NCBI GenBank assembly: GCA_024276275.1
Contig: JAJRXM010000072.1
Coordinates: 8,416 to 72,415 of the forward strand
DNA length: 64,000 nucleotides
Source of the DNA: Candidatus Zixiibacteriota bacterium
GTDB taxonomy: Bacteria > Zixibacteria > MSB-5A5 > GN15 > FEB-12
Reading direction: 5' to 3'
Positions 1 through 64,000 of the stretch are shown piece by piece. The notes beneath the pieces were generated by a model. The model ran no database searches. It saw only the letters and a program-made list of their open reading frames with translations, and was not told the DNA's origin. How positions within the stretch are numbered: position 1 is the first letter of the stretch; each line of letters begins with the position of its first letter. The translations under genes were made by a program, and so were the position numbers.

Positions 1-1
1 T

Positions 2-484
2 ATGTTCTGCCTTGACCAGGGACGTTATACAGTTGCCGCAGGTTCGTGCGGACTTATAAAATCTTGCCGTGACGCTTCTGTGAAGTATGCCAAAGAACGT
101 CAAACATTCGGTGTTAATATCGAAGAACATCAATTGGTCAAACAGATGATTGCCAATATGGAAGCCGGATATGAATACTCAACATATCTTTGGATGAAAG
201 CCGGATGGTTGAAAAATCAGGGCAAGCGTTCAACCAAAGCTACCTCGATGGCTAAATGGATTGCTTGTAAAGAGGCCGAAGCATCTGCCGCCAACGCAGT
301 ACAGGTGCACGGTGCCTACGGGTTCTCCGATGAATATCCTGTTGAACGGTTCTACCGCAACTCTAAAGGTGCATCTATTTATGAAGGCACCCGCGAGATT
401 CATACAATCATGCAGGCAGATTATGTTCTCGGTTTCCGTAAGGATAAAGAACTTGAGTTAGACTTACCTAAAGTCGACCAGTAA
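2..484 (+). CDS. acyl-CoA dehydrogenase, C-terminal part (5' end outside window)
   Basis: ORF open to window edge; ACAD-family C-terminus HGAYGFSDEYPVERFYRNSKGASIYEGTREIHT; TAA stop followed by hairpin terminator. Confidence 0.85.
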   Translation: MFCLDQGRYTVAAGSCGLIKSCRDASVKYAKERQTFGVNIEEHQLVKQMIANMEAGYEYSTYLWMKAGWLKNQGKRSTKATSMAKWIACKEAEASAANAVQVHGAYGFSDEYPVERFYRNSKGASIYEGTREIHTIMQADYVLGFRKDKELELDLPKVDQ

Positions 485-513
485 AAAATTAGAATATGTC
501 ATGAACAAAAATG

Positions 514-547
514 TGCTGTCACGCGTCCTCGCTTGACAGCATTTTTA
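514..547 (+). terminator. Rho-independent terminator after the acyl-CoA dehydrogenase gene
   Basis: 8-bp stem tgctgtca (514-521) / tgacagca (534-541) followed by ttttta. Confidence 0.6.
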
Positions 548-1062
548 TGTTTGCCTATGACCTTTTCTTTTGAACTCCTTTCCTGCGAAAGCAGGAATCC
601 AGTATAATCGTCACCCCTACCCGTGCTTGACACGGGGTCCAGAACAAAATCAATCAGCTACCATCCCAATATAAAATACTTACACACCCCTTAATCCCCT
701 CTGTTTAGAGGGGAACAACTTTAAAAAATGGGTTCAGTCGCATATAAAACATCTTTTTATTACCATTTTTTGCACCTCTTTTTCATTATAAACAAAAGGG
801 TCATAGACCCTTACGACGAAATGGCTTTGCTTGAAAAAATGGCTTTAAGCCATTTTCTATAATATTAATTGTAGTGATTTTGTGCATGTGTTTCCATTTT
901 ATAAAATGAGTTTCTCATGTATAAAGCAAATTGTGAGTATGGGGGAAATGTATAGGGATTATGTAGAATATAAAGAGGGGCAGACGAGGGCGCCTGCCGC
1001 CCACGAAAATGCAGGGATTGTGAGAAAATTCTCATTAACAAACTCACGTAGTATAATAATTA

Positions 1063-2211
1063 CTACCCACGTTCAAGAAGCATGGCGACACCTTGACCTT
1101 GTCCGACACAAAGTGATGCGATACCATATTTCACGTTTCGTTCTGCCATAGAATGTGCCAAAGTAATCACAATACGAAGACCGGACATTCCAAGCGGATG
1201 TCCCATAGCAACAGCTCCGCCGTGAATGTTTAATTTCTCTGTCGGTATTTTCAGTTCTCTTTGACATGCGATAACTTGTGCAGCAAACGCCTCGTTGATT
1301 TCAAAAAGTCCAATATCGGACATGCTTAAGCCTGTTCTTTGTAAGAGCTTTTTAATTGCATAGACAGGACCTAAACCCATAACGGTCGGGTTAAGCCCAA
1401 TATTAACTACTGCTTTTATTTCTACCAAGTATTGATTGTCAGCTTGTGAAAGATACTCATTACCACATACCATCGCCATAGCGGCACCGTCGGCAATACC
1501 CGAACTATTGGCGGCAGTTATTGTGCCATCTTCTTTGAAAACTGTTTTAAGAGTTGCCAGTTTTTCAAGCGATGAAACACGAGGGTCTTCATCGTTTAAG
1601 ACTTCACTGTTATCAGGGAGAGTTATCGGTACTATTTCATTATCATAAAATTTGTTTTCTTTTGCTTTAAAATATCGCTCGTTACTTTCTATTGTAAATT
1701 TGTCCTGTTCTTCACGAGAGATTTCATATATCTCGGCTAGTTTTTCTGCTGTCAGCCCCATATTTGTCCATTGGAAATCATACTCTGTAAAAAGGTCTTT
1801 GTTATAATCGACCGCGGCTGTCATAGGGACATGCCCCATATGTTCAACGCCTCCGACTAAAACAGCATTGTTACTACCTGATTTTATAGAGTCAAACGCC
1901 ATCTGTAAAGCACTAAAACTTGAAGCACACAAACGGTTGACAGTAGCACCAGGAATAGATTCGGGAAGGCCGGCAAGTAGCAGAATTTGTCGGGCAAGGT
2001 TTTTCCCCTGTTCAAGATGCTGCCCGACACATCCGAGATAAAAATCATCAATTGTTTTATGTCTGATACTAATACGATTCAGCAATGCCGACAGAGTCTG
2101 CACTCCAAGCTGGTCGGCACGCAGGTTTTTATACATCCCTTTTTCGGGGTGTCCGCGACCGATAGGAGAACGGCAACCGTCGATTATAAAAACTGAATTA
2201 TTATTTGGCAT
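1063..2211 (-). CDS. acetyl-CoA C-acyltransferase (thiolase), last gene of the aromatic operon
   Basis: 382 aa; thiolase motifs NRLCASS (active-site Cys), GHPLGMSG, CVGQGQG. Confidence 0.9.
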   Translation of the reverse strand: MPNNNSVFIIDGCRSPIGRGHPEKGMYKNLRADQLGVQTLSALLNRISIRHKTIDDFYLGCVGQHLEQGKNLARQILLLAGLPESIPGATVNRLCASSFSALQMAFDSIKSGSNNAVLVGGVEHMGHVPMTAAVDYNKDLFTEYDFQWTNMGLTAEKLAEIYEISREEQDKFTIESNERYFKAKENKFYDNEIVPITLPDNSEVLNDEDPRVSSLEKLATLKTVFKEDGTITAANSSGIADGAAMAMVCGNEYLSQADNQYLVEIKAVVNIGLNPTVMGLGPVYAIKKLLQRTGLSMSDIGLFEINEAFAAQVIACQRELKIPTEKLNIHGGAVAMGHPLGMSGLRIVITLAHSMAERNVKYGIASLCVGQGQGVAMLLERG

Positions 2212-2221
2212 ATTTTATCTT

Positions 2222-2958
2222 TTAAAAAATTGTTGATCCTATTGAACGACCGCCGTCAACATGTAAAATCTGACCGTTAATAAACTGAGCCTCTTCAGAT
2301 GCTAAAAATGCTACTGCCGATGCGACATCTTCCGGTTCACCAGCTTGTTTTGACGGTTGTTTGTCTAAGAGTTTTTGAAATATCTCTTTTGGTAATGCAT
2401 TGGTCATATCTGTTTTTATAAGTCCCGGAGCAACAGCATTGACCGTTATATTTTTTGGAGCCAGTTCAAGTGCCAAGACTCTGGTCATACTTACAAGCCC
2501 ACCCTTCGAGGCAGAGTAGTTTGACTGCCCCGGATTACCGAGCCACGCTCGGGAGGCAATATTTATTATACGTCCACTTTTTTGTTCTCTCATGATAGGA
2601 GCTACTTCTTTGCAAAGAAGCCAGGAGCCTTTGAGATTTACTTGAATAACATCGTCGAACTGCTCTTCTGTCATTTTCCATATAACATTGTCTTTTATAA
2701 TACCGGCATTGTTTACGAGTATATCAATTTTCTTTTTTTCTTCAATAATCATTGAGATAAAAGCTTGTACATCATCCCGCTTGGAGATATCGCCCTCAAA
2801 ACAGCATAGGAATTTCCCGGATCAATTTTAAAAGATTCAGGTATAGATTTATCAATGATATACACAAAAGTACCGTCTTTAACAAATCGTTTTGTAATTG
2901 CTAGACCTATCCCCCTCATGCCGCCTGTTACAATAGCTATTTTTCCGTCAAATGACAT
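2222..2958 (-). pseudogene. short-chain dehydrogenase/reductase (FabG / 3-hydroxyacyl-CoA dehydrogenase-like) split by a 1-nt frameshift
   Basis: ORF 2749-2958 carries TGGMRGIG; ORF 2222-2752 carries NNAG and YSASK. Adding one base in the A4 run at 2798-2801 rejoins them as ...[19 protein letters not shown]... Confidence 0.8.
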
Positions 2959-2963
2959 TTGAG

Positions 2964-3740
2964 TTAGTTATCCTTCCATTTCGGAGTTCGTCGTTCCAAA
3001 AATGAATTTATACCTTCGTTGGAATCCTGAGTTTCCATCAGTTTATTAATATACATTTTCTCAAGTTCCTGAAGATGTTTCTTAAGCGTTCTGTTAAATG
3101 TTCTTCGGACAGCTTTATTGGCAAATCTCAAAGAAGACGCACTTTTTGGAAGTATGCTTTTAACTACCCAGTTATCAACATCGGTCAGCATAGTTTCTTT
3201 ATCATTTGAAACCGAACAGACAAGTCCGATTTTATATGCAAAATCAACATCTATAATTTTTCCGGTTAAAAGCATATCATCAGCATGCGATTGTCCGAGT
3301 TTCATAGGGAGAATCAATGATGCAGGCGGAGCAAAAACGCCAAGAGATATTTCAGGCTGACCGAATTTTGCCGTTTTATCAGCAAACATAAAGTTGCACA
3401 TCAGGGCAAGTTCTAAACCACCACCTAAACATTGCCCTGAAATCAATGCTGCGGTCGGGATAGATAAATCCATTAGTGTATAAAACAATTGATGAAACTG
3501 TTTCAGCATTTGTGGTGCATTTTCTTTGGTATGTTCAGCGACAGATGCACCAAAACTAAAATGCTTACCTTCACCGATAAACTGAATCAGTTTTATATGC
3601 GGTTGTTCTTTAAAGCTGTCAAGAACCTCTTGCAGTTCGGTCATCATAGCAGCATCGAGAACGTTTCCTTTGGGAGAATTAAGGGTAATTCGCATAACTT
3701 GATTGTCATGCGAATATTCCTGTAATAGTTTTTCAGCCAT
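2964..3740 (-). CDS. dch: crotonase-family enoyl-CoA hydratase, candidate cyclohexa-1,5-diene-1-carbonyl-CoA hydratase
   Basis: 258 aa crotonase fold ([24 protein letters not shown]); sits directly downstream of had and oah/bamA homologues; size matches my recollection of Thauera Dch. Confidence 0.7.
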
Positions 3741-3746
3741 ATAAAC

Positions 3747-4832
3747 CTACTTAGGTAAAATTGCGTTGAGCATTTCATCATCCCATGGATGACCTTCTGA
3801 AAGCATTATACGTAATTTAATGAAATCAATTTCGCGGTTCCCTTTTGGTCCTTCGTTAAATGCGCGGAAGCCTGCTTTTGCTTCAGTCATCATATTTAGT
3901 CCAAGCCAATCACGACTGGTTTGATGATTTTGATTCCAATGCTCTAATTTCTTTTTCCGAAGCGAGTTAAGTGTTTTAGTAATACAACCCGGCATCATGT
4001 ACATCAGTTTTGTAGATAGAGAGTCAACGCATTCATCAAGCGGAGTTAAATCAATCTCGCTGCTTTTGAGTAAATCTTTTCCTGTTCTTAACTCATCACC
4101 GGATTTTGTTTTTCCATAGACAATAGAGCCGGTTTCATCAAGCCATTTGTCTGTAACAACTAAAGGATTACGAACAAACTTACCGTCTACTTTTAAAACA
4201 GGAATAGCGTCTGTAATAAGACCTATTTGTTTTGCTTCGTAAGAAGACCACATTTCACAAAGCGTGCAGCTTTGCATTGCTCTTTCAATACCGACAAACA
4301 GATGCAGAAAATCAGTAGAACCGCCATCCGGTGCGGAACCGTGTTTTGGCCCTGCCTGTCCGAAAACAGCTAAGTCACTTGCAACCGTAAAATCACACGC
4401 CATACCTATTTCCTGTCCACCGGCAATTCGCATTCCGTTTACCCTACAGATAACAGGTTTATCACAGGTGAGAATGGATGTTATCATGTCGTTAAACAAT
4501 CTCATATACTGCATATATTCAATAGGTCGGCCGGTATAATATTCGGCATATTCTTTGGTATTCCCTCCGGTACAAAATGCTCTATCTCCTACAGCGGTAA
4601 AAACTACCGAGACAACCGAACGGTCATTTGATGCTTTGCGAAAAGCCATGATGACTTCTTTGACAGCGGCAGTTGTATATGAATTATATTGTTTCGGATT
4701 ATTTAAATATATCCATGCGTTATAAAGTTTGTCAACCTTATTACCGTTAGTATCCAGACAAGGTTTAAGTTCATACTTAATTTCTTTAAAGTCTATTTCG
4801 ACTATGTCATGATTATGCAGTTCAAAGCTCAT
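3747..4832 (-). CDS. bamA: 6-oxocyclohex-1-ene-1-carbonyl-CoA hydrolase (ring-opening enzyme, BamA/Oah)
   Basis: 361-aa extended crotonase; contains QYNSYTT and GGQEIGMACD, which I recall as the motifs targeted by the standard degenerate bamA marker primers; flanked by had- and dch-like genes. Confidence 0.85.
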   Translation of the reverse strand: MSFELHNHDIVEIDFKEIKYELKPCLDTNGNKVDKLYNAWIYLNNPKQYNSYTTAAVKEVIMAFRKASNDRSVVSVVFTAVGDRAFCTGGNTKEYAEYYTGRPIEYMQYMRLFNDMITSILTCDKPVICRVNGMRIAGGQEIGMACDFTVASDLAVFGQAGPKHGSAPDGGSTDFLHLFVGIERAMQSCTLCEMWSSYEAKQIGLITDAIPVLKVDGKFVRNPLVVTDKWLDETGSIVYGKTKSGDELRTGKDLLKSSEIDLTPLDECVDSLSTKLMYMMPGCITKTLNSLRKKKLEHWNQNHQTSRDWLGLNMMTEAKAGFRAFNEGPKGNREIDFIKLRIMLSEGHPWDDEMLNAILPK

Positions 4833-4864
4833 TATATTATCTCCTTATAATATTGAATTTCAAG

Positions 4865-5932
4865 TTAAAAGTCCGGAGTCAGTACCGAACGTTTTAAAAA
4901 TTTATGTTCTAGTGTATCCTGAAAAATATCATTTATTTTAGACATCGGAAATGTTTGAGTGTACGGTTTTAGTTTTAATTTACCTTCTGCGGTAAGGTTT
5001 ATTACATCGGTGTACAGTTCCGGTTTACATCCCCAAGTACCGATAATCTTACCATCGAATGCCATAAGATTACTAAGACGTACTTCCAGTTTATCGAGAG
5101 TAAATCCGACAATTGATAATGTCGAGGCAATCCCCATGAGTGCGTAACCGAGTTCCTGTCCCGGTTTTGTGCCGGACATTTCATAGATTTTCCATCCAAA
5201 AGGTGAGGCACCCATATCTTTACATTTTGCTTTCACCTGTTTTTTGATTTCTCTAATATCAAGGTCTTTGATATTCAAAGTATTTGTAATTCCTGCATCT
5301 TGTAGTTGGTCAAGTTTATCTTGTGAAATGTCTAGTGCTAAAACATTGCCACCTAAAATTTGTGCAAGCTGGGCTCCATAGATTCCGATTCCGCCGACAC
5401 CGATGATAACACAAAAGTCATCCTGTTTTAATTCGCTTTTTACTATAACCTGATACGGTGTCGAAACAGCATCTGCGATAACAGAGAGTTCGGCTAATGA
5501 ATGATTTTTAAGAGCAGCATCAGGTACGACAGTCAGATATTTAGACGGAACAACAATATGACTTCCAAAACCGCCGTTAAAATCGTTACCGGGCATTTTT
5601 TGCTTTTGGCATATATTACTTCGTCCGCTATTACAGAGAGAACAATCTCCGCACGGAAGAACAGCCGGGATAATAACAGGTTTTCCTTTTAGTTCAGAAG
5701 GTCCTTCCATGACAATTCCACTAATCTCATGCCCTAAGACTAGAGGGAGTTCATGACGGGTAGGAACTCCATAATGCCAAAAACTTAAATCTGTATGGCA
5801 GACACCACATCCGGAAATTTCAATAAGTGCTTCATCCGGTTTAATATCTTCTATTTGATAGACCACCTTTTCAAACGGTTTATCTTTAGCAGTCATTTGA
5901 TATGCTTGTACATCTATCATTGTTACCTCCAT
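4865..5932 (-). CDS. had: Zn-dependent MDR alcohol dehydrogenase, candidate 6-hydroxycyclohex-1-ene-1-carbonyl-CoA dehydrogenase
   Basis: 355 aa; GCGVCHTDL and GHEISG zinc-ADH motifs, CGDCSLC structural-Zn loop; position immediately upstream of bamA/oah. Confidence 0.7.
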   Translation of the reverse strand: MEVTMIDVQAYQMTAKDKPFEKVVYQIEDIKPDEALIEISGCGVCHTDLSFWHYGVPTRHELPLVLGHEISGIVMEGPSELKGKPVIIPAVLPCGDCSLCNSGRSNICQKQKMPGNDFNGGFGSHIVVPSKYLTVVPDAALKNHSLAELSVIADAVSTPYQVIVKSELKQDDFCVIIGVGGIGIYGAQLAQILGGNVLALDISQDKLDQLQDAGITNTLNIKDLDIREIKKQVKAKCKDMGASPFGWKIYEMSGTKPGQELGYALMGIASTLSIVGFTLDKLEVRLSNLMAFDGKIIGTWGCKPELYTDVINLTAEGKLKLKPYTQTFPMSKINDIFQDTLEHKFLKRSVLTPDF

Positions 5933-5950
5933 AATTTCTTTCTTTTACGT

Positions 5951-6709
5951 TTATTTTTCATCACGTGCTATAAGTGCCGCTCCCAAAGCAACAGCCATTT
6001 GCGGTTTTGGGAAAATATCAACTTCTGTATTAAATTCATTTTTCAGTAAGTCTTTTAAATACGGATGGTACGAAATTACACCTCCGCATAAATAAATAGG
6101 GATATCTAATTGCACAGGAAGTTTACAAATTCTGTTGACGATAGAAAGATATATCCCCTTGGCGATATCTTCGGCAGAGACACCGTTAAATTTCCATCCG
6201 AGAATTTCAGTCTTGGCAAAAACGGTGCAGAAACTATTTATCACTTTATCATTTGTTGAGTTTTTAGCTAAGTCATTCATTTCTTGAATTTCAATTTCTG
6301 CTTTGTCAGCAATTTCTGTTATAAAAGTTCCGGTCCCTGCTGAACATTTGTCATTCATCATAAATTCGATAACTTCACCGTTAGGTCCTGACTCGATAAT
6401 TTTGATATCTTCACCGCCTATATCGATAATGCATTTATGAGTAGGGGCAAAAGATGAGACTCCCTTGGCGGCACAAATAAGTTCTGTCTTTTGCAAATCA
6501 CATGCAAAGCTGTTACGTCCGTAGCCAGTCGAGCATGTTTTTGAAATGTTAAATTTGTTATCAATTTCATTTTTAATATCTTGAAATGTCTGACGGTTTC
6601 TGCTTAAGGTTTGAATAGTCTTCTCAAACATTACAGTACCGCTATCATCTACAACAACAAATTTTGTGTATGAGGAACCGAGGTCTATGCCTAAAAAGTG
6701 AGAATCCAT
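5951..6709 (-). CDS. BcrAD/BadFG/HgdC-family ATPase (activator-type, YjiL-like), extra copy
   Basis: 252 aa; GIDLGSSYTKFVVVD, DIGGEDIKII, cluster-bridging Cys motifs NDKCSAGTGTF and SFCTVFAKTE. Confidence 0.85.
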   Translation of the reverse strand: MDSHFLGIDLGSSYTKFVVVDDSGTVMFEKTIQTLSRNRQTFQDIKNEIDNKFNISKTCSTGYGRNSFACDLQKTELICAAKGVSSFAPTHKCIIDIGGEDIKIIESGPNGEVIEFMMNDKCSAGTGTFITEIADKAEIEIQEMNDLAKNSTNDKVINSFCTVFAKTEILGWKFNGVSAEDIAKGIYLSIVNRICKLPVQLDIPIYLCGGVISYHPYLKDLLKNEFNTEVDIFPKPQMAVALGAALIARDEK

Positions 6710-6732
6710 AATAGTTTAAAATAATATTCGTA

Positions 6733-7680
6733 TTATTTTTCCTGTAAATGTTCCAGTAAATGAACCAACGCCGTAACAGACTGATTGAGAGGTGTCGGTA
6801 AATAATGTTTTCTGCCATAATCAACAATCTTACCGTTTAGTTGGTCGATTTCAGTTCGGTTTCCATTTTCTAAATCAACAAGCATTGACGGTCTGTGATG
6901 TCCGGCGTTTTTTAAATATCTAATTGAGTATCTTCTGAATTTCTTCCCTAAATCAATTTTTTCTTTTTCGGCAATAACAACTGATTCGTCAATAATCCCT
7001 TCCACCAAATCAAGTGTCAACGGAAAGTCCATAACCTCTTTCATCGTTTTACGAGTAATTGCACAAACAGCACTCAGCGATGCATTTAATATCGCTTTTT
7101 GCCAGACATGATCAATAATATCCTCAGGTATCTCAGTTGTTAAGTCAACGGAATTCAGCATATCATTTATTTGTTTGGCTATCGCTTCTCCCTGTGGCAT
7201 TAAAGCAGCAAGATAGTTAGGTGGATTAAAGAAACTTACATGTACAATATTTTCAGAGATATTACCGGCGTAATTTATAACCATACGAAGAGTCTTTTGA
7301 TCTCCAAACTCTCTTGCAACAACTACTTCATTATCAATGCCGTTTTGTGCGACCATAACAAACATTTTTTCTGTTGAAATTTCTTTGAGCTGTGAAACAA
7401 CCTTTTCAAGTACCGGAGTTTTTACCGCAAGAATAACTAAATCGAGGTCGTACATTTCAAGTTCCTGAATTGAAAAACAAACTTCTGAAACTTGAACATT
7501 TTTTTCAAATTTAAATTGTAATGTTATCCCCTTTTTTTTAATTATATCCATTTTTTGATGTACTAAATCGCAAAGAACTACATAGGCTCCCGCCTCTATG
7601 AGATGCGCACCTAAGACAGCTCCGACCGGTCCCATTCCAACAACGCCGATACGCAAATTATTATTTTCATTCCCAGACAT
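6733..7680 (-). CDS. 2-dehydropantoate 2-reductase (PanE/ApbA) family oxidoreductase
   Basis: 315 aa; N-terminal Rossmann IGVVGMGPVGAVLGAHL; family-typical length and C-terminal helical domain. Confidence 0.75.
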   Translation of the reverse strand: MSGNENNNLRIGVVGMGPVGAVLGAHLIEAGAYVVLCDLVHQKMDIIKKKGITLQFKFEKNVQVSEVCFSIQELEMYDLDLVILAVKTPVLEKVVSQLKEISTEKMFVMVAQNGIDNEVVVAREFGDQKTLRMVINYAGNISENIVHVSFFNPPNYLAALMPQGEAIAKQINDMLNSVDLTTEIPEDIIDHVWQKAILNASLSAVCAITRKTMKEVMDFPLTLDLVEGIIDESVVIAEKEKIDLGKKFRRYSIRYLKNAGHHRPSMLVDLENGNRTEIDQLNGKIVDYGRKHYLPTPLNQSVTALVHLLEHLQEK

Positions 7681-7693
7681 TATATATCCTTAT

Positions 7694-8899
7694 TTATACT
7701 GATATTCTTTTTTTTGATTTTAGTTGTTCCAGAAAAGTCTCAAGTTTTGTTTGAGTTTGTCCGTCGGAGAAAAACCGCAAGTCATTCAAGTCACCATCGA
7801 TTGTTAATGTATCAATTCGGGTTGAATCTTTTAATCGTTTGGGTAGTCCAAATCTGTTGTTACTATTGTTAAAACAGGTTTTGGCATCATGAAAAATAAT
7901 ACCGTCTATATCAAAGTCGTTTAACATTTTTTCCATATAAGCCAGCTTGGTATTTTCACCCCGATTGATAAATATCTTTGTATATGCCGATGCCATTGAC
8001 TCCAATGGATTTTTCGGATTAAAATCATCAAATATCCAGCTATTACAATATGTCGAGGCAACCACCACAGAATTATTATCATTAAAGAACTGTGCCATCG
8101 ACCGTAATCTTCCCCAAATCGGCATACCTTCCCAGTAGAGCCTGAGTTGGTTTGAATCTTCTTGTTGTGTTTTTGCAAGTTCTTCTAATTCACTCAAAGT
8201 TTCTTTGTAAAAATCAACACAAATTTTTGTACCTCGCAGCATTACTATAGGTGCCATAAGAATCGTTCCGTCAAAAAATGAAAGCGGAGACGGTTTTTTT
8301 CGAGCTGTATCCAACACCTGTTTCCAAAGCTGAGTACCTTCATAACTTAAAGCTACAACTTTTTCTAGTTCATGAGGGTCGAGTTTTTTCCCGAGAACAT
8401 TTTCCCCGACAGAAATAACTTCTTTAAACTGAGCAACAACATTATCAATGTCTGACTTTGATACATCTTCTAAATATCTCGGAGGATAAATTCCGACAAC
8501 AGGGCAGTTAAATTCCCGTCCGTAAAAATTAAACCATTCGGCAACCTCTCTGCATTGGTTCGTATTAAAAACTATCATATCCGGTTTGGGAATTGATTTG
8601 AGTCCATAAGCATTGGTAAGTGGGGTTTCTTTCATTAGCCAGGCACCGATATCCGCTGTCAGATATGAACAAATTTCTCCTGAAAATCCTGCCCGATGGG
8701 CTTTCGGTATATATTTACCGGCAAGACGAGTAGCACCTAGCATGGCACCATGGTTCTCGGGAAAATAAACCTCGAAGCCTAAGGCTCTAAGAATTTCAGC
8801 AGGACCTGCTGATGTACACCATGCAACAGGAGCCTTCATTCCAACAAAATAATTTTCGAGAATTATTTTTAATTTTTTTTGTGCTTCTAATTGTGCCAT
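7694..8899 (-). CDS. 2-hydroxyacyl-CoA dehydratase / BcrC-BadD-HgdB (HGD-D) family protein, single extra subunit (YjiM-like)
   Basis: 401 aa; family pattern PVAWCTSAGPAEILRALG, CSYLTADIG, C-terminal DGIIFHDAKTC ... DGDLNDLR. Confidence 0.8.
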   Translation of the reverse strand: MAQLEAQKKLKIILENYFVGMKAPVAWCTSAGPAEILRALGFEVYFPENHGAMLGATRLAGKYIPKAHRAGFSGEICSYLTADIGAWLMKETPLTNAYGLKSIPKPDMIVFNTNQCREVAEWFNFYGREFNCPVVGIYPPRYLEDVSKSDIDNVVAQFKEVISVGENVLGKKLDPHELEKVVALSYEGTQLWKQVLDTARKKPSPLSFFDGTILMAPIVMLRGTKICVDFYKETLSELEELAKTQQEDSNQLRLYWEGMPIWGRLRSMAQFFNDNNSVVVASTYCNSWIFDDFNPKNPLESMASAYTKIFINRGENTKLAYMEKMLNDFDIDGIIFHDAKTCFNNSNNRFGLPKRLKDSTRIDTLTIDGDLNDLRFFSDGQTQTKLETFLEQLKSKKRISV

Positions 8900-8902
8900 T
8901 TT

Positions 8903-10627
8903 TTACTCTACATCAATCATATATACTTTATCACCGTCGATTATATCATCACGATCACCGTATAAATAATTTATATTCGCTTCAAATGCTTTTGCAACAG
9001 CATTCGGTGCAAGTTTCATCGACGGGGTCAGTTCTTCTTTTTCTATTGACAGTTCATAATCTAACAGCATAGCTTTTTTAACATGAGCATATTTTGCTTC
9101 AAGAGAATCATTCATCTTTTTTACACATTTACCGAGACACTTCGCAAATTCCTCACATCCTTTTGGAGAATCACAACCTTCTTTAATATCAGATAAATTT
9201 GATTTACCGGATAACAACTGTTTGTTCGGAAACAACAAGATAACCGGGTGGTCACAACCTGCTCCCGCTACAAAGGCATGCGATAAAAACGGACAATCTT
9301 TTACCATCAAGTTTTCTATTTCTGTCGGAACTACTTTTTCGGCATTACTTAATTTAAAAATACGATCTTTTCTTGCAATTAGTCTTAATCCTGTTTCTTC
9401 AAATTCGCCGACATCACCGGTATAGAACCAGCCGTCATCTTTCAAAACTTTCTGAGTTTCTTCTATGTTATTAAAATAACCCTTCATAACATTAGGACCT
9501 TTGACCATTATTTCATCTTCATCCGACAATACCAGAGAAACACCTGTTATCGGTTTACCGACTATACTCTGTTTACGTAAAACATTCGGGTCTGTAACAG
9601 TGCAGCATGGGGAAGTTTCGGTAAGTCCCCATCCCTCATAAATAGGGATATTACGTTTTTCAAAAGTATCAGAAATATTTTTGGGAAGAGGAGCTGCGGC
9701 TGTAAAAATAAACCGAAGGTCTTTATGAAAAAATTGTTTTTCAATCTCTTGGTTTTGCATACAACAGGTCATAATTTCCTGATAGATTTTTGGTACCGAA
9801 AAGAATGTAGTCGGTTTCACTTTATTCCAGTTTTCTAACAAGAGGTCGATATTTTTACCAAAGCTATGCTCCAATGACAGCACAGCACCATTTACGATAG
9901 CAGAATACTTTTCATATATCCCACCGAAACTGTGATGCCATGGCAGATATGATAAAAACCGGTCGTCAGAATTTAAGCTCCATAAAGATTTCATCGCTGC
10001 CTGTTGCGAAAGGATATTATCATGTGTCAGCATAACACATTTCGGTTTTCCCATTGTTCCGGAAGTGTACATCATAAGTGATAGAGAGTCGGGTGCGACC
10101 TGCTCCCCTTGAATGTCATATGATGCGGGTGATGTTTCTAATAATGATTTAAATGAAACACAATTAGCATTTTGGTTATTATCTATTTCATCAAAATGTA
10201 TTATTCTGTCAAAATCTTTTGGGGATTCTAGTTTTTGAAACTGGTTATTGTCAGAGACAACTACAAATTTAGGTTCGCAAAACCTGACTAATCTATTTGT
10301 CTGTTCCGCAGGATAGCCCGGGAAAATCGGAATGTATACTGCTCCCATAGACATTACGGCTAATTCAAGTAATAACATCTCTTCTCTGTTTCGAGAACTT
10401 ATCGCAAGATGGTCTCCTTTGCCAAACCCTAAATCTTGTAGTGAAGATTGAATAGCGGAGATTTTTTTTTGTAATTGATACCAAGAAAGAGGAACATATT
10501 TATTATCCCTAACTTCCTGATAAACAGGTTTATCGGAAAACTGTTCCGCATTATGATTAAGCATTAAAGACAAATTATTATGATAAAACGGAAGTTCTCC
10601 AGCCCCATGTCTTACCTTGTCACTCAT
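8903..10627 (-). CDS. AMP-forming acyl-CoA synthetase (long-chain/FAA1-type ligase)
   Basis: 574 aa; MYTSGTMGKPKCVMLTH, YEGWGLTETS, WFYTGDVG ... RKDRIFKLSNAEKV. Confidence 0.85.
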   Translation of the reverse strand: MSDKVRHGAGELPFYHNNLSLMLNHNAEQFSDKPVYQEVRDNKYVPLSWYQLQKKISAIQSSLQDLGFGKGDHLAISSRNREEMLLLELAVMSMGAVYIPIFPGYPAEQTNRLVRFCEPKFVVVSDNNQFQKLESPKDFDRIIHFDEIDNNQNANCVSFKSLLETSPASYDIQGEQVAPDSLSLMMYTSGTMGKPKCVMLTHDNILSQQAAMKSLWSLNSDDRFLSYLPWHHSFGGIYEKYSAIVNGAVLSLEHSFGKNIDLLLENWNKVKPTTFFSVPKIYQEIMTCCMQNQEIEKQFFHKDLRFIFTAAAPLPKNISDTFEKRNIPIYEGWGLTETSPCCTVTDPNVLRKQSIVGKPITGVSLVLSDEDEIMVKGPNVMKGYFNNIEETQKVLKDDGWFYTGDVGEFEETGLRLIARKDRIFKLSNAEKVVPTEIENLMVKDCPFLSHAFVAGAGCDHPVILLFPNKQLLSGKSNLSDIKEGCDSPKGCEEFAKCLGKCVKKMNDSLEAKYAHVKKAMLLDYELSIEKEELTPSMKLAPNAVAKAFEANINYLYGDRDDIIDGDKVYMIDVE

Positions 10628-11445
10628 TGAGCAACCTCAAGCAGTTTATAATGCCTGTATCCACCCCATAGTGCGGCACCGATAGCACCGTTGGCATAAC
10701 AATTTTTCGTAGCGAAAATTTCTAAACTCAGATTACGCTCGTCAGCAAGTTGTTTGATAACTTCGACCAAACCGACATCCTGTGACATCCCACCTGACAA
10801 AGCAACAGGAGATTCAACTTTTAATTTACTTAAGAGACTTACAATCCGCCGAGCAATCGACTCATGGATACCTTTGATAATATCTGAGGTCGCAATGCCT
10901 TGTGAAACCATATTTATAACATCGGTTTCGGCAAGTACCGCACAGATACCGCTCAGCTTGGCAGGTTCTTTTGATTCCAAAGAAAGAGGTCCTACTTCGT
11001 CTATTGTAACGCCAAGATAACGGGTGATATTTTCCAAAAATTGACCGGATCCCGAGGCACATTGACCTGTCATCGCATAATTTTTAACCCGTGAACCTGA
11101 TTCCAAAGACATCACTCTGCAAAACAAAGCACCCATATCTACTACGGTTTTTGTCTCGGGATGGAAATGAAAAGCACCCTTTGCGTGGGTTGTCATTGAA
11201 TAAAAATGCCCTCGTTTACGTTCTACAAGTTCACCTTCACCAGTAGATGCAACATAAAGGAGTTCTTCATATTTTAAATTATGTCGTTCTAACAAATCAT
11301 TGACTGCTTTATTTATGAGTATAGTCGGATTTCTTTTTCTGATTTTTTCATTAGTAATTTCAATAATTTTCGGATTGTCGCTGTATTCTATTAATGCTAT
11401 TTTTATAAAGCTACTGCCGACATCTATTCCAAGGGTATATTCCAT
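10624..11445 (-). CDS. bcrD: benzoyl-CoA reductase ATPase subunit (delta, BcrD/BadG-like)
   Basis: GIDVGSSFIKIALIE, TGQCASGSGQFL, SGICAVLAETD. ORF track starts at 11481, but the ATG at 11445 has a GGAGG RBS and follows the bcrA stop. Confidence 0.8.
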   Translation of the reverse strand: MEYTLGIDVGSSFIKIALIEYSDNPKIIEITNEKIRKRNPTILINKAVNDLLERHNLKYEELLYVASTGEGELVERKRGHFYSMTTHAKGAFHFHPETKTVVDMGALFCRVMSLESGSRVKNYAMTGQCASGSGQFLENITRYLGVTIDEVGPLSLESKEPAKLSGICAVLAETDVINMVSQGIATSDIIKGIHESIARRIVSLLSKLKVESPVALSGGMSQDVGLVEVIKQLADERNLSLEIFATKNCYANGAIGAALWGGYRHYKLLEVAQ

Positions 11446-11449
11446 TTGT

Positions 11450-12742
11450 CTATTTCCTCCGTGAACTAAAGAGAGCCGCACCGAGAGCTCCCATAAAGAT
11501 TGAATCGGTGTGACAATTGATTTTTATTTTACCGTAATTTTGTTCAACCATCTGTGATACATATTTCACAACTGCCTGATTACGGGCAACACCGCCGGTA
11601 AATGTAAATTCATTTCGGACACCGCCTGAACGTGCTAACAAAGCAAATGCTCTTTGCACTATAGCTTTATGTAAGCCGGCTAAAACATTTTCTTTTTTCT
11701 CACCTAAATTAAGGTACTCGCGAAGTTCAGCCCCGGCAAACACTGTACAGGTAGAACATATATTTGCTTCATAATCGGCGTTCATAGCAAGAGGTCCTAA
11801 TTCACCGACCGAAATACTCATTTCATCGGCGATATATCCCAAATACCTTCCGCACCCCGCAGCACATCTATCATTCATTTGAAAGCTGGTAACTAATCCG
11901 TACTTGTCAACCTGAATTGCTTTTGTGTCCTGTCCGCCTATATCTAAAACAGTTCTTGTACCCGGAAAAACAGCATGAGCACCCATCGCATGACAGAGGA
12001 TTTCTGACTTGATATGTTTTTCTTCAAACGGAAGTAACTGCCGTCCATAACCTGTTCCGATATAGTCGGTCGGTTCTAACGAAAGCAATTCAACTTCATC
12101 TAAATTTTTTCTAAAATCAGTATCTTCCTGAAACGATTTTTCAGGAAGCAATTCTATTGCTTCTTCTGCTAACTGAGCAAAATCAAAATTGAGTTTTTCA
12201 TTTTCAACAGGCGTAATAGAACGGTCATACAGAGCGACCAGTTGGTCGTAATAACTTTTATCTTCATCTTGTATAGCTTGCATATAACCTGTGGAAAAAA
12301 TATCACGGAAAAAATCGGATGATAACGAAATTGCTCCATTCAAAAATTTTTCTTCAACATCAATAAGCATATCATCTTGAATTTTTTTCAGGAGCGTTGT
12401 TACTTTTCCAGAAAGTTCTTTGTTTTCTAATAGAGCTGCATTTTCAAACATTACTTCAATCAGACGATAAAACCGATACCGATACTGCAAGTAGTGAAAA
12501 CGGTTCTCGAGTTGACTTATAATGTCACCCCAATCAAAAGAACCGTTAGAGTCGGTTTTAAGTCTTCTGTGTAAGAGAGTAAAGCGTGAATTAAACTCTG
12601 CCTCGTTCTGAGCAATCTGAGCAGCAACTTCATAGTTGGAGCGGGTGTTCGTAATCCCACGACCAATGATATGTCCGTCTTTATCAACGATAACTGCTTT
12701 AGATGTTGTCGAACCTAAATCTATACCAAGGAAAACGTTCAT
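11450..12742 (-). CDS. bcrA: benzoyl-CoA reductase ATPase subunit (alpha, BcrA/BadF-like)
   Basis: 430 aa; GIDLGSTTSKAVIVD, DIGGQDTKAI, NDRCAAGCGRYL, STCTVFAGAE; long insertion after the first phosphate-binding motif, as in alpha subunits. Confidence 0.8.
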   Translation of the reverse strand: MNVFLGIDLGSTTSKAVIVDKDGHIIGRGITNTRSNYEVAAQIAQNEAEFNSRFTLLHRRLKTDSNGSFDWGDIISQLENRFHYLQYRYRFYRLIEVMFENAALLENKELSGKVTTLLKKIQDDMLIDVEEKFLNGAISLSSDFFRDIFSTGYMQAIQDEDKSYYDQLVALYDRSITPVENEKLNFDFAQLAEEAIELLPEKSFQEDTDFRKNLDEVELLSLEPTDYIGTGYGRQLLPFEEKHIKSEILCHAMGAHAVFPGTRTVLDIGGQDTKAIQVDKYGLVTSFQMNDRCAAGCGRYLGYIADEMSISVGELGPLAMNADYEANICSTCTVFAGAELREYLNLGEKKENVLAGLHKAIVQRAFALLARSGGVRNEFTFTGGVARNQAVVKYVSQMVEQNYGKIKINCHTDSIFMGALGAALFSSRRK

Positions 12743-12775
12743 TTATTTCCTCATTTAACTTATTGTTATGTTCTC

Positions 12776-14080
12776 TTATGTTAATACATCATCCGGTACA
12801 ATATCATCACCGATATTAAATGACTGTCGTTGGTCAAGCATCTGAAAAAATGAATCTAAACGGTTTTTAATATTTGAATACGAATAATAGCGAGGATCAA
12901 CCAAATCAGTTTCAATAAACCCGACCGGTATTTCAAGCCGTTCTTCTAAATCCCGCATCATAACCAATTGCCCTGCGGAAAAAGAGTTACAGCTTTTAAT
13001 TGAATTCACTAAAAATCCGTTGGCTTTATATTTTGTTATAAATGATTCTATCAAGTCTATACGCTGAGGGATATTTCGGTTCGTATAACAACCCAGACAA
13101 TACTCCGCCATACTTTTTATTGAGTCGTTTGAACTATGTCTGAACCCGTCATCATATACGCCACCTACTCTTGTATATGTAGAGCCGACAAAAACTGCTC
13201 CCATATCATAGAACAGTTTCCAAAAACCTCTAAAATGAGTCCAGTTTGGAGGACCTTCTACAACAAGACGGAATTTTTCTTCCTTCATGTATCCTTCAGG
13301 CGTTATCGGCCCAAGTTTATTGGCAACACGATAATTAACTTCTTTTAAAAGCTCTTGATAATACTCAAGACAATCTTCACTTCCGCGGAATGCGGTAAAA
13401 ATCGGTCCGATGTAATAAACTCCTCCGAAGTATGCATCAATAGGAGAAGGAGTGTTCTCCGCAGAGTCAAAAATTTCAATTAATAGTTCTTCAGCTTTTG
13501 CTGAAAGGTCCATCTTTTCGCCAAGTTTATCGTTATCAAATTTTTGACCGCTAACTTTTTCAAAAGTTGGAATAACTTCATTAATAAGCTGGTCTTTAAT
13601 ATATTTTACGGCGTTTGCTTCTATTTTTCCCGACTCCTGATAAGGAATATGAAGCATGGCTATTTCGGCATTTGGATACAGTTGTTTTAAATTTTCAAAC
13701 CATTTCATAAAGACAAAACAACCGGTGTAACTCAATAAAAGAATATCAGGATTGGGAAGCTGTTGACCGGTAGGTCCTATATTTCCCTGAAGCATCATTC
13801 CGATATCACATTTTACGTAGGAACAGACATCTTCTGAGTATCCCATATCTTCCGCTTCCTGGATATACTCTTTCGATTTCTGACGCATCCCCGACTGCAG
13901 AGAATTAATTTCGGGATAAACAGGAAGCATATCAAAAGCATAAATCAACTCTGTAAGGTTTCCCGGTACAAACGTATATACAACTTTCTTCCCTGTTTCT
14001 TTTACTTGGGATAATTCAATAAACTGTTCAGCAAGCATATGCTTCTGTTTAATCATACTATTTTCTTTTTGAATATCCAT
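12776..14080 (-). CDS. bcrB: benzoyl-CoA reductase subunit (beta, BcrB/BadE-like; HGD-D family)
   Basis: 434 aa HGD-D family protein directly between the bcrC-like and bcrA-like genes; conserved Cys context CSYVKCDIG. Confidence 0.8.
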   Translation of the reverse strand: MDIQKENSMIKQKHMLAEQFIELSQVKETGKKVVYTFVPGNLTELIYAFDMLPVYPEINSLQSGMRQKSKEYIQEAEDMGYSEDVCSYVKCDIGMMLQGNIGPTGQQLPNPDILLLSYTGCFVFMKWFENLKQLYPNAEIAMLHIPYQESGKIEANAVKYIKDQLINEVIPTFEKVSGQKFDNDKLGEKMDLSAKAEELLIEIFDSAENTPSPIDAYFGGVYYIGPIFTAFRGSEDCLEYYQELLKEVNYRVANKLGPITPEGYMKEEKFRLVVEGPPNWTHFRGFWKLFYDMGAVFVGSTYTRVGGVYDDGFRHSSNDSIKSMAEYCLGCYTNRNIPQRIDLIESFITKYKANGFLVNSIKSCNSFSAGQLVMMRDLEERLEIPVGFIETDLVDPRYYSYSNIKNRLDSFFQMLDQRQSFNIGDDIVPDDVLT

Positions 14081-14083
14081 AGT

Positions 14084-15307
14084 CTACTCCCAAAGCTTTA
14101 TCATATCGGCGAAAGTGCCGGCTTGTTCTTTAATAACATGAAACTGCCCGAGATTTTCGTGGTATTGAAAGTTTGAATGTTTTATGTGGTGTCTATCCAT
14201 AGCTTTTTCAAGCAATGGTCTGTCTAATAAGGCAGGGTCGCAGAAACTTGGGGCACAAAAAATAACACCGTCTGCCTTGAGTTCTTTCACTCTGTTTGCC
14301 AAGAGATCACCTTTTGGTTTGTCACCCTCATACACAGCCGATGAATAAGTGCTGTCATTGAGATAACTATCAACCAAAGAACCGATAGGGTCATCTGTTT
14401 TATAATTAATATCTTTAGAGTGCCATCTATGGCCAAGTTGAAAATCATCTTCAACAATATAACATCCGGCATTCTCAATCGTTTTTATCAGTCCGATAGG
14501 AGGTTGTTCACAAAAAGAACCTGAAACAACAACTCGAATTTTATCTTCTTTTTCAAAATTACTATCTTGTAAAAGAGGTAGAAGTTTTTTGAGATAATCA
14601 TTATGGTCTTCAACCGACATAACATTTCCTGCCCGCTGTACTAAGTAAAAGTCAACTGCAGGTATTTTATAAGGGTCTGTATTCCGAATTAATTCAAGTT
14701 CCTGCATCAATCTTCTGTTTTCATTATATAAAACAATTGATGCGTTCAGCTTTTCGGGAGTAACTTTAATTCCGTTCATTTTTTCAAAATCTGTTATTAA
14801 TCTTTCAAGTTCTGAACGATAAAAGACACCGCCGATTGACTCTTCAAAATTTTGAGGAAAATCAAGATAGCGAACAAACTTATCTTTTATTTTAAGTTGA
14901 AAAATACCGGAGAGATTTCTGATAACATCACAAATAGACGGAAATATAAACCCGTCAAAATCATCAAAATTACCGTTTAAGACAAGTTCAATTACGGTGC
15001 GAGGAAGATGGCAGATATAAGATTGAAAATATGCATCCCCCTTGATGACCGGAATACGGTCACCTGCCCCAAAAATTCCTACCGGAAGCATTCCGGCTGC
15101 GTGGATTATTTCTTTGGGGATATAAATCGGCAAAAAACCTATTATTTTTCGAGACTCACCTTTTTTTTTCCATTCACCCGGATATGAAAAACTCAGATCT
15201 TCAAATAGTTCTCTTGCCGTTTTTATTGTTTCTAAATAACTCGTATTTCCCACGGAGTCCTTTCCAGTCAACAATACCGATGTCAAAACGAACCATAATA
15301 GATTCAA
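14084..15307 (-). CDS. bcrC: benzoyl-CoA reductase subunit (gamma, BcrC/BadD-like; HGD-D family)
   Basis: HGD-D family (IGFLPIYIPKEIIHAAGMLPVG, CDVIRN, FCDPALLD). ORF-track start is a TTG at 15307; the GTG at 15253 behind GGAAAGGA looks more plausible (about 389 aa). Confidence 0.8.
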   Translation of the reverse strand: MNLLWFVLTSVLLTGKDSVGNTSYLETIKTARELFEDLSFSYPGEWKKKGESRKIIGFLPIYIPKEIIHAAGMLPVGIFGAGDRIPVIKGDAYFQSYICHLPRTVIELVLNGNFDDFDGFIFPSICDVIRNLSGIFQLKIKDKFVRYLDFPQNFEESIGGVFYRSELERLITDFEKMNGIKVTPEKLNASIVLYNENRRLMQELELIRNTDPYKIPAVDFYLVQRAGNVMSVEDHNDYLKKLLPLLQDSNFEKEDKIRVVVSGSFCEQPPIGLIKTIENAGCYIVEDDFQLGHRWHSKDINYKTDDPIGSLVDSYLNDSTYSSAVYEGDKPKGDLLANRVKELKADGVIFCAPSFCDPALLDRPLLEKAMDRHHIKHSNFQYHENLGQFHVIKEQAGTFADMIKLWE

Positions 15308-15466
15308 ATAATCAGCATTAAATCAATTATTCACGTACTATATTAACGATAAATAATATATCAGAACGGACAGCAAAGCAAGAGGTTTCGCTCTTTTTTA
15401 TGTCATATTGTTTACTAATTTGTATACATTTATCATAGGTAAATCTATTACCTATTCCATTTATAA

Positions 15467-17566
15467 CTATACATTTAATACTTTGCTTGCTTCAGTCCCA
15501 ATCACACCACGCTGACAATCTTTTGAACTCATAAATGAAGCTGAATGTTTTGCCTGAACAACTATAGCATCAGACAATGATGCACTACAAGCTTCGCTTA
15601 CACATTCCATAATTGCTTTTCTTGCAGAGACAACAACCGGGTCAGATGAATCAGGAGGTTGCAAAGTAGCCGACAGATTTTGTAAACCTTCAGTCGCTAC
15701 TTATCTTTTTGTCAGTCCATGATTGTCACCCGACGCAGTTTTCCATGCCATCTTAATTGCATCTTCTTCTGTACCTGCAAAATCAATAAGCCACCCGACC
15801 GCACCAGATGCTTTTACCGCTTGACCGGTAAATAGTAAGTCGGAAATTTTTGACCAGTCTTCTTTTTTTGCTTTCCGAAATGACCAATGACACCCTTCCA
15901 TACCCGGTATTACCGGCAATGTAACCTCCGGCATTCCAACCTGACAATCATTTGTTGCAATAAGATAATGACAATGCATCATCAATTCCAGCATACCGCC
16001 TAAGCATCGTTTACCGTTCAAGAATCCAACTGAAACTTTGAACTCATCATGCAGCCTTCTTGCCGTTGTTGACCAATTTAATGATATGTCGTATCCTTTG
16101 TCAGCATCTTCTAAGGCAGGATAAAAATCAGATGTATCGGCACCGACTAATTGTGTCGAGAAATGGAAATCACCTGACAAAATTACTCGTTCAATATTTT
16201 CAGATTTTAACCAGTTTATCGCACAGTTTAATTCAATATCTACATCTTTATTATATGATTCACGATTAATAGTAATCAGCCCGACACTGCCGTCATGTTC
16301 AGCATTTACATAGAGCTGCTGCCATTCAGGGTCATTGATTTTTTCAAACACTTCAGGATACCAACAACTTGATGCTGACTGTGGATCTAGTTTATGATAT
16401 TCCTCAACAAGTTTGATTGATTTTTCCGTACCGAGTTGTCTGATTGTTGCCAATATACCTGAACGGAATTGTGCACATATTTCACAGATAGCATTAATAT
16501 GAGAAAGATGTCCCCTGTTTTCATGAAGCATAAGCGATGTCATTTGAATCATTGGACCTAAAATCCATTTGTTCATTTCGTCCAATTCATCATCAGACAA
16601 TGTCCAATTCACTACAGGTCGGAAATGATTAAGAGGATACCAATTTTGACCGCTTTCTTTTCTATATTCCAAGTCAAATGTCGGTTTGAATAAGTTACCG
16701 TACGTTTCACTCAAATGATACAGACAAGACCAAGTTAAGAAATTGGCACCTTTAGCTCCTATAGCATCGTGAGCACGGAACGGATTCGGGCCGAGTAATT
16801 TTCTAATTAGCTTATCAATTTTCCAGTACGGCATGTTTGATGCCTGCCTATATCGTAATCCTGCCGACATTAAGCCGCAGAACAAAACATCTAATACAAA
16901 TGACCAATGATCAGAAACCGGTACAGGAATCAGACCTACTGCCCATAAAAGTTTTGTAATGTCTGAAGGTGTATCTTCTACCGTTTCCCACATTTTGTTA
17001 ATTTGGTGAGGAAATGCTGGATGAGCAATGCCTACACCTAGTTCAGAACTTGGAAACCCTGATGTAACCGAACGAATTGCAATCCCCGGGAATGTCTCCC
17101 GAAAAACCTTATAGTGATTCTTTTTAATATCTAATATTTCAGGGATAGCTTCTAAGAGGAAACGGGGATTAAAATCTTTTAACTGAGATGGTAGTTTTTT
17201 GCCGTCATAATTAAAACGTATGACATTCGCCATTATTTCATCAGCTTGTTTTTGTCCAAACGAGCCTTTGAGCCCTTGGTACTGCATACCGATACCGTCG
17301 GGTGCTCCCGGAAAATCAAGAGCAATAATAGGGATATTATATTTTTGCAAACGTGACCCAAGCTGCATTGTTTTTCCCGCACCCACAATTCCATTTGCTC
17401 CTGAAATAACAATTGCACCTCTATTGGATGAGTCTCCAAAGATTGTGTCTACTAAACTGTCAGCATTAACAGGTAATTTTCCGTTTTTAAAAATATCAAG
17501 GACGTTACCAAGTCCGAAAGTATCAAGTGTCGGTTGTCTGAGTGTTTTCATATTATTTAGCTCCAT
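15467..17566 (-). pseudogene. fused NAD(P)-binding dehydrogenase / enoyl-CoA hydratase (crotonase) protein interrupted by an in-frame TAA
   Basis: The 621-aa ORF 15701-17566 (GANGIVGAG Rossmann; crotonase core CLGGMLELMMHC) ends at TAA 15701-15703. The same frame stays open 77 more codons to TAG 15467-15469 and encodes the missing C-terminal crotonase helices (PVVVSARKAIMECV...SLSDAIVVQAKHSASFMSSKDCQRGV). Confidence 0.75.
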
Positions 17567-18761
17567 CAGTTACTTTGAGAATTGCAGCAATACCGACATC
17601 GCCGGCGGCACATCCAAATATTAATACATATCCTCCGCCCAAAGCAACAGCTTCCTCAAGTGCTTCTATAATCACTCTGGTAAGTGTAGGACCCTGAGGA
17701 TGTCCCCACACTAGCGGACAACCGGTATTGTTTATTTTATGCCAATCATAGTTAAGCAGTTTTGAGAAAATGACATCATTGACCGCAAATGGATTATGGT
17801 TTTTAACAACCGTCATATCATCCATTGTTAATCCGGTTTTTTTCAAAAGTTTTTGAACTGCCATGGCAGGTGATTCCTGCATAAGAGACGGATAGGTTCG
17901 CATTTCGGTTTTACCGACAAATGAAATATCAATCTCAGGTCGAGAGCTGAGTTCCTGTGCTTTTTCTTTAGTAGTAACCAATAAAGTTGCCATACCGTCA
18001 GATGCGTGGGTTTGAGTTCCACCGGTGACACAATCGTCAAGTTCGGGCATTACCTGAAGCATATCATAGGTTAGTTTACGGACACCCTTATCAGAGTCAA
18101 TCATACCTAACGGTTTTCCCTGGACGTTTAATACTTCAAGAGGTACAAGTACATTATCCAATAAACCGGAATCTTTAGCGTTGAAATACTGTTCGTACCG
18201 ATACATTGTTAATTCATCAACTTCACGTCGGTCGGTTTTATGTTTTCTTGCCGCAAATCCGGCACAAGAGAGCATCGCATTGCCTGTAGCAGGGTCAAAA
18301 CCTAAGTTATCCCATACATCGGCGAGTGCCATTGTCCGCTCATGAGCTCTTCTTTCGGGAAATACTCCAACCGGAGAGTCAGATGTTCTGTCAAAAGTCA
18401 AAACCCCTACAACATCGTTGGCATTGCTGTGTACTTCCGATGCTGCTACAATAACAGCTTGTAGTCCGGTGGCACATGCTTGTTCAAGATGAAAACCCGG
18501 AATACGATGGTCAACACAGCTTGCAATCATCGGTGCTGTCCAAAATTTCCAATGCCATGGAATTGTAGAGCCTAAAATTAAATAATCTAATGAAGTAGTG
18601 GGAACTTTTCGTAAACTGAGAATTCTATTCATTGCTTCGCCAGCAAATTGTCCGATATTTACTTCAGCCAAAGCTGATGTCTGCCATGCGGGGAAAAAAC
18701 TAGACCCCCAGGTGCCGTATGGAATCCTTGCCCGTGAAAACATTTCTCTGGTGCTCGTCAT
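17553..18761 (-). CDS. thiolase-family acyltransferase, first gene of the aromatic operon
   Basis: 402 aa; EQACATGLQAV (active-site Cys context), GHPQGPTLTR, GCAAGDVG. Confidence 0.8.
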   Translation of the reverse strand: MTSTREMFSRARIPYGTWGSSFFPAWQTSALAEVNIGQFAGEAMNRILSLRKVPTTSLDYLILGSTIPWHWKFWTAPMIASCVDHRIPGFHLEQACATGLQAVIVAASEVHSNANDVVGVLTFDRTSDSPVGVFPERRAHERTMALADVWDNLGFDPATGNAMLSCAGFAARKHKTDRREVDELTMYRYEQYFNAKDSGLLDNVLVPLEVLNVQGKPLGMIDSDKGVRKLTYDMLQVMPELDDCVTGGTQTHASDGMATLLVTTKEKAQELSSRPEIDISFVGKTEMRTYPSLMQESPAMAVQKLLKKTGLTMDDMTVVKNHNPFAVNDVIFSKLLNYDWHKINNTGCPLVWGHPQGPTLTRVIIEALEEAVALGGGYVLIFGCAAGDVGIAAILKVTDGAK

Positions 18762-18976
18762 TTATGATCTCCTATCTGATAAACCAGCATATAATACCTT
18801 TTTTACCATAATAGTTTATCAAAATATTTCTGAAAATGCAACTGAATATGATTTATAGTTTGTTAAAAAGAACAATTTTAAAAAATACGATAGAAAATGA
18901 TATTTTATTGATAGTTTTTGATGTACTTTTATAACCTTCTTAATTAGTACCGATAGGACATTGCCCTTTCTATAAG

Positions 18977-19013
18977 TGACAGACCTCAAAATCGAGACCT
19001 GACCTGCAAAACT
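18977..19013. repeat. 37-bp direct repeat, copy 1 (tgacagacctcaaaatcgagacctgacctgcaaaact)
   Basis: Exact match to 20778-20814, same orientation; lies between the BNR gene terminator and the aromatic operon. Confidence 0.9.
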
Positions 19014-19014
19014 T

Positions 19015-19042
19015 AAAAGCTCCATTTTTCAATGGAGCTTTT
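19015..19042 (-). terminator. bidirectional hairpin terminator downstream of the BNR propeller gene
   Basis: Perfect 12-bp stem aaaagctccatt / aatggagctttt, loop tttc, with A and T runs built into the stem ends. Confidence 0.7.
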
Positions 19043-19137
19043 TATATGATTTTATCTAAACCAAACGAGATAAGTGAACACTTTAGATTTTTTAAAAACG
19101 TAAGTATACGACTATGTAGATTAGTTTGTTAAAACAT

Positions 19138-20515
19138 TTAATCATCACTATCATCAGTAGTTCGTAATATTGTGCCATAGCTTCCAACTGCTGTTCCATT
19201 GTTGGCATCAATGTAACTGACACCATAAAGGTAGTTTGTTGTATAACTTGTTTGAGTCTGCCAAGATGCACCGCCATTTGAAGTTCGTAAGATTGTACCA
19301 CTCGCTCCAACTACTACCCCATCGTTAGTATCAATGAAACTGATTCCATAAAGTGATGAAAATAAACCACTTGATTGCCTCACCCAGTTTGCTCCACCAT
19401 CTGTTGTCCGTAAGATTGTTCCACCGGCCCCAACTGCTGTCCCATTGTTGGCATCAATAGAGCTGACTCCTTGGAGATGACTCGTTGTGTTACTTGTTTG
19501 ACTCACCCAGGTCACCCCACCATCAGTTGTTCGTAAGATTGTACCACCGGTTCCAACTGCTATCCCAATGTTGGCATTAATGAAACTGATTCCTTGGAGA
19601 TGACTCGTTGTGCCACTTGTTTGACTCTGCCAGGATGCACCGCCATTTGAAGTTCGTAAGATTGTACCACTCGCTCCAACTGCTGTCCCATTGTTGGTAT
19701 CAATAAAACTGACTCCTTGGAGATGACTCGTTGTTCCACTTGTTTGACTCCCCCAGGTTGCTCCACCATCTTTTGTTCGTAAGATTGTGCCATTCGCTCC
19801 AACTGCTACCCCATTGTTGGCATCAATGAAGCTGACTCCATTAAGTGAGGAAGCTGTACCACTTGTTTGCCTCAGCCAGGTTGCTCCACCATTAGTAGTT
19901 CGTAATATTGTGCCATTCGCTCCAACTACTGCCCCAATATTAGTATCAATGAAACTGGCTCCATTAAGTGAGGAAGTAGTAACCCCTGGTTGACTCAACA
20001 AGATTGCTCCACTATCAGTAATTCGTAAGATTGTGCCATTATCTCCTACCGCTGTACCATGATTAGCATCAATAAAACTAACACCAAAGAGCCAATTAGT
20101 TATGCCACTTGATTGACTCACCCAGGTTGCTCCACCATCTGTAGTTCGTAAGACTTGTACCTGTTAATCCAACTGCTACCCCATTGTTGGCACCAAAAAA
20201 GCTGACTCCCATGAGAGCAATAGTTGTGCCACTTGATTGACTCACCCAGGTTGCTCCACCATCTGTTGTTCGTAAGATTGTACCACCGGTTCCAACTGCT
20301 ATCCCAATGTTGGCATCAATGAAACTGACATCCCTGAGATGATGGCCTTGCGGTAGAGGATTCTGCCAGATCCATTCGGAAGGTCCTGTTTGAACAGTTC
20401 CCGGATTAGTAGGATTGGATTTTGAACAAGATAAAGACAATAATATTAACAGTATTATTACGAAAGACAAATTTGACTTATAAAAATTATGCGAAAAAAA
20501 CATATTTTCTCCCAA
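19138..20515 (-). pseudogene. BNR/Ycf48-like beta-propeller lipoprotein with about ten 41-aa blades, frameshifted
   Basis: Lipobox LLSLSC. Repeated GxxGTILRTTDGGxTWxxQ(T/S)SG units have a 123-bp DNA period. ORFs 20096-20515 and 19138-20121 overlap in different frames; segment 20150-20176 has one base more than the equivalent segment of other repeats. Likely start is the ATG at 20503 behind GGGAGA. Confidence 0.8.
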
Positions 20516-20777
20516 TAGATATTTATTATAATATTCTATTCTACTTAAACATCGATACTACACTTAGCTACATGGTGTTCTTACACTTTAATGATACAGC
20601 TACTATACTGAATAGTAAAGTTTTTTTGTTTTTGATTTAAGTGCGTTGTCAGGAACCCTTTCATGACAACAATACTTAGCCCGAAGTCAGGTCTCGGAGA
20701 GACTTGACCTACGAAAATTAAACACAAAACTACTTACCTGCGGACGCAGGTATCCAACACTTCCTTAAGTGTAAATA

Positions 20778-20814
20778 TGACAGACCTCAAAATCGAGACC
20801 TGACCTGCAAAACT
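20778..20814. repeat. 37-bp direct repeat, copy 2
   Basis: Exact match to 18977-19013; a degenerate partial third copy lies at about 20699-20720. Confidence 0.9.
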
Positions 20815-21338
20815 AATAAAACCCGGTAGTGTGAGCGTATCACAATTTACCGGGCTTGTCTAATGCCGCAGCTGCAGCATCGGGTCGTCCCCCTCGGAGC
20901 GAGTATATCTATCTAATTTCAATAACAACTTCTTCTTTGTTCAGTGAAACTGTCAGTATTTATTCTATACAATTAATAACCGACAACAATTTCTTTACTA
21001 TCCCACAAGAGAAAGTATCTACTCAAGTCAGAACAAACATCTCAACTGAATTAGAAAACAAGATTATTGTTTTATCATATCACTTGTTCATTACCGTATC
21101 GTTACAGTTTACTCCAACCATAAACATCTATATCAACATCCATGCCAAACAGACCTAATATTGCATTCCCTTAAACCGAAACACGTTACAGAGAATAGTC
21201 ATATCACTCTAACGACAAATGTAACTAATCAACACGTTCTGAGATGATTTTAGCGTGAAAATTCAACACGATAATTTAGAGAACACCTATATTTGAACCG
21301 ATGTTTGACATTTATAGATTCTTTCATATATTATTAAC

Positions 21339-23594
21339 ATGCTCAGAACCTTAATCATTTTTTTTACCTTGTTTTGTTGTACAACTACAACCGTTACTGC
21401 TGAAATTGAACAATTTATAATCAAATCAGATTTGGATTCAGCATATCTCCCTTATAGTTTCGAAATACTACGTACTGATTCTTTACATTCATTATCTCAC
21501 CCCACAAGTAAAATGATAAAAATCTTACAACCTGCTTATTCTGAAAATGACAGCACTTATTTTGTAATGCTTAATAATCCGGCAATCGCAACAAGTTCAA
21601 ATTCCTGGTTTTCTGAATTAGCATACCCTGCTTATAAGACTATTGATGATGATCAAGTTAGATCCTTAGTAGAAGACTGGTCTACTTATTATGATTCTTT
21701 ATTGGCAGATAATATCGTTGTCGGGGTTGGCCGTTATAATAATTCTCTTGAATTATTTAAAAGTCCAATTCGCAAAGAAATACCCGCTGATAATATTACA
21801 TTATTCGTAAATAAAACTGACAGAAAGCTAACTGGTACTTCTACTGTTTGCCTGATTGAAGATTACGATTATGACGGAAACTTAGAAATATTTGTTTATC
21901 TGAATTATAACGCAATCACCAGAACACTCTACTGTATTGACCTTACTGAACTAAAAATTGAGTGGGAATTAGAAGTATCTAGTCCGATAAATTACAATTC
22001 ATTTTTTTCTTGTAATAACAAAGAAAACCCCTCAGTTATTTTTACGACAATAAATCCGGGGAACGGAAAAAACGATGCTAATTACAATGACAGCTATTCG
22101 TACTTATCAATTGTTAATCAATACGGTAAAGTAATATATAATAAATTATCAGGGAATTATTCGTACTGCACTCCTTTGTTATATCCAGACAGCTTAGATA
22201 ATACGTTTTATTTCACTCATATTGAAAATGCTGAAGATATAGGAAATGGGAATTCTACTATTGCTCTTAGAAAATTGTCTAAGATTGATAACACAGGTAA
22301 AATCTTAAACTCAATTCCGGTTTCAGAAAAACTTAAGTCCATAAGTATTGCTGATTTTTGTTCTCAAACTAATAAATCTTTATTCGTAAATTATGACCAT
22401 AAATACTATGAAGTTTATGACAGAAATTTACAATTAATAGCTGTTTCAGACACAACATCAAGACAAACTATATTATTAGCCGTTATCAATATCTCCACAG
22501 AAAACAAACCTGTTTATCTCATTATGGATGGGCTGTATAATTATGATTTTGAAAAGATTTTACAATTCCCTTTTAATTGTAGCTCGTTTGAGATTACACG
22601 ATTTGATTCACTTGACAATACTGTAGAGTTACTAATTAATGCCAGAAACAAATCTTACATAGGAAGAATTAGCAAGAAAACTAATTTAGAACTTTTATCA
22701 GTATTTTATCACAATAACCAACTTTACATCCTTATGGCTTTCTCAGGTCTGCTGGTAGGACTTGTTATCACAAGTATTTACCAAAGAAAAACAAAGAATA
22801 ATCTAAACCTTATTACAACACAAAAATTTGAACTTGAAGAGACTCATCAACAATTAAAAGATACACAGCAGAAACTGATAGAAGCTGAAAAATATAAACA
22901 GGCCAAAGATATCGCCGGAGGGTTCGCCCATGAAATTCGCAACGCACTATTCCCCGTTGACGGTTCTTTAAATAAATTATTTAGATTAAATTACTCTGAA
23001 CAATATAATAGAGATACTTTTGATAAATATTTTGAAAAAATAAAAAAATCTACAAACAGAGCTATCAGCATGACTGAATTAATTTCTCAATGCACAAAAC
23101 TTGATTCTCAATATTTTCCAGAACAAGTAAATATCTTAAAAGTAATCAATGAAGTTTTAGAAGCTAATCAAACAAGCATAGATGAACAGCAAGTAGAAAT
23201 AATTATTGAAGGCGATTCAGATATTACCGTTGATTCTAATTATCAACAACTATTCATAGTTATCAATAACCTTATGCTCAATAGTTTAGATGCTTTGACT
23301 AATAGAGAAAGTTGTCATATATTAATAAAATGGTGGGTTAACGCCGATAAATTACGTCTTATTTTTGAAGATAACGGAGTAGGGATTAACTCTAAGAATA
23401 TAAACCAAATTTTTAATACTTTTTTCTCTACTAAACCATCAAAGGGAACAGGAATTGGGTTAAGTATTGTTAAAAAAATTGTCGAAATGTATAATGGAAC
23501 AATTAAAGTTTCAAGCATAGAAAATAAAAAAACAACATTTGAAATAATGTGTAAAATACATAAACATATATTAAAACCTTATGATAAAAAATAA
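21339..23594 (+). CDS. sensor histidine kinase with large N-terminal extracytoplasmic domain
   Basis: 751 aa; signal/TM at N-terminus, second TM LYILMAFSGLLVGLVITSIY, HisKA GGFAHEIRNAL, HATPase EDNGVGI ... GTGIGLSIV. Confidence 0.85.
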   Translation: MLRTLIIFFTLFCCTTTTVTAEIEQFIIKSDLDSAYLPYSFEILRTDSLHSLSHPTSKMIKILQPAYSENDSTYFVMLNNPAIATSSNSWFSELAYPAYKTIDDDQVRSLVEDWSTYYDSLLADNIVVGVGRYNNSLELFKSPIRKEIPADNITLFVNKTDRKLTGTSTVCLIEDYDYDGNLEIFVYLNYNAITRTLYCIDLTELKIEWELEVSSPINYNSFFSCNNKENPSVIFTTINPGNGKNDANYNDSYSYLSIVNQYGKVIYNKLSGNYSYCTPLLYPDSLDNTFYFTHIENAEDIGNGNSTIALRKLSKIDNTGKILNSIPVSEKLKSISIADFCSQTNKSLFVNYDHKYYEVYDRNLQLIAVSDTTSRQTILLAVINISTENKPVYLIMDGLYNYDFEKILQFPFNCSSFEITRFDSLDNTVELLINARNKSYIGRISKKTNLELLSVFYHNNQLYILMAFSGLLVGLVITSIYQRKTKNNLNLITTQKFELEETHQQLKDTQQKLIEAEKYKQAKDIAGGFAHEIRNALFPVDGSLNKLFRLNYSEQYNRDTFDKYFEKIKKSTNRAISMTELISQCTKLDSQYFPEQVNILKVINEVLEANQTSIDEQQVEIIIEGDSDITVDSNYQQLFIVINNLMLNSLDALTNRESCHILIKWWVNADKLRLIFEDNGVGINSKNINQIFNTFFSTKPSKGTGIGLSIVKKIVEMYNGTIKVSSIENKKTTFEIMCKIHKHILKPYDKK

Positions 23595-24939
23595 AATACT
23601 CCTTGTTGATGACGACTCTCAGGTGCTTGAGATTCTTGAAGATTTATTTTCAGATGATTACGAATGCATATTGGCGTCATCCGGTAAACAAGCAATTCAA
23701 CTTTTTATAGAAAACCATGATATTGCAGTTGTAGTCATGGATATCAAAATGCCTATCATGGATGGTATTTCAGCTGGTAGGGCTATCAAACAAGAGAACT
23801 CCAATATCCCTATTATTTTTCATACTGGATACCCCGGAGATTATGACGAAGATAAGCTTGAGCGTGATGAACAACCTTTTGATTATATTCAAAAAGGGAA
23901 CTCATCCACGAGGTTAATTCGTTCTGTAAATAATGCTGTTGATAACTACACGGTAAAACAAAATCAATTTGAGATAGTAACTCACGCAGAACAAACTTAT
24001 GGTATAATCGGCAGGTCAGAAAAAATGCTTGAAGTTTTCAGACTGATTAAGAAAGTATCTGCTTCTAGTACAAAAATTATGATTTTAGGTGAAACCGGAA
24101 CTGGTAAAGAACTGGTTGCCAGAGCTATTCACAACAATAGCGATAGAAAAAACAATCGTTTATGTATCTTTCATTGTAATCACAAATCTCCTGACATTAT
24201 TGAATCAGAACTATTCGGCCATACTAAAGGTGCTTTCACCGGAGCTGTTTCTGATACGATAGGTGTATTTGAATACGGAGACAATGGAACCATCTTTTTA
24301 GATGAAATCGGTGATTTAGATGTTACAACTCAAGCAAAACTGCTACGTGTTCTTGAAACAGGTGAATATCAAAAAGTAGGTTCACCCCAAATGAAGAAAA
24401 CAAATGTCAGAGTGCTTTGTGCCACCCATAAAAATCTGCAAAATATGGTTGATAAAAATAAATTTAGAGAAGATCTATTTTTCAGATTAAAAGGAATTAC
24501 AATTCTTTTACCTCCTCTTCGAAATAAAAAAGAAGACATTCCAATACTAATAGAAAGATTCAAGAATAAACTTACAATAGAAAAGGGATTATCTCCTATA
24601 GTATTTGATAACTCTGCTATCAATATGCTCCTCGAATATGATTGGCCTGGTAATGTTAGACAATTATACGATACTATTGAGTCAGTAATTGTTCTATCCG
24701 ACTCAGATCTAATTGTCAAAGAAGATATTGAAAAGTATTTGAACCAAGAACCTTCAACTGTAGCAAAACTAAAACTTTCAGACCGTTTAAAGGAACTAGA
24801 AAGAACTTTGATAGTTGAAGCACTAGTTGAAACAAATTTTAATATTAGTAAAGCAGCACAACTGCTTGAGATAGAGCGTGCTAACTTAAGTAAAAAAATA
24901 AGAAATCATAATATAGATATATCTCTTTTAAAAAACTAA
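23581..24939 (+). CDS. sigma-54-dependent response regulator (NtrC family)
   Basis: REC domain (LLVDDD ... DIKMP), AAA+ GETGTGKE, GAFTGA loop, C-terminal Fis-type HTH; overlaps the kinase gene by 14 nt. Confidence 0.9.
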   Translation: MIKNKILLVDDDSQVLEILEDLFSDDYECILASSGKQAIQLFIENHDIAVVVMDIKMPIMDGISAGRAIKQENSNIPIIFHTGYPGDYDEDKLERDEQPFDYIQKGNSSTRLIRSVNNAVDNYTVKQNQFEIVTHAEQTYGIIGRSEKMLEVFRLIKKVSASSTKIMILGETGTGKELVARAIHNNSDRKNNRLCIFHCNHKSPDIIESELFGHTKGAFTGAVSDTIGVFEYGDNGTIFLDEIGDLDVTTQAKLLRVLETGEYQKVGSPQMKKTNVRVLCATHKNLQNMVDKNKFREDLFFRLKGITILLPPLRNKKEDIPILIERFKNKLTIEKGLSPIVFDNSAINMLLEYDWPGNVRQLYDTIESVIVLSDSDLIVKEDIEKYLNQEPSTVAKLKLSDRLKELERTLIVEALVETNFNISKAAQLLEIERANLSKKIRNHNIDISLLKN

Positions 24940-25071
24940 TTTCTAAAATTATTTTTATAGTTATTATAGTACAAGTATTTAATTTTAATCTAAAATTATC
25001 TTCACTCCCCGAAAATGAGTCAATTTATTATATAGATATAACTTTAAGAATTATATATTTTTATAAATAAT

Positions 25072-25144
25072 AGCGGCGCAGGGACTTGAACCCCGGACAC
25101 TCGGATTATGATTCCGATGCTCTAACCAGCTGAGCTACGCCGCC
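25072..25144 (-). tRNA. tRNA with anticodon CAT (elongator Met, or Ile2 if lysidine-modified); CCA not encoded
   Basis: Reverse complement ggcggcgtagctcagctggttagagcatcggaatcataatccgagtgtccggggttcaagtccctgcgccgcta folds as a cloverleaf; anticodon loop atCATaa. Confidence 0.85.
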
Positions 25145-25161
25145 ATGTTATAAGAATTTTT

Positions 25162-25189
25162 AATGTAGGAATTATTTCGGTTCTGTCAA
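25162..25189 (-). promoter_or_regulatory. sigma-70-type promoter for the tRNA (TTGACA-N16-TACATT)
   Basis: On the minus strand TTGACA is at 25189-25184 and TACATT at 25167-25162, about 17 nt upstream of the tRNA 5' end. Confidence 0.5.
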
Positions 25190-25217
25190 GTAAATAGTAT
25201 AACAACGCCTATAGTAT

Positions 25218-25257
25218 AAAAAAGCAAAGGAGTTCCCCTCACTGAGAACTCCTTTGC
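25218..25257 (-). terminator. strong orphan Rho-independent terminator (no ORF upstream of it)
   Basis: Perfect 12-bp stem gcaaaggagttc / gaactcctttgc (25224-25257), followed on the minus strand by T6. Confidence 0.6.
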
Positions 25258-25503
25258 CCACCTCTTAAAATACCCTATACCGCTATAGAATCTATGTAAA
25301 AAACAAACTTCACATTGTTATATAACAGATTTCATGCCAAACATCCGAAACAAATTAGAACCAGCGATATAACCCGCAACCAATAAGCTACTTAGCTATT
25401 GTTTGAGTAGGTCTTCTCATCACTTTTAATTTTGTTCAATTACGCACGCTGTGCGGTAGAATAATTGATTCTTCGTTAGAATTGTTCGTATCTTGTTGGG
25501 AGA

Positions 25504-25540
25504 CAAAAAAATAACCGCCCGCATCTATTGCGGACGGTTT
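25504..25540 (-). terminator. Rho-independent terminator of lpd
   Basis: Hairpin aaccgcccgca / tgcggacggtt (25513-25539), followed on the minus strand by a T-run. Confidence 0.65.
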
Positions 25541-25558
25541 TATCGTATAGAGCAGAAT

Positions 25559-26953
25559 CTACTTCTTTTTCGGCTGATGCACCGACATATTATGAACATC
25601 ATGTGCCGCTTCCATCACCGATTCGGAAATCACAGGATGCCCAAAAATTATCGAACCTAATTGTTTAGCGGTCAACCCCTGATTTATAGCTACTACGGCA
25701 GAATGAATTATTTCAGTTGCATGGACACCGACCGCATGCACACCCAACACTTTGTCTGTTTTTTTATCAGCTATAACTTTGACTTCACCGGCTATTTCAT
25801 TTTCAGCATGTGCTTTTCCTAAAGCACGGAGAGGAAATTTTCCGATAGCAAGTTCATATTTTTCCGATGCTTCCGCCTCACGCATACCGACTGAGGCTAC
25901 CTCGGGATGAGTAAAAATAACCGATGGAACCCCTAGATAGTTTTTCTTAACTTTTTCACCCAAAGCATTATCAACAGCTATAGTACCGTCATGTGTAGCA
26001 GTATAAGCCAGCAATATTTCACCTCGAACATCACCGATTGCAAATATATTCTTTATATTTGTACGCATATCCGCAGTAGTTTTAATCGAACCATTCTTGT
26101 TCATATTAATACCGATTTTTTCAAGACCGATATCCTCCGTATTGAAAGCCCGACCGATTGATACAAGCACTTGATTTACATCGACCGTTTTACCGCCGGA
26201 TAAGTGAGCAACAACTCCGTCAGAACCCGGAATCAGTTTTTCTACTTTTGTTTTGGTATCTAAACTAATTTTCATTTTCTTAAGTTCACGCTCGAATAAC
26301 TTTGATGAGTCAACATCTTCCAACGGCAAAGCATGGTCCAGCATTTCAACCATTGTTACTTCAACATCCAGCATCGAAAGCATACATGCCCATTCACAAC
26401 CGATAACACCTGCCCCAATAATCAAAATAGATTTTGGAAGGTTTTCCAGTTGAAGTAAATGGTCGGATGTAAGAATTCGTTTACCGTCGATTGGAAAACT
26501 TGGAATAGATGCTGCTCGTGAGCCGGTAGCAACTATGATATTATCTGTCTTAATTTTTGTCTCTTGGCCGTCTTCATCAGTAACAGTAACTTCGTTTTTA
26601 CCTGTTATTTTACCTGCTCCGATAATATGGTCAACACCGTGAGATTTAAAAAGTCCACCGATACCGCCTACTAAACCGTTCACTATCTTGTCTTTTCTGG
26701 CAAGCATTCTATTCCAATCATACACAGGCGGTGTTGTGAGATTGACTCCAAATGCAGCAGCATTTTTCATTTTATTATACTGTTCGGCAGATGCTATCAA
26801 CGCTTTTGACGTAATACATCCCTTATTTAGACATACACCTCCAAGCTTATCCATTTCGACAACAGCAACTTTTGCACCCTTTAAGGCAGCACGAATACCC
26901 GCGGTATAACCTCCGGGTCCGCCACCGATGATTACTATATTATATTTAGCTAT
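25559..26953 (-). CDS. lpd: dihydrolipoyl dehydrogenase; FAD-binding N-terminus lies upstream of the first ATG, so the start must be ATA or ATC
   Basis: Redox-active disulfide GGVCLNKGCITSKAL. 33 in-frame codons upstream of the ORF-track ATG encode IAKYNIVIIGGGPGGYTAGIRAALKGAKVAVVE. An in-frame TAA at 26963-26965 closes the frame; AAGGAG RBS at 26961-26966. Confidence 0.85.
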   Translation of the reverse strand: MAKYNIVIIGGGPGGYTAGIRAALKGAKVAVVEMDKLGGVCLNKGCITSKALIASAEQYNKMKNAAAFGVNLTTPPVYDWNRMLARKDKIVNGLVGGIGGLFKSHGVDHIIGAGKITGKNEVTVTDEDGQETKIKTDNIIVATGSRAASIPSFPIDGKRILTSDHLLQLENLPKSILIIGAGVIGCEWACMLSMLDVEVTMVEMLDHALPLEDVDSSKLFERELKKMKISLDTKTKVEKLIPGSDGVVAHLSGGKTVDVNQVLVSIGRAFNTEDIGLEKIGINMNKNGSIKTTADMRTNIKNIFAIGDVRGEILLAYTATHDGTIAVDNALGEKVKKNYLGVPSVIFTHPEVASVGMREAEASEKYELAIGKFPLRALGKAHAENEIAGEVKVIADKKTDKVLGVHAVGVHATEIIHSAVVAINQGLTAKQLGSIIFGHPVISESVMEAAHDVHNMSVHQPKKK

Positions 26954-26989
26954 GATACAACTCCTTTATATACTTTTATCTGACGACCT

Positions 26990-27018
26990 AATGTATACCT
27001 AAATACGTTTTATGGCAA
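26990..27018 (-). promoter_or_regulatory. sigma-70-type promoter for lpd (TTGCCA-N17-TACATT)
   Basis: Minus strand TTGCCA at 27018-27013 and TACATT at 26995-26990. Confidence 0.45.
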
Positions 27019-27029
27019 GAATTTGCTAA

Positions 27030-27062
27030 TAAAAAAACCGCTCTTCTTACAAAGAACGGTTT
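27030..27062 (-). terminator. Rho-independent terminator after the lipoprotein gene
   Basis: Hairpin aaccgctctt / aagaacggtt followed on the minus strand by a T-run (27030-27037). Confidence 0.55.
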
Positions 27063-27086
27063 ACAATTGTCGGTCTATAATATCTA

Positions 27087-27641
27087 TTACGTTTCAGAGG
27101 CATTTACGGTAATAATTACACGAATAGAATCAATTGTACCACCATTGCCGTTTTGCCCTCCGGCACCATATCCGTAGAAATTAAATGACCCGTCAAAAAC
27201 CATTTGTTTAATTTCATCAAGATTCTGGATATACTGAAATGATTCGGCATAACTTACAATCTTGGTAGAACTTGTTTCAGAGGCTGCCGGAATAGTCAGT
27301 GTATCAAATACTAGGAATTTAGTTGTACTTGCATTAGCACATGATTCAGTTGTACAGTTAGAATCAAAATTATCCATATATGCCCAAAACGACCATTCTA
27401 CAGGTTCATTGTTTGTAACCCATAACTCAAAACCGACAACTTCGACCTTATCTAATTTATCGCGATGATCTTCCCAATCAGCATTATTAGTAAGATTAAT
27501 TGAAGTGGAATAAAATCCCGACTGCAAAGTAACATTAACTGTTTCAACTATAACAAATGTACCTGAAACAAGTAAACAACCGCTCACCAATAACGTCATA
27601 AGAAATAAGGAGCCGGATAAAATTAAATTCTTCTTTTTCAT
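27087..27641 (-). CDS. hypothetical lipoprotein
   Basis: 184 aa; signal peptide with lipobox LLVSGC; no family recognised. Confidence 0.6.
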   Translation of the reverse strand: MKKKNLILSGSLFLMTLLVSGCLLVSGTFVIVETVNVTLQSGFYSTSINLTNNADWEDHRDKLDKVEVVGFELWVTNNEPVEWSFWAYMDNFDSNCTTESCANASTTKFLVFDTLTIPAASETSSTKIVSYAESFQYIQNLDEIKQMVFDGSFNFYGYGAGGQNGNGGTIDSIRVIITVNASET

Positions 27642-27654
27642 ATCTCATTACTCC

Positions 27655-28209
27655 TTAGTAACCAAAATAGTAATTTATTCCGGCAGATGCCGAAGCTGAT
27701 TTTTTTGACCCGCCGCCTTCAGATGTAATAACATTAAGCTTTACTCTGGCATCTAATGAAAATGCTGACCCCATTCCGAGTTCAAACCCTAATCCTCCCG
27801 AAAAACCTAGCCTGGTTTCATCTTGCAAAGTCATATCACGTTTGGAATTATAGTATCCGGCTCCTGCAAGTAGATATGGATGTAAACCGGTTCCACCTCC
27901 GCCTCCTAAAATAGCATCAACACCATACGAGGTTATTTTTGACCCCTCAAATCCATCATAAATTCCGTTTATTCCTGATACATTGGAAGTCGGATTTCCG
28001 TATTTTAAAAAAGAGATATTAGGTTCTACTGTGAGTAAACTCCCAAGAGAATAGATAACTTTTAACCCTATAATTGTACCGTTACCCTGGTCATCTTGCA
28101 CAATCGGATAAGCCAAACCGGCGTTGACACCGACACCAAAAGTAACAGTTTGAGCAATACTACTTCCTGCAAAACCTAACAAACAGAAAAGAAATAGTAA
28201 TTTTTTCAT
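27655..28209 (-). CDS. small outer-membrane beta-barrel protein (OmpW/OmpA-beta-barrel-like)
   Basis: 184 aa; signal peptide ending SSIAQ, alternating amphipathic strands, Gly-rich loops, C-terminal aromatic YYFGY. Confidence 0.65.
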   Translation of the reverse strand: MKKLLFLFCLLGFAGSSIAQTVTFGVGVNAGLAYPIVQDDQGNGTIIGLKVIYSLGSLLTVEPNISFLKYGNPTSNVSGINGIYDGFEGSKITSYGVDAILGGGGGTGLHPYLLAGAGYYNSKRDMTLQDETRLGFSGGLGFELGMGSAFSLDARVKLNVITSEGGGSKKSASASAGINYYFGY

Positions 28210-28332
28210 AGTGCTTCCTCTATTTTATAGTTAATTCATCAAAGATATGTAATTTCAAATACCTGCAATTAAGATATACAATTTTCTCTATTTATCGCAA
28301 GTTCTAATTTGCAAAAAACTGAAAAATAGCTA

Positions 28333-28360
28333 TTGACAACTGGAATTTTTTTAGTATCAT
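28333..28360 (+). promoter_or_regulatory. sigma-70-type promoter for the XRE/cupin regulator and polyamine operon (TTGACA-N16-TATCAT)
   Basis: TTGACA at 28333-28338, TATCAT at 28355-28360. Confidence 0.45.
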
Positions 28361-28427
28361 AATCCGCTTTTACTAAACTTATTGATACACTATACTAAAC
28401 TTTTGAACTTGGAATTATTGGCATAAT

Positions 28428-28976
28428 ATGAATTTTAATATCGGAAACAAGATTAAATCATTGCGATTAACATCAGATTTGACCCAGGAAGAGCTCGCCA
28501 ATAGAGCGAAGCTGACCAAGGGGTTTATCTCTCAAGTCGAAAGTGAACATTTTGAAACTTCTATCTCATTAGAATCTCTTTCCGATATTTTAGATGCTCT
28601 CGGTATTTCTCTTTCTGATTTTTTCAAAACAACCCAGGAAGCTCAGATAGTGTACTCCAAAAAAGAAAGAATTCCTGTAGATAATACCGGAGCCAGTCGT
28701 TTTGAATTATTAGTCCCCGGTTCTACAAACTACGAAATGGACCCTATATATATTGAACTGTTACCTAAGGAAAAACTTGAAAAAGCTAATCCTCACCCGG
28801 GCGAACAGTTTGGCTTTGTTTTAAAAGGTTCTATTACTTTAATAAAAAATAATATCGAATATCTGATTTCTAAAAATAATTGTTTTTATTTCACCTCAGA
28901 CCAACGACATCAGATTTTAAACAAAAGTAATAAGCCGGCAGCATTCATATGGGTTTTGACTCCCCCACAAATGTAA
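28428..28976 (+). CDS. XRE-family HTH regulator with C-terminal cupin domain
   Basis: 182 aa; N-terminal HTH IKSLRLTSDLTQEELANRAKLTKGFISQVE; C-terminal cupin (HPGEQFGFVLKG). Confidence 0.8.
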   Translation: MNFNIGNKIKSLRLTSDLTQEELANRAKLTKGFISQVESEHFETSISLESLSDILDALGISLSDFFKTTQEAQIVYSKKERIPVDNTGASRFELLVPGSTNYEMDPIYIELLPKEKLEKANPHPGEQFGFVLKGSITLIKNNIEYLISKNNCFYFTSDQRHQILNKSNKPAAFIWVLTPPQM

Positions 28977-29015
28977 TATTTTTTTATAGATTGTTTTAGA
29001 AAGCGAGAAGATAGT

Positions 29016-29411
29016 ATGAAAATTTTAGGAAGACACTTAATTGTAGAATATGCTGAGTGTAATTGCGAACTTCTAAATGACAAAACATTGCTGGAGCAGT
29101 ACCTAAACGAATCGGTACGAAAATCAGGAGCAACAATTGTCAGTTCAAAATTCCACAACTATAATCCTCAAGGTGTTTCAGGTGTCGTCGTTATTGCTGA
29201 ATCACATCTCTCTATTCACACTTGGCCGGAATACGGTTACGCAGCCGTTGATTTCTTTACCTGTGGTGATTCTGTTGACCCGTACAAAGCGTTTGAATAT
29301 ATGAAAGAGATGCTGCAATCAAAAACAGCTTCTGTAAAAGAACTCAAACGGGGCATCCCTTCTGATAAAGATGAAATTATCGCCCATAAACCTGCAGCAC
29401 AATCTGTTTAG
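29016..29411 (+). CDS. speH: S-adenosylmethionine decarboxylase proenzyme (class 1, pyruvoyl)
   Basis: 131 aa; self-processing site context VVVIAESHLSIHTWPE, DFFTCG. Confidence 0.85.
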   Translation: MKILGRHLIVEYAECNCELLNDKTLLEQYLNESVRKSGATIVSSKFHNYNPQGVSGVVVIAESHLSIHTWPEYGYAAVDFFTCGDSVDPYKAFEYMKEMLQSKTASVKELKRGIPSDKDEIIAHKPAAQSV

Positions 29412-29419
29412 GATTTAGT

Positions 29420-30586
29420 ATGACTCATTCTGTTACATTTTCCGAAGTAGAGAAAAAAGCTCACAAACGTGGAATGAACTTTAAAGAAATTAAAGAGCTT
29501 TTCTACAAAAAAGAGAATACAACTCCGACTCTTTTACTTTCTAAATCAGAAATTAGAAGAAACTACGATGCTTTAATTGCGGCACTTCCCCGTGTTAGAA
29601 TTCACTATGCTGTTAAACCTAACGCACATGATGCAATTATCTCAGAAGTATATAATAGAGGTGGGAATTTTGATGTATGCTCAGCAGGTGAAATCGAAAA
29701 GGTTTTAAAAACAGGAATTGATCCAAAAACTCTCATACATTCGCATCCGATAAAATCTATTCCCGAATTTGATTTTGCCATTGATAAAGGACTGGAACTA
29801 TTCGTTATTGACAACCCGACTGAAGTTGAAAAACTTACAAGATATAACAAAAAGTTGAAAATTATTATCCGTTTTCGAATAAACACAAATTCTACCGCTG
29901 TTGTTAATTTACAATATAAATTCGGATGTCAGCTTGAAGATGTTCTCCCTCTTGCTCAAAAAATAAAAGAAACAGGACATGATTTTTACGGTCTTTGTTT
30001 CCATATCGGCTCACAATGCACCTATTCGGAGAACTATGTCAAAGCTATCGAATCTGCTCACTCTTTAATCACACAACTTGATACAGACGGGTTCAACACT
30101 CGCCTGTTAGATATCGGTGGTGGTTTTCCTGTTGAATATACCGAACCGATTATCCCTATCAATGAATTTTGTAAACCGATTGCTGATGCTATCGACTATC
30201 ATATCAGACCGGGGATACAAATAATCTCAGAACCCGGCCGTTATATTGCGGCAACACCGACCACCCTTATCTGTTCTATTATCGGTAAGGCTCAGCGTGA
30301 CGGTAAAATGTGGTACTACTTAGATGACGGACTTTACTCAACATTCTCAGGTATTTTATATGACCAATGTCAATACCCGGTTGTCTCTAATATTACCGGT
30401 GAACATAAACTCTCTGTTCTTGCCGGACCGACTTGCGATTCATTTGATGTTATGTATGACGGTCTTATGATACCCGAACATAATATCGGAGATAAACTGC
30501 TGTTTACATCTACCGGAGCTTATTGCGAGGTTTCCGGTTCTAACTTTAATTCACTACGTAGACCCGACTATCTTGTCATTGACTAG
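29420..30586 (+). CDS. PLP-dependent Orn/Lys/Arg decarboxylase (group IV, ornithine decarboxylase-like)
   Basis: 388 aa; PLP-lysine context HYAVKPN, DIGGGFP, SEPGRY. Confidence 0.8.
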   Translation: MTHSVTFSEVEKKAHKRGMNFKEIKELFYKKENTTPTLLLSKSEIRRNYDALIAALPRVRIHYAVKPNAHDAIISEVYNRGGNFDVCSAGEIEKVLKTGIDPKTLIHSHPIKSIPEFDFAIDKGLELFVIDNPTEVEKLTRYNKKLKIIIRFRINTNSTAVVNLQYKFGCQLEDVLPLAQKIKETGHDFYGLCFHIGSQCTYSENYVKAIESAHSLITQLDTDGFNTRLLDIGGGFPVEYTEPIIPINEFCKPIADAIDYHIRPGIQIISEPGRYIAATPTTLICSIIGKAQRDGKMWYYLDDGLYSTFSGILYDQCQYPVVSNITGEHKLSVLAGPTCDSFDVMYDGLMIPEHNIGDKLLFTSTGAYCEVSGSNFNSLRRPDYLVID

Positions 30587-30594
30587 GAGTTACA

Positions 30595-31491
30595 ATGCAA
30601 TTTGATAATAAAATAAAAAAAGATTATATTTCAGAAGATAGTATGACCGACCTTTGGAATGTTTGGTATTCAGAACTACATGACGGTCTTTCCGGCTTGA
30701 CTATCAAAGTAGATAGTATCATAGAATCTACAAAATCTGAATTCCAGCGTATTGATGTTATCGACACAAAAGATTTTGGCAAGATGCTTGTACTCTATGG
30801 TTCTCTTATGGTATGCGACAATGACAACAACGCTTATAATGAAATAATAACACACATACCACTTTTTTCACATCCATCACCTAAAAATGTTCTTATTATA
30901 GGCGGAGGTGATTGCGGTGCCTTAACCGAGGTTCTCAAACATCCCGAAGTTGAGCAATGTACTATGTGCGAAATTGACAAAGAAGTTGTCGAAGTGTCCA
31001 AACGTCATTTCCCTTATCTCACCGAAGGATTGTCTGACTCACGAGCTAAACTTCTGTTTGCCGACGGAAAAAAATTCATCGAAGAAACAGATGAGAAGTT
31101 TGATATTATTATTCTAGACCTCTCCGACCCTGTCGGTCCGGCTGCTGATTTATTTCAAAAAGAGTTTCACCAAAAAGTGTATGACTGCTTAAACAATGAC
31201 GGTATCATGGTTGCTCAAACAGAGTCCCCTTTTTATAATAAGAAAACGGTCAACTCGCTTTTTACAAATTTTTCTGATATATTCCCAATAACTAAAATGT
31301 TTACCTGCTTTATGCCGATATACCCCTCATCTTTTTGGTCATTTGGGTTCTGCTCAAAAAAGTATGACCCCTTAAAAGATTTTGACCAAGAACGATATGA
31401 GGACTTAAAATTATCAACAAAATATTACAACAGCGATATACACTACGGTGCTTTTGCATTACCTCAATTCGTTAAAGAACTTTTGCCCTAA
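30595..31491 (+). CDS. speE: spermidine synthase
   Basis: 298 aa; VLIIGGGDCGALTEVLKH, DIIILDLSDPVGPA. Confidence 0.9.
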   Translation: MQFDNKIKKDYISEDSMTDLWNVWYSELHDGLSGLTIKVDSIIESTKSEFQRIDVIDTKDFGKMLVLYGSLMVCDNDNNAYNEIITHIPLFSHPSPKNVLIIGGGDCGALTEVLKHPEVEQCTMCEIDKEVVEVSKRHFPYLTEGLSDSRAKLLFADGKKFIEETDEKFDIIILDLSDPVGPAADLFQKEFHQKVYDCLNNDGIMVAQTESPFYNKKTVNSLFTNFSDIFPITKMFTCFMPIYPSSFWSFGFCSKKYDPLKDFDQERYEDLKLSTKYYNSDIHYGAFALPQFVKELLP

Positions 31492-31532
31492 CTTTATGAT
31501 AAAATTTTCGTGCAAATAAAATATATTATACC

Positions 31533-31556
31533 GACAGGGCATTGCCCTGTCTTCTT
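31533..31556 (+). terminator. Rho-independent terminator after speE
   Basis: 8-bp stem gacagggc / gccctgtc with loop att, then a T-rich tail; it overlaps the TTG start proposed by the ORF track for the next gene. Confidence 0.55.
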
Positions 31557-31571
31557 ACAAAGCTAAATAAT

Positions 31572-32300
31572 ATGAAACCGATTCTTATAATACAAAACTG
31601 CAAAATTGAATCTGCAGGAACAATTCTTGATTACTTTAATCAAAAAGGAATATCGTACACACTATTTCATGCGTATACTAATTCCGAATTCCCTGACTTA
31701 GAAAACTTTGATGCTGTTATCAGTCTCGGCTGCCCTCATTCAGTTACCTCGTATCGGCAACATCAGTTCTTGCTAAAATTATATGCTTATGTAGTCCAAA
31801 TTGTCAGAATAAACAAACCTTATTTAGGTATCTGTTTCGGAGCGCAAATTCTTGCCAAAGTACTCGGGGCTTCTGTTGAACCTAACGAGGTTAAAGAAAT
31901 CGGGACATACAATATGACTCTTACTGAAGATGGAAAAAAAGATTATATATTTAATAATATCAAAGATAATTTTTCAGCCTTTCAATGGCATGGAGACAAA
32001 TTTAAAATTCCTTTCGGAGCAACTTTACTAGCCACATCAGCAGATTGCACTAATCAAGCATTCAGAAAAAACAATGCAGTCGGAATACAGTTTCATTTTG
32101 AGGCTGACATTAACGAGATTCCTTCCTGGTGTGACACTTATGCCGATGAACTTTCAGAGTTTGGCAAAACAAAAGAAGAAATCATAACTGCCTATCAGAA
32201 AAAATTTGAAAAAATTAAAACTGACAATTTCCGATTGCTTGAAAATTTCCTATCGACAAAGGGCAGTAGCAGTAGGTCGGGTTCACGAAGCCACCGATAG
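31572..32300 (+). CDS. class I glutamine amidotransferase-like protein
   Basis: GATase1 nucleophile elbow LGICFGAQILA, later QWHGD and IQFHFE. Start moved to the ATG at 31572 because the upstream part is the speE terminator. Confidence 0.7.
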   Translation: MKPILIIQNCKIESAGTILDYFNQKGISYTLFHAYTNSEFPDLENFDAVISLGCPHSVTSYRQHQFLLKLYAYVVQIVRINKPYLGICFGAQILAKVLGASVEPNEVKEIGTYNMTLTEDGKKDYIFNNIKDNFSAFQWHGDKFKIPFGATLLATSADCTNQAFRKNNAVGIQFHFEADINEIPSWCDTYADELSEFGKTKEEIITAYQKKFEKIKTDNFRLLENFLSTKGSSSRSGSRSHR

Positions 32301-32354
32301 GCGGATATAGAACCGACAGATTTTGAACTAATTTTGAAAAACAACAATTTTGGT

Positions 32355-32906
32355 TTATTTTATTCTGTTCCTGCTTCTCAAAATCAGGATTGTAATAACA
32401 TACATTAAGACGATAGCAAATGGTATCGCTACAAATCTGTGTTCAGGGAGTAGGTACCATAGAAGAAGCACTAATACTGTTCTTACGACTGCATGGAAAA
32501 CCCCGACCCAGTGCTTAACCATCCAAGAAAACGGCATCCACATCGTTCCTGTCAGGATTCCGATTGTCATAGGCAAAGAAGTGTAATCAATAAGAAAAAA
32601 AGGAATTGCAATAGAGTAAACTAAAACCGCTTGCCCGACAGCAAATAAGAATAGATTGTCAAATGTGTTTTTTGGTTTCGTTTTATCGAGAAAGTTTTCC
32701 CCTGTAAATCGTGATATAAACAAACCTAAATATACAATACTGCCTGTACCGATAAATAGAACCCAAACTGTTATTTTTGGCGGATAGATTAGTCCGGCGA
32801 TTCCAATAAGTAGCCAAACTATTAATCCAGCTAAAGGTGTAGCAAGAAATTTTCTATTTGAAAATTCAACTCTTTGTTCTTCTAAAGTTCTGTCAATATA
32901 TTCCAC
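32355..32906 (-). CDS. hypothetical integral membrane protein
   Basis: 183 aa with about 5 hydrophobic helices; GTG start; immediately downstream of valS. Confidence 0.5.
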   Translation of the reverse strand: MEYIDRTLEEQRVEFSNRKFLATPLAGLIVWLLIGIAGLIYPPKITVWVLFIGTGSIVYLGLFISRFTGENFLDKTKPKNTFDNLFLFAVGQAVLVYSIAIPFFLIDYTSLPMTIGILTGTMWMPFSWMVKHWVGVFHAVVRTVLVLLLWYLLPEHRFVAIPFAIVLMYVITILILRSRNRIK

Positions 32907-32915
32907 CGAATACAG

Positions 32916-35591
32916 TTACCAACCCAAGATTTGTTCGAGATTTTTATTCAGCTTTTCGATTCGTTCCTGATAGTCCTCTTTTTTAGCTTTTTCTTTAGCA
33001 ATAACATCATCGGGAGCATTTGCTAAAAAGTCAGGATTAGCAAGTTTACGAGAAACTTTTTCAAGTTGATTTTTCAAATTGGTTAAATCTTTTTCAAGTC
33101 GTGATTTTTCAACTTCAATATCTATAAGTCCTTCGAGCGGAATAAATATCTCGGCACCTGAAATAATTGCCGATGCGGCCAGTTGAGGTTTTTGTGTATC
33201 TGTACCAACAAAAAGATTTTCAACTTTTATTAAAGAACGGAAATAGCCTATATGATTTTCTAAAAGTTTGGCAAACTCAGCATCTTTTACTTTTATATAC
33301 AAGTCGGATTTTTTACCCGGAGGAACATTCAACTCAGCTCGTACCGAACGAACGGCAGTTACAACTGCCTGAATTTGTTCAAGCGATTCTTCTAGCTGTT
33401 CATCAATAAAAGAACCGTCAGACTTTGTCCATTCAGCGAACAAAATAGTATCTGAAGAACCCTCAATCATCGTGTGCAGTTCTTTATAAATATTTTCAGT
33501 TACAAACGGTGTAAATGGATGCATCAATATTAAAATCTGATTGAGAACATAAGCCGCAACATTGAGTGAGCCTTCTCGTATCTCTTACCCTTGTTTATCC
33601 GGTTTCATAAGTTCAACATACCAGGAACAGAAGTCATTCCATACAAAGTTATAAACTGTCTTTGAGGCAGTCGATAGTCGATATTCATCCATAGATTTAT
33701 TAACCGACTCAACCGCCCGTTGTAATCTTGAAAGAATCCATCGGTCAAAAATAACTAAATCATCAGCATTTACAGAATTAAGGTCTGGTTTTTTATCGCC
33801 TATCCGCATCATTACAAATCGCGATACCTGGTGTAACTTATTTATAAAATTCCTACCGACTTCAAAAGTATTTTTAGAAAGCCATGGGTCTTGACCGTCA
33901 GGTGTTGAAAGGACCATAGAAATTCTTAAAGCATCGGCACCGTATTTATCAATAATTTCTAATGGATCAATTCCGTTACCGAGAGATTTTGACATCTTCA
34001 CACCGTTGGCATCACGAACCGTTCCGTGAATATAGACATCGGTAAACGGAAGCCCGCCCACAAATTCGTATCCTGCCATTACCATTCTGGCAACCCACAG
34101 AAAAATAATTTCTGAACCGGTACTCAGAACTTTTGTCGGATAAAACGCCTTTAGGTCTTCTTCATTGTTCGGCCAGCCCAATGTAGAGAACGGCCATAGC
34201 CATGAGGAAAACCAAGTGTCTAAAACATCTTCATCTTGTACTAAAGACTCAGGGTCGTAACCTTTACATTGTTCGGCTGTCGGTCTGCCGACAGAAATAA
34301 ACATAGTACCGTCTTCAGCATACCAAACCGGAATACGATGTCCCCACCAAAGTTGACGGGAGATACACCAATCACGGATATTTTCCATCCAATGCAGATA
34401 TGTTTTTGACCAGTAGTCAGGATGGAATTTTATTTCGCCGTTTTTAACAGCATCAATAGCCGGTTTGGCAAGTTCGGACATTTTTACAAACCATTGGTCA
34501 GAAAGATACGGCTCTACAATATTATGACATCTATAACAGGTTCCTGCTGAAAGGTCGTAATCTTCGATTTTATCCAGATGACCTTTTTCTTCTAATTCTT
34601 TCACAAGCTGTTTCCGGCAGTCATATCTTTTGAGCCCTTTGAATTTTCCGCCGTTCTCGTTGATAGTACCGTCGATATTTAGAATATTGATTTCTTCCAA
34701 ATCATGTCGCCGTCCGATTTCAAAATCGTTAGGATCATGAGCAGGAGTTACTTTAACAACACCGGTACCAAATTCAGGGTCTACATAGCTATCGGCAACA
34801 ATCGGAATTTCACGTTCTAAAATCGGAAGTATAACTTTTTTACCAACATACTTTTTAAATCTTGAATCTTTAGGTGAAACCGCCAAAGCAGTATCGCCAA
34901 GCATTGTTTCCGGTCTTGTTGTAGCAACGGTAAGGTAATCGTCGGAGCCTTTTAGCTTATATTTTATATACCATAAATGGCTTTTGGAATCTTCATGTTC
35001 GACTTCATCATCAGATAAAGATGTCTGGCACGAGATACACCAATTTACAATACGATGCCCTCGGTATATGTAACCTTTTTCATACAAATGTTTGAATACC
35101 TGTTCAACAGCAGAAGTAAGACCGTCATCAAGTGTATATGCTGTGCGACTCCAATCGCAAGAACATCCCATTTTTTCCAGTTGGTGTAAAATTTTACCTT
35201 TATTTAATTCTGCCCAATTTTGGGTACGTTCAACAAACTTTTCACGTCCGATTTCACGACGAGTGGAACCTTCCTGTATTAATTGTTTTTCAACAATAAC
35301 CTGTGTAGCAATACCGGTATGGTCGACACCGGGAATCCAGGTAGTTTCATACCCCTGCATGCGATGTTTTCGTATGAGGATATCCTGAATAGTATTATTT
35401 AAGGCGTGTCCTAAATGTAAAACCGATGTAACATTCGGAGGAGGTATAACTAATGAATACGGATTTTTTTTCGACTTATTATCTGCCGTGAAGTAATTAT
35501 TATCGAGCCAGTCCTGATATATTTTTGGTTCTATTTCAGATGCTTGATAGGCACCTGATTTAATTTCTTTATTTTCGTTTTGCTTGCTCAT
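32916..35591 (-). pseudogene. valS: valyl-tRNA synthetase interrupted by one in-frame TAA
   Basis: ORF 33585-35591 has the class I motifs LHLGHALN and KMSKS. ORF 32916-33527 holds the C-terminal helical/coiled-coil part. Both are in the same frame. TAA at 33585-33587 is followed by 19 sense codons (EIREGSLNVAAYVLNQILIL) leading into the conserved MHPFTPFVTE. Confidence 0.9.
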
Positions 35592-35659
35592 TATCTCGTT
35601 ATTTCTTATATATGTGCCGTTCTCTTTTCAAGATTACGACAGGTTAATTTAGAACGACC

Positions 35660-35688
35660 AATGTAGGCGGATTATCCGATTTTGTCAA
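35660..35688 (-). promoter_or_regulatory. sigma-70-type promoter for valS (TTGACA-N17-TACATT)
   Basis: Minus strand TTGACA at 35688-35683 and TACATT at 35665-35660. Confidence 0.5.
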
Positions 35689-35780
35689 GATAGATTACTT
35701 TTTCCACTTACAAGTCAAATAATATATCGGATTTATTTTTAATTACGATGTTAAACCCATAAAGGTTACTATCGACAGAT

Positions 35781-36578
35781 ATGAATGATACTAAAAGTAA
35801 AGTTTTTAACAAAAAAATCCCTCCTTTTGAGCGTTTAGTAGCTATTTTTGAGGTTTTACGTTCTGAAAAAGGATGTGCATGGGATAGAAAACAAACTCAT
35901 AAAAGTCTGCTGCCTTATTTAATAGAAGAGGCATACGAAGTATATGAAGCAATTGAAAATGAAGACTATAATGAGCTAAAGGAAGAATTAGGTGATTTAG
36001 TTTGTCAGGCAGTTTTTCACGCACAACTTGCTAAAGAACGAGGTGATTTTGATATTGACGATTCACTGACTCATATAGTTGAAAAGCTGATTAGACGGCA
36101 TCCGCACATTTTTGCTGATGAAAAAAAACTCAATCCGCAAGAGGTAAGAGACCAGTGGGAAAAGATAAAAGTACAGTCGGGTGAAAAAAAAGATGTACTT
36201 TCGGGACTTCCAAAAGCAATGCCTGCTCTGACTATGGCATTTCGAATCGGAGAAAAAGCTGGCGGTATCGGTTTTGACTGGGAAAAATCTTCCGATGTCT
36301 TAGATAAAATAGATGAAGAATTAAAAGAACTAAAAGCAGAAATAATTTCCGGCAACAAAGATGCGATTGAAGATGAAATCGGTGATTTACTCTTTGCCGT
36401 CGCCTCATTAGCTCGTAAAGTAGAAATTGACCCTGAAGTAGCTCTAAAAAGAGCACTTGATAAATTTAAAAAGAGATTTTCTAAATTAGAAGAAACAATA
36501 CGCTCTGAAGGAAAATCTTATGATGAGTATTCGCTGAGCCAACTTGAAAATATCTGGCAAAAAATAAAAAAAATTTAA
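35781..36578 (+). CDS. mazG: nucleoside triphosphate pyrophosphohydrolase MazG
   Basis: 265 aa; two MazG repeats with EEAYEVYEAIE and ELGDLL / EIGDLLFA motifs. Confidence 0.85.
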   Translation: MNDTKSKVFNKKIPPFERLVAIFEVLRSEKGCAWDRKQTHKSLLPYLIEEAYEVYEAIENEDYNELKEELGDLVCQAVFHAQLAKERGDFDIDDSLTHIVEKLIRRHPHIFADEKKLNPQEVRDQWEKIKVQSGEKKDVLSGLPKAMPALTMAFRIGEKAGGIGFDWEKSSDVLDKIDEELKELKAEIISGNKDAIEDEIGDLLFAVASLARKVEIDPEVALKRALDKFKKRFSKLEETIRSEGKSYDEYSLSQLENIWQKIKKI

Positions 36579-36869
36579 TTGACAGTTGAATTGATTTGTT
36601 GTTTTATCTCAAATGCTAAAAGATAAAGACTTTTATTTATATAATTTTTTTGTTGTTTTTTGTTTTAAACAAAAGTAGTTTTCTTGTCAGCATGAAAAAA
36701 AATTCATGATGTGAAACTTTTTTTGAACAAATTAGTATAGTAAATGTTACGGATTGACATAGATGTTTTAAACATTAAGAAAATGTGATGTTTTAAACTT
36801 TTAACTAAAGGAGAAAAGAAAAGAAACACCGATTTATTAAATGTTTGTAATTTTTTAGTTTAAAATTTA

Positions 36870-38018
36870 ATGGAGAAAAAAATGAAAAAATTTATAATAA
36901 TTACTTTTGTATTTGTAATGTTGCTTAGCATCAATGCTATGGCTACTGAAACCCGTGTTATGACAATGGGTGATAATAATAATGTATTACTTGATGATGC
37001 CAATATTTGGTTGTATCCAAGTCGTATTCTTGATTACCCAAATTTAGCAACTGCTGAACTTGGTTATTGGTCAAATCAGTTTGATAATTTTGGTGTAAAC
37101 TGGAAATTTGACGGTTCCACAGAAAGAGTAATCGTAACTTATTTTTCTACTCGTAATTCAATGAGCTACAATATACCTAACTTTAATATGTCTCTTCCTA
37201 ATCGTAGGATTGATTTATTTTACGGTCAAAATTTAGGCGGAAATAAATTTGGTGTACATGTTAACTACAACCAAAGCAGCAATAAATATGAAAACAATAC
37301 CTCTTTCGGTAATTCAGAAGAAGCATTAAGCAAAGTTGATATCTCTGTAGGTTTAACTGAAGCATCGGATAAATGGGATGTTGCTCTTGACTTCGGATTT
37401 GGTTCATTTACAAACAAAGATAATGCCGGTCTTGATGAAAACGAAGCAGATGGATTTAATAACATAGGTTTTATGGGTCGTTACTTCATTCAAAGAAATC
37501 CTAATTATACAATGATTCCTCATGCAGCTATTTATACTGATAAATTTGGAGTTAAAGATGCTTCCGGATCAAATATCGATAAATTAGTTATGATTGACGT
37601 AGGTTGGGGTATGAATTTTACTCCTTCAAATCATGTATTAGGTGTTTTTGACTTTGGTGTTATGTATTCCAAAACAACTATGGAATTTCAACCGATCTCA
37701 GGCACATCAACTGAAACAACTACAAAAAATACAGCCTTACCTTATTTCAAAATGGGTATTGACGGTGATGTATTCAAATGGTTAGATGTCCGTTTTGGTG
37801 CAACTTCCTATTGGAATAGTTACAAATATGAAGCTGCTACAGTTTCTCAGACTCAAAAATATGCTTCTAACAGAACTTACTTTGGTTTAGGTTTCAAATG
37901 GGGTCACCTCAATGTTGATACCGAAGCTAATCCGGGTTTCTTCTTAGACGGTCCTGATTTCCTTTCAGGTGCTGACCAAGATATGTCTTGGAGACTTTCA
38001 GCAACTTACGCTATGTAA
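36870..38018 (+). CDS. porin-like outer-membrane beta-barrel protein (family not recognised)
   Basis: 382 aa; signal peptide MKKFIIITFVFVMLLSINAMA, aromatic-rich alternating strands. The ATG at 36882 behind GGAG may be the real start. Confidence 0.55.
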   Translation: MEKKMKKFIIITFVFVMLLSINAMATETRVMTMGDNNNVLLDDANIWLYPSRILDYPNLATAELGYWSNQFDNFGVNWKFDGSTERVIVTYFSTRNSMSYNIPNFNMSLPNRRIDLFYGQNLGGNKFGVHVNYNQSSNKYENNTSFGNSEEALSKVDISVGLTEASDKWDVALDFGFGSFTNKDNAGLDENEADGFNNIGFMGRYFIQRNPNYTMIPHAAIYTDKFGVKDASGSNIDKLVMIDVGWGMNFTPSNHVLGVFDFGVMYSKTTMEFQPISGTSTETTTKNTALPYFKMGIDGDVFKWLDVRFGATSYWNSYKYEAATVSQTQKYASNRTYFGLGFKWGHLNVDTEANPGFFLDGPDFLSGADQDMSWRLSATYAM

Positions 38019-38042
38019 TAAACTGATTTAATAGATTTATTT

Positions 38043-38069
38043 AAAGCCCGCTTTTGGCGGGTTTTTTTT
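38043..38069 (+). terminator. Rho-independent terminator after the porin-like gene
   Basis: gcccgc / gcgggt hairpin followed by T8. Confidence 0.65.
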
Positions 38070-38341
38070 ATGTTTTAATGTCATTTCCACTAACTTATAT
38101 AGGTCGCAGTTCAGATTCTATAAAATAGAATAGTGAGAAACCCAACATCTTTTTCAGCAGGAATCAGGTCCTAACAAGGTTGAGTTTTTTAATAGTTTCA
38201 GAATTCTTTTCTTTAAAATCTGATTATTTCAAACCAACGAAATGCCGACCTACTATTTTGTTTTGTGGCGACTTTATACGAATCACCACTACAAAAACCG
38301 TCTATCGCTATAGAATATAATTACAACGATATTAATAGTGT

Positions 38342-38370
38342 CAAAAATTAGTTGCTAATCCGGTGATAAT
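38342..38370 (+). promoter_or_regulatory. sigma-70-type promoter for the antiporter gene (TTGCTA-N17-TATAAA)
   Basis: TTGCTA at 38342-38347 and TATAAA at 38365-38370; the spacer ends in ATAATCCGC. Confidence 0.4.
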
Positions 38371-38405
38371 CCGCTATAAAAACAGCACAATTAGAGAGAA
38401 AAAAT

Positions 38406-39602
38406 ATGAATGAACCGATACCGTTATTTGATTTAACATTACACTATTTGGCTCCGGTCGGAGCCGTTATGCTTTTGGGGCTATTAGGCGGCAATATAGC
38501 CAAACTAATTAAATTGCCTAAAGTAACAGGCTACCTGTTAACCGGTCTTTTAATTGGTCCTTCGGTATTGCAGCTTATTTCAACAGAGGTTGTCGAATCT
38601 TTATCCCTTCTTAATGACATCGCTCTTGGATTAATTATGTTTTCAATCGGAGGTGTATTTGAAATACATCACATACGTGCTATAGGCAAAAAAATTCTTT
38701 GGCTCACAATCGGTCAATCTATTGGGGCTGTTCTGTTGACATCAATCGTTTTACGGCTCGTAGGGCTTGACTGGTACCCTGCAATTCTTTTGGGTACAAT
38801 AGGTATCGCTACAGCACCGGCAGCCACTATTTTGGTCATCAGAGAATTTCAGGCAAAAGGTGAATTTACAGACACTTTGTTAACAGTAGTGGCAACATCA
38901 AATATTATCTGTATCCTTACATTTCAACTTGTTTATGCATTCGGAAATTTAGGATCAACTGAAAACATAATGTTGGCAATTCTAAGTCCGGTTTATGAAC
39001 TGGGTGGTTCGTTAATAATCGGCTTTGCGGTTGGATTTATTATCTCTAAGTGGGAACAGCGTGTACACGACCAGGCAGAGCTTCTTATGATTATTATAGC
39101 CGGTGTAATGCTTGTCTCAGGGTTAGCACATACTTTAAACCTACAGCCCCTCTTTGCGACTCTTATAATGGGTGCTGTAACTACCAACCTCTCCCTCATG
39201 CATCGACTCGTATATATCGAACTGCGTCAGATTGAACAACCCTTGTATATAGCATTTTTTGTATTGGCAGGTGCTTCGCTTCATATCGACCTGCTTCCTG
39301 CTTTAGGTCTTGCGGGAATTTGTTTCTTTTTATTCAGAGTAGCAGGTAAAATACTAGGTATTGTTATTGTCTCAAAATGGTTAAAACTAAAAGATTCTAT
39401 CAGAAAATATCTAGGTTTGGGAATGATTGTTCAAGCCGGAGTAGCAATCGGGTTGATTGACCTTATAAATCGAGATAATCCTGAACTGGGTAAAATAATT
39501 ACACCTATCGTACTTGCTACTGTATTACTCTATGAAACAGTCGGTCCCCCGATTATTAAATATGTCCTATTTAAGACTAAAGAAGCGGTCGAGCCGGATT
39601 AA
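38406..39602 (+). CDS. cation:proton antiporter (CPA2 / Na+-H+ exchanger family), membrane domain only
   Basis: 398 aa with about 11-12 TM helices; family-typical N-terminus KLPKVTGYLLTGLLIGP. Confidence 0.8.
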   Translation: MNEPIPLFDLTLHYLAPVGAVMLLGLLGGNIAKLIKLPKVTGYLLTGLLIGPSVLQLISTEVVESLSLLNDIALGLIMFSIGGVFEIHHIRAIGKKILWLTIGQSIGAVLLTSIVLRLVGLDWYPAILLGTIGIATAPAATILVIREFQAKGEFTDTLLTVVATSNIICILTFQLVYAFGNLGSTENIMLAILSPVYELGGSLIIGFAVGFIISKWEQRVHDQAELLMIIIAGVMLVSGLAHTLNLQPLFATLIMGAVTTNLSLMHRLVYIELRQIEQPLYIAFFVLAGASLHIDLLPALGLAGICFFLFRVAGKILGIVIVSKWLKLKDSIRKYLGLGMIVQAGVAIGLIDLINRDNPELGKIITPIVLATVLLYETVGPPIIKYVLFKTKEAVEPD

Positions 39603-39671
39603 AAAAAATGAAGATCGCTCGGAGGGGTTGAACGATCTTCAATGGGAATGGGAGGTAAAAAAAAAGAATGG

Positions 39672-40124
39672 TTAATTATATTGACCTGAAAAATCAGTCA
39701 AAAAATCTTTTATAGTTTTCATCCCAGCAGCATCTGGATACGATGCCATCTCTGGGGCAACTGTGTCTACATGTATATCTGTATTAAATGAGTCAAGACA
39801 TGCCTGAACTACTGAAGAAATTCTTCTTGAGGCAATCTCTGCCCCTTGTCTATTTGTTTCAGGTAGTAATAATGCTATTTTATCTGATGCCAGCAATGAT
39901 ACATCATCAATAGCTCGTACCGCTTTAGCAACGGCTTGTAAAATTTTATTTTGCAATGAATCATCATCTGACTTAATTGAGGAAAGAAATGATAAATCAT
40001 ACACTAGTAATGAGACAAAAATCTGATATCTTTGTGCTCTTTTTAGTTCAACATCTACCCTATGAACAAATGGACTACTGGCTAGGCTTTGTGATACTGA
40101 GTTTTCCATTCTGTTACCCATCAC
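39672..40124 (-). CDS. small degenerate GGDEF-like domain protein (no GG[DE]EF motif)
   Basis: 150 aa; ELKRAQRYQIFVSLLVYDL ... DDVSLLASDKIALLLPETNRQGAEIASRRI follows the GGDEF-domain pattern, with ASDKI in place of GGDEF; GTG/ATG start. Confidence 0.5.
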   Translation of the reverse strand: MMGNRMENSVSQSLASSPFVHRVDVELKRAQRYQIFVSLLVYDLSFLSSIKSDDDSLQNKILQAVAKAVRAIDDVSLLASDKIALLLPETNRQGAEIASRRISSVVQACLDSFNTDIHVDTVAPEMASYPDAAGMKTIKDFLTDFSGQYN

Positions 40125-40162
40125 AAAAAATTGTTAATCCCCCTTACTGTACTTTTTTTATA

Positions 40163-40179
40163 CAGCAATAATTGTTCCA
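40163..40179 (-). promoter_or_regulatory. sigma-54 (-24/-12) promoter upstream of the GGDEF-like gene
   Basis: Minus strand TGGAACAATTATTGCTG has the GG-N10-GC spacing and matches TGGCAC-N5-TTGCW except at two positions; about 40 nt upstream of the start codon. Confidence 0.6.
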
Positions 40180-40308
40180 TAATTCAATTATTATCAAATT
40201 GATTAAATTATGTCTTTTTTATTAAGAATTAGACGGATAAAAAAGCTGTATTTATCATCTTTTCCAATGAGTTAGCAGAAATACCACGTTTATTAATTGA
40301 CAATAGGG

Positions 40309-40357
40309 ATTTGCAAACAAGTAGTGACATTTGCAATAAATTGCGTATTATTTGCAC
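40309..40357 (-). promoter_or_regulatory. three phased ATTTGCA(A/C) repeats, candidate enhancer (UAS) for the sigma-54 promoter
   Basis: Plus-strand ATTTGCAA at 40309 and 40329, ATTTGCAC at 40350 (spacing 20 and 21 bp), 130-190 bp upstream of the -24/-12 element. Confidence 0.4.
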
Positions 40358-40381
40358 AGCAATTCATGTCTTCTGTTTTGA

Positions 40382-41806
40382 TTATTTTGTAGAATTTAGA
40401 GAATAGTCTTTGATTTTATATAACAGAGATCTATAGGAGATTTCTAAAAGTTCTGCTGCTTTCCGTCTGTTCCAATTTGTTTTATGCAGAACTTCTGAAA
40501 TGAGCTTTTTCTCTTCAAATGCAATTTTCTCTCCGATAATTGTTTTTAAAGAATATGAATCCGGCTGAGAATTATCTGCAACTTGTGGAATAGAAAATGT
40601 TGAAACAGTATTTGAACTGTTAGAAGAAAGTACCTGATTACCTGATGAGGCAAGCAGGTCAGCAATAATGGTCTCATCTTCACGTACGACAACCTGTTTC
40701 ATCATATTTTCTAATTGGCGAACATTTCCAGGCCAACCATAGGATACGAGCTGATTCATCACCTCTTGAGAAATAGGAACTATTTCTTTTTTATATGACT
40801 CTTCATATTTTTTTACAAAATGATTTACCAAAAGAGGGATATCTTCTTTCCGAACCCGTAAAGATGGAAGAAGCAGAGTAATTTCGTTGAGACGGTAAAA
40901 AAGGTCATCACGGAATTCTTTGTTCACTATTGCCTGTTCTAAATTTTTATTTGTAGCACCTATAATACGAACATCAACATGGATATTCTGAACTCCACCT
41001 ACACGGACAAACTCTTGTTGTTCTAAGACTTGTAATAGTTTTGATTGCAGTTCCAAAGGCATATCACCGATTTCATCCAAGAACATAGTACCTTTGTGGG
41101 CAACTTCAAAACGACCCTGTTTCATCTTATGAGCACCGGTAAAAGCACCCTTTTCATATCCAAAAAGTTCTGCTTCAAGCAAATCTCTTGGAATTGCCGC
41201 ACAGTTTACTTTGACAAACGGTTCACCGGAACGAGAAGAAAGATTATGTAGAAGTCTTGCCACGATTTCTTTACCTGTACCTGATTCGCCGCGAATTAAA
41301 ACGGTTAATTCTGAATCTGAAACTTGTTCTATCACAGATTTAACTTTTTGCATTGCTACAGAGTCATCGATAAAAGTATCATAACTATGTTTAACTTCTA
41401 ATTTTGTTTTAAGCTCGCTTACTTCTTTCTTCAGTTCTGTTTTTTCTAATACTGTATTGATATGAATTTCAATTTCGTTGACATCAAACGGTTTATTAAT
41501 GAATTCAGCGGCACCAAGTTTAACAGAATCAACAACATACTGAGTTTCTCCATGACCTGAAACCATAATAATTTCCGGACGGTCTTCCAGTTTGTTCAAC
41601 TTCTCTAAAACTTCAATACCGTTCATTCCCGGCATTTTAATATCTAACAAAACTAAGTCCGGCTTTTCTGTGGAAACCATCTGGATTCCTTCTATGCCGT
41701 CACGTGCCGATACAAACTCAAACTTTTTAGATAATCCCTCAGATAAAATCCATGAAACTTTCGGATCATCATCAATAACCAGTATTTTTATTTTATTTTT
41801 TGCCAT
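40382..41806 (-). CDS. sigma-54-dependent response regulator (NtrC family)
   Basis: 474 aa; REC (ILVIDDD ... DIKMPGMNG), GESGTGKE, GAFTGA, C-terminal HTH. Confidence 0.9.
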   Translation of the reverse strand: MAKNKIKILVIDDDPKVSWILSEGLSKKFEFVSARDGIEGIQMVSTEKPDLVLLDIKMPGMNGIEVLEKLNKLEDRPEIIMVSGHGETQYVVDSVKLGAAEFINKPFDVNEIEIHINTVLEKTELKKEVSELKTKLEVKHSYDTFIDDSVAMQKVKSVIEQVSDSELTVLIRGESGTGKEIVARLLHNLSSRSGEPFVKVNCAAIPRDLLEAELFGYEKGAFTGAHKMKQGRFEVAHKGTMFLDEIGDMPLELQSKLLQVLEQQEFVRVGGVQNIHVDVRIIGATNKNLEQAIVNKEFRDDLFYRLNEITLLLPSLRVRKEDIPLLVNHFVKKYEESYKKEIVPISQEVMNQLVSYGWPGNVRQLENMMKQVVVREDETIIADLLASSGNQVLSSNSSNTVSTFSIPQVADNSQPDSYSLKTIIGEKIAFEEKKLISEVLHKTNWNRRKAAELLEISYRSLLYKIKDYSLNSTK

Positions 41807-41885
41807 ATCTATTATATCGTCAAATTATTTTATAAATCAAGAGGTTGCTTAACAATTTTGCGAATTTTTAGCAAATAAATGCACT

Positions 41886-44030
41886 TTAGTTCTCCAACAT
41901 CGGTAAATAAATAGTAAATGTTGTACCTTTACCATATTCAGAGCTTACAGATAGAGTACCGTCATGAGCTGAAATAATCCGTTCTACGACAGCCAAGCCT
42001 AATCCGGTACCGGTAGATTTTGTAGTAAAGTATCTGTCAAATATTTTGGAAATATTTTCCTTTTTTATACCTTCACCGGTATCAGAAACTTTTAAAGCTA
42101 GGTAATCGACTTTTTTATGTTCAGGGCGTTCGATAAGACCTTTCACGACAATTTTACCGCCATCAGGCATCACATCTATCGCATTAATAAACAGATTTAG
42201 AAAAACTTCCAATATTTGATTTTTATTTATAATAACTTTCCAGTCAGCCTCTTCAAATTGAGTTTCAAACTTAATATTTTTTCTTTCTAAATCCTGTTGA
42301 ACTAAATGGGCTGCCTTTTTAATAAGAGATTTCAGATTTACTTTTTCCGTTTCATATTTGTTTGGATTTGAAAAATCAACCAGTTCACGGACTAATTCAT
42401 TCATTCGTATAACTTCATCTTCAACCGTTTTAAACAGTTCGGAGTCGTTGGAATCTTTTGCCCATCGCCCTCTGATGACCTGCAAACCTCCTTTGATAGT
42501 CGTCAACGGTCTTCGTAAGTCATGAGAAATCTCTGAAATCATGTTGCCCATTGTTAATAGTCTGGTAGCATTTAGTAGTGCTTTTTCTTTTTCAAATAAG
42601 AGTGCTGATTGAGAAATAACTAACTTCGCCAATGATACGTCATCTTCATTATAAAAATGGTCTGAAAACGAGCCGATAAATGCGACAAATATCAAGTCAC
42701 CGTTTCTAAAAATCGGTACCGCCAGAGATGCTTCCAATGGATTAGGGAGAATTGAGTTTTGTCGAATTTCTTTTGTAAGAATCTCGGTAATTTTTTTAAT
42801 ATCATGTTGATCTATCAAATCAATTTCCGGTGAATTTATAACAAGTGATTCCCAATCAATTTTAGACAGGTCAATTTTTCCGCTCGAGGTAAGAGGTATA
42901 TTTTTTACACCTGACACCGACTCTATGACAAAAATTTTATTTTCGTTGTCCCAGCTTAGCCAGATAGAATAATCAATAGGAAAAACCCGTTCTAATTTAG
43001 TAAAAAGAATATCTCGGAAATCTTTTAATGAATTTACACCCTGCATCTCTTTTGTCATTTCATGAAGGATTTCAAATTCAATTAACCGACGACGTTTCTT
43101 TTCAAACTGATTAGCATCATCAACCGCAATAGCAGCTTGTGCTGCAAATGTTGTAAGCATTCGCAAATCATTTGAGGTGAACTTTTCATTCCCCTCTTTG
43201 TTTGCCATATTTATAACACCGATAACTTTGTTTTTAATTTTTAACGGAGCACATAATAGCGATGCTGAGCCATATCTTTCTTTACTTACTCTTTTAAACT
43301 GGGAATGTTCTTCCACATTTTCAATGATCAACGGCTCACCTTTTAAAGCGACAGAACCGGCAATTGATTCACCGATAGCAAGATGTGTTGATTCAATAAT
43401 CTCTTTACTTAAACCGCTTGCTGCCTCGATAGTAAGATACTTATTTCGCTCATCCAGTAACATAATAGAACCGACCTTTGCATCTGTAACATTCGACGCT
43501 AAGGCGACAATTTGTCTGAGTAAATCTTTTAGATTCGATGTTGAACCGATAGATTTTCCTGCTTCATAAAGAGCATTTATTTCGCCGATTCTTCTGTTCA
43601 ATATCAAGTTTGATATTTTTAGTTCTTCCAATAAGGTAAATCGTGCTAAATCTGAGCGTCTTTTGTCTAGAGCTCTTTTGACAGCTAAAACAAGTTTGGT
43701 AAATTCAATCGGCTTCATTAAATAATCATACGCCCCGGATGATATTGCTTCTAAGGCAGTATCTAACGATGCATATCCGGTCAGCAGAATAACCGGAATA
43801 TCAGAATCAACTGATTTTACCGTTTTTAAAAGATCAAGCCCGTTTTGGTCAGGCATTTTTATATCAGTAATTACTAAATCAACTTTATTCTGTTTGATAG
43901 ATTCGGCTGCTTCCAGCGAATTTTGGAATGATTCTACCTGATATCCCTCACCCTCAAGCAAGGCAGAGAGAGATTCACACATTCTTTGTTCATCATCAAC
44001 AACAATTATTTTTTCAGATATTGGGCTCAT
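41886..44030 (-). CDS. hybrid sensor kinase: REC - GAF - GAF-like - HisKA - HATPase
   Basis: 714 aa; N-terminal receiver (IIVVDDE ... DIKMPDQNG), GAF region, ISHDLRRPLTTI, DTGEGI ... GTGLGLAVV. Confidence 0.85.
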   Translation of the reverse strand: MSPISEKIIVVDDEQRMCESLSALLEGEGYQVESFQNSLEAAESIKQNKVDLVITDIKMPDQNGLDLLKTVKSVDSDIPVILLTGYASLDTALEAISSGAYDYLMKPIEFTKLVLAVKRALDKRRSDLARFTLLEELKISNLILNRRIGEINALYEAGKSIGSTSNLKDLLRQIVALASNVTDAKVGSIMLLDERNKYLTIEAASGLSKEIIESTHLAIGESIAGSVALKGEPLIIENVEEHSQFKRVSKERYGSASLLCAPLKIKNKVIGVINMANKEGNEKFTSNDLRMLTTFAAQAAIAVDDANQFEKKRRRLIEFEILHEMTKEMQGVNSLKDFRDILFTKLERVFPIDYSIWLSWDNENKIFVIESVSGVKNIPLTSSGKIDLSKIDWESLVINSPEIDLIDQHDIKKITEILTKEIRQNSILPNPLEASLAVPIFRNGDLIFVAFIGSFSDHFYNEDDVSLAKLVISQSALLFEKEKALLNATRLLTMGNMISEISHDLRRPLTTIKGGLQVIRGRWAKDSNDSELFKTVEDEVIRMNELVRELVDFSNPNKYETEKVNLKSLIKKAAHLVQQDLERKNIKFETQFEEADWKVIINKNQILEVFLNLFINAIDVMPDGGKIVVKGLIERPEHKKVDYLALKVSDTGEGIKKENISKIFDRYFTTKSTGTGLGLAVVERIISAHDGTLSVSSEYGKGTTFTIYLPMLEN

Positions 44031-45426
44031 ATTTCCTATCTTTATTTATCAACGGCAGCCTAATTTCAAAACAACCGCCACTTTCCTCATTATGAAAAGT
44101 TATCGACCCATTATGCTTTTTTATTATACCGTAACAGACAGAAAGTCCGAGACCGGTACCTTTTGAAGGTTCTTTTGTTGTGAAAAACGGTTCAAATATT
44201 CTTGGAACCAGTTCAGGAGGAATACCCGGACCGGTATCAGAAAAACAAATAGAGATTTCATCACCGACCGTTGTAATAGCTATCCGTACCTGCCCGCCGT
44301 CAGGCATAGCGTCATAGGAGTTGATTATGAGATTTAAAAAGACCTGTTTTATGCCTTCAGGGGATATTTCTATTTCAGGAATATTCGGGTCAAATCGTTT
44401 TTCAATGATGACCTTATTTTTTTCAAACTGCCTGCTCATGAGAGAAATAACCGATGTCGCCAGTTTGGCAATGTCAACTCTTTGGAATTCAAATCCTCGG
44501 GGGCGATGAAAATCAAGAAGTTCAGAAACAATTTTTGCTATTCTATCTATTTCGTTATCTACAATATCTAAATACTCAATTGATTTTTTGTTATCCACTA
44601 CTAATTTATTCGTTAAGAGTAAATAGTTTTTTATAATTCCTAACGGGTTATTGATTTCATGGGCAACTTTTGCTGACATTTCTCCCAAAGCCGCCAATCG
44701 TTCAGAATGAACTAATTGTTGTTGAGTTTCACGCAGTTGTTTGGTCGCTTTTTTTTCTGCTTCGTATAGCCATGTATTTTCAATTGCTACAGAGATTTGG
44801 TTACCTAAAATTGAAAGAAACTCCAGGTCATCCTCGGTAAATTCTCTTGAGGATATTTTATCGCTGATAATAAATAATCCGCTTAACTCCGATTGATACA
44901 TAAGCGGAATAATTAAACCGTTTTCAAAAAATGAGAGAATTTTTTTTTCTTTCTTATTAGCAGTAGTTTCCAGAAGTTCAATTATTTTTGACGGTCTGTT
45001 TATTTTTGCCAGATTCAAAAGCATTTTTGAACCGTCTTCAAAAACATTCTCAACTGAAGGAAATTTACCCGAGCCTTTAAATTTTGTTAAGATAAATTTC
45101 TTATCATCAGAATGAGTTTAAAGATAGAAAGCTGCTTTCATAGAACCGACTTGGGCAAGTGATGTAAAAATAAATGTGTCCAGAAGTTGTTGATAGTCCA
45201 AAAGAGTGTTAAAATTACGACTGATTTCAAAAATTGTATACAAATCAAAAATCTTACGCTTATGTACTCTGTTCAGTTCCGTTAGTGAGCGAACTTTACT
45301 CTCCATTGCTTTAATCGTTTCTTGCAGTTCTGCTTTAGTTGGAGTTTTAGAGACTGACAGATTTTCTACCGTTTTCTTTTTATTCGTATTCTTTTTTGAA
45401 TTAGCCGATTTCTTATTTTGTTTCAT
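44014..45426 (-). pseudogene. GAF-domain sensor histidine kinase interrupted by one in-frame TAA
   Basis: ORF 45118-45426 (coiled coil plus start of a GAF domain) and ORF 44014-45024 (rest of GAF, VAHEINNPLGII, DTGPGI ... GTGLGLSV) share one frame. TAA at 45118-45120 is followed by 31 sense codons (THSDDKKFILTKFKGSGKFPSVENVFEDGSK). Confidence 0.8.
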
Positions 45427-46712
45427 CTGATTTTATACTTCTCAAAAAATTCACCTACCAAATAATGGGACCCTATTACTATAATAATATCGGTAGAGTT
45501 TGTCATTTTTAAAATAGCATTATAACCGCTTTCAATTTTTGCAAACCTTTTTAAGAGCACCGATTTAAAATCTATTTGCTTAATCATTTCCGATACATCT
45601 GTCGACCTTTTCGTAGAAAGCGGAACTAATGCATAATAAAACGAGATTTTAGAAAGAAGATTAAATATTTTCTGATGTTCTTTGCGTTTTACAAATCCGG
45701 TTAAAACATACGCTTTTTTATTTGGAAATTTCATTTGAAATGATTCAACAAAAGATTCAACACCTTTGACATTATGACTGACATCAAAAATATGTGTCGG
45801 TTTATTCTTATATCTTTTTATCTGAAATCTTCCCGGCCAATTTGCTTGTTCAATTCCGTCTTTTATTGATTTTTTAGAAATACGAATTCCCTGTGTGCGT
45901 AGGATTTCAGATGCTTTTACCGCTAAGGCGGCATTTTGCAATTGGTAAGTACCGACTAATGCAGGTGTTATTTTTTCTATCTGTAATAATTTACTCTTGA
46001 ATTTAAAAGAAAATCTGTCTCTGTTAATTATAGTCTCAGATTTTTTTAATTTATACAAACGAATTTTTTGTTTCTTACATTTTTCTTTTATTATATGTAC
46101 TGCTTTATCGGGAAGAAAACCAATCAAATGCGGACAGTCAGATTTTATTATACCTGCTTTTTCTTTAGCAATTTTCGGTATTGTCTTGCCGAGAATCTCG
46201 ACATGGTCTAAACTGATACTGGTTGTAAGAGTTAAAGTCGGAGAAAGTACATTGGTAGCATCAAGCCTACCTCCCAACCCTGTTTCAATAACTGCAATAT
46301 CAACTTTACTTCGGGCAAAATACTCAAAAGCCATGGCAGCACATAGTTCAAAAAAAGAGAGTTTTCTTTTGGTGAGTTCTTTTCGGTTTCTGTCTACAAA
46401 AGAGGTTAAGGCTTGCTTTGATATTTTACTTCCGTTTACTTTCATTCTTTCTCTGAAAGATATCAGATGCGGTGATGTAAACAGTCCGACTTTGTATCCC
46501 TGTGATTGTAAAATAGAGGAAAGCATTGCTGCCGTTGACCCTTTACCGTTTGTTCCAGCTATATGAATAGTTTTATATTTGTCCTGTGGAGTCCCTAAAG
46601 AATCTAGAAATGTTCGGATATTTTCCAATCCAAGTTTCATCCCGAAAAACTCTCTAGAAAGAATAAATTTTTCTGCTGATTGATATGTATGCTTCGGCAT
46701 TAATTGCTCCAC
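45423..46712 (-). CDS. folC: folylpolyglutamate synthase / dihydrofolate synthase
   Basis: 429 aa; HIAGTNGKGST P-loop, Mur-ligase fold. Confidence 0.85.
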   Translation of the reverse strand: MEQLMPKHTYQSAEKFILSREFFGMKLGLENIRTFLDSLGTPQDKYKTIHIAGTNGKGSTAAMLSSILQSQGYKVGLFTSPHLISFRERMKVNGSKISKQALTSFVDRNRKELTKRKLSFFELCAAMAFEYFARSKVDIAVIETGLGGRLDATNVLSPTLTLTTSISLDHVEILGKTIPKIAKEKAGIIKSDCPHLIGFLPDKAVHIIKEKCKKQKIRLYKLKKSETIINRDRFSFKFKSKLLQIEKITPALVGTYQLQNAALAVKASEILRTQGIRISKKSIKDGIEQANWPGRFQIKRYKNKPTHIFDVSHNVKGVESFVESFQMKFPNKKAYVLTGFVKRKEHQKIFNLLSKISFYYALVPLSTKRSTDVSEMIKQIDFKSVLLKRFAKIESGYNAILKMTNSTDIIIVIGSHYLVGEFFEKYKIR

Positions 46713-47542
46713 ATAAAACGCAGCAGAGAAGTAACTGTTGAGCGAAGATCCTTACGGTTGACTATTTTATCAACAAAACCTTTTTCTAAAAAGAATTCGG
46801 TAGATTGAAATCCTTCAGGTAAATCCTGACCGATAGTTTGCTGAATTACACGAGGTCCGGCAAAGCCTAACAATGCTTTTGGTTCGGCTATAATAACATC
46901 ACCTAAAGATGCATACGATGCCATTACCCCAGCAGTAGTCGGATTTGTGAGTATGGAGATATATGGAATTTTCTTTTCGGCAAGCACCGCAAGAAGAGCC
47001 GATGTTTTTGCCATCTGCATGAGAGATAAAATACCCTCCTGCATTCTAGCCCCACCGGAACAGGATATTATGATAAGCGGAAGTTCCATCTCAATAGCTC
47101 TTTCAATCGCACGGGCAATTTTTTCGCCTACAACAGAACCCATCGAACCACCGATAAATTCAAAATTCATTATCGCAAAAGAAACCCGAATATCATTTAT
47201 AGAACTAATACCTGCAATCACACCCTCTTTTTTTCCGGTTTTTAACTGAGCAGCTTTTATACGGTCGGGATATTTTTTTGAATCTTTGAATTTAAGCGGG
47301 TCTTTTGATGTTAAGTTGATATCGTACTCTTCAAGTTTACCGTCATCTAATAATAATTCTATATATCTTTGGGATGCTATCCTGAAATGATAATCACAAT
47401 TTGGACATACCCACAGAAGTTCTTCCATTTTTTTCCCATAGACAACTTCACCACAAGATTTACATTTTGTCCATAGACCTTCGGGGATATTCTTTTTTTC
47501 TTGTTGGGCTAAACCTGACTTATCTTTGCGAAACCATGCCAT
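46700..47542 (-). CDS. accD: acetyl-CoA carboxylase carboxyltransferase beta subunit
   Basis: 280 aa; N-terminal zinc ribbon CKSCGEVVY ... CPNCDYH, GGSMGSVVGEK. Confidence 0.9.
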   Translation of the reverse strand: MAWFRKDKSGLAQQEKKNIPEGLWTKCKSCGEVVYGKKMEELLWVCPNCDYHFRIASQRYIELLLDDGKLEEYDINLTSKDPLKFKDSKKYPDRIKAAQLKTGKKEGVIAGISSINDIRVSFAIMNFEFIGGSMGSVVGEKIARAIERAIEMELPLIIISCSGGARMQEGILSLMQMAKTSALLAVLAEKKIPYISILTNPTTAGVMASYASLGDVIIAEPKALLGFAGPRVIQQTIGQDLPEGFQSTEFFLEKGFVDKIVNRKDLRSTVTSLLRFMWSN

Positions 47543-47545
47543 AAT

Positions 47546-48025
47546 TTATTCTTCCCTGTTATAATCAAAATAATGTACCATCACCAAGGCATCTTCAAGC
47601 GGATTATGGTAGTACCTTGGGCGTTGATACAAAAGTTTAAAGTCATATTTTTCATAAAAAGCAATAGCCTCTTTATTGCTCGGCCTTACTTCAAGTAAAA
47701 GAAATTCACATCTGAATTCTTGTACAATGTTAAAGATATTATCCAAAAGCAGTTTCGCAACTGATTTTCTACGAAATTCTTCGGCTACAGCGATATTAGT
47801 CAAATGCGACTCAGACGCGGCAATATAGTAACAGGCGTAACCTATTATCTCTCTTTCGGTTTCAGCAACAAACCCGCCCCAGCCGTCATCTTCGACCTGT
47901 TCTTTAAAAGAATTATAAGACCAAGGATCAGGGAAAACATCATGCTCCAATACGACGACTTTTTCCAAATCGGCGAACTGCATTTCCCGAACGGATATTT
48001 TTTCATTTTTGATTTTTGAGGTCAA
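47546..48025 (-). CDS. rimI: ribosomal-protein-alanine N-acetyltransferase (GNAT)
   Basis: 159 aa GNAT fold; conserved tsaE-tsaB-rimI context. Confidence 0.75.
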   Translation of the reverse strand: MTSKIKNEKISVREMQFADLEKVVVLEHDVFPDPWSYNSFKEQVEDDGWGGFVAETEREIIGYACYYIAASESHLTNIAVAEEFRRKSVAKLLLDNIFNIVQEFRCEFLLLEVRPSNKEAIAFYEKYDFKLLYQRPRYYHNPLEDALVMVHYFDYNREE

Positions 48026-48686
48026 AATTTATCTCCGCCTGAGATTTTTGTATATATAACGGCTCTAAAGTATTAATGTTTTCAAACATCTGTTGTTCAA
48101 TTTTTTTCTTCCCGATAGTATTCAGATCCGACGCATCGTAGATAAGTCTATCTGAGCAATCAAATTCTGTAATATCGGAGAAATAGGATTGCAAATCTAT
48201 ACCAAATGCGGCAATTTTCTTTTCAGAACAAATATCCATAAAGTTTTTTAATGTAACTGTTTGTAACTTAGATAAATCATACTTATCCTCACAGACAGGG
48301 ACAACAAAAAACTCATCTTTTTTAAACGGAACGACAATAAGAATTTCCTCTATCTCATTCTGTAATTTATAAGCAGCGAGTTCAAAAAGATTGACCGATA
48401 TAATTTTAATCCCTAATGCAACAGCTATACCTTTGGCAACAGCAATACCGATACGCAGTCCGGTAAAAGAACCCGGCCCTGTAGATACAATAATAGCATG
48501 TAAATCTGTTTTGGAGATTTCTGAAGAATTAAACAGCTCATCAATTTTTTTTATTATAATTTGTCCATGCGACTGTTCGGCCGGTTCTTCCGATTTAACT
48601 AAACGATCACTACCAAAGGAAAGTGCAAGTTTCAGTATGTTTGAAGAAGAATCTATTGTTAATATATTTTGATATACATCACTCAT
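48003..48686 (-). CDS. tsaB: tRNA t6A37 biosynthesis protein TsaB
   Basis: 227 aa; GPGSFTGLRIGIAVAKGIA. Confidence 0.8.
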   Translation of the reverse strand: MSDVYQNILTIDSSSNILKLALSFGSDRLVKSEEPAEQSHGQIIIKKIDELFNSSEISKTDLHAIIVSTGPGSFTGLRIGIAVAKGIAVALGIKIISVNLFELAAYKLQNEIEEILIVVPFKKDEFFVVPVCEDKYDLSKLQTVTLKNFMDICSEKKIAAFGIDLQSYFSDITEFDCSDRLIYDASDLNTIGKKKIEQQMFENINTLEPLYIQKSQAEINFDLKNQK

Positions 48687-49116
48687 TTATAATTAACGAG
48701 ATAACAATTTCCCGTTCCTTTTCATTCATCATTGAAAATGTAATTTTATAATATCTGTTTGGAAGGAATTCATCAGCCCGTTCACCCCATTCGACTACTA
48801 CTAACCCATTTTTGTTCAGATAATCATCCCAACCGATTTCAATCAGCTCAGAACTATCGCCTAAGCGATATAAATCAAAATGATACATCGGACGATTGCC
48901 TGGATATTCATTAACAATTGTATATGAAGGCGAGTTGACTATCATTTCATCAATACCCAAACCTCGTGCAAGCCCCCGAACAAAAACAGTTTTGCCTGTA
49001 CCTAATTCTCCCGTTAAGACTAATAAGTCATCCGGGGTCAAGAGGCTTATAATCTTTTCCGCTAAAGCAAGCGTCTCCTCTTCAGAATGTGAAATAATTT
49101 GTAGTACTTTTGTCAT
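48679..49116 (-). CDS. tsaE: tRNA t6A37 biosynthesis ATPase TsaE
   Basis: 145 aa; Walker A GELGTGKT, SPSYTIVNEY. Confidence 0.85.
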   Translation of the reverse strand: MTKVLQIISHSEEETLALAEKIISLLTPDDLLVLTGELGTGKTVFVRGLARGLGIDEMIVNSPSYTIVNEYPGNRPMYHFDLYRLGDSSELIEIGWDDYLNKNGLVVVEWGERADEFLPNRYYKITFSMMNEKEREIVISLIINE

Positions 49117-49118
49117 AC

Positions 49119-50672
49119 TTATTTCTTAGGTTTTAATACCGCAACAGGTACGACCATTTCCTCTAGTGATAGACCGCCATGCTGAAATGAATTATGAAAA
49201 TATCTGACCATTTCATTATAGTTATTCGGATAGACAAAATAATAATCTTCTTTTGCTATAATATAGGTTGTTGCGAGTCCTAATTTCGGTAGCCGCCACT
49301 CTTCAGGATTTTTTATTAAAATAGAATCTTTTGGATCAGATTTCAAATTATCACCATACTTATATCGTAAATTTGTAGATGTTGACTTTTTACCATGAGC
49401 TTTGGTTCCTCTTTTACAAAGAGTGGAACCGTGGTCTGATGTCATTACAATAGTATAATCTTCTGAGGCAAATGCTTTTAGTATTGAAAATAAAGACGAG
49501 TGTATAAACCATGATTTCATCAACCCTCGAAAAGCAGCTTCTGTACCTGCGATTTCTTTTAGAATCACATTATTAGAACGTCCATGTACAAGTATATCTA
49601 AAAAGTTAAAAACAATTGAAACAAGAGGAGTTCCAAACAGGTCAGAAACTTTTTTATAAAGCACTTCCCCTTCGGTATTCACATTTATTTTTAAATATTT
49701 CGGTGGACGTTCTGTGCGAACTCCATGACGGGCTAAATTATCGGCAATAAATTTTTCTTCAAATCGATTTAATGACCCTTCGTCTGATTCATTATATGTA
49801 TTATGGTAAGTTTGATGTATTTCATCAGGGAAAAGTCCTGAAAAAATAGCATTTCGGGCAAAAGGTGTCGCTGTCGGCAGTAGTGAAAAATAACTATGTC
49901 TCTGTATAGAATAAAATTCAGCAATCAACGGTTCTATCAACATCCATTGGTCAAGCCTCATACAGTCAACAACAACAAATAAAACTTTCTTTCCTTTTTT
50001 CATTTCAGGTACAACAAATTTTTCTACAATATCAGTTGAGACCATCGGTCGGTCATCACTTCCCAGCCACTCTTTATAGTTTTTTTCAATATATTTGGTA
50101 AATTCGATATTCCATTCTTTGTGGGTACCTTCAAGCATCTCCCTGATACCTTGGTCTTGGTTTTCATCAACTTCAAGATTCCATTCAGCTAGAATTTGGG
50201 CAGCATCCAGCCAATCGTTTGGTTCCAAAGAACCGTAAAGTTTCTGATTAAACTGATTGATATCGGAGATATATCTTTTCATCGACGAGGAGCTGATAAT
50301 TTTTTTTGAATCAAGCTGTCTTTTTATCACCATTAATATCTGTGAAGGGTTCACCGGTTTTACTAAATAGTCATCTATTTTTTGACCAAGAGCATCCTCC
50401 ATAAGTGATTCTTCTTCGGACTTTGTAACCATGACAACCGGAAGATGCGGCGAGATATCTTTTATTTCTTCAAGAGTTGTCAAACCGTCCTTGCCGGGCA
50501 TCATTTCATCAAGTAAAATTAAATCAAATTGTTATTTTGAGACCATTTCGACGGCATCATCACCGGATATAGCTGTTTTTAAAGTGTATCCCTTTTTTTC
50601 AAGGAATAAAATATGCGGTTTTAACGAATCTATTTCATCGTCAACCCATAATATTTTTTGAGATTTATCCAT
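49119..50672 (-). pseudogene. PorX-like response regulator (REC + PglZ/alkaline-phosphatase-superfamily domain) interrupted by one in-frame TAA
   Basis: An ATG at 50672 opens MDKSQKILWVDDEIDSLKPHILFLEKKGYTLKTAISGDDAVEMVSK. TAA at 50532-50534 follows, then the same frame continues QFDLILLDEMMPGKDG... into ORF 49119-50504. C-terminal PglZ-type MTSDHGS. Total is about 517 codons. Confidence 0.8.
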
Positions 50673-50679
50673 GCTTTTC

Positions 50680-51945
50680 CTATGAGTCAGTTACCGGAAA
50701 CTGAATTTCAAAAACAGTTTCACCCGGCTTTGACCTTTTGAGTGCTATTTTTCCACCATGATATTCTTCAATAATTCTTTTTACAAGCGTCAGTCCCAGT
50801 CCCCATCCACGTTTCTTTGTTGTAAAACCCGCTCTAAATATTTTTCTGGCAGCGGCACTTGTTATTCCAATACCGTTATCTACAATTTCAAGCATTACAC
50901 AATGAGCCTGCGTAGGTTTTGAAGTTGTTATACTTATAATCCCTGTTTTAGGGTCTACGGATTGTAGTGCATTCTTGATTAAGTTTTCCAAAGCCCATCC
51001 AAGAAGTTCTCGGTTGAGATTTACTAAAGGGATCTCGTTCTTTTGAAATAATATTTTAATTCCTTTACCCTCAAAAGGTAATCTTCTACAATAATAATCA
51101 ACCGCATCTTGCACTAAATCATTCAAAGAGTACGGACTAAGTTCCGGGATAGAACCAATTTTACCAAACCTATTGGCAACTTTTTCTAATCTGTCCACAT
51201 CGGTTTCCATGTTCGACATAGTTTCATCAAACAGTTGTTCATCTTTTGTTGAAAGAGAACCAGTTTCTTTTTCAGTTTTCAATATTTCCAACCATCCCAT
51301 AAGTGAAGATATCGGAGTGCCTAACTGATGTGCTGTTTCTTTTGCCATACCGACCCAAATAAGCCGTTCTTCCGATTTACGAATGTTTTGAAAACCGATC
51401 ATAGCAACAATCATAAATGTTAGAATAATCCCTATTTGAATAAAAGGCATTATCTTTAGTTCGTTAATGATTTCGGAATCACCATAGCAAAAGTAATAAA
51501 GGATACTGTCATTTTCGTTGGTATAGATAATGAGCGGAAAGTCACCGTTTTGCTTGACCATTTCATCGGCTGCTGCCTTGAGAGTTGCCATTGCTTCAGG
51601 AGAATAATCGTCTTCTGCAATATTCTCAATATTCCTCCGATGTATAGGAACTCTCTCTTCGTTAAGAACTATAATTGGGAAATTAGCTTTAACAATAACT
51701 TCATCAAAGATAAACTGAAGAACAGAACTTGAAATATTAGAATTGGCAGCCAACTGCCAGAGTTTCATATTATTTTCAACTTGCGAACGGGTATCATCTT
51801 TGAGTTCATCAATAACATTAAAAGTATACCAGATAAATAGTCCGGAAATAATCGCAACTCCACCCAAGAGAAAAATTTTGAAAATTGTAGATTTACCTAC
51901 ATAAAGCGAATCAACAGTTTTTCTTTTAAATTCTGTGTTTGCCAT
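50680..51945 (-). CDS. membrane sensor histidine kinase (PorY-like partner of the adjacent regulator)
   Basis: 421 aa; two TM segments, HisKA TAHQLGTPISSLMGW, HATPase DNGIGI ... GWGLGLTLV; stop lies 7 nt before the regulator start. Confidence 0.75.
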   Translation of the reverse strand: MANTEFKRKTVDSLYVGKSTIFKIFLLGGVAIISGLFIWYTFNVIDELKDDTRSQVENNMKLWQLAANSNISSSVLQFIFDEVIVKANFPIIVLNEERVPIHRRNIENIAEDDYSPEAMATLKAAADEMVKQNGDFPLIIYTNENDSILYYFCYGDSEIINELKIMPFIQIGIILTFMIVAMIGFQNIRKSEERLIWVGMAKETAHQLGTPISSLMGWLEILKTEKETGSLSTKDEQLFDETMSNMETDVDRLEKVANRFGKIGSIPELSPYSLNDLVQDAVDYYCRRLPFEGKGIKILFQKNEIPLVNLNRELLGWALENLIKNALQSVDPKTGIISITTSKPTQAHCVMLEIVDNGIGITSAAARKIFRAGFTTKKRGWGLGLTLVKRIIEEYHGGKIALKRSKPGETVFEIQFPVTDS

Positions 51946-53207
51946 TATCCGATTTTTTCTATACCACCCATATACGGAACCAAGACATCCGGTATTGTAA
52001 CTGTTCCGTATTCATTTTGATAATTTTCTAAAATTGCCGGTATCAACCGAGCCAAAGCAACACCGGAACCGTTTAATGTATGCGGAAATTGTATTTTCTT
52101 TTCATCATCGCGGAACCGACAGTTCATGCGTCGGGTTTGGAAAGATTCAAAATTTGATACAGAAGATATTTCAAGATACTTATCAACACCTGCTGCCCAA
52201 AGTTCGATATCATAACATTTTGCGGCAGCAAATGAAAGGTCACCTGTTGCTAAAGTACCGACACGGTATGGAATTTTGAGACCTTGCAGAATTTTTTCTG
52301 CCTGAGCAACCAAAGTTTCTAATTCATCATAAGATTTATCCGGATGTACAATTTTTACCATTTCAACTTTGTCAAACTGATGTACCCGAATCATTCCCCT
52401 GGTATCTTTACCGGCTGCTCCTGCTTCACGGCGAAAGCAGGGAGAATATCCGACCATCTTGATAGGCAAATCATTACCGTTTATAATTTCTTTTTTATAT
52501 ACATTAGTAATAGAAACTTCAGCAGTCGGAATAAGATACATACCGTCTTCTGTCGTTTTATACATATCCTCTTCCATTTTCGGAAGCTGCCCTGTACCGA
52601 ACATTGTCTCTTCTGTTACAAGATACGGTGCCGTGACTTCTTCAAATCCGTCAGCAGAGTGTGTGTCAAGCATATAGCTTACCAATGCACGTTGTAATCT
52701 GCCCCCTAACCCACGCAAAAGATAAAACCCTGCACCCGATATTTTTGTGGCAGCATCTAAATCTAGAATTCCAAGTTTTTCTCCGATTTCCCAATGAGGC
52801 AGCACTTTAAAAGACGGTTTCACTATATCACCCCATTCGCGGACAATAACCATATCATCCTCTCCCCCGACCGGGACAGATTCGTGGGGAAGGTTAGGAA
52901 TCCAGGTGCTGATACTTTTAATTTGTGCGTCAAATCCTCGAAGCTGACCATCTAAAACAGAAATTTTTTCACCGACTTTTTTCATTTCAGCGATAGCATC
53001 ATCGGCAGACTCACCTGCTTTTTTCTTTTTTGCAATTTCCGATGATGCTTGATTTCTTTTTGCTTTTAAATCTTCGACTTCGTGGATTATATCTCTTCGA
53101 TTATTATCTAACGACAAAAGTTTATCTATATCGACATCTGTTTTCTTTTTTGCGATAGCTTCTTTTACAAAATCCGGGTTTTCACGGATAAATTTCATAT
53201 CTAACAT
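51945..53207 (-). CDS. serS: seryl-tRNA synthetase
   Basis: 420 aa; N-terminal coiled-coil arm, class II core (FRREAGAAGKDTRGMIRVHQF, TLNGSGVA). Confidence 0.95.
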   Translation of the reverse strand: MLDMKFIRENPDFVKEAIAKKKTDVDIDKLLSLDNNRRDIIHEVEDLKAKRNQASSEIAKKKKAGESADDAIAEMKKVGEKISVLDGQLRGFDAQIKSISTWIPNLPHESVPVGGEDDMVIVREWGDIVKPSFKVLPHWEIGEKLGILDLDAATKISGAGFYLLRGLGGRLQRALVSYMLDTHSADGFEEVTAPYLVTEETMFGTGQLPKMEEDMYKTTEDGMYLIPTAEVSITNVYKKEIINGNDLPIKMVGYSPCFRREAGAAGKDTRGMIRVHQFDKVEMVKIVHPDKSYDELETLVAQAEKILQGLKIPYRVGTLATGDLSFAAAKCYDIELWAAGVDKYLEISSVSNFESFQTRRMNCRFRDDEKKIQFPHTLNGSGVALARLIPAILENYQNEYGTVTIPDVLVPYMGGIEKIG

Positions 53208-53275
53208 TATAATTCCTTGTTTTTGCTGCTTTTTCTATAAAACCTGCTTAAAATAGTTCCAATTTGTTTTTAACA

Positions 53276-53304
53276 ATTATAAGATAATCAATAGGTTAAG
53301 TCAA
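53276..53304 (-). promoter_or_regulatory. sigma-70-type promoter for serS (TTGACT-N17-TATAAT)
   Basis: Minus strand TTGACT at 53304-53299 and TATAAT at 53281-53276. Confidence 0.5.
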
Positions 53305-53438
53305 TGAGAAGAAGCTCCTCTATAGAACTTCTAAGGCTTTGATATAAAACAATTTATAAATTTCAGAAGATTATACTTGCCTTTTATTTATAAATTGATA
53401 AATTAAGAGACTTTTTTAATTAAGGAGCTTAACTAGTT

Positions 53439-53660
53439 ATGGCTAAAATGTGTGACATTTGTGGCAAGAAACCATCCGCAGGGAATAACGTTTCTCATGC
53501 CCATAATATTACGAAAAGACGTTTTTTACCAAATTTACAAAATGTGAGAGCATTGGTAAACGGTACACCAAAACGTTTGTCTGTCTGTACTTCCTGTATT
53601 AAAGCAGGAAAAGTTATTAAGAATGTACGTAAGAACAAACCTGTTCAACCGTCTGCTTAA
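53439..53660 (+). CDS. rpmB: 50S ribosomal protein L28
   Basis: 73 aa; [34 protein letters not shown] matches the L28 family. Confidence 0.95.
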
Positions 53661-53708
53661 TCGACAGAACTAATTCGTATTAAAATTTGAAACCGTCTCA
53701 TGGCGAAC

Positions 53709-53730
53709 AAACCGCCTTCAGGCGGTTTTT
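53709..53730 (+). terminator. Rho-independent terminator after rpmB
   Basis: aaaccgcc ttca ggcggttt followed by a T-run. Confidence 0.7.
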
Positions 53731-53759
53731 CTGTTGCAAAACTATCGGATTATTAATCT

Positions 53760-53793
53760 AAAAAAAACCGTCGGGTGGAGCAGACCCGACGGT
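53760..53793 (-). terminator. Rho-independent terminator after the flagellin-like gene
   Basis: 9-bp stem accgtcggg / cccgacggt, followed on the minus strand by T7-8. Confidence 0.7.
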
Positions 53794-53839
53794 ACGTACA
53801 AATTGCTATCCTATAGCAATAGGGAGGGTAAAAAAAAAT

Positions 53840-54610
53840 CTATTTATTACCAAACAACGATAAAACAGTTCTTGAAGTAATTCTAAAATGAGCTAACATG
53901 GCAGACCCTACATCTACTCGAAATTGTTCAGCAAGAAAAGATGAAAACTCTCTGGCAAAATCAACAGCCCGAAGGCTTGACTCAGCCGCTATCAGGTTTT
54001 CTCGTGAAATTTTCATTGTTGCTATACTTGATTCCAGCTCGTTTTTCTGAGTTGCTCCGACATCAACTACGACAGCGTCTATCTCGGCAATTTTACTGTC
54101 AATTATTACTATAGATGCATTGGCAGCATCAGCAGTAGTAAGGTCTACCCCTGATAAATCATTTAAAGATGCCAACGACCCTTTGGACCCGTCAAAAAGT
54201 ACAGCACCGTTATAAACTGCTTTGTTGAGAGTAACATTAAAATTGGATTCTACAAGTGATGCCGAATCGGCATACGCCTTTTGGGCAGCCTCGGAATTTC
54301 CACCTTCATTTGCAGCACCGATTGCCAAGGTTCTTATTTCTGTTAATTGTGAACGCATCTCAGATAAAGTTGAAGAAGCCGTGTTGTATTTTCCAATTTG
54401 CATTGAGGTATTCTCAATTTGCTGATTCAAAGTTGCTATTTGTGTGCGAAATTTTTCTGAGATCATCAATTGTGCCGGACCGTCAACTGCTGAATTAATC
54501 TTCATACCTGAACTCAATTTTTCTAGAGATTTATACATCCCAAAAAGTGCTGAATTTAAGTTCCCTGTAAACATTAGCATAGACGAATTATTAAAAATTG
54601 ATTGAATCAC
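53840..54610 (-). CDS. short divergent flagellin-domain protein (FliC/FlgL family, D0/D1 only)
   Basis: 256 aa; the N-terminus LEKLSSGMKINSAVDGPAQLMISEKFRTQI ... LTEIRTLAIGAAN and the C-terminus GATQKNELESSI ... ENLIAAESSLRAVDFAREFS ... VLSLF follow the flagellin N/C pattern; GTG start behind AGGAGGAGGA. Confidence 0.65.
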   Translation of the reverse strand: MIQSIFNNSSMLMFTGNLNSALFGMYKSLEKLSSGMKINSAVDGPAQLMISEKFRTQIATLNQQIENTSMQIGKYNTASSTLSEMRSQLTEIRTLAIGAANEGGNSEAAQKAYADSASLVESNFNVTLNKAVYNGAVLFDGSKGSLASLNDLSGVDLTTADAANASIVIIDSKIAEIDAVVVDVGATQKNELESSIATMKISRENLIAAESSLRAVDFAREFSSFLAEQFRVDVGSAMLAHFRITSRTVLSLFGNK

Positions 54611-54653
54611 TCCTCCTCCTTCCTTTCATTGATTGGAGGTTGCAAATTATATA

Positions 54654-54670
54654 AAGCAGGAGACGTGCCA
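54654..54670 (-). promoter_or_regulatory. sigma-54 (-24/-12) promoter upstream of the flagellin-like gene
   Basis: Minus strand TGGCACGTCTCCTGCTT has correct GG-N10-GC spacing; about 44 nt upstream of the GTG. Confidence 0.55.
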
Positions 54671-54838
54671 AAGCCTGCAACTACTTGTTATATCGTTACT
54701 GCTAAATAGATTACGAAAAACATAAGACTGGTTATTTTGAGTAAAAAAAGATAAAATCTATAGGTCTATTTCAATAAGATATTGGTTTCGATATTTAAGT
54801 CCTGTATACAAATTCAACAGTTCAATATTATAATTATC

Positions 54839-54866
54839 TTGACAAGAAAGACTTTTTAAGTACATT
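54839..54866 (+). promoter_or_regulatory. sigma-70-type promoter for the secreted Gly-rich protein (TTGACA-N16-TACATT)
   Basis: TTGACA at 54839-54844 and TACATT at 54861-54866. Confidence 0.45.
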
Positions 54867-54957
54867 TTAGTATACAATTACCGAATACTTATCTAACTAG
54901 TACTTATTAGTTTTAAAATATGAAACAAATTACAATTAAATATCTAAGGAGTTTTGC

Positions 54958-56796
54958 ATGAAACAACACCACCGACTTTTTAACAATTGCATCCTTCAGG
55001 CAAATAAAGTTTTGCTTTTTCTTTTTCTCAGCATAGGAATTTTTTTATCACCACAAATTGTTGATGCTGCCGGTGTTTTCGGCAACGGCATCGACGGACC
55101 TCTAGTTGTTTCAGGTACGTTTAATATAACTGCCGACAGAGAATATACTGACTTAACTATTAACTCCGGGGCTACCTTGGAAACTCACGGATTTATCATT
55201 AGAGTATCAGGGACTCTTCTGAATAACGGTACAATAACAGATTCTAATTCCGGTGGTAATGGAGGCGGACCCAGTGCAGGTGGAAACGGTGGAATCGGTG
55301 CATCGGGACATAATCCTCCAGATGTAGGTTTACCCGGAAATTGCGGCAATGGACCGTCAGTAGTCGGTGGTGGAATAGGTGGTAATAGTGGAGCAGGTGG
55401 CGGTGGCGGCGGTGCTGCCTGGGATGTTAACGAAAACAGATGGGGTCAAGGCGGTAAAGGTGGTAATGGCGGAGCAGGAGGTAAAGGCGGAGGTGTAGTT
55501 ACTATCTATGCTCAAAATTTAAATAATAACGGAACAATACATGCAAATGGACAAAACGGTTTAAGCGGTGAATTCGGAGCTTTAGGTACAATAGATTCAT
55601 GGACAATATTTGTTTCCAACTATGATTTAGCCGGTGGTGGCGGCGGAGGTGGTGCCGGTGGTAGCGGTGGTGACGGTGGAACAGTACAAATATTTTATGG
55701 CAATCTCACCAATGCAGGTTCTATCTTAGCTCTAGGCGGTAACGGTGGAGCCGGTCGTGCAGGCGGAGCAGGTATAAATACTTCCTTTACTTCTACATCA
55801 GGTCAATTTGAAGAAAATGGAGCACAATCTATTTTCACAGCCTGTACCGAAGGAATCGGTGGAACAGGCGGTCGAGGTGAAATGGGTTCTGCCTCAAGCA
55901 ACAGTGGCTCTCCCGGTCAAAACGGTTTTTCGGTAAGCAACGGAACAACGTCTTTGACAACAACTATCATTTGCTATATTGATTTTGATAACGACGGATT
56001 TGGCGACGCAGGCGATGCCGGTACTCCCTCAACTAGTTGTGGTGTAGGATTCTCTACTAACAATACAGATTGTGATGATAACGATAATACAGTATTCCCC
56101 GGAGCAACTGAAATTCCTGACAACGGCATAGATGAAGATTGTAACGGTGCCGATGCTGTCACTTGCTATGCCGATTTTGATTCTGATATGTTTGGTGACC
56201 CAAACAACACTACCATAGACCCTTCAGGCACTTGCACCTCTCCGTTTATCCTAGACAATACTGATTGTGATGATAACAACTTAAATATTAATCCTGCAGC
56301 TTTTGATATTCCTGACAACGGAATAGATGAAGATTGTAACGGTGCCGATGCTGTCACCTGCTATGCCGATTTTGATTCTGATATGTTCGGTGACCCAAAC
56401 AACACTACCATAGACCCTTCAGGCACTTGCACCTCTCCGTTTATCTTAGATAATACTGATTGTGATGATAACAACTTAAATATTAATCCTGCAGCTTTTG
56501 ATATTCCTGACAACGGAATAGATGAAGATTGTAGCGGAGCTGACGCATCTTGTTGTATTGCCGATAGAGGTAATGTCAACGGTGGTCCTGATGATGGTAC
56601 TTTCTCAGGTTCGGTAGATATTTCTGATTTAGTCTATTTAGTAGCATTTGCTTTCTCTGGAGGACCTGCCCCACCATGTGCTGCCGAAGCAGACGTCGAT
56701 GCGTCGGGTGGAACAATTCCTATTGACATAAGTGATGTTGTTGCGTTAGTAGCTTACATGTTCTCAGGTGGAGTTCAACCTGCACCTTGTATATAG
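54958..56796 (+). CDS. secreted Gly-rich repeat protein with three MopE-like Cys/Asp metal-binding modules and a C-terminal dockerin-like pair
   Basis: 612 aa; signal peptide. GGNGG / GGGGGG-rich region (aa about 95-330). Three modules of DCDDN..(V/I).P.A..IPDNGIDEDC.GAD. C-terminus has two DISD(L/V)V.LVA..FSGG segments. Confidence 0.7.
   Translation: MKQHHRLFNNCILQANKVLLFLFLSIGIFLSPQIVDAAGVFGNGIDGPLVVSGTFNITADREYTDLTINSGATLETHGFIIRVSGTLLNNGTITDSNSGGNGGGPSAGGNGGIGASGHNPPDVGLPGNCGNGPSVVGGGIGGNSGAGGGGGGAAWDVNENRWGQGGKGGNGGAGGKGGGVVTIYAQNLNNNGTIHANGQNGLSGEFGALGTIDSWTIFVSNYDLAGGGGGGGAGGSGGDGGTVQIFYGNLTNAGSILALGGNGGAGRAGGAGINTSFTSTSGQFEENGAQSIFTACTEGIGGTGGRGEMGSASSNSGSPGQNGFSVSNGTTSLTTTIICYIDFDNDGFGDAGDAGTPSTSCGVGFSTNNTDCDDNDNTVFPGATEIPDNGIDEDCNGADAVTCYADFDSDMFGDPNNTTIDPSGTCTSPFILDNTDCDDNNLNINPAAFDIPDNGIDEDCNGADAVTCYADFDSDMFGDPNNTTIDPSGTCTSPFILDNTDCDDNNLNINPAAFDIPDNGIDEDCSGADASCCIADRGNVNGGPDDGTFSGSVDISDLVYLVAFAFSGGPAPPCAAEADVDASGGTIPIDISDVVALVAYMFSGGVQPAPCI
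56140..56529 (+). repeat. tandem 195-bp duplication (2 copies, 4 mismatches, all synonymous) inside the secreted-protein gene
   Basis: 56140-56334 versus 56335-56529 differ only at 4 third-codon positions; an older diverged copy precedes at about 55975-56139. Confidence 0.95.
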
Positions 56797-56820
56797 TCAC
56801 TATATATAACTAATAAATTA

Positions 56821-56854
56821 AACAGGTTCTTAACTATGAAGAACCTGTTTTTTT
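56821..56854 (+). terminator. Rho-independent terminator after the secreted-protein gene
   Basis: 11-bp stem aacaggttctt / aagaacctgtt followed by T7. Confidence 0.75.
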
Positions 56855-56881
56855 ATAATATTCTTTTCAAAAGTAATAAAT

Positions 56882-56920
56882 AAAAAAATGCCGTTGGTAG
56901 GGTAGTTTAACCGACGGCAT
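56882..56920 (-). terminator. Rho-independent terminator after ftsZ
   Basis: atgccgttgg / ccgacggcat hairpin, followed on the minus strand by T7. Confidence 0.65.
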
Positions 56921-57006
56921 TAGTGGAGGAACCAAACGAGAGCGTCATAACCGCTCTTTGTTAGGTTAATTGGTGGTTTTTATATACAAAATAAATATTA
57001 ACGCTA

Positions 57007-58305
57007 TTATTCTTCGCCAAGTCTCCTGATATATGCAGGTATCGAGGTATCCTCGGCAGAAAACATCGGAACTCTGTTACGTCCGGAATTACCGCTGTTT
57101 TGTTTTTGTTCTACTTCTTTTTGTGTTTCGTTTATTTCCATTCTTGCACGGTTTACTACTGCCTCTTGAGGAGCAACTTGCTGTTGATGCTGTGGAATTG
57201 ATTGTCCGGGAGTAGGAGCATGTTGTTCAGAAGTCTGAGGAGTAATAATTTGATCATCGAAAAGTGAAATAGGTTTACCCGGTTTTGAATCATCGATTGT
57301 TTCTTCTTTTACAGGCTTAATTACTTCTTCTTGATCTCCGTTAAAACCGGTGGCTATAACAGTAACCCTCATTTGATCCTGCATTTCAGGGTCTATTACT
57401 GCACCAAAAATGATATTAGCATCATCACCGGCGGCTTCATAAATAAGAGATGTCGCAGTATTAACATCAAACAATGCCATATCTTCACCTCCGGTTACAT
57501 TTATCAAAACACCCTTAGCACCTGAGATTGAAATATTTTCTAATAGTGGAGATGATATTGCAGCTTGGGCAGCATCAATAGCTTTTTCTTCCCCTTTACC
57601 GTAACCGGTACCCATAATAGCATCGCCTCGTTCAAGCATTACTGTCCGAACATCAGCAAAGTCACAGTTAATTAAACCCGGAATTGTGATTAGGTCAGAG
57701 ATACCTTTGGTAGCCTGATAAAGAACTTCATCAGCAGTTGCGAAGGCATCGGTAAGAGTTGTTTTTTTATCGACAATCTCTAAAAGTCTTTCGTTAGGAA
57801 TAGTAATAAGTGTATCAACTTTAGAGCGTAGTTCTTTTAACCCGTCAATGGCACGGTCGACACGTTTTTTTCCTTCAAACCTAAAAGGCTTTGTAACGAT
57901 AGCAACAGTTAAAGCACCTGCTTCTTTTGCCAGTTCGGCAACTTCCGGAGCTGCTCCTGTTCCGGTTCCGCCCCCCATACCTGCAGTTATAAATACTAAG
58001 TTCGGTTTTCCGATTGCCTCAATAAGTTCTGCTTTACTTTCCTCTACAGCTTTTTTACCGACACCCGGATTTGCACCGGCACCGAGCCCATTGGTAATTT
58101 CTCTGCCAATCTGTACTTTAGATTCAGCTTTATTTTGGTCTAATACCTGAGCATCTGTATTAGTTGCTACAAAATCAACACCCTTTAATTGGGCGTCGAT
58201 CATACGGTTTAAAGCATTTCCGCCACCACCGCCAACACCGATTACTTTTATTTTGGCATAACCGATAAAATCTTCGGCGAAATCAAATTTGTGTTTCTCT
58301 GTCAT
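57007..58305 (-). CDS. ftsZ: cell division GTPase FtsZ
   Basis: [23 protein letters not shown] tubulin signature. ORF-track TTG start (58344) lies inside ftsA; the ATG at 58305 has an AGGAGG RBS. Confidence 0.95.
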
Positions 58306-58322
58306 TATAGTTCCTCCTGAAC

Positions 58323-59546
58323 TTAAAATTGTTTTGTTATCCAATCTTCGAATCTCTTTAACAACCCTTTCATATTGCCGCTTGTTGTTCCTTTAACAGG
58401 TTCGTTATGAAAACCATAGAAGAGCAATCCATGAGCAGCTGCATAACGAGTGTTATCGAGTTCGTCTGGTATATGTTCTATATTTTTTATTTTTTCTATT
58501 CTTACAGGCATATCAAAAATCTGTTCGGCAAGCTCAACAACTCCTAAAAGCATTGAACCTCCTCCGGTAAGCAGTATACCTCCCGCGGGAATATCTCTGA
58601 TTCCGGCTTTCCGTATTTCTTTTGCTACAAGCGAAAATATTTCTTCCATCCTCGGTTCAATTATAGAAGAAAGTACATTGCGGGAAATTTCTTTGCCGGG
58701 ACGGTTCATCAGTCCGTCGATTATTATCATTTCTTCGGGATCTACCATCGATGCCAGTGCGGCACCATGGGCAAGTTTCAAAGTTTCCGCTTGCTCTACA
58801 GATGTTCGTAATCCGATAGCAATATCATTGGTTACATTTTTTCCGCCAAGCGAGACAACCGATGTAAAACGAATAGCACCATTATAGAAGACTGAGATAT
58901 TAGTAATATCACCTCCGATATCAATCAAAATAATACCGTCTTCTTTTTCATCATCTGTAACCAAAACATTTGAAAGTGCCAAAGATTCTAAAACTATATG
59001 GTCAACTCCTAAACGACATCGTTCTAAGGCACGCATAATATTTTTTGCCGATGTAATAGATGCTGTCACTATATGTGCTTCTACTTCAAGTCTCACTCCA
59101 GACATACCTACCGGATCTTTGATACCTTCGGTGTCATCAACAGAATACTCTTGCGGTATAACATGGATAATTTCACGGTCAACAGGAATAGCAACTGCTT
59201 TGGCAGCCGCAATAGCTTTCTCAACATCATGCGAACTAATCTCCTGATCCGAACGAGAGACCGCTACAACTCCGTTGCTATTGATAGAACGAATATGCTC
59301 GCCTGCAATACCGACAGTCACTCGGTCAATCTCGGTTCCAGAAACCATCTGGGCATCATCAACCGCTTTCCGAATAGACTTGACAGTTTTTTCCATATCA
59401 ACAACTATACCACGACGAAGACCTTCGGAGTTACTGATTCCATGTCCGATAACATAAATACCTCCGGCATCATCCATCTCGGCGACAACACAAACTATTT
59501 TTGTTGTTCCAATATCTAAGGCGGCTATTATATTCTCTGTTGCCAT
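58323..59546 (-). CDS. ftsA: cell division protein FtsA
   Basis: 407 aa actin-like ATPase ([29 protein letters not shown]). Confidence 0.95.
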
Positions 59547-60269
59547 TTATTTCTTTCCTTGTGAGCAGACAATCATTTCATCATATCGTAAATCAAGTAG
59601 CGTAATGTTTTCCAAATTTGGGTCAAACCGACTGACAAAACGAATGAATTTATCAACATCATCCAATAAATAATTATATCGGACTTTCAAACGGTATGGG
59701 AGTCCATCAATAGAGACTTTTAAAAATCCTGAATTGCCAAAATCGATTTCATCAATCAGACCATACAAATCTCTATTCTTTTTTTTAAACTTTTGTAATG
59801 CTTGTACGACCTGTTTCACTCTATGATCAAGGCAAAAGCCGTACGGCTTTGAAATAGTCAAAGATGTCAGCACAGGATTATTCCAGCTATAGTCAGAATT
59901 TTCCAGCAAGACAACTCTTGAATCTGAGTCCAATCCGTATATTTTTTTTGTCCGTCTATCAAGTACAAAACAAACCGGTTTATAATTGTTTGTTTTAATC
60001 TCGATTTTGTTTGGAAGAGCGTAATCAATATCAACTTTATAAATTGATTTCTTTTTCATAAGAGCTGATGCCAACGAATCTAGCGGCTGATGCATAAGCG
60101 GAGTACCTTCTAACAGACTATATTTGTCAGACCAATTATCTAAATTCGCAGCATTAACAGAAACTATTTCCAGAGCGAAATAGTCGGTAAAATTTAGAAC
60201 CGACAACAAAGTTGTTCCAAAGAGAACAAAGAAAATCAATGATAATTTTATTTTTTTCGGTAACATCAT
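59547..60269 (-). CDS. ftsQ: cell division protein FtsQ-like (N-terminal TM plus POTRA-like domain)
   Basis: 240 aa; single TM helix; position between murC and ftsA. Confidence 0.65.
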   Translation of the reverse strand: MMLPKKIKLSLIFFVLFGTTLLSVLNFTDYFALEIVSVNAANLDNWSDKYSLLEGTPLMHQPLDSLASALMKKKSIYKVDIDYALPNKIEIKTNNYKPVCFVLDRRTKKIYGLDSDSRVVLLENSDYSWNNPVLTSLTISKPYGFCLDHRVKQVVQALQKFKKKNRDLYGLIDEIDFGNSGFLKVSIDGLPYRLKVRYNYLLDDVDKFIRFVSRFDPNLENITLLDLRYDEMIVCSQGKK

Positions 60270-60270
60270 C

Positions 60271-61698
60271 TTATTTTTTTAAAGCCTCAAGTATTTGTTT
60301 TTTTATCAACGTAATCGACCCGGCACCCATAGTAATCACAAGGTCATTCGGTTTAGCAATCTGAGCAATTTTTTCAATCGCATTTTCTTTAGGACCAAGA
60401 TATTCAAAATTTTTATAGCCTAATTTTTGGGCATCCTGCACAATGACTTCAGAACTTATCCCCTCGATAGGTTCTTCACGTGCAGGATATATATCTACAA
60501 GGAATGTCTTATCGGCAATTGCCAATGTATGTGCAAACTGGTCTCTGAAGTCTCTGGTTCGACTATACAGATGAGGTTGAAAAACAACTATAACACGTCG
60601 GTCGTATACTTTTTGAGCAGTTTCAAGAGTTGCTTGTATTTCTGTCGGATGATGTGCGTAGTCATCAATAACTAAAACATCATTTTCTTCGCCGATAATT
60701 TCAAACCGTCTGCCGACACCGTTAAAAGACATAAGTCCATCGGCAATCGTTTCAAACGGTACATCTAGTTCAAAACAAGAAGCTATCGATGCCAAGGCAT
60801 TTAATACATTAAACTCACCGGGAACTCTTAAAATTATATCGCCTAGTAAGTCACCTTCTTTATAAACAGAAAAAGTAGTACGTCCTGCTTCCATTTTGAG
60901 ATTTAAAGCTCTATAGTCAGCATCGATTGAAAAGCCGAAAGTTTTGTAAGGACGACTGATACGGTGGCGAATGTTTTTCAAATTATCATCATCGGCAGAA
61001 ATTATAACCTGCCCATAAAACGGAACCCGGTTCATATACATAACAAATGAATTAATTAAATCCTCTACCCCGTCATAACAATCTAGATGGTCTGCTTCTA
61101 AATTTGTGATAACAGCCATCGACGGAAACATTGAGAGAAATGATTTATCATATTCGTCTGCTTCAGCAACCAGATAGTCACCTGACCCAAGTGCGGCACC
61201 GGTACCTAATCCGGCAACAATACCACCGACTATGAGAGTCGGTTGATATTTACCTTTTTGTAAAATAGTACCAATCATAGAGGTTGTAGTTGTTTTACCG
61301 TGTGTACCCGAAACACCGATTGAGAATTTCAGACGCATCAGTTCCCCAAGCATTTCTGCTCTTTTAATAACAGGAACGCCAATACGGCGTGCTTCGACAA
61401 CTTCAGGGTTTTCTTCACCGACAGCAGATGTTATAACTACAACGTCAACATCTTTTAGGTTGGATGCCTTATGTTCAGTAAAGATGTTGATACCCAAGTT
61501 TTTGAGATACTCCGTAATTTCACTCGGCGTTGAATCTGAGCCTTTTATTTCATAACCGAGATTAAATAAAATTTCTGCAATACCTGACATCCCGGCTCCG
61601 CCTATACCGACAAAGAATAATTTTTTTATTTTTCCGAACATAATTTTATCTCTTTTAAAAGACGTTTCCGTTTTCAATCGTACATCGCTGTTATACAC
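60271..61698 (-). CDS. murC: UDP-N-acetylmuramate--L-alanine ligase
   Basis: FVGIGGAGMSGIAE, GTHGKTTTT. GTG start at 61698 behind AGGAG; an alternative ATG lies at 61641. Confidence 0.9.
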   Translation of the reverse strand: MYNSDVRLKTETSFKRDKIMFGKIKKLFFVGIGGAGMSGIAEILFNLGYEIKGSDSTPSEITEYLKNLGINIFTEHKASNLKDVDVVVITSAVGEENPEVVEARRIGVPVIKRAEMLGELMRLKFSIGVSGTHGKTTTTSMIGTILQKGKYQPTLIVGGIVAGLGTGAALGSGDYLVAEADEYDKSFLSMFPSMAVITNLEADHLDCYDGVEDLINSFVMYMNRVPFYGQVIISADDDNLKNIRHRISRPYKTFGFSIDADYRALNLKMEAGRTTFSVYKEGDLLGDIILRVPGEFNVLNALASIASCFELDVPFETIADGLMSFNGVGRRFEIIGEENDVLVIDDYAHHPTEIQATLETAQKVYDRRVIVVFQPHLYSRTRDFRDQFAHTLAIADKTFLVDIYPAREEPIEGISSEVIVQDAQKLGYKNFEYLGPKENAIEKIAQIAKPNDLVITMGAGSITLIKKQILEALKK

Positions 61699-61706
61699 TC
61701 ATGCTC

Positions 61707-62846
61707 CTATGCTACCGCTTGCAAAACTTTCATATCTTCAAGTTGGCTTACTATATCCATAGCTATCAAATCAACAGCAGGTTTTTTATTTTCTGTTTCT
61801 TTCTGTATAGATGCTTTCATGTTTTCATATTCATTGCTGTCACACAATGAAATTGCTTTATCTATAATATCTATTTCATCAATTTTATCTTCTGAAATCA
61901 GAACAGCCATATTTCTGTCTACATAGTCAATCGCATTTTTCTTTTGATGGTCTCCGGCAGCAAATGGAAACGGAATAAGTATCGAAGGCAACCCGCAACT
62001 AATAATTTCCGCTAATGTCAAAGCTCCTGCTCTGGCTATTACTATATCTGCAGCGGCATATAACTGTGCCATATTTTCGGCAAACGGGAAAAGAGAAGAG
62101 TCTGACACCTTTTTCTCTACTTGCATAGCTACATCCTTGTAGTCTCTTTTTCCGGTTTGCCATAAAAGCTGATATTTATCTGATAAATCTTTTTTCTGTA
62201 AACTTTTTATAACTGCATTATTTATTGCTCTTGCTCCCTGAGAACCACCTAAAATCAAAATTGTTTTTTTGTTACCGTCGAGTTGTAATGCATTAATAGC
62301 ATCCTCTTTGGAAACAGATTGCATTTCAGAACGTACCGGATTTCCCGTTGTAATTATTTCCGCATCGGTATGTAAAAACTCTTTTGCTTTATCAAATCCG
62401 AGATAGATTTTTTTTGCTTTAGGTGCTAACTGACGGGTTGTAACTCCCGGGAAAGAATTTTGTTCCTGCAAAAGAGTCCTGATATTTTTCCATGATGCCG
62501 ATTTTAGAATCGGCCAGGAAACATACCCACCGGTACCGATAACAATATGCGGTTTAAATGATTTGAGTAGCAGCAACGATTTCACCAATGCCGTTACCAC
62601 AATAAACGGAACCAAAAGATTTTTCAGTGATAAAGACCGTACAATCCCACGCATATTAATAATATGCAGCGGATAGCCGAGTGAATCTTTGAGTCGGTAT
62701 TCGATACCTCGCGTTGTACCTATGAAAATAATTTCTACTTTAACTCTCTGTTCAAGAAGTTCTTTCAGTTTGTCGGCTATTGCCAATGCGGGGTACAAAT
62801 GTCCGCCGGTACCGCCGCCTGCAAAAATCAGTCTTACACTTTTCAT
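61707..62846 (-). CDS. murG: undecaprenyl-PP-MurNAc-pentapeptide UDP-GlcNAc transferase
   Basis: 379 aa; FAGGGTGGHLYPALA, GT28 fold. Confidence 0.9.
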   Translation of the reverse strand: MKSVRLIFAGGGTGGHLYPALAIADKLKELLEQRVKVEIIFIGTTRGIEYRLKDSLGYPLHIINMRGIVRSLSLKNLLVPFIVVTALVKSLLLLKSFKPHIVIGTGGYVSWPILKSASWKNIRTLLQEQNSFPGVTTRQLAPKAKKIYLGFDKAKEFLHTDAEIITTGNPVRSEMQSVSKEDAINALQLDGNKKTILILGGSQGARAINNAVIKSLQKKDLSDKYQLLWQTGKRDYKDVAMQVEKKVSDSSLFPFAENMAQLYAAADIVIARAGALTLAEIISCGLPSILIPFPFAAGDHQKKNAIDYVDRNMAVLISEDKIDEIDIIDKAISLCDSNEYENMKASIQKETENKKPAVDLIAMDIVSQLEDMKVLQAVA

Positions 62847-63949
62847 GCCTTGACCCTTCTCTTTGAAAGGTTCAGCAATACAGCAATAGCGGCAGATGAA
62901 ACTAGCAATGATGAACCGCCATACGATAAAAACGGTAAAGCCAAACCGGTTACAGGAATCAAAGCAGTTACTACTCCCAGATTAATACCGATATTTAAGA
63001 AAAGTGAAAGAGTTATTCCCGATGCGAGCAGATAGCTAAATCTGTCAGGCTGTTGTGAGGCAATTTTTAGTCCTCTGAAAATTATATAGAAAAAGAGTGA
63101 TAAGATAATAAACAATCCGATTATACCGACCTCTTCTCCGATAGCAGCAAAGATAAAGTCAGTATGCGGGTATGGAAGGAAAAATAATTTTTGACGACCT
63201 TCACCTAAACCCATCCCGAAAAATCCACCTGAGCCGAGAGTCAACGCAGCCTGTTGCACTTGGTAACTTCCCTGTAACGGGTCAGAAATAGATGCTATGT
63301 AATCAATAATTCGTGCTTTTTTATAACCCAATCCGAAGACAACAAAAGAACCGACAGCAGCAATCGGTAACAACCCATAAGATAGATGTTTTATTCTGGC
63401 TCCCGCTAAAAAGAATATCCCCAATGCTGAAAGAGCAATTACTATAGTTGTGCCTAAATCAGGCTCCAATAGAATTAGCATAAGGCCGACACCAATAAGC
63501 GGTAGATACGGAAAGAGAAGTTCTTTTAATTTTGTTATATCTCTTTTCGGATTTGATAATGAAAATGCCAAATAGACAATCATCACAAATTTAAAAAGTT
63601 CTGACGGTTGGATATTTATAATTCCGAGCATTAACCATCGTTGGGCACCGTTTACAGAAGGCATTAAAAATACCAAAGAAAGCATAAGCAGAATAACAAA
63701 AAGTGCAGGTGCGGAATATATTGCCAGTCGTTGTATATTTATTTTTACAATAATAAAAACAGCAATCGCAGAAAGAATTGTCCATTTCAATTGGTTCTTT
63801 AGAAAGAACAAATTAGAACCAAATTTTTTCTCGGCAATTATTGATGATGTCGAATAAATCATCACCAGACCGACAATGACAAGGATGATATATGCCAACA
63901 ACAGGCCTTCATCAATAGATTTATTTTTGGCTGAGTGTCTCATTCTCAT
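62843..63949 (-). CDS. ftsW: SEDS-family peptidoglycan polymerase FtsW
   Basis: 368 aa, about 10 TM helices, PHTDFIFA motif, dcw context. Confidence 0.9.
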   Translation of the reverse strand: MRMRHSAKNKSIDEGLLLAYIILVIVGLVMIYSTSSIIAEKKFGSNLFFLKNQLKWTILSAIAVFIIVKINIQRLAIYSAPALFVILLMLSLVFLMPSVNGAQRWLMLGIINIQPSELFKFVMIVYLAFSLSNPKRDITKLKELLFPYLPLIGVGLMLILLEPDLGTTIVIALSALGIFFLAGARIKHLSYGLLPIAAVGSFVVFGLGYKKARIIDYIASISDPLQGSYQVQQAALTLGSGGFFGMGLGEGRQKLFFLPYPHTDFIFAAIGEEVGIIGLFIILSLFFYIIFRGLKIASQQPDRFSYLLASGITLSLFLNIGINLGVVTALIPVTGLALPFLSYGGSSLLVSSAAIAVLLNLSKRRVKA

Positions 63950-64000
63950 TCTTCCCGTTTTTTAATCCGCTGACCGCATTTTTAAATTCTCTTCCACGTT
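63921..64000 (-). CDS. murD: C-terminal end of a MurD-like ligase (rest outside window)
   Basis: The frame open to the window edge reads RGREFKNAVSGLKNGKNENETLSQK then TAA at 63921-63923. The RG.EFK..V ending and the position upstream of ftsW fit MurD. Only 25 codons are visible. Confidence 0.5.
   Translation of the reverse strand, partial: RGREFKNAVSGLKNGKNENETLSQK

What the first reader, a model, noticed from the sequence alone, without database searches (positions are those of the whole stretch)
5951..10627. Uncharacterised YjiL/YjiM-like radical-enzyme module with a PanE-like reductase and a CoA ligase, embedded inside the benzoyl-CoA operon
Four genes between bcrD and had are not part of any benzoyl-CoA pathway I know. 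They are an FAA1-type acyl-CoA synthetase (8903-10627), a single HGD-D family subunit (7694-8899), a ketopantoate-reductase-family oxidoreductase (6733-7680) and a third, short HgdC-type ATPase (5951-6709). A lone HGD-D protein plus a lone activator-type ATPase is the layout of the functionally unassigned YjiM/YjiL pairs. It differs from the heterodimeric dehydratases. Some PanE-family enzymes reduce 2-oxo acids to D-2-hydroxy acids. Inference: the module could run 2-oxo acid to 2-hydroxy acid (PanE-like), to 2-hydroxyacyl-CoA (ligase), to enoyl-CoA (ATP-activated ketyl-radical dehydration). Combined with the dehydrogenase-crotonase fusion and thiolase at the head of the operon (15467-18761), this would give a route from phenylpyruvate or phenyllactate through cinnamoyl-CoA and beta-oxidation to benzoyl-CoA, feeding the reductase. 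As far as I know, such a self-contained operon has not been described. This is a hypothesis from gene content only.
Basis: inference. Interest (0 to 1): 0.65.

Follow-up and report, generated by a model that had tools for sequence, protein, structure and literature searches.

The report
Conserved radical-enzyme module in benzoyl-CoA operons
Four tightly packed genes inside an anaerobic benzoate-degradation operon form a widely conserved but uncharacterised enzyme module, which probably converts amino-acid-derived aromatic keto acids into CoA esters that feed benzoyl-CoA degradation.

Summary
Four minus-strand genes sit between bcrD and had: a CoA ligase, a lone HGD-D protein ("HGDD"), a PanE-family reductase and an HgdC-type activase. 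This is not a one-off. The same block lies in the same place in nearly all of 80 sampled genomes (583 relatives detected) from Zixibacteria, Marinimicrobia, Bacteroidota, Ignavibacteria, Acidobacteriota and others. It accompanies Bcr-type, Bzd-type and a third divergent reductase type. The "YjiM-like" label applies to the gene layout only. HGDD is a catalytic (HadB/BzdO-type) subunit, with TM 0.89 to HadB and 57 bits on the double-cubane model that YjiM hits at 531. HGDD forms its own deep clade. No β subunit is encoded nearby. It has five invariant cysteines: the three usual [4Fe-4S] ligands plus two at double-cubane ligand positions. The PanE-like domain is fused to the activase in 23 loci and to HGDD in other lineages. 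PanE+HGDD+activase(+ligase) also occurs without BCR. The CoA-activating enzyme is swapped between AMP- and ADP-forming types. A HisC-type aminotransferase and a 4-hydroxybenzoyl-CoA-reductase-like Mo enzyme join in some loci. Best reading: a Fld/Had-like 2-oxo acid → enoyl-CoA module, probably for arylpyruvates. The chemistry and the substrate are both inferred, not shown.

The parts
8903..10627 (-). LIG: AMP-forming acyl-CoA synthetase, 574 aa, of the long-chain/FadD11-like type with an AMP-binding_C_3 C-terminal domain. Proposed to make the CoA thioester of the module's acid substrate.
   Evidence: Pfam PF00501 245 bits + PF23562. All NCBIfam hits are below cut-off and no benzoate-CoA ligase model is among the best hits. 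Present directly upstream of HGDD in 59 of 72 loci. Replaced at the same position by ADP-forming acyl-CoA synthetases. A 40 % identical orthologue accompanies an HGDD-clade gene outside a bcr context in L084. Overlaps bcrD by 4 nt.
7694..8899 (-). HGDD: lone catalytic-type (alpha/B/O-type) HGD-D family Fe-S protein, 401 aa, with five invariant Cys (C28, C77, C116, C285, C342). Proposed ATP-activated ketyl-radical enzyme, probably a homodimer.
   Evidence: PF06050 197 bits. NCBIfam: HadB 210, BcrB 142, BzdO 73, double_cubane 57 bits, all below cut-offs. PDB sequence search: HadB E=9e-45. AF2 pLDDT 88; Foldseek TM to HadB 0.89, MbdO/BzdO 0.84-0.85, HadC/BzdN/DCCP 0.69-0.73. Cys conservation in 79 sequences. 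C28 and C285 align with BzdN/YjiM double-cubane ligands. The signature is confined to this clade. The clade is sister to all other catalytic subunits in an NJ tree.
6733..7680 (-). PanE-like: ketopantoate-reductase-family NAD(P)H oxidoreductase, 315 aa. Proposed D-2-hydroxyacid dehydrogenase (2-oxo acid reductase), probably NADH-dependent and physically associated with HGDD and the activase.
   Evidence: PF02558 + PF08546; TIGR00745 170.8 bits > 141. Directly downstream of HGDD in 76 of 78 loci. Fused to the activase in 23 loci and to HGDD in P0121, P0128 and P0144. G7/G9/G12, K72, N98, K176, E210, S244, D248 and E256 (E. coli numbering) are invariant in all 82 sequences and N180 is kept in 76; Arg31 is lost. 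Best PDB hits include Enterococcus 2EW2 and 3WFI. Enterococcus and Lactococcus 'PanE' proteins are NADH-dependent D-2-hydroxyacid dehydrogenases.
5951..6709 (-). ACT: HgdC/HadI-type activase ('archerase'), 252 aa. Proposed homodimer with a bridging [4Fe-4S] cluster that injects an electron into HGDD at the cost of ATP.
   Evidence: PF01869 140 bits; TIGR00241 193.8 > 125. PDB: HadI 2e-42, DCCP-R 6e-38, HgdC 8e-38. Cluster Cys C122 and C161 are invariant and shared with YjiL and BcrD. Present in 67 of 75 loci.
10624..15307 (-). Context: bcrC-bcrB-bcrA-bcrD, a Thauera-type class I benzoyl-CoA reductase, directly upstream of the block.
   Evidence: BcrB 624 bits > 487 and BcrC 447 > 421. BcrA (445) and BcrD (268) are best hits below cut-off.
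2964..5932 (-). Context: had (4865-5932), oah (3747-4832) and dch (2964-3740), the ring-modifying and ring-opening enzymes, directly downstream of the block.
   Evidence: TIGR03201 423 bits > 339; TIGR03200 568 > 464; TIGR03189 234 bits as best hit, below cut-off.
15701..18761 (-). Context: divergent thiolase (17553-18761) and divergent FadB-like dehydrogenase+crotonase fusion (15701-17566) at the operon head. They are candidates for side-chain beta-oxidation, or for crotonyl-CoA oxidation in the lower pathway.
   Evidence: Weak thiolase and ECH Pfam hits. 21.6 % identity over 481 aa to the 3HCDH+ECH family F13. Found in this position only in the window and in L001.
1063..2955 (-). Context: frameshifted SDR (2222-2955) and thiolase (1063-2211), the likely 3-hydroxypimeloyl-CoA dehydrogenase and 3-oxopimeloyl-CoA thiolase.
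   Evidence: The SDR-thiolase pair is conserved downstream in many loci.

Best explanation
The four genes encode a self-contained '2-oxo acid -> 2-enoyl-CoA' module. It is a functional analogue of the clostridial FldH/FldL-A/FldI/FldBC and LdhA/HadA/HadI/HadBC systems, built from different parts.

Proposed steps, all inferred:
1. The PanE-family enzyme reduces a 2-oxo acid with NADH to the (R)-2-hydroxy acid.
2. The ligase makes the 2-hydroxyacyl-CoA at the expense of ATP. An ADP-forming synthetase does this in other genomes. No CoA-transferase is present. The order of steps 1 and 2 could be reversed, which would make PanE and HGDD consecutive and would fit the fusions.
3. The activase uses ATP to inject one electron into HGDD. 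HGDD is probably a homodimer, because no beta subunit is encoded nearby.
4. HGDD uses its [4Fe-4S] cluster for ketyl-radical chemistry and eliminates water to give the (E)-2-enoyl-CoA.

In the benzoyl-CoA operons the substrates are most likely phenylpyruvate and 4-hydroxyphenylpyruvate from Phe and Tyr. They would give cinnamoyl-CoA and 4-coumaroyl-CoA. One round of beta-oxidation would shorten these to benzoyl-CoA or 4-hydroxybenzoyl-CoA plus acetyl-CoA. The class I reductase, and where present the HcrA-like Mo enzyme, would take over from there.

Shown: gene content, conservation, fusions and residue conservation. Inferred: every catalytic activity, the substrate and the oligomeric state.
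For: One-to-one functional parallel with fldH + fldLAIBC.

HGDD:
- HadB is its best match by sequence (E=9e-45), by profile (210 bits vs 142 for BcrB) and by fold (TM 0.89).
- The canonical Cys triad is invariant.
- It has Val, as HadB does, where BzdO has the catalytic His131.

PanE-like protein:
- It is the most constant neighbour (76 of 78 loci).
- It keeps all KPR catalytic residues, including the carboxylate-binding Ser244, and has lost the NADPH Arg.
- This matches the NADH-dependent D-2-hydroxyacid dehydrogenases mis-annotated as PanE. That enzyme class supplies every known 2-hydroxyacyl-CoA dehydratase with its substrate.

Ligase:
- It is a module component, not BCR's ligase.
- Non-orthologous replacement by ADP-forming synthetases at the same position shows that what is conserved is 'acid -> CoA ester'.

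Other context:
- PanE-activase and PanE-HGDD fusions tie the three proteins together.
- A HisC-type aminotransferase lies between two PanE paralogues in 8 loci, and a Na:solute symporter lies next to HGDD in 2 loci.
- The HcrA-like Mo enzyme occurs in about 26 loci and in L082, which fits a 4-hydroxylated (Tyr-derived) substrate.
- The dependence is asymmetric. The block almost always has BCR next to it, with three different reductase types, whereas well-studied BCR organisms lack the block. That is the pattern expected of a peripheral, funnelling module.
- Bzd-type loci carry their own ferredoxin and KorAB-like donor, so the triad is not needed as BCR's electron donor.
Against: - The HGDD clade is not nested within known dehydratases. 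In a rough, unbootstrapped NJ tree it is sister to dehydratase and reductase catalytic subunits together, and it is only 29 % identical to HadB. Homology therefore does not establish the chemistry.
- No beta subunit and no CoA-transferase are present, and both are found in all characterised dehydratase systems.
- Two extra invariant Cys lie at double-cubane ligand positions. This suggests a cofactor or active site unlike HadB.
- Fusing a dehydrogenase to an activase is unexpected for a merely sequential pathway enzyme.
- The beta-oxidation genes in the loci are fully accounted for by the lower benzoyl-CoA pathway, so nothing in the loci specifically requires cinnamoyl-CoA.
- The aminotransferase occurs in only 8 of 80 loci.
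- The module also occurs with no aromatic genes in view (L083, L084, L085, L087). Those contigs are short.
- No experiment exists for any member.
Confidence: 0.45

Rival explanations
1. Same module chemistry (2-oxo acid -> 2-hydroxyacyl-CoA -> enoyl-CoA) but a non-aromatic substrate. One example is 2-oxoglutarate -> (R)-2-hydroxyglutaryl-CoA -> glutaconyl-CoA, which would join the lower benzoyl-CoA pathway at the glutaconyl/crotonyl-CoA level. Another is a branched-chain 2-oxo acid. On this reading the link to BCR is shared downstream enzymes, not a shared aromatic substrate.
For: The module occurs without visible aromatic genes in L083, L084 (next to an acyl-CoA dehydrogenase), L085 and L087. 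HadB, which acts on an aliphatic substrate, is the closest characterised relative. An acyl-CoA dehydrogenase gene abuts the window operon at 2-484. Glutaconyl-CoA is a lower-pathway intermediate in strict anaerobes (section 4.2.4 of PMC13416013).
Against: This does not explain why the block sits between bcrD and had and stays there across three reductase types and many phyla. The co-located aminotransferase is HisC-type, a family I recall as including aromatic aminotransferases, not a glutamate or branched-chain type. It gives no role to the HcrA-like Mo enzyme that accompanies the triad, alone in L082. No glutaconyl-CoA decarboxylase was seen among the conserved neighbour families.
Confidence: 0.2
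2. PanE + HGDD + activase is not a dehydratase system. It is a three-component, ATP-driven reductase of a new kind, related to BCR or DCCP in function. HGDD would perform a low-potential one- or two-electron reduction or reductive dehydroxylation of an aryl-CoA or other CoA ester made by the ligase. The PanE-like domain would reduce the resulting carbonyl with NAD(P)H. This could be an alternative entry for hydroxylated or otherwise substituted benzoates.
For: Five of the six double-cubane Cys positions are retained, with C116-X168-C285 matching the DCCP C4-C5 spacing. The clade branches at the base of the catalytic subunits, nearest the DCCP/N-type root. PanE is fused to HGDD or to the activase, which implies a tight complex rather than a free pathway enzyme. 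The triad lies next to a 4-hydroxybenzoyl-CoA-reductase-like Mo enzyme with nothing else aromatic in L082. Co-occurrence with BCR is strict.
Against: Trp27 is retained. In BzdO the equivalent Trp46 fills the space of the lost second cubane, which argues against a full double cubane. HGDD lacks the BzdO His131 equivalent. The activase is the short homodimeric HadI/HgdC type rather than a BCR-type heterodimer. The PanE-like protein keeps the Ser that binds a free carboxylate, and its nearest characterised relatives are 2-oxo acid reductases. A single [4Fe-4S] catalytic subunit has no obvious way to store two electrons.
Confidence: 0.2
3. The ligase is simply the pathway's benzoate or 4-hydroxybenzoate-CoA ligase. 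The other three genes are an unrelated hitch-hiking cassette, or a maintenance or repair system for the oxygen-sensitive reductase.
For: No other CoA ligase is seen within +/-10 kb of the operon in any locus, so a benzoate operon would otherwise lack its ligase. The ligase abuts bcrD and overlaps it by 4 nt.
Against: Orthologous ligases of both types travel with HGDD-clade genes where no bcr is present. No benzoate-CoA ligase model is among the best NCBIfam hits. A hitch-hiking cassette would not stay in place at 53-86 % identity across phyla and reductase types. Characterised BCR organisms need no such repair system.
Confidence: 0.1

Closest known systems
Aryl-lactate dehydratase system of Clostridium sporogenes (fldH; fldL-A-I-B-C; acdA-etfAB)
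   Same: It has the same set of roles: a 2-oxo acid reductase, an acyl-CoA ligase, an ATP-dependent activator and an HGD-D family catalytic subunit with a 3-Cys [4Fe-4S] site. Its substrates are the aromatic 2-oxo and 2-hydroxy acids derived from Phe, Tyr and Trp.
   Different: The window block has no CoA-transferase (FldA) and no second dehydratase subunit (FldC). Its reductase belongs to the PanE/KPR family, not the FldH type. HGDD has two extra invariant Cys and forms a separate deep clade. The presumed fate of the enoyl-CoA is oxidative, towards benzoyl-CoA, rather than reductive, and no acdA/etfAB is present.
(R)-2-hydroxyisocaproyl-CoA dehydratase HadBC with activator HadI (Clostridioides difficile; PDB 3O3M, 4EHT)
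   Same: It is the closest solved structure and sequence for HGDD (HadB, TM 0.89, E=9e-45) and for the activase (HadI, E=2e-42). The Cys triad, Trp27 and Val119 are shared with HadB.
   Different: Identity is only about 27-29 %, and HGDD scores far below the HadB equivalog cut-off (210 vs 750 bits). HadB has Ser and Pro where HGDD has invariant C28 and C285. HadB needs HadC, and HGDD has no beta partner in 80 loci.
Double-cubane cluster protein DCCP/DCCP-R and E. coli YjiM/YjiL
   Same: The layout is the same: a single HGD-D gene with a single archerase gene, and probably a homodimer. HGDD keeps Cys at five of the six positions that ligate the [8Fe-9S] cluster.
   Different: YjiM scores 531 bits on the double-cubane model and HGDD scores 57. 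Pairwise identity is 16-20 %. YjiM groups with the N/beta/C-type subunits and HGDD with the catalytic type. The sixth ligand position is an invariant F-I-N-R-x-E in HGDD. DCCP has no PanE or ligase partner.
Class I benzoyl-CoA reductase catalytic subunits (BcrB, BzdO, MbdO; PDB 8S02, 9G87)
   Same: They share the superfamily and fold (TM 0.84-0.85), the same [4Fe-4S]-OH2-type Cys triad, the conserved Glu (E48) and the Trp. They are encoded in the same operon.
   Different: Identity is 23-25 %. HGDD has no His131 equivalent, no N-type double-cubane partner of its own and a homodimeric-type activase. It scores below the BcrB and BzdO cut-offs.
Established anaerobic phenylalanine route to benzoyl-CoA (phenylpyruvate -> phenylacetyl-CoA -> phenylglyoxylate -> benzoyl-CoA) in Thauera, Aromatoleum and Desulfobacteraceae
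   Same: It has the same start and end points (Phe or phenylpyruvate to benzoyl-CoA), and its genes cluster with benzoyl-CoA pathway genes.
   Different: It uses alpha-oxidation and loses the side-chain carbon as CO2. It uses no HGD-D enzyme, activase or PanE-like reductase. The route proposed here would go through aryl-lactyl-CoA and cinnamoyl-CoA and would save the two side-chain carbons as acetyl-CoA. In the literature it has been put forward only as a hypothesis lacking its dehydratase.

Membership tests
HGD-D / BCR-HAD radical enzyme superfamily (PF06050) | Significant match to the family profile and the two-domain alpha/beta fold | tested here: met
   PF06050 197 bits vs cut-off 28. The AF2 model (pLDDT 88) matches HadB, MbdO, BzdO and DCCP with probability 1.0.
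HGD-D / BCR-HAD radical enzyme superfamily (PF06050) | Three conserved Cys binding the proximal [4Fe-4S] cluster | tested here: met
   C77, C116 and C342 are invariant in 79 sequences. They align with the HadB triad and with BzdO C95/C128/C380.
Double-cubane cluster proteins (DCCP / YjiM; NF040772) | Score at or above the curated equivalog cut-off (350 bits) | tested here: not met
   HGDD scores 57 bits. E. coli YjiM scores 531 bits on the same model.
Double-cubane cluster proteins (DCCP / YjiM; NF040772) | All six cluster-ligating Cys of the 7-Cys motif | tested here: not met
   Five of the six positions hold Cys. The sixth (BzdN 'PACPS', YjiM 'GCSC') is an invariant F-I-N-R-x-E.
Double-cubane cluster proteins (DCCP / YjiM; NF040772) | Single HGD-D gene paired with a single archerase gene (homodimeric two-component layout) | tested here: met
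   No second HGD-D gene lies beside HGDD in any of 80 loci. One activase is present in 67 of 75 loci. The oligomeric state itself cannot be tested here.
2-hydroxyacyl-CoA dehydratases (HadBC, FldBC, HgdAB, LcdAB) | Catalytic alpha subunit meeting a curated model (HadB equivalog, 750 bits) or nested within the dehydratase alpha clade | tested here: not met
   HadB is the best model but at 210 bits. In the NJ tree the HGDD clade lies outside the clade that holds HadB (rough tree, no support values).
2-hydroxyacyl-CoA dehydratases (HadBC, FldBC, HgdAB, LcdAB) | Heterodimer with a beta (HadC-type) subunit encoded alongside | tested here: not met
   No beta-type HGD-D gene is adjacent in 80 loci. 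One elsewhere in the genome cannot be excluded.
2-hydroxyacyl-CoA dehydratases (HadBC, FldBC, HgdAB, LcdAB) | Dedicated HgdC/HadI-type ATP-dependent activator | tested here: met
   TIGR00241 193.8 > 125. HadI E=2e-42. Cluster Cys are invariant.
2-hydroxyacyl-CoA dehydratases (HadBC, FldBC, HgdAB, LcdAB) | Substrate supplied by a co-encoded D-2-hydroxyacid dehydrogenase and a CoA-transferase | tested here: inconclusive
   A reductase is present but belongs to the PanE family. No CoA-transferase is present. A ligase or an ADP-forming synthetase stands in its place. FldL is a precedent for a ligase in such a cluster.
2-hydroxyacyl-CoA dehydratases (HadBC, FldBC, HgdAB, LcdAB) | Dehydration of an (R)-2-hydroxyacyl-CoA to the (E)-2-enoyl-CoA | not testable with these tools
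   This needs anaerobic enzymology.
Class I benzoyl-CoA reductase catalytic subunit (BcrB / BzdO) | Curated equivalog score; His131 and Glu65 acid-base pair; pairing with an N/C-type subunit and a heterodimeric ATPase | tested here: not met
   BcrB 142 vs 487 bits and BzdO 73 vs 449 bits. Val stands at the His131 position, while the Glu (E48) is conserved. HGDD has no N-type partner of its own, and its ATPase is of the homodimeric type.
Ketopantoate reductase / PanE family (TIGR00745), D-2-hydroxyacid dehydrogenase branch | Family score above cut-off, GxGxxG motif, catalytic Lys176 and Glu256 with Asn98 and Ser244 | tested here: met
   170.8 > 141 bits. All these residues are invariant in 82 sequences, including the fusions.
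Ketopantoate reductase / PanE family (TIGR00745), D-2-hydroxyacid dehydrogenase branch | NADH-dependent reduction of bulky 2-oxo acids rather than ketopantoate | not testable with these tools
   Indirect evidence only: Arg31, the NADPH 2'-phosphate ligand, is lost. The best PDB hits are Enterococcus proteins. Enterococcus and Lactococcus 'PanE' proteins are NADH-dependent D-2-hydroxyacid dehydrogenases.
Benzoate-CoA ligase (BadA / BclA / BzdA type) | Best match to a curated benzoate-CoA ligase model; association restricted to benzoyl-CoA operons | tested here: not met
   The best NCBIfam hits are long-chain/FadD-type and generic acyl-CoA synthetases. Orthologues accompany HGDD-clade genes where no bcr is seen. 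Substrate specificity was not tested.

The most novel reading that the evidence does not exclude
The HGDD clade may be a third functional lineage of the BCR/HAD radical-enzyme family, with these properties. (1) It is a homodimeric catalytic-type subunit that kept two ligands of the ancestral second cubane. It might therefore carry an asymmetric double-cubane-like cluster with an open iron site, or two catalytic thiols in the substrate pocket. (2) It works in a physical complex with an NADH-dependent 2-oxo acid reductase domain and an archerase. (3) In at least 80 sampled, and probably several hundred, species of Zixibacteria, Marinimicrobia, Bacteroidota, Ignavibacteria and others, it provides a previously unrecognised oxidative route. 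That route would run from Phe and Tyr via aryl-lactyl-CoA and cinnamoyl/coumaroyl-CoA to benzoyl-CoA, and would supply the 'unassigned dehydratase' postulated in the literature.
Probability: 0.25. Interest if true: 0.85.

Novelty: new variant of a known kind. Interest (0 to 1): 0.72.

Why it matters
Class I benzoyl-CoA reductase operons have been studied mainly in a few Proteobacteria. Here a different, widely distributed operon type always carries an extra four-gene radical-enzyme module that nobody appears to have characterised.

If the module converts arylpyruvates to cinnamoyl-type CoA esters, three things follow:
- It would define a new anaerobic route for aromatic amino acids. The route would conserve the side chain as acetyl-CoA and avoid the Mo-dependent alpha-oxidation of phenylacetyl-CoA.
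- It would assign a function to a large, abundant group of protein-degrading uncultured bacteria in sediments, oxygen-minimum zones and wastewater.
- It would fill a step that has been explicitly postulated but left unassigned.

Independently of the substrate, HGDD is enzymologically interesting. It is a lone catalytic-type subunit with five invariant Cys, lying between the 3-Cys enzymes and the double-cubane proteins. It is fused in various lineages to a PanE-like dehydrogenase. It may therefore inform how the BCR/HAD family evolved from DCCP-like ancestors.

Tried and rejected
- **YjiM/DCCP membership.** Rejected on profile score, pairwise identity, subunit type, fold ranking and the missing sixth Cys.
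- **PanE/HGDD/activase as BCR's electron-donor system.** Rejected. A KPR-type enzyme transfers hydrides and has no flavin to split electron pairs. The Bzd-type loci already carry ferredoxin, a KorAB-like oxidoreductase and an Fe-S flavoprotein, yet keep the triad.
- **A ferredoxin gene in the 15307-15701 gap.** None found.
- **Beta-oxidation genes as specific support for cinnamoyl-CoA oxidation.** Rejected as non-discriminating. Two thiolases, a FadB-like protein and an SDR are what the ordinary lower pathway needs.
- **Exact-sequence contig look-up of the window protein.** Found nothing. The 100 % identical entry P0001 has no name or accession, so the source organism is unidentified. The nearest species representative is a Zixibacteria MAG (L001, 79-91 % identity across the operon).
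- **A sigma54 promoter for the operon.** The only perfect -24/-12 match lies upstream of the neighbouring BNR/Ycf48-like gene, not the operon.
- **Literature searches** for this module, for BCR in these phyla, and for a homodimeric or 5-Cys dehydratase class. Nothing relevant in the held library.
- **Residue-level geometry of C28 and C285.** Could not be measured, because model coordinates are not exposed.
- **Alpha-oxidation of phenylacetyl-CoA** (Mo hydroxylase + mandelate-dehydrogenase-like PanE + 2-oxoacid:ferredoxin oxidoreductase). Considered, but it leaves HGDD and the activase without a role.

Full report
**1. Observation**

- 8903-10627: AMP-binding + AMP-binding_C_3 acyl-CoA synthetase, 574 aa ("LIG").
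- 7694-8899: single HGD-D family protein, 401 aa ("HGDD").
- 6733-7680: ApbA/PanE-family oxidoreductase, 315 aa.
- 5951-6709: BcrAD_BadFG ATPase, 252 aa ("ACT"). It passes the curated activase model.

They lie between bcrD (10624-11481) and had (4865-5932). bcrD and LIG overlap by 4 nt, and the other gaps are 3-23 nt, so this is one transcription unit.

The surrounding genes are a real benzoyl-CoA pathway. BcrB, BcrC, had and oah all exceed their NCBIfam equivalog cut-offs. A divergent thiolase (17553-18761) and a divergent FadB-like dehydrogenase/crotonase fusion (15701-17566) head the operon. A frameshifted SDR and a thiolase end it.

**2. The block is a conserved part of a widespread operon type**

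A scan of one genome per species found 583 stretches encoding relatives of HGDD. The best 80 (53-82 % identity) were fetched with up to 10 kb of flank on each side. They come from Zixibacteria, Marinimicrobia/Fidelibacterota, Acidobacteriota, KSB1, Eisenbacteria, Lentisphaeria, Ignavibacteria, and Bacteroidota (Chitinophagaceae, Saprospiraceae, Flavobacteriales). A few MAGs are labelled Proteobacteria.

Mapping the window's proteins onto these loci gives one recurring order: bcrC-B-A-D, LIG, HGDD, PanE, ACT, (thiolase), had, oah, dch, (FadB-like), SDR, thiolase.

Counting only loci with enough sequence on the relevant side:

| Gene | Present / loci with room |
|---|---|
| PanE, directly after HGDD | 76 / 78 |
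| ACT | 67 / 75 |
| LIG | 59 / 72 |
| bcrD | 63 / 69 |
| had | 52 / 63 |
| oah | 50 / 60 |

The block keeps its sequence and position whichever reductase sits upstream:
- Thauera-type Bcr in most loci.
- Genuine Bzd-type in L038 and L048 (BzdO 677 bits > 449; BzdN 502 > 454).
- A third, divergent type in Marinimicrobia (L002, L004, L005), below all cut-offs.

Only one locus (L052) shows HGDD in an unrelated setting.

**3. What varies around the block is informative**

De novo clustering of all ORFs in the 80 loci, followed by annotation, showed the following.
- (a) In 23 loci PanE and ACT form one polypeptide of about 615 aa (ApbA + ApbA_C + BcrAD_BadFG).
- (b) Where LIG is missing, a 690-712 aa ADP-forming acyl-CoA synthetase (CoA_binding + Succ_CoA_lig + ATP-grasp_5) sits in the same place. 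This holds in both Bzd-type and Bcr-type loci.
- (c) In 8 loci a HisC-type class I/II aminotransferase (305 bits > 277 on the hisC model) lies between two PanE paralogues.
- (d) In about 26 loci an XDH-family Mo enzyme follows, with XdhC and MobA. Its large subunit is closest by far to 4-hydroxybenzoyl-CoA reductase alpha (811 bits vs 524 for XdhA, below the 995-bit cut-off).
- (e) A Na:solute symporter lies next to HGDD in two loci.
- (f) Bzd-type loci carry a ferredoxin, a KorAB-like 2-oxoacid:ferredoxin oxidoreductase and an Fe-S flavoprotein.
- (g) MarR or hemerythrin genes precede bcrC in some loci.

No second HGD-D gene, no CoA-transferase and no second AMP-ligase appears among the neighbour families in any locus.

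**4. The module is older than its association with BCR**

An exhaustive search of 50 %-identity representatives gave 1351 relatives, 191 of them at E <= 1e-30. Among the closest are PanE-HGDD fusion proteins: P0121 (728 aa, 52 %), P0128 and P0144. Genomic contexts of near-clade members:

| Locus | Organism / identity to HGDD | Content |
|---|---|---|
| L082 | Myxococcota MAG | PanE-HGDD fusion + ACT + a complete Mo-enzyme set; no bcr, ligase or had |
| L084 | 47 % | PanE, acyl-CoA dehydrogenase, HGDD, ACT, and an AMP-binding_C_3 ligase 40 % identical to LIG over 563 aa |
| L083 | 52 % (phmmer; 48.8 % by BLASTP) | HGDD + ACT + ADP-forming synthetase, 41 % identical to those in the bcr loci |
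| L087 | 42 % | PanE-HGDD-ACT |
| L085 | 41 % | HGDD + ACT |

The conserved core is therefore PanE + HGDD + ACT, usually with a CoA-activating enzyme. The ligase belongs to this core and not to BCR.

**5. What HGDD is**

- *Profiles.* HGDD matches only the catalytic-type models: HadB 210 bits, BcrB 142, BzdO 73, and the double-cubane model at 57. E. coli YjiM hits the double-cubane model at 531 bits and otherwise the N/beta/C-type models. Pairwise HGDD-YjiM identity is 20 % by BLASTP (E = 3e-4) and 16 % over the trimmed alignment.
- *Solved structures.* The best relative is HadB (E = 9e-45), then MbdO and BzdO.
- *Fold.* A confident AF2 model (pLDDT 88, pTM 0.89) superposes best on HadB (TM 0.89). 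MbdO/BzdO follow at 0.84-0.85 and HadC/BzdN/DCCP at 0.69-0.73.
- *Cysteines.* Across 79 family members five Cys are invariant. C77, C116 and C342 align with the three ligands of the catalytic [4Fe-4S]-OH2 cluster of HadB and BzdO. C28 (motif A-W-C-x-S) and C285 (motif Y-C-N-S-W) align with two ligands of the second cubane of the [8Fe-9S] cluster in BzdN and YjiM. The third such position is an invariant F-I-N-R-x-E. The 168-residue spacing between C116 and C285 matches the X166-170 of the published DCCP motif. That classification recognises only 3xCys catalytic subunits and 7-Cys DCCPs.
- *Other active-site residues.* HGDD keeps the Trp (W27) that in BzdO fills the space of the lost cubane, and the conserved Glu (E48). 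It has Val, as HadB does, where BzdO has the catalytic His131.
- *Clade.* The C28/C285 signature is confined to the HGDD clade, down to about 41 % identity. Ordinary catalytic-type relatives have Thr or Pro at position 285. In a rough NJ tree rooted on the N/beta/DCCP types, this clade is sister to all other catalytic subunits (the HadB, BcrB and BzdO clades together). It is not nested in any of them (no support values and long branches, so treat it as indicative only).

**6. The partners look catalytically competent**

- The PanE-like protein keeps G7/G9/G12, K72, N98, K176, E210, S244, D248 and E256 (E. coli KPR numbering) in all 82 sequences examined, including the fusions; N180 is kept in 76 of the 82. 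It has lost Arg31, which binds the NADPH 2'-phosphate.
- Its best PDB matches are Enterococcus proteins (2EW2, 3WFI) rather than E. coli KPR.
- The Enterococcus and Lactococcus 'PanE' proteins are NADH-dependent D-2-hydroxyacid dehydrogenases.
- The activase keeps both cluster cysteines. It is closest to HadI, DCCP-R and HgdC, the homodimeric type.

**7. Interpretation**

The best-supported reading is a Fld/Had-like module made of different parts.
- PanE-like corresponds to FldH/LdhA, the D-2-hydroxyacid dehydrogenase.
- LIG or the ADP-forming synthetase corresponds to FldL and replaces the CoA-transferase.
- ACT corresponds to FldI/HadI.
- HGDD corresponds to the catalytic FldB/HadB subunit but has no beta partner (for the clostridial cluster).

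Every known 2-hydroxyacyl-CoA dehydratase is supplied by a dedicated D-2-hydroxyacid dehydrogenase. The near-universal presence of such an enzyme, and its occasional fusion, is the strongest pointer to 2-oxo/2-hydroxy acid chemistry.

Four observations suggest aromatic substrates. The block depends on BCR, whereas BCR does not depend on the block. The aminotransferase is HisC-type. The Mo enzyme is HcrA-like. A solute symporter is sometimes adjacent. Together they suggest that in these operons the substrates are arylpyruvates from Phe and Tyr, which would give cinnamoyl- and coumaroyl-CoA and then (4-hydroxy)benzoyl-CoA.

It remains inference. I estimate about 0.65 for the module chemistry and about 0.45 for the full aromatic version.

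**8. Caveats and rivals**

- HGDD is not phylogenetically a dehydratase. It lacks the beta subunit and the CoA-transferase of all characterised systems.
- Its two extra Cys, and the fusions with PanE, hint at a different, tighter machine. This could be an ATP-driven reductase whose carbonyl product is reduced by the PanE domain. The triad + Mo-enzyme cluster in L082 fits that idea as well as it fits a Tyr-derived route.
- The beta-oxidation genes in the loci are fully explained by the ordinary lower pathway.
- The module also occurs where no aromatic genes are visible, although those contigs are short.
- A non-aromatic substrate, such as 2-oxoglutarate to glutaconyl-CoA, cannot be excluded.
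- The idea that the triad donates electrons to BCR is rejected, for the reasons given under "tried and rejected".

**9. Novelty**

No paper in the held library describes this module, a 5-Cys catalytic-type HGD-D class, PanE-HGD-D or PanE-activase fusions, or this operon type in these phyla. A 2026 paper postulates the phenylpyruvate -> phenyllactyl-CoA -> cinnamoyl-CoA -> benzoyl-CoA sequence but leaves the dehydratase unassigned.

I classify the finding as a new variant of a known kind: the BCR/HAD radical-enzyme systems and the aryl-lactate dehydratase pathways. There is a real chance that it is a distinct third functional lineage.

Noticed in passing
window 2222-2955 (-): The SDR gene downstream of dch is split by a single frameshift near 2810. 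The N-terminus '[13 protein letters not shown]...' starts at 2955 in one frame, and the remaining 176 aa are in another. Orthologues are intact at 245 aa. This is either an assembly error or a real pseudogene.
   Followed up: partly
window 20217-20231 (-), 19138-20515 (-), 21339-24939 (+): A perfect sigma54 -24/-12 consensus (TGGCACAACTATTGC) lies about 96 nt upstream of a BNR/Ycf48-like gene (start 20121). That gene is followed by a terminator-like hairpin near 19010-19040. A histidine kinase and a sigma54-dependent response regulator are encoded divergently. The BNR-like coding region appears as two overlapping ORFs (19138-20121 and 20096-20515). The benzoyl-CoA operon itself has no sigma54 match.
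   Followed up: partly
L082:10001-18157: In a Myxococcota MAG, a PanE-HGDD fusion (728 aa) and its activase are followed directly by a complete XDH-family Mo enzyme set (2Fe-2S, FAD and MoCo subunits, XdhC, MobA-like). No bcr, ligase, had or oah lies within 10 kb. This links the triad to the Mo enzyme independently of BCR.
   Followed up: partly
P0128 and P0144 (L088:4477-6783): Some PanE-HGD-D fusion proteins have lost all three canonical cluster cysteines (Ser, Gly, Ser/Thr instead). They are apparently cluster-less HGD-D domains fused to a PanE-like domain.
   Followed up: no
L002:4002-7924, L004, L005 (Marinimicrobia/Fidelibacterota): These loci carry a third type of class I BCR-like reductase. 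Its subunits score well below both the Bcr and Bzd equivalog cut-offs (BcrC-like 246 bits, BcrB-like 192 bits), and it has two short ATPases. It is followed by the same four-gene block at 70 % identity.
   Followed up: partly
L075:15754-19598 and L046:7899-14357: Hydantoinase/oxoprolinase A and B subunit genes lie a few genes downstream of HGDD and its PanE/activase genes in some Bacteroidota loci. As I recall, this family includes acetone and acetophenone carboxylases, and acetophenone carboxylase yields benzoylacetate.
   Followed up: no
L038:4377-7245 and 15684-17974: Bzd-type loci carry two candidate electron-donor sets. One is a small ORF plus an 851-aa Fe-S/GltD-like NAD(P)H oxidoreductase after bzdQ. 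The other is a ferredoxin plus a KorA/KorB-like 2-oxoacid:ferredoxin oxidoreductase next to the Mo-cofactor genes.
   Followed up: partly
window 14084-15307 (-): The listed bcrC ORF starts at a TTG at 15307, but the BcrC model match begins at residue 29. The real start is probably further downstream. The 394-nt gap up to the FadB-like gene holds no ferredoxin or other convincing small ORF.
   Followed up: partly

Follow-up and report, generated by a model that had tools for sequence, protein, structure and literature searches.

Four conserved genes of a draft Zixibacteria MAG (GCA_024276275.1) are each interrupted by a single in-frame TAA, and these codons are probably recent single-base lesions, most likely errors of the consensus, rather than a feature of decoding (probability about 0.55). 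The stops are not programmed read-through. The window, that is, the whole stretch of DNA analysed, comprises 64,000 nucleotides of this assembly (JAJRXM010000072.1:8416-72415), in which all four genes lie on the minus strand. By translating across each site, it was found that homology resumes in the same frame after the stop, and the Pfam domains of the four genes span or flank the stops. Thus, the claim of the initial annotation that four genes contain one in-frame TAA each, with the frame kept, is borne out. The genes and their stops are as follows:

15467..17566, minus strand: ECH-fusion gene, interrupted, full span (Pfam ECH)
15701..15703, minus strand: TAA in this 3-hydroxyacyl-CoA dehydrogenase/enoyl-CoA hydratase-like fusion gene, codon 622 of 699 (621 + 77 codons)
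32916..35591, minus strand: valS, full span (Pfam tRNA-synt_1, Anticodon_1 and Val_tRNA-synt_C)
33585..33587, minus strand: TAA in valS, anticodon-binding domain, codon 669 of 891 (668 + 222 codons)
44014..45426, minus strand: GAF sensor kinase gene, interrupted, full span (Pfam GAF, HisKA and HATPase_c)
45118..45120, minus strand: TAA in this GAF-HisKA-HATPase sensor kinase, codon 103 of 470 (102 + 367 codons)
49119..50672, minus strand: REC-PglZ regulator gene, interrupted, full span (Pfam Response_reg, 7-116, runs across the stop)
50532..50534, minus strand: TAA in this REC-PglZ (PorX-like) regulator, codon 47 of 517 (46 + 470 codons)

For the ECH fusion, all 80 of the 80 homologous loci align past the stop and reach residue 698-699. 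The valS gene has TAA as its terminator as well, and its C-terminus matches that of its relatives (891 aa). In the regulator, the TAA is located within the loop preceding the β3 strand, which bears the phospho-acceptor Asp. No common motif was found around the four codons, whose contexts are AGA TAA GTA, GGG TAA GAG, CTT TAA ACT and AAA TAA CAA, and no inverted repeats of note surround the inverted valS block. A truncated ValS (P0055, 668 aa) and a truncated regulator (P0126, 461 aa), both encoded on a single NCBI contig (107,176 bp), are already present in the public protein collection; the stops therefore belong to the deposited assembly.

The lesions of the window are of mixed type. The initial annotation had described nonsense lesions only, which is incomplete, since an SDR gene and a BNR-repeat gene are broken by one-base indels in short runs:

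2798..2801, minus strand: one-base deletion in a T-run (T5 to T4) of the SDR/FabG-like gene 2222-2958, leaving ORFs of 69 + 176 aa in different frames
20155..20156, minus strand: one extra A in the BNR/Ycf48-like repeat lipoprotein gene 19138-20515, leaving ORFs of 139 + 327 aa

Once one T is added to the SDR gene, an ORF of 245 aa is regained; as deposited, Pfam covers only profile positions 66-234, and the homologues L062, L065 and L010 are unbroken in one frame. Similarly, removal of one A from the BNR-repeat gene yields an ORF of 458 aa in which the 'GTVLRTTDGGATW' repeat is continuous. Further frameshift candidates given by tblastx, at 3.5-4.6 kb and at 46.3 kb, were rejected, as they stem from faults in the subject locus L018 or from off-frame noise.

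Four internal stops occur in the coding alignment of the window (approximately 43 kb), whereas the nine other clade assemblies have none in approximately 89 kb, and this excess is beyond chance. No stop is common to any relative, even at 91-93% protein identity, or to any of 11 related assemblies; in all relatives, the corresponding positions are occupied by sense codons (GAA, GAG, TCA, ATG). Searches of the GTDB species representatives, JGI metagenomes and protein collection revealed no sequence of the same species, the best matches showing 81-93% protein identity, and exact look-ups with proteins of the window, aimed at the source contig and other strains, gave no hit. The alignment of orthologues across the sites, which had been proposed as a check, places Glu at three sites and Ser at the fourth in the closest relatives. 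At the ECH-fusion site, the closest relatives have Glu, with GAG in L007 and 'GLVKREVATEGL' in P0255; the valS site is GAA (Glu) in L001-L003 and L087; at the GAF kinase site, L006 and L169 read TCA (Ser), and L004 and L005 read ATG; and the regulator site is GAA in L004, L168 and L169 and GAG in L006.

All four stop-creating changes are G:C→T:A transversions, namely, three GAA/GAG→TAA and one TCA→TAA, and not the GC-to-AT route (CAA to TAA) that had been put forward earlier. Under uniform mutation, transversions of this class make up 30% of nonsense opportunities, and the probability of four of four is 0.30^4 ≈ 0.008. The occurrence of TAA alone rather than TAG or TGA is explained by the AT-rich genome, in which GAA is among the commonest codons and is the chief G→T route to a stop; TAA accounts for 65% of G:C→T:A nonsense outcomes, and its appearance at all four sites is unremarkable (0.18).

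The same syndrome is seen in one sister MAG, GCA_024278935.1 (L006/L087; PRJNA771178), which carries five internal stops: three TAA codons, of which two stand in place of GAA and one lies in a flagellin-like gene, a TGA that replaces an invariant Trp, and a TAG in valS. The latter is at codon 63, a different codon from that struck by TAA in the valS of the window. In addition, accD and speE of this MAG have each lost one A from a short run (A5→A4), and the stops of the MAG include G→A and A→T changes. Two of the stops strike 100%-conserved residues and are thus unfiltered by selection. The MAG was obtained from Fe-sulfide vent chimney material by Illumina HiSeq X sequencing (141-150 Gb), and the methods of that study report no whole-genome amplification. 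Another MAG from the same study is clean, which leaves a blanket study artefact without demonstration. Both valS and accD are normally indispensable, single-copy genes. The essentiality of valS had been held to argue against plain pseudogenisation; this argument stands, but it speaks equally for an artefact, and valS is broken in the second MAG too.

In the comparison with L001, valS differs by 66/19/353 at the three codon positions, which indicates strong purifying selection on the gene as a whole; its stop must then be very recent. No sign of relaxed constraint is seen elsewhere in the window, although approximately 10% of the genes are broken. At columns conserved to ≥95% in 21 genes, no missense excess was detected (13/3039 in the window vs 9/2688 in clean relatives) in a test of low power; the excess to be expected from a random process calibrated on the four nonsense hits is 5-9.5. 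Likewise, there is no G:C→T:A excess among the conserved-column missense changes (5/17 vs a background of 24.5%), and neither the GC→AT direction of missense changes nor their de-duplicated rate is in excess, with insufficient power to reject a random process. The TAA codons of the window fall in unusually variable columns (Fisher p = 0.012, n = 4, from within-gene percentiles of 0.02, 0.03, 0.36 and 0.21), a bias that is not seen in GCA_024278935.1. Random errors should not produce this bias.

TAA functions normally as a terminator. It ends 67% of the 57 ORFs in the window, compared to 64-72% in the relatives, and orthologue lengths are identical between the window and the relatives, with TAA at the same C-termini. 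TAA has therefore not been reassigned, in agreement with the initial annotation, which had excluded a global reassignment. In stop-codon usage, in the base after the terminator and in the spacing to the next stop in frame, the window matches the relatives, and back-up stops are not in excess after the terminators. A search with ARAGORN and Rfam of the window and 11 related loci revealed no suppressor tRNA; the only tRNAs found were tRNA-Met and tRNA-Gln(CTG). As a separate observation, tRNA-Gln(CTG) has no counterpart in the window. A literature search for stop-codon anomalies in Zixibacteria returned nothing.

In the most probable scenario, G:C→T:A transversions would have turned three Glu codons (GAA/GAG) and one Ser codon (TCA) into TAA in a draft Zixibacteria MAG in which two other genes have one-base indels as well, and these lesions would not have been seen by selection. 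They would most probably be errors fixed in the deposited consensus, e.g., oxidative-damage or G/T-type miscalls, polymorphic positions or weakly supported ones; less likely, they would be deleterious alleles of the sampled population that chanced to be assembled. Error or decay had been named among the main alternatives from the outset, and this assessment is upheld; we infer error rather than living alleles. Against error weigh the contig of 107 kb, which suggests reasonable coverage, the density of lesions, which is unusual for a short-read consensus, the variable columns of the TAA sites, the lack of a measurable missense excess, for which the power is low, and the clean second MAG of the study behind GCA_024278935.1. 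It is possible, though doubtful, that the nonsense and frameshift alleles are real and belong to a population that is living or was so until recently, generated, for example, by an oxidative-damage (MutY/MutM-type) mutator or under relaxed selection, and represent incipient pseudogenes or mutational load. The transversion signature of four of the four stops would be accounted for in this way, and mixed lesions with short-run indels are typical of spontaneous mutation; moreover, both lesion-rich MAGs have long contigs, and the sequencing depth of GCA_024278935.1 should make consensus errors rare. However, indispensable genes are struck, valS in both MAGs and accD in one; the broken tenth of the genes is accompanied neither by relaxed constraint, as the valS differences illustrate, nor by a missense excess; and no lesion is common to different lineages, so none has persisted.

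If the stops are real, an ochre suppressor (anticodon UUA, perhaps derived from a tRNA-Glu) or leaky UAA termination might translate the stops and make GAA→TAA nearly harmless at tolerant positions. The initial annotation leaned towards such site-specific read-through or suppression, which now appears unlikely, as no stop is conserved, no suppressor tRNA is seen and stop usage shows no adaptation. Ancestral Glu at three of the four sites and at two of the three TAA codons of GCA_024278935.1 would fit suppression, but this bias is accounted for by the G→T bias and the abundance of GAA, and the ancestral Ser (TCA) of the GAF kinase site rules out Glu-specific decoding as the sole explanation. 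The fact that the TAA codons occupy the columns that vary most within their genes, the lack of a detectable missense excess and the presence of essential valS among the affected genes are also in favour of suppression; yet frameshifts are beyond rescue by a suppressor, TAA is still the main terminator without enrichment of back-up stops, and in bacteria only UGA reassignments, and no UAA reassignment, are known (PMC8629427). Quite improbable, too, is an early ambiguous stage of UAA capture in a free-living bacterium of the Zixibacteria, which would tolerate in-frame UAA codons, the one in valS among them, through partial read-through by a suppressor tRNA or leaky termination while UAA remains the main terminator; its footprint would be the bias of TAA to Glu ancestry and to variable positions. 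If the stops are real, function might also be kept by termination followed by re-initiation, with two fragments per protein that assemble, as working split aminoacyl-tRNA synthetases are known. This is very unlikely: the four stops are all in loops or linkers at variable positions, and an in-frame start codon follows each within 10-32 codons, but start codons are expected nearby by chance, no Shine-Dalgarno-like sequence is evident ahead of the restart codons, and a receiver domain could not be rebuilt in the regulator, where the restart falls beyond the phospho-acceptor Asp. Finally, a genome-wide or context-dependent code of the Blastocrithidia type (UAA/UAG = Glu, UGA = Trp) is mimicked by the TAA codons at Glu positions of both MAGs and by the TGA that replaces an invariant Trp in GCA_024278935.1; its probability is practically negligible, since most genes end on TAA at orthologous C-termini, just 4 of approximately 57 genes are affected, the relatives are unaffected, and the stops are accompanied by frameshifts.

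If the lesions are consensus errors, as preferred here, or stray deleterious alleles, the finding is a quality flag only. Approximately one in ten genes in the window MAG and in GCA_024278935.1, including essential genes, would then be miscalled as truncated, and such miscalls distort completeness estimates and metabolic inferences and may mislead genetic-code screens. If, instead, the stops were real, at full allele frequency and translated, they would constitute the first ambiguous UAA decoding in bacteria, where the early ambiguous stage of UAA capture has never been documented, and would bear directly on how stop codons become reassigned.

Compared with known systems, the nuclear code of Blastocrithidia (NCBI table 31, in which UAA is also the terminator) resembles the present case in the association of TAA with Glu and, in GCA_024278935.1, of TGA with Trp. 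However, that code is eukaryotic, its in-frame stops are conserved and pervade most genes, and it is served by dedicated tRNAs and an altered release factor, whereas the stops in the window are rare, unshared and accompanied by indels. The bacterial UGA reassignments (tables 4 and 25) likewise feature in-frame stops in conserved genes of AT-rich genomes, but they concern another codon, which no longer terminates, and the change is clade-wide. The ochre suppressor tRNAs of E. coli, of the supB, supC and supG class, allow in-frame UAA to be read while UAA ends most genes; the residues inserted by known suppressors of this kind are Gln, Tyr or Lys rather than Glu. In contrast to that system, no such tRNA is seen here, and suppression leaves the frameshifts unexplained. 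G:C→T:A is the signature of 8-oxoguanine, whether left by MutY/MutM deficiency in vivo or by oxidative DNA damage during sample handling. The four stop-creating changes, all G→T or C→A, conform to this signature, but they are only four events, missense changes show no G:C→T:A excess, and G→A and A→T stops occur in GCA_024278935.1. The lesions also resemble the sporadic stops and frameshifts of draft MAGs or pseudogenes, which are isolated, lineage-specific, single-base lesions in otherwise conserved genes, with indels in short homopolymers beside the stops. With regard to gene decay, several types of lesion are present, but essential genes are not spared and constraint is not relaxed; the present case also differs in that approximately 10% of the genes are affected, an essential gene is struck and the nonsense sites are biased to variable positions. 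In-frame stops of broken genes typically arise at single-base neighbours of stop codons (PMC8629427), and in the same manner, a single mutation separates each stop in the window from the sense codon of the orthologues.

Translation of the minus strand showed that four genes of the window each carry one in-frame TAA and keep their frame beyond it, as the initial annotation had proposed. The TAA-only picture drawn there had missed two one-base frameshifts; in all, no fewer than six point lesions disrupt genes of the window, which has about 57:

15701-15703, minus strand: in-frame TAA in a hydroxyacyl-CoA dehydrogenase/enoyl-CoA hydratase-like gene (ECH fusion) of 699 codons
33585-33587, minus strand: in-frame TAA at codon 669 of 891 of valS
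45118-45120, minus strand: in-frame TAA at codon 103 of 470 of a GAF-HisKA-HATPase kinase gene
50532-50534, minus strand: in-frame TAA at codon 47 of 517 of a REC-PglZ (PorX-like) regulator gene
2222-2958, minus strand: SDR/FabG-like gene split into two frames, with a Pfam match only to profile positions 66-234
19138-20515, minus strand: BNR/Ycf48-like repeat lipoprotein gene split by one extra A at 20155/20156

Pfam domains span or flank each of the four stops. When the window was scanned mechanically for long open stretches separated by only one stop, these four genes were recovered, the remaining cases being ordinary adjacent genes. The stops are genuinely present in the sequence, far above background. 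The closest proteins carry Zixibacteria annotation, and a public protein collection already contains two of the truncated products, both from one 107,176-bp NCBI contig: ValS (P0055, 668 aa, identity 100%) and the regulator (P0126, 461 aa); therefore, the stops belong to the deposited assembly. The SDR/FabG-like lesion is a one-base deletion in the T-run at 2798-2801: addition of one T there restores a 245-aa ORF, and the homologues in three related loci (L062, L065 and L010) occupy a single frame. Similarly, once one A at 20155/20156 is removed, the BNR/Ycf48-like gene reads as a 458-aa ORF whose repeat is uninterrupted, with about ten regular 'GTILRTTDGGATW' units. With four stops and two frameshifts, the lesions do not form a TAA-only pattern.

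The interrupted ECH fusion is part of a large anaerobic acyl-CoA cluster (1-18761) that contains an acyl-CoA dehydrogenase, two thiolases, two enoyl-CoA hydratases, a Zn-alcohol dehydrogenase, an AMP-forming ligase, and three BcrAD/BadFG-type ATPases with three HGD-D subunits (benzoyl-CoA reductase/2-hydroxyacyl-CoA dehydratase type). The block DUF7010-valS-MazG-382-aa gene (~32300-38050) is inverted relative to the arrangement in the related loci L001, L087 and L172, with no substantial inverted repeats at its edges. The gene at 54958-56796 (plus strand), between a flagellin-like gene and ftsZ, encodes 612 aa with three putative metal-binding motifs of the MopE type and has a match in only one of the loci compared.

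The codons of relatives indicate what each TAA replaced. The valS site is Glu in relatives at 87-92% protein identity (GAA in L001-3 and L087, the 91-92% relatives with DNA), and the regulator site is Glu in relatives at 89-93% (GAA in L004, L168 and L169; GAG in L006). The ECH fusion site is Glu in the two closest relatives (GAG in L007; 'GLVKREVATEGL' in protein P0255), and the GAF kinase site is TCA (Ser) in two relatives and ATG in one. Thus, all four coding-strand changes (three G→T, one C→A) are of the G:C→T:A class, which under uniform mutation and the window's own codon usage makes up 30% of nonsense opportunities (p ≈ 0.008 for four of four). TAA accounts for 65% of the nonsense outcomes in this class, since GAA (1028 codons in the window) far exceeds GAG, GGA, TCG and TGC; four TAA of four (p = 0.18) therefore need no special explanation. 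The G:C→T:A signature together with GAA abundance accounts for the TAA-only stops.

None of the four stops is shared with any relative. In nine other clade assemblies, no internal stop was found across about 89 kb of aligned coding sequence; the long-read assembly L171 shows frameshift noise only. Its GroEL is in three ORFs (4609-5727, on an ENA contig with a long-read-assembler-style name), and this profile of frameshifts with no substitution stops differs from that of the window. Lesions do recur in GCA_024278935.1 (loci L006 and L087), a clade MAG with about 90% protein identity to the window that does not group as its nearest relative:

L006, 9379-9381, 11513-11515, 14991-14993, 6455-6457 and ~13700; L087, 9896-9898 and ~6357: lesion positions of GCA_024278935.1

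Over about 28 kb of aligned coding sequence, this MAG has five internal stops, plus two single-base A5→A4 deletions in accD and speE. Three of the stops are TAA, two of them at GAA positions (in the regulator and a FolC-like ligase) and one in a flagellin-like gene; the others are TGA at a histidine kinase Trp that is invariant and TAG at valS codon 63. Two of the five are at 100%-conserved residues. The MAG came from Fe-sulfide vent chimney material of the Southwest Indian Ridge, sequenced from a NEBNext Ultra library on Illumina HiSeq X (141-150 Gb); for one sample, two DNA extractions were combined to give sufficient DNA (PMC9769843). GCA_024280215.1, another Zixibacteria MAG of that study and of the clade, is clean over 31 kb.

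Based on these results, the four stops belong to a scattered set of single-base lesions of very recent origin, substitutions and indels together. The scatter is blind to gene essentiality, common to no relative and recurrent in one other clade MAG, and its substitutions bear the G:C→T:A signature. We consider that the lesions are errors fixed in the deposited consensus, with a probability of roughly 0.55; that they are real, deleterious alleles present in the sampled population is rather unlikely. To help tell error from biology, missense burden was scored as deviating residues at columns at least 95% conserved in 21 window genes (14-200 homologues each). The 17 deviations in the window reduce after de-duplication to 13 in 3039 columns, against 9 in 2688 for clean close relatives, whose value equals the median over all sequences. 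A random process calibrated on the four nonsense hits predicts 5.0 (G:C→T:A only) or 9.5 (uniform) extra deviations, and the observed excess of about 3 is compatible with both. The conserved-column deviations show no G:C→T:A excess (5/17 versus a 24.5% background), and their GC→AT direction (10:2) is in line with other AT-rich loci (46:14).

Functional rescue, whether by suppression, leaky termination or re-initiation, is improbable even when these are taken jointly, and a suppressor cannot rescue frameshifts. Neither the window nor 11 related loci contain a tRNA with anticodon UUA, the only tRNAs there being tRNA-Met and a tRNA-Gln(CTG), and the four TAA contexts share no common motif. An in-frame start codon lies 10-32 codons past each stop, with no obvious ribosome-binding sequence before it; in the regulator, this restart lies beyond the phospho-acceptor Asp. 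One observation alone is not predicted by random errors and stays unexplained: the four TAA sit in loops or linkers, in unusually variable columns (percentiles 0.02, 0.03, 0.36 and 0.21 among the nonsense-opportunity codons of the same gene; Fisher combined p 0.012, n = 4). Given n = 4 and the opposite behaviour of GCA_024278935.1, this bias is not taken as evidence for decoding.

The stops do not mark a decoding system. A change of genetic code, already set aside as a global reassignment in the initial annotation, is essentially excluded: TAA is still the main terminator (67% of 57 window ORFs, with TAG 23% and TGA 11%; 64-72% in close relatives) and stands at orthologous gene ends, as TAA-ended genes (valS, the regulator, accD, serS and sigma-54 activators) equal their orthologues in length. 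Terminators show no adaptation, either in the base after the stop or in how far away the next in-frame stop lies. Known bacterial stop reassignments concern UGA only, and the in-frame stops of broken genes characteristically arise from codons that differ from a stop codon by one base (PMC8629427).

Follow-up and report, generated by a model that had tools for sequence, protein, structure and literature searches.

An in-frame TAA in the only valS gene of a Zixibacteria genome most likely marks damaged or mis-assembled DNA and not new stop-codon decoding

Stop codons are read as amino acids in several genetic codes: UGA stands for glycine in Gracilibacteria and SR1 (table 25), and UAR stands for glutamate in peritrichs and in Blastocrithidia (tables 30 and 31). 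Interrupted genes are also abundant in the decaying, pseudogene-rich genomes of Mycobacterium leprae and Sodalis, and class I synthetases can be split into two pieces, as is the LeuRS of Aquifex aeolicus. Costello and colleagues are said to have described, in 2013, library artefacts of oxidised guanine (8-oxoG) that appear as G-to-T or C-to-A changes, are of low frequency and prefer a CCG context. Assembly is a further source of broken genes. In the parts of Cooley & Wright 2024 (PMC11017572) on which we draw, MEGAHIT ranked first of four assemblers in the number of pseudogenes and also of unique pseudogenes, and an excess of internal stops went with assembly error.

The valS gene studied here lies in a stretch of 64,000 nucleotides (the window) of contig JAJRXM010000072.1, in a Zixibacteria MAG (G000; 3.39 Mb in 100 contigs, 95.4% complete, 0.32% contamination). 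It occupies 32916-35591 on the minus strand and is one co-linear gene interrupted by a single in-frame TAA. Its parts, and the sequence upstream of it, are as follows.

33588..35591, minus strand: N-terminal 668 codons of valS, with the Rossmann catalytic fold, the editing domain and the first third of the anticodon-binding domain (open reading frame and Pfam)
33585..33587, minus strand: in-frame TAA, codon 669; GAA (Glu) in the relatives G002, G003 and G004 (alignment)
33528..33584, minus strand: 19 codons 3' of the TAA, free of ATG, GTG and TTG, that encode the conserved helix EIREGSLNVAAYVLNQIL (alignment)
32916..33527, minus strand: C-terminal part of valS, with the remainder of Anticodon_1, the coiled-coil tRNA-binding arm and a normal TAA terminator (open reading frame and Pfam)
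35660..35688, minus strand: promoter-like TTGACA-N17-TACATT upstream of valS, a consensus match only (motif match)

The 668-aa frame (33585-35591, minus strand) and the 203-aa frame (32916-33527, minus strand) are in the same reading frame, parted only by the TAA at 33585-33587, as the original prediction had stated. The local sequence is GGG TAA GAG, and reading through the TAA would give an 891-aa product. Translation and Pfam bore out the further claim that the longer frame carries both class I signatures, LHLGHALN (HIGH-type) and KMSKS, together with the editing domain: it matched tRNA-synt_1 (PF00133, E = 1e-137), the LeuRS editing-domain family (PF13603) and positions 1-51 of the Anticodon_1 profile. 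The shorter frame, described earlier as a helical bundle with a coiled coil, matched Anticodon_1 at positions 74-147 and Val_tRNA-synt_C (PF10458), in agreement with that description. Since the Anticodon_1 profile is split between the two pieces, the TAA interrupts the anticodon-binding domain itself. The catalytic-core features of a ValRS (HIGH, KMSKS, tRNA-synt_1 and the inserted editing domain) are all present; the anticodon-binding domain and the coiled-coil arm come on one chain only upon readthrough of the TAA, and under table 11 the chain ends at codon 669.

Some details of the earlier description had to be changed. The TAA had been placed in a variable linker; its own column is indeed variable, but the next 19 codons (33528-33584) are conserved, the helix being almost unchanged in the closest relatives, and the break falls within Anticodon_1. 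An internal ATG had been listed at 33527, but the codon there is TTG, and the ATG comes next, at 33524. The absence of a ribosome-binding site before the internal start stood: no Shine-Dalgarno-like motif was seen by eye upstream of this TTG or ATG. The hexamers for which the valS promoter had been called intact do occur (35688-35660), yet shuffled sequence yields matches of this kind just as often (9 found vs 9.5 expected).

A second valS elsewhere in the genome had been raised as a possibility; a search of the whole assembly returned a single valS. The other seven of its eight matches, at 27-33% identity, fell on three loci whose open frames measure 1069, 827 and 487 aa; we read these as IleRS-, LeuRS- and MetRS-like genes. 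A search of G000 and 30 relatives, 31 genomes in all, found the gene unbroken in 28. At the column of the TAA, 11-12 relatives have E, G, M, V or Q; the codon is GAA (Glu) in G002, G003 and G004, which are the nearest genomes, and the variety (G, M, V, Q, E) is found further out. The TAA is thus a private, first-base G-to-T change from GAA. Across the phylum (285 genomes), valS stops occurred only in G000, G003 and G010 among the 150 matches listed; a further 143 matches fell outside that list. The stops of G003 (TAG) and G010 (TAA) both lie at one other column, which is Lys in most relatives. This sharing of a column is unlike random error and is a point against an artefact.

Apart from the stop, the G000 gene had four singleton changes at invariant columns, all of them conservative. 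Downstream of the TAA, 29 synonymous and 12 non-synonymous lineage-specific changes were counted, as in relatives. On these counts, the C-terminal part of the gene shows no decay and remains under purifying selection. No copy from the same species was found in the metagenome and genome collections, where the best matches had 70% and 88% identity over 240 aa. From the one sequencing run that was listed (5% of sampled words), only short contigs of relatives were recovered, and none of 98 reached an identity of at least 99%. One 217-nt record of the run, about 93% identical, spans the TAA site; the site is 21-23 nt from the end of the record, where differences are unlisted.

Further lesions were found in the window, the two in-frame TAA codons among them being in accord with the original prediction of more such stops in its genes.

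50532..50534, minus strand: second in-frame TAA, in the receiver domain of a response-regulator/PglZ gene; GAA (Glu) in the sister genome G004 (Pfam and comparison)
45118..45120, minus strand: third in-frame TAA, in the GAF domain of a histidine kinase; TCA (Ser) in G004 (Pfam and comparison)
2796..2805, minus strand: apparent frameshift at a T4 run in a short-chain dehydrogenase gene (by eye, in G000 alone)

For the genome-wide count, all long frames were compared by tblastn with 1.26 Mb of G004. Matches of at least 65% identity and at least 200 residues were kept, and the outer 30 positions of each were dropped. These homology-based counts replaced two screens for split genes: a codon-score screen, which was noisy and missed valS, and a screen requiring both pieces to have at least 100 codons, which did list it. 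In-frame stops numbered 45 per 218,904 aligned interior codons for G000 against 5 per 211,663 for G004; the counts were 12 per 63,746 codons for G003 and 1 per 22,473 for G010. Frameshift-like junctions numbered 32 for G000 (22 of them net -1), 9 for G004 and 11 for the sample of G003, and across the genomes stops and frameshifts rose and fell together. All 14 of the G000 junctions inspected at the base level were net one-base deletions in G000, one of them in a gene recognised by motif as that of EF-G. It had been supposed that TAA itself was the phenomenon; the stops are in fact a mixture of 33 TAA, 4 TAG and 8 TGA, and they are accompanied by about 32 frameshift junctions. Scaled up to 3.4 Mb, the load would be some 200 stops and some 150 one-base deletions. 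The valS TAA is one of a few to several hundred scattered single-base lesions, with nothing special about it.

Placement of the G000 stops was even, both within genes (mean relative position of 0.51; counts by quintile 8/9/11/10/7) and across contigs (p = 0.81). They fell on conserved residues of core genes, namely NADH dehydrogenase subunits, ATP synthase alpha and a FabF-like gene, and a LeuRS-like gene at C48:47822 also carries one; these names, like that of EF-G, are from recognised motifs and not from a family search. From the even placement and the conserved core residues struck, it follows that selection has not sorted the lesions. Genome-wide, the changes specific to G000 were 3,619 synonymous and 482 non-synonymous, as in the sister genomes, so that dN/dS was normal. 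In a three-way set of 27,515 codons, G000 had 10 specific stops and G003 had 2 (G004 had 0 by construction), and none of the 10 was shared with G003 or G004.

The residues found in G004 at the 37 TAA and TAG codons of G000 were Glu (18), Ser (6), Lys (5), Gln (3), Asp (2) and Asn, Ala and Leu (1 each), with no Tyr; at the 8 TGA codons, they were Gly (5), Ser (2) and Phe (1). Every one of the Glu and Gly cases was a first-base G-to-T change. From counts of mutational opportunity, the Glu share was predicted to be 19% under equal rates or 14% under the third-position spectrum of the lineage, so that the excess had p = 5e-5 and 3.5e-7, respectively; for Gly at TGA, the excess had p of about 0.007 (equal rates). 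The substitution spectrum of the lineage itself predicts 27% Gln at TAA and TAG. Sites with Gln, Tyr, Trp or Arg made up only 3 of the 45 stops, all three being Gln. In the Ser cases that were looked at, the codon was preceded by T, which makes GAA on the opposite strand. Eighteen stops (valS and 17 of the 22 that were found first) were compared over the nearest 20 nt and shared no sequence motif, and by eye no methylation or sequence motif was seen flanking the stops.

The same base change was then followed outside stop codons. Asp-to-Tyr changes (GAY to TAY) numbered 19 forward vs 16 reverse, with 34 expected, beside the 18 Glu-to-stop changes (p = 0.004). Radical missense changes (BLOSUM62 of -3 or below) in the three-way codons were 47 in G000, 53 in G003 and 45 in G004. 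In the nuo region, compared over six genomes, G000 had three stops at invariant columns, but changes of the kinds D>Y, G>V and G>C were absent. With neither a matching Asp-to-Tyr excess nor a radical missense excess, context-free G-to-T error or damage was rejected. The rejection, and stops that come without a parallel missense excess, count against an artefact as well. At third positions, G:C-to-T:A changes on the lineage were 417 in G000 vs 240 in G003 and 326 in G004. In frame 2, a comparison of purine triplets counted 37 changes forward and 31 in reverse; with +8 expected, it had no power. It may be noted that unpolarised asymmetries between G000 and G004 (for example, H>Y, 155 vs 82) are confounded by drift in composition and were for that reason given little weight.

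TAA remains the main terminator of this genome. It ends 829 of 1,288 long open reading frames, and reading it through fuses neighbouring genes. Both release factors are present: prfA scores 493 bits and has no stops, and prfB scores 507 bits and carries a TGA, which we take to be the usual frameshift site, and a TAG. Among the ARAGORN and Rfam hits, no tRNA had a UUA or CUA anticodon, and UCA was found only in tRNA-SeC; the MAG is without several standard tRNAs. A tRNA-Glu anticodon arm with YTA was found in 0 of 108 genomes of the family, a search in which the native arm itself was found in only 3 of 5 genomes of the genus. The neutral expectation for nonsense changes on the branch, over the aligned codons, was about 11,972, and 45 (about 0.4%) were observed; Glu-to-stop changes were at about 1% of their neutral expectation. 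Hence the stops are either very young or not heritable, and an established reassignment of stop codons is excluded. The usual marks of reassignment are wanting in other ways: TAA has not ceased to terminate, no release factor is lost, and in place of numerous shared sites of one residue there are 18 Glu among 37, all of them private. Nor, at the level of sequence, does the pattern resemble programmed readthrough, as the relatives have sense codons at the valS site and the 18 stops compared share no nearby motif. An index-level look at the literature on Zixibacteria found nothing on recoding in the phylum. A tolerance of stops could at most be very recent, and it would leave the frameshifts unexplained.

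The assembly itself carries a signature. At the contig ends of G000, overlaps measure exactly 141 nt (36 directed ones, making about 18 pairs) or 120-131 nt, and we read the 141-nt overlaps as those of an iterative de Bruijn assembly of short reads with k up to 141, of the MEGAHIT type. The exact overlaps led us to reject long-read error as an origin. Loss of the genes for 8-oxoG repair was also rejected: fpg is unbroken and the score of the MutY-like gene is like that in the relatives G003 and G004, so that there is no sign of a mutator by loss of repair. As is typical of spurious pseudogenes, lesions are well above those of near relatives, and stops occur together with frameshifts. Genuine pseudogenes look different, in that here selection is not relaxed downstream and the gene is single-copy.

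We therefore lean, with somewhat better than even confidence, towards the reading that the lesions do not belong to the working genome of living cells and come from damaged template DNA and/or consensus error of a MEGAHIT-type assembler. The valS TAA, although present in the record, is most likely a product of damaged or mis-assembled DNA and not of new TAA decoding. valS would then be an ordinary, single-copy, full-length gene, and the cell would make a normal ValRS with Glu at residue 669. Young, unselected lesions would enter by way of the damaged template and/or the consensus errors of short-read assembly. We infer that the G-to-T process would favour the G at the 5' end of a purine triplet (GAA, GAG, GGA, GGG). 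If it has this preference, stops should outnumber missense changes as they do; of these GRR codons in frame 1, 91% become a stop on G to T. A high-contiguity assembly at k = 141 implies good depth, and random read errors should not reach its consensus. With good depth, a technical origin needs an extra assumption: few template molecules, duplicates, or a path error of the assembler.

The same contiguity at k = 141 suggests majority alleles over read noise, and so it also bears on the next reading, which we think unlikely but worth keeping in view: the sampled DNA truly carries the lesions as alleles, either sheltered by intact copies (polyploidy or co-assembled strains) or belonging to a recent mutator clone under oxidative damage. 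Such alleles would be private and young, as the lesions are; one-base deletions dominate, as in spontaneous mutation, and the raised third-position G:C-to-T:A count speaks for this reading too. However, both sheltering and a mutator burst predict more radical missense changes as well, and no rise was seen. The intact fpg, the MutY-like score in line with relatives and the contamination of 0.32% also tell against it. Moreover, were the cell haploid, the stops in valS and leuS together with the frameshift in the EF-G-like gene would not leave it viable.

Recent nonsense suppression, by a Glu-inserting ochre/amber tRNA and a Gly-inserting opal tRNA, would render GAR-to-TAR and GGA-to-TGA changes almost silent and would yield a full-length ValRS with Glu 669. 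It accounts directly for Glu at 18 of 37 TAA/TAG codons and Gly at 5 of 8 TGA codons, and for the rarity of the Gln, Tyr, Trp and Arg sites that near-cognate readthrough or the lineage spectrum would favour. Stops in essential genes, at invariant Glu residues and evenly spread along genes, the flat count of radical missense changes and continued purifying selection downstream of the valS stop all fit it, and with several standard tRNAs missing from the MAG, a suppressor could sit in unbinned DNA. Against it, the tRNA hits included no UUA or CUA anticodon, and UCA only in tRNA-SeC, and the search of the family found no YTA-bearing tRNA-Glu arm; both release factors and the continued use of TAA as the main terminator also stand against it. 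Glu-to-stop changes at about 1% of neutrality, and 0 of 10 three-way stops shared, speak in the same direction. Two separate suppressors would be required, and the 32 frameshift junctions, that of the EF-G-like gene included, would remain unexplained. We regard suppression as quite improbable, and are more sceptical still of a population at the onset of ambiguous decoding, in which unbinned tRNAs insert Glu at UAA/UAG and Gly at UGA, and stop mutations of Glu and Gly codons drift into essential genes, while these codons still mostly terminate.

To a genuine valS pseudogene, or a functional enzyme of a 668-aa catalytic piece and a restarted C piece, we give almost no credence, in spite of two long, well-formed frames and the split class I synthetases known elsewhere: there is no second valS and no decay downstream, the two other broken genes are broken elsewhere, and a two-piece ValRS is unlikely, as had been argued from the start, because the break is within Anticodon_1, 19 conserved codons are lost before the restart and no relative is split.

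If the preferred reading, a technical origin, is true, the case is a data-quality warning, with a lesion in about 1 in 10 genes of the MAG by extrapolation. As this genome is the species representative, its split genes should not be taken as biology. The combination of stops at Glu and Gly codons, one-base deletions and normal dN/dS could serve to flag such MAGs. If suppression is true instead, ambiguous decoding of stop codons across a bacterial genome would here be met in nature for the first time, as an analogue of a Blastocrithidia-type code at its onset.

Among known systems, the residues at the in-frame stops of G000 match the UAR = Glu and UGA = Gly codes. Unlike in those codes, termination is here mainly by TAA, the genome has both RF1 and RF2, the hits include no cognate tRNA, the stops are private and frameshifts occur. 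The decaying genomes of M. leprae and Sodalis are alike in their wealth of nonsense and frameshift lesions; in G000, the lesions strike essential genes present in a single copy, dN/dS is normal and the lesions are not sorted by position or gene class. With the 8-oxoG artefacts, G000 shares the dominance of G-to-T, but its changes are at the level of the consensus and prefer GAA, GAG and GGA. The assembly-derived pseudogenes of PMC11017572 resemble the present lesions in being raised against a near relative, in combining stops with frameshifts, in their association with a MEGAHIT-type assembly and in striking essential genes; they differ in coming from isolates, the parts of that study on which we draw give no substitution spectrum, and the stops found here, biased towards Glu and Gly codons and free of a missense excess, are unlike simple random error.

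In the lesion-rich source genome (G000), the valyl-tRNA synthetase gene is not the only synthetase gene that carries an in-frame stop. A LeuRS-like gene (named from its motif), which lies outside the window, contains an in-frame TAA at G000:C48:47822, within the motif GFVNWCP*DKTVLAN, and is a second essential synthetase gene with a stop in G000. Among the relatives, valS alignment column 42 holds the sole valS stop of both L011 (G003, TAG) and L015 (G010, TAA), the valS loci of two MAGs from different genera. This column sits in an AAA AAR run and is Lys in most relatives; it is unlikely that the two stops share it by chance alone.

Frame changes were also observed. A gene whose motif identifies it as EF-G switches frame at G000:C43:427-451, about 100 codons from the end of the gene, with a net change of -1. 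In the window, PSII_BNR was matched by two overlapping ORFs in different frames (19138-20515, minus strand), probably a further frameshift lesion. The neighbouring genes at G000:C73:25713 and 27069, each of about 450-500 codons, have the same 45-nt stop context and look like a tandem duplication.

For the dihydrolipoyl-dehydrogenase-like gene (window 25559-27010, minus strand), the sequence suggests a non-canonical or mutated start, because no ATG, GTG or TTG precedes the GGGPGG motif and the open frame, beginning ...RSCIIAKYNIVIIGGG, directly follows a stop.

At G000:C92:15220 and C79:9224, Cys codons of the sister genome G004 are aligned with in-frame TGA. G000 possesses a tRNA-SeC, and these two positions are likely to be selenocysteine sites rather than lesions.

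When 27,515 codons aligned between G000, G003 and G004 were compared, Thr>Lys was enriched among the G000-specific replacements (16 vs 4 and 5), as was Asp>Glu (59 vs 33 and 35). C>A changes at third positions numbered 228 for G000, against 105 and 142. The G000 lineage is drifting to A-rich codons.

Two unusual tRNA genes were noted. The tRNA-Leu(UAG)-like gene at G000:C97:8676-8751 (76 nt), whose position 33 is A and whose acceptor stem is mismatched, is probably a degenerate or mobile-element tRNA. The other, of 89 nt with anticodon UAU (locus L348, G000:C18:28694-28782), was searched for in 30 relatives and not found there. It has a long variable arm and an acceptor stem of 8 pairs, as drawn by ARAGORN, and presumably resembles the 'allo-tRNAs' known from metagenomes.
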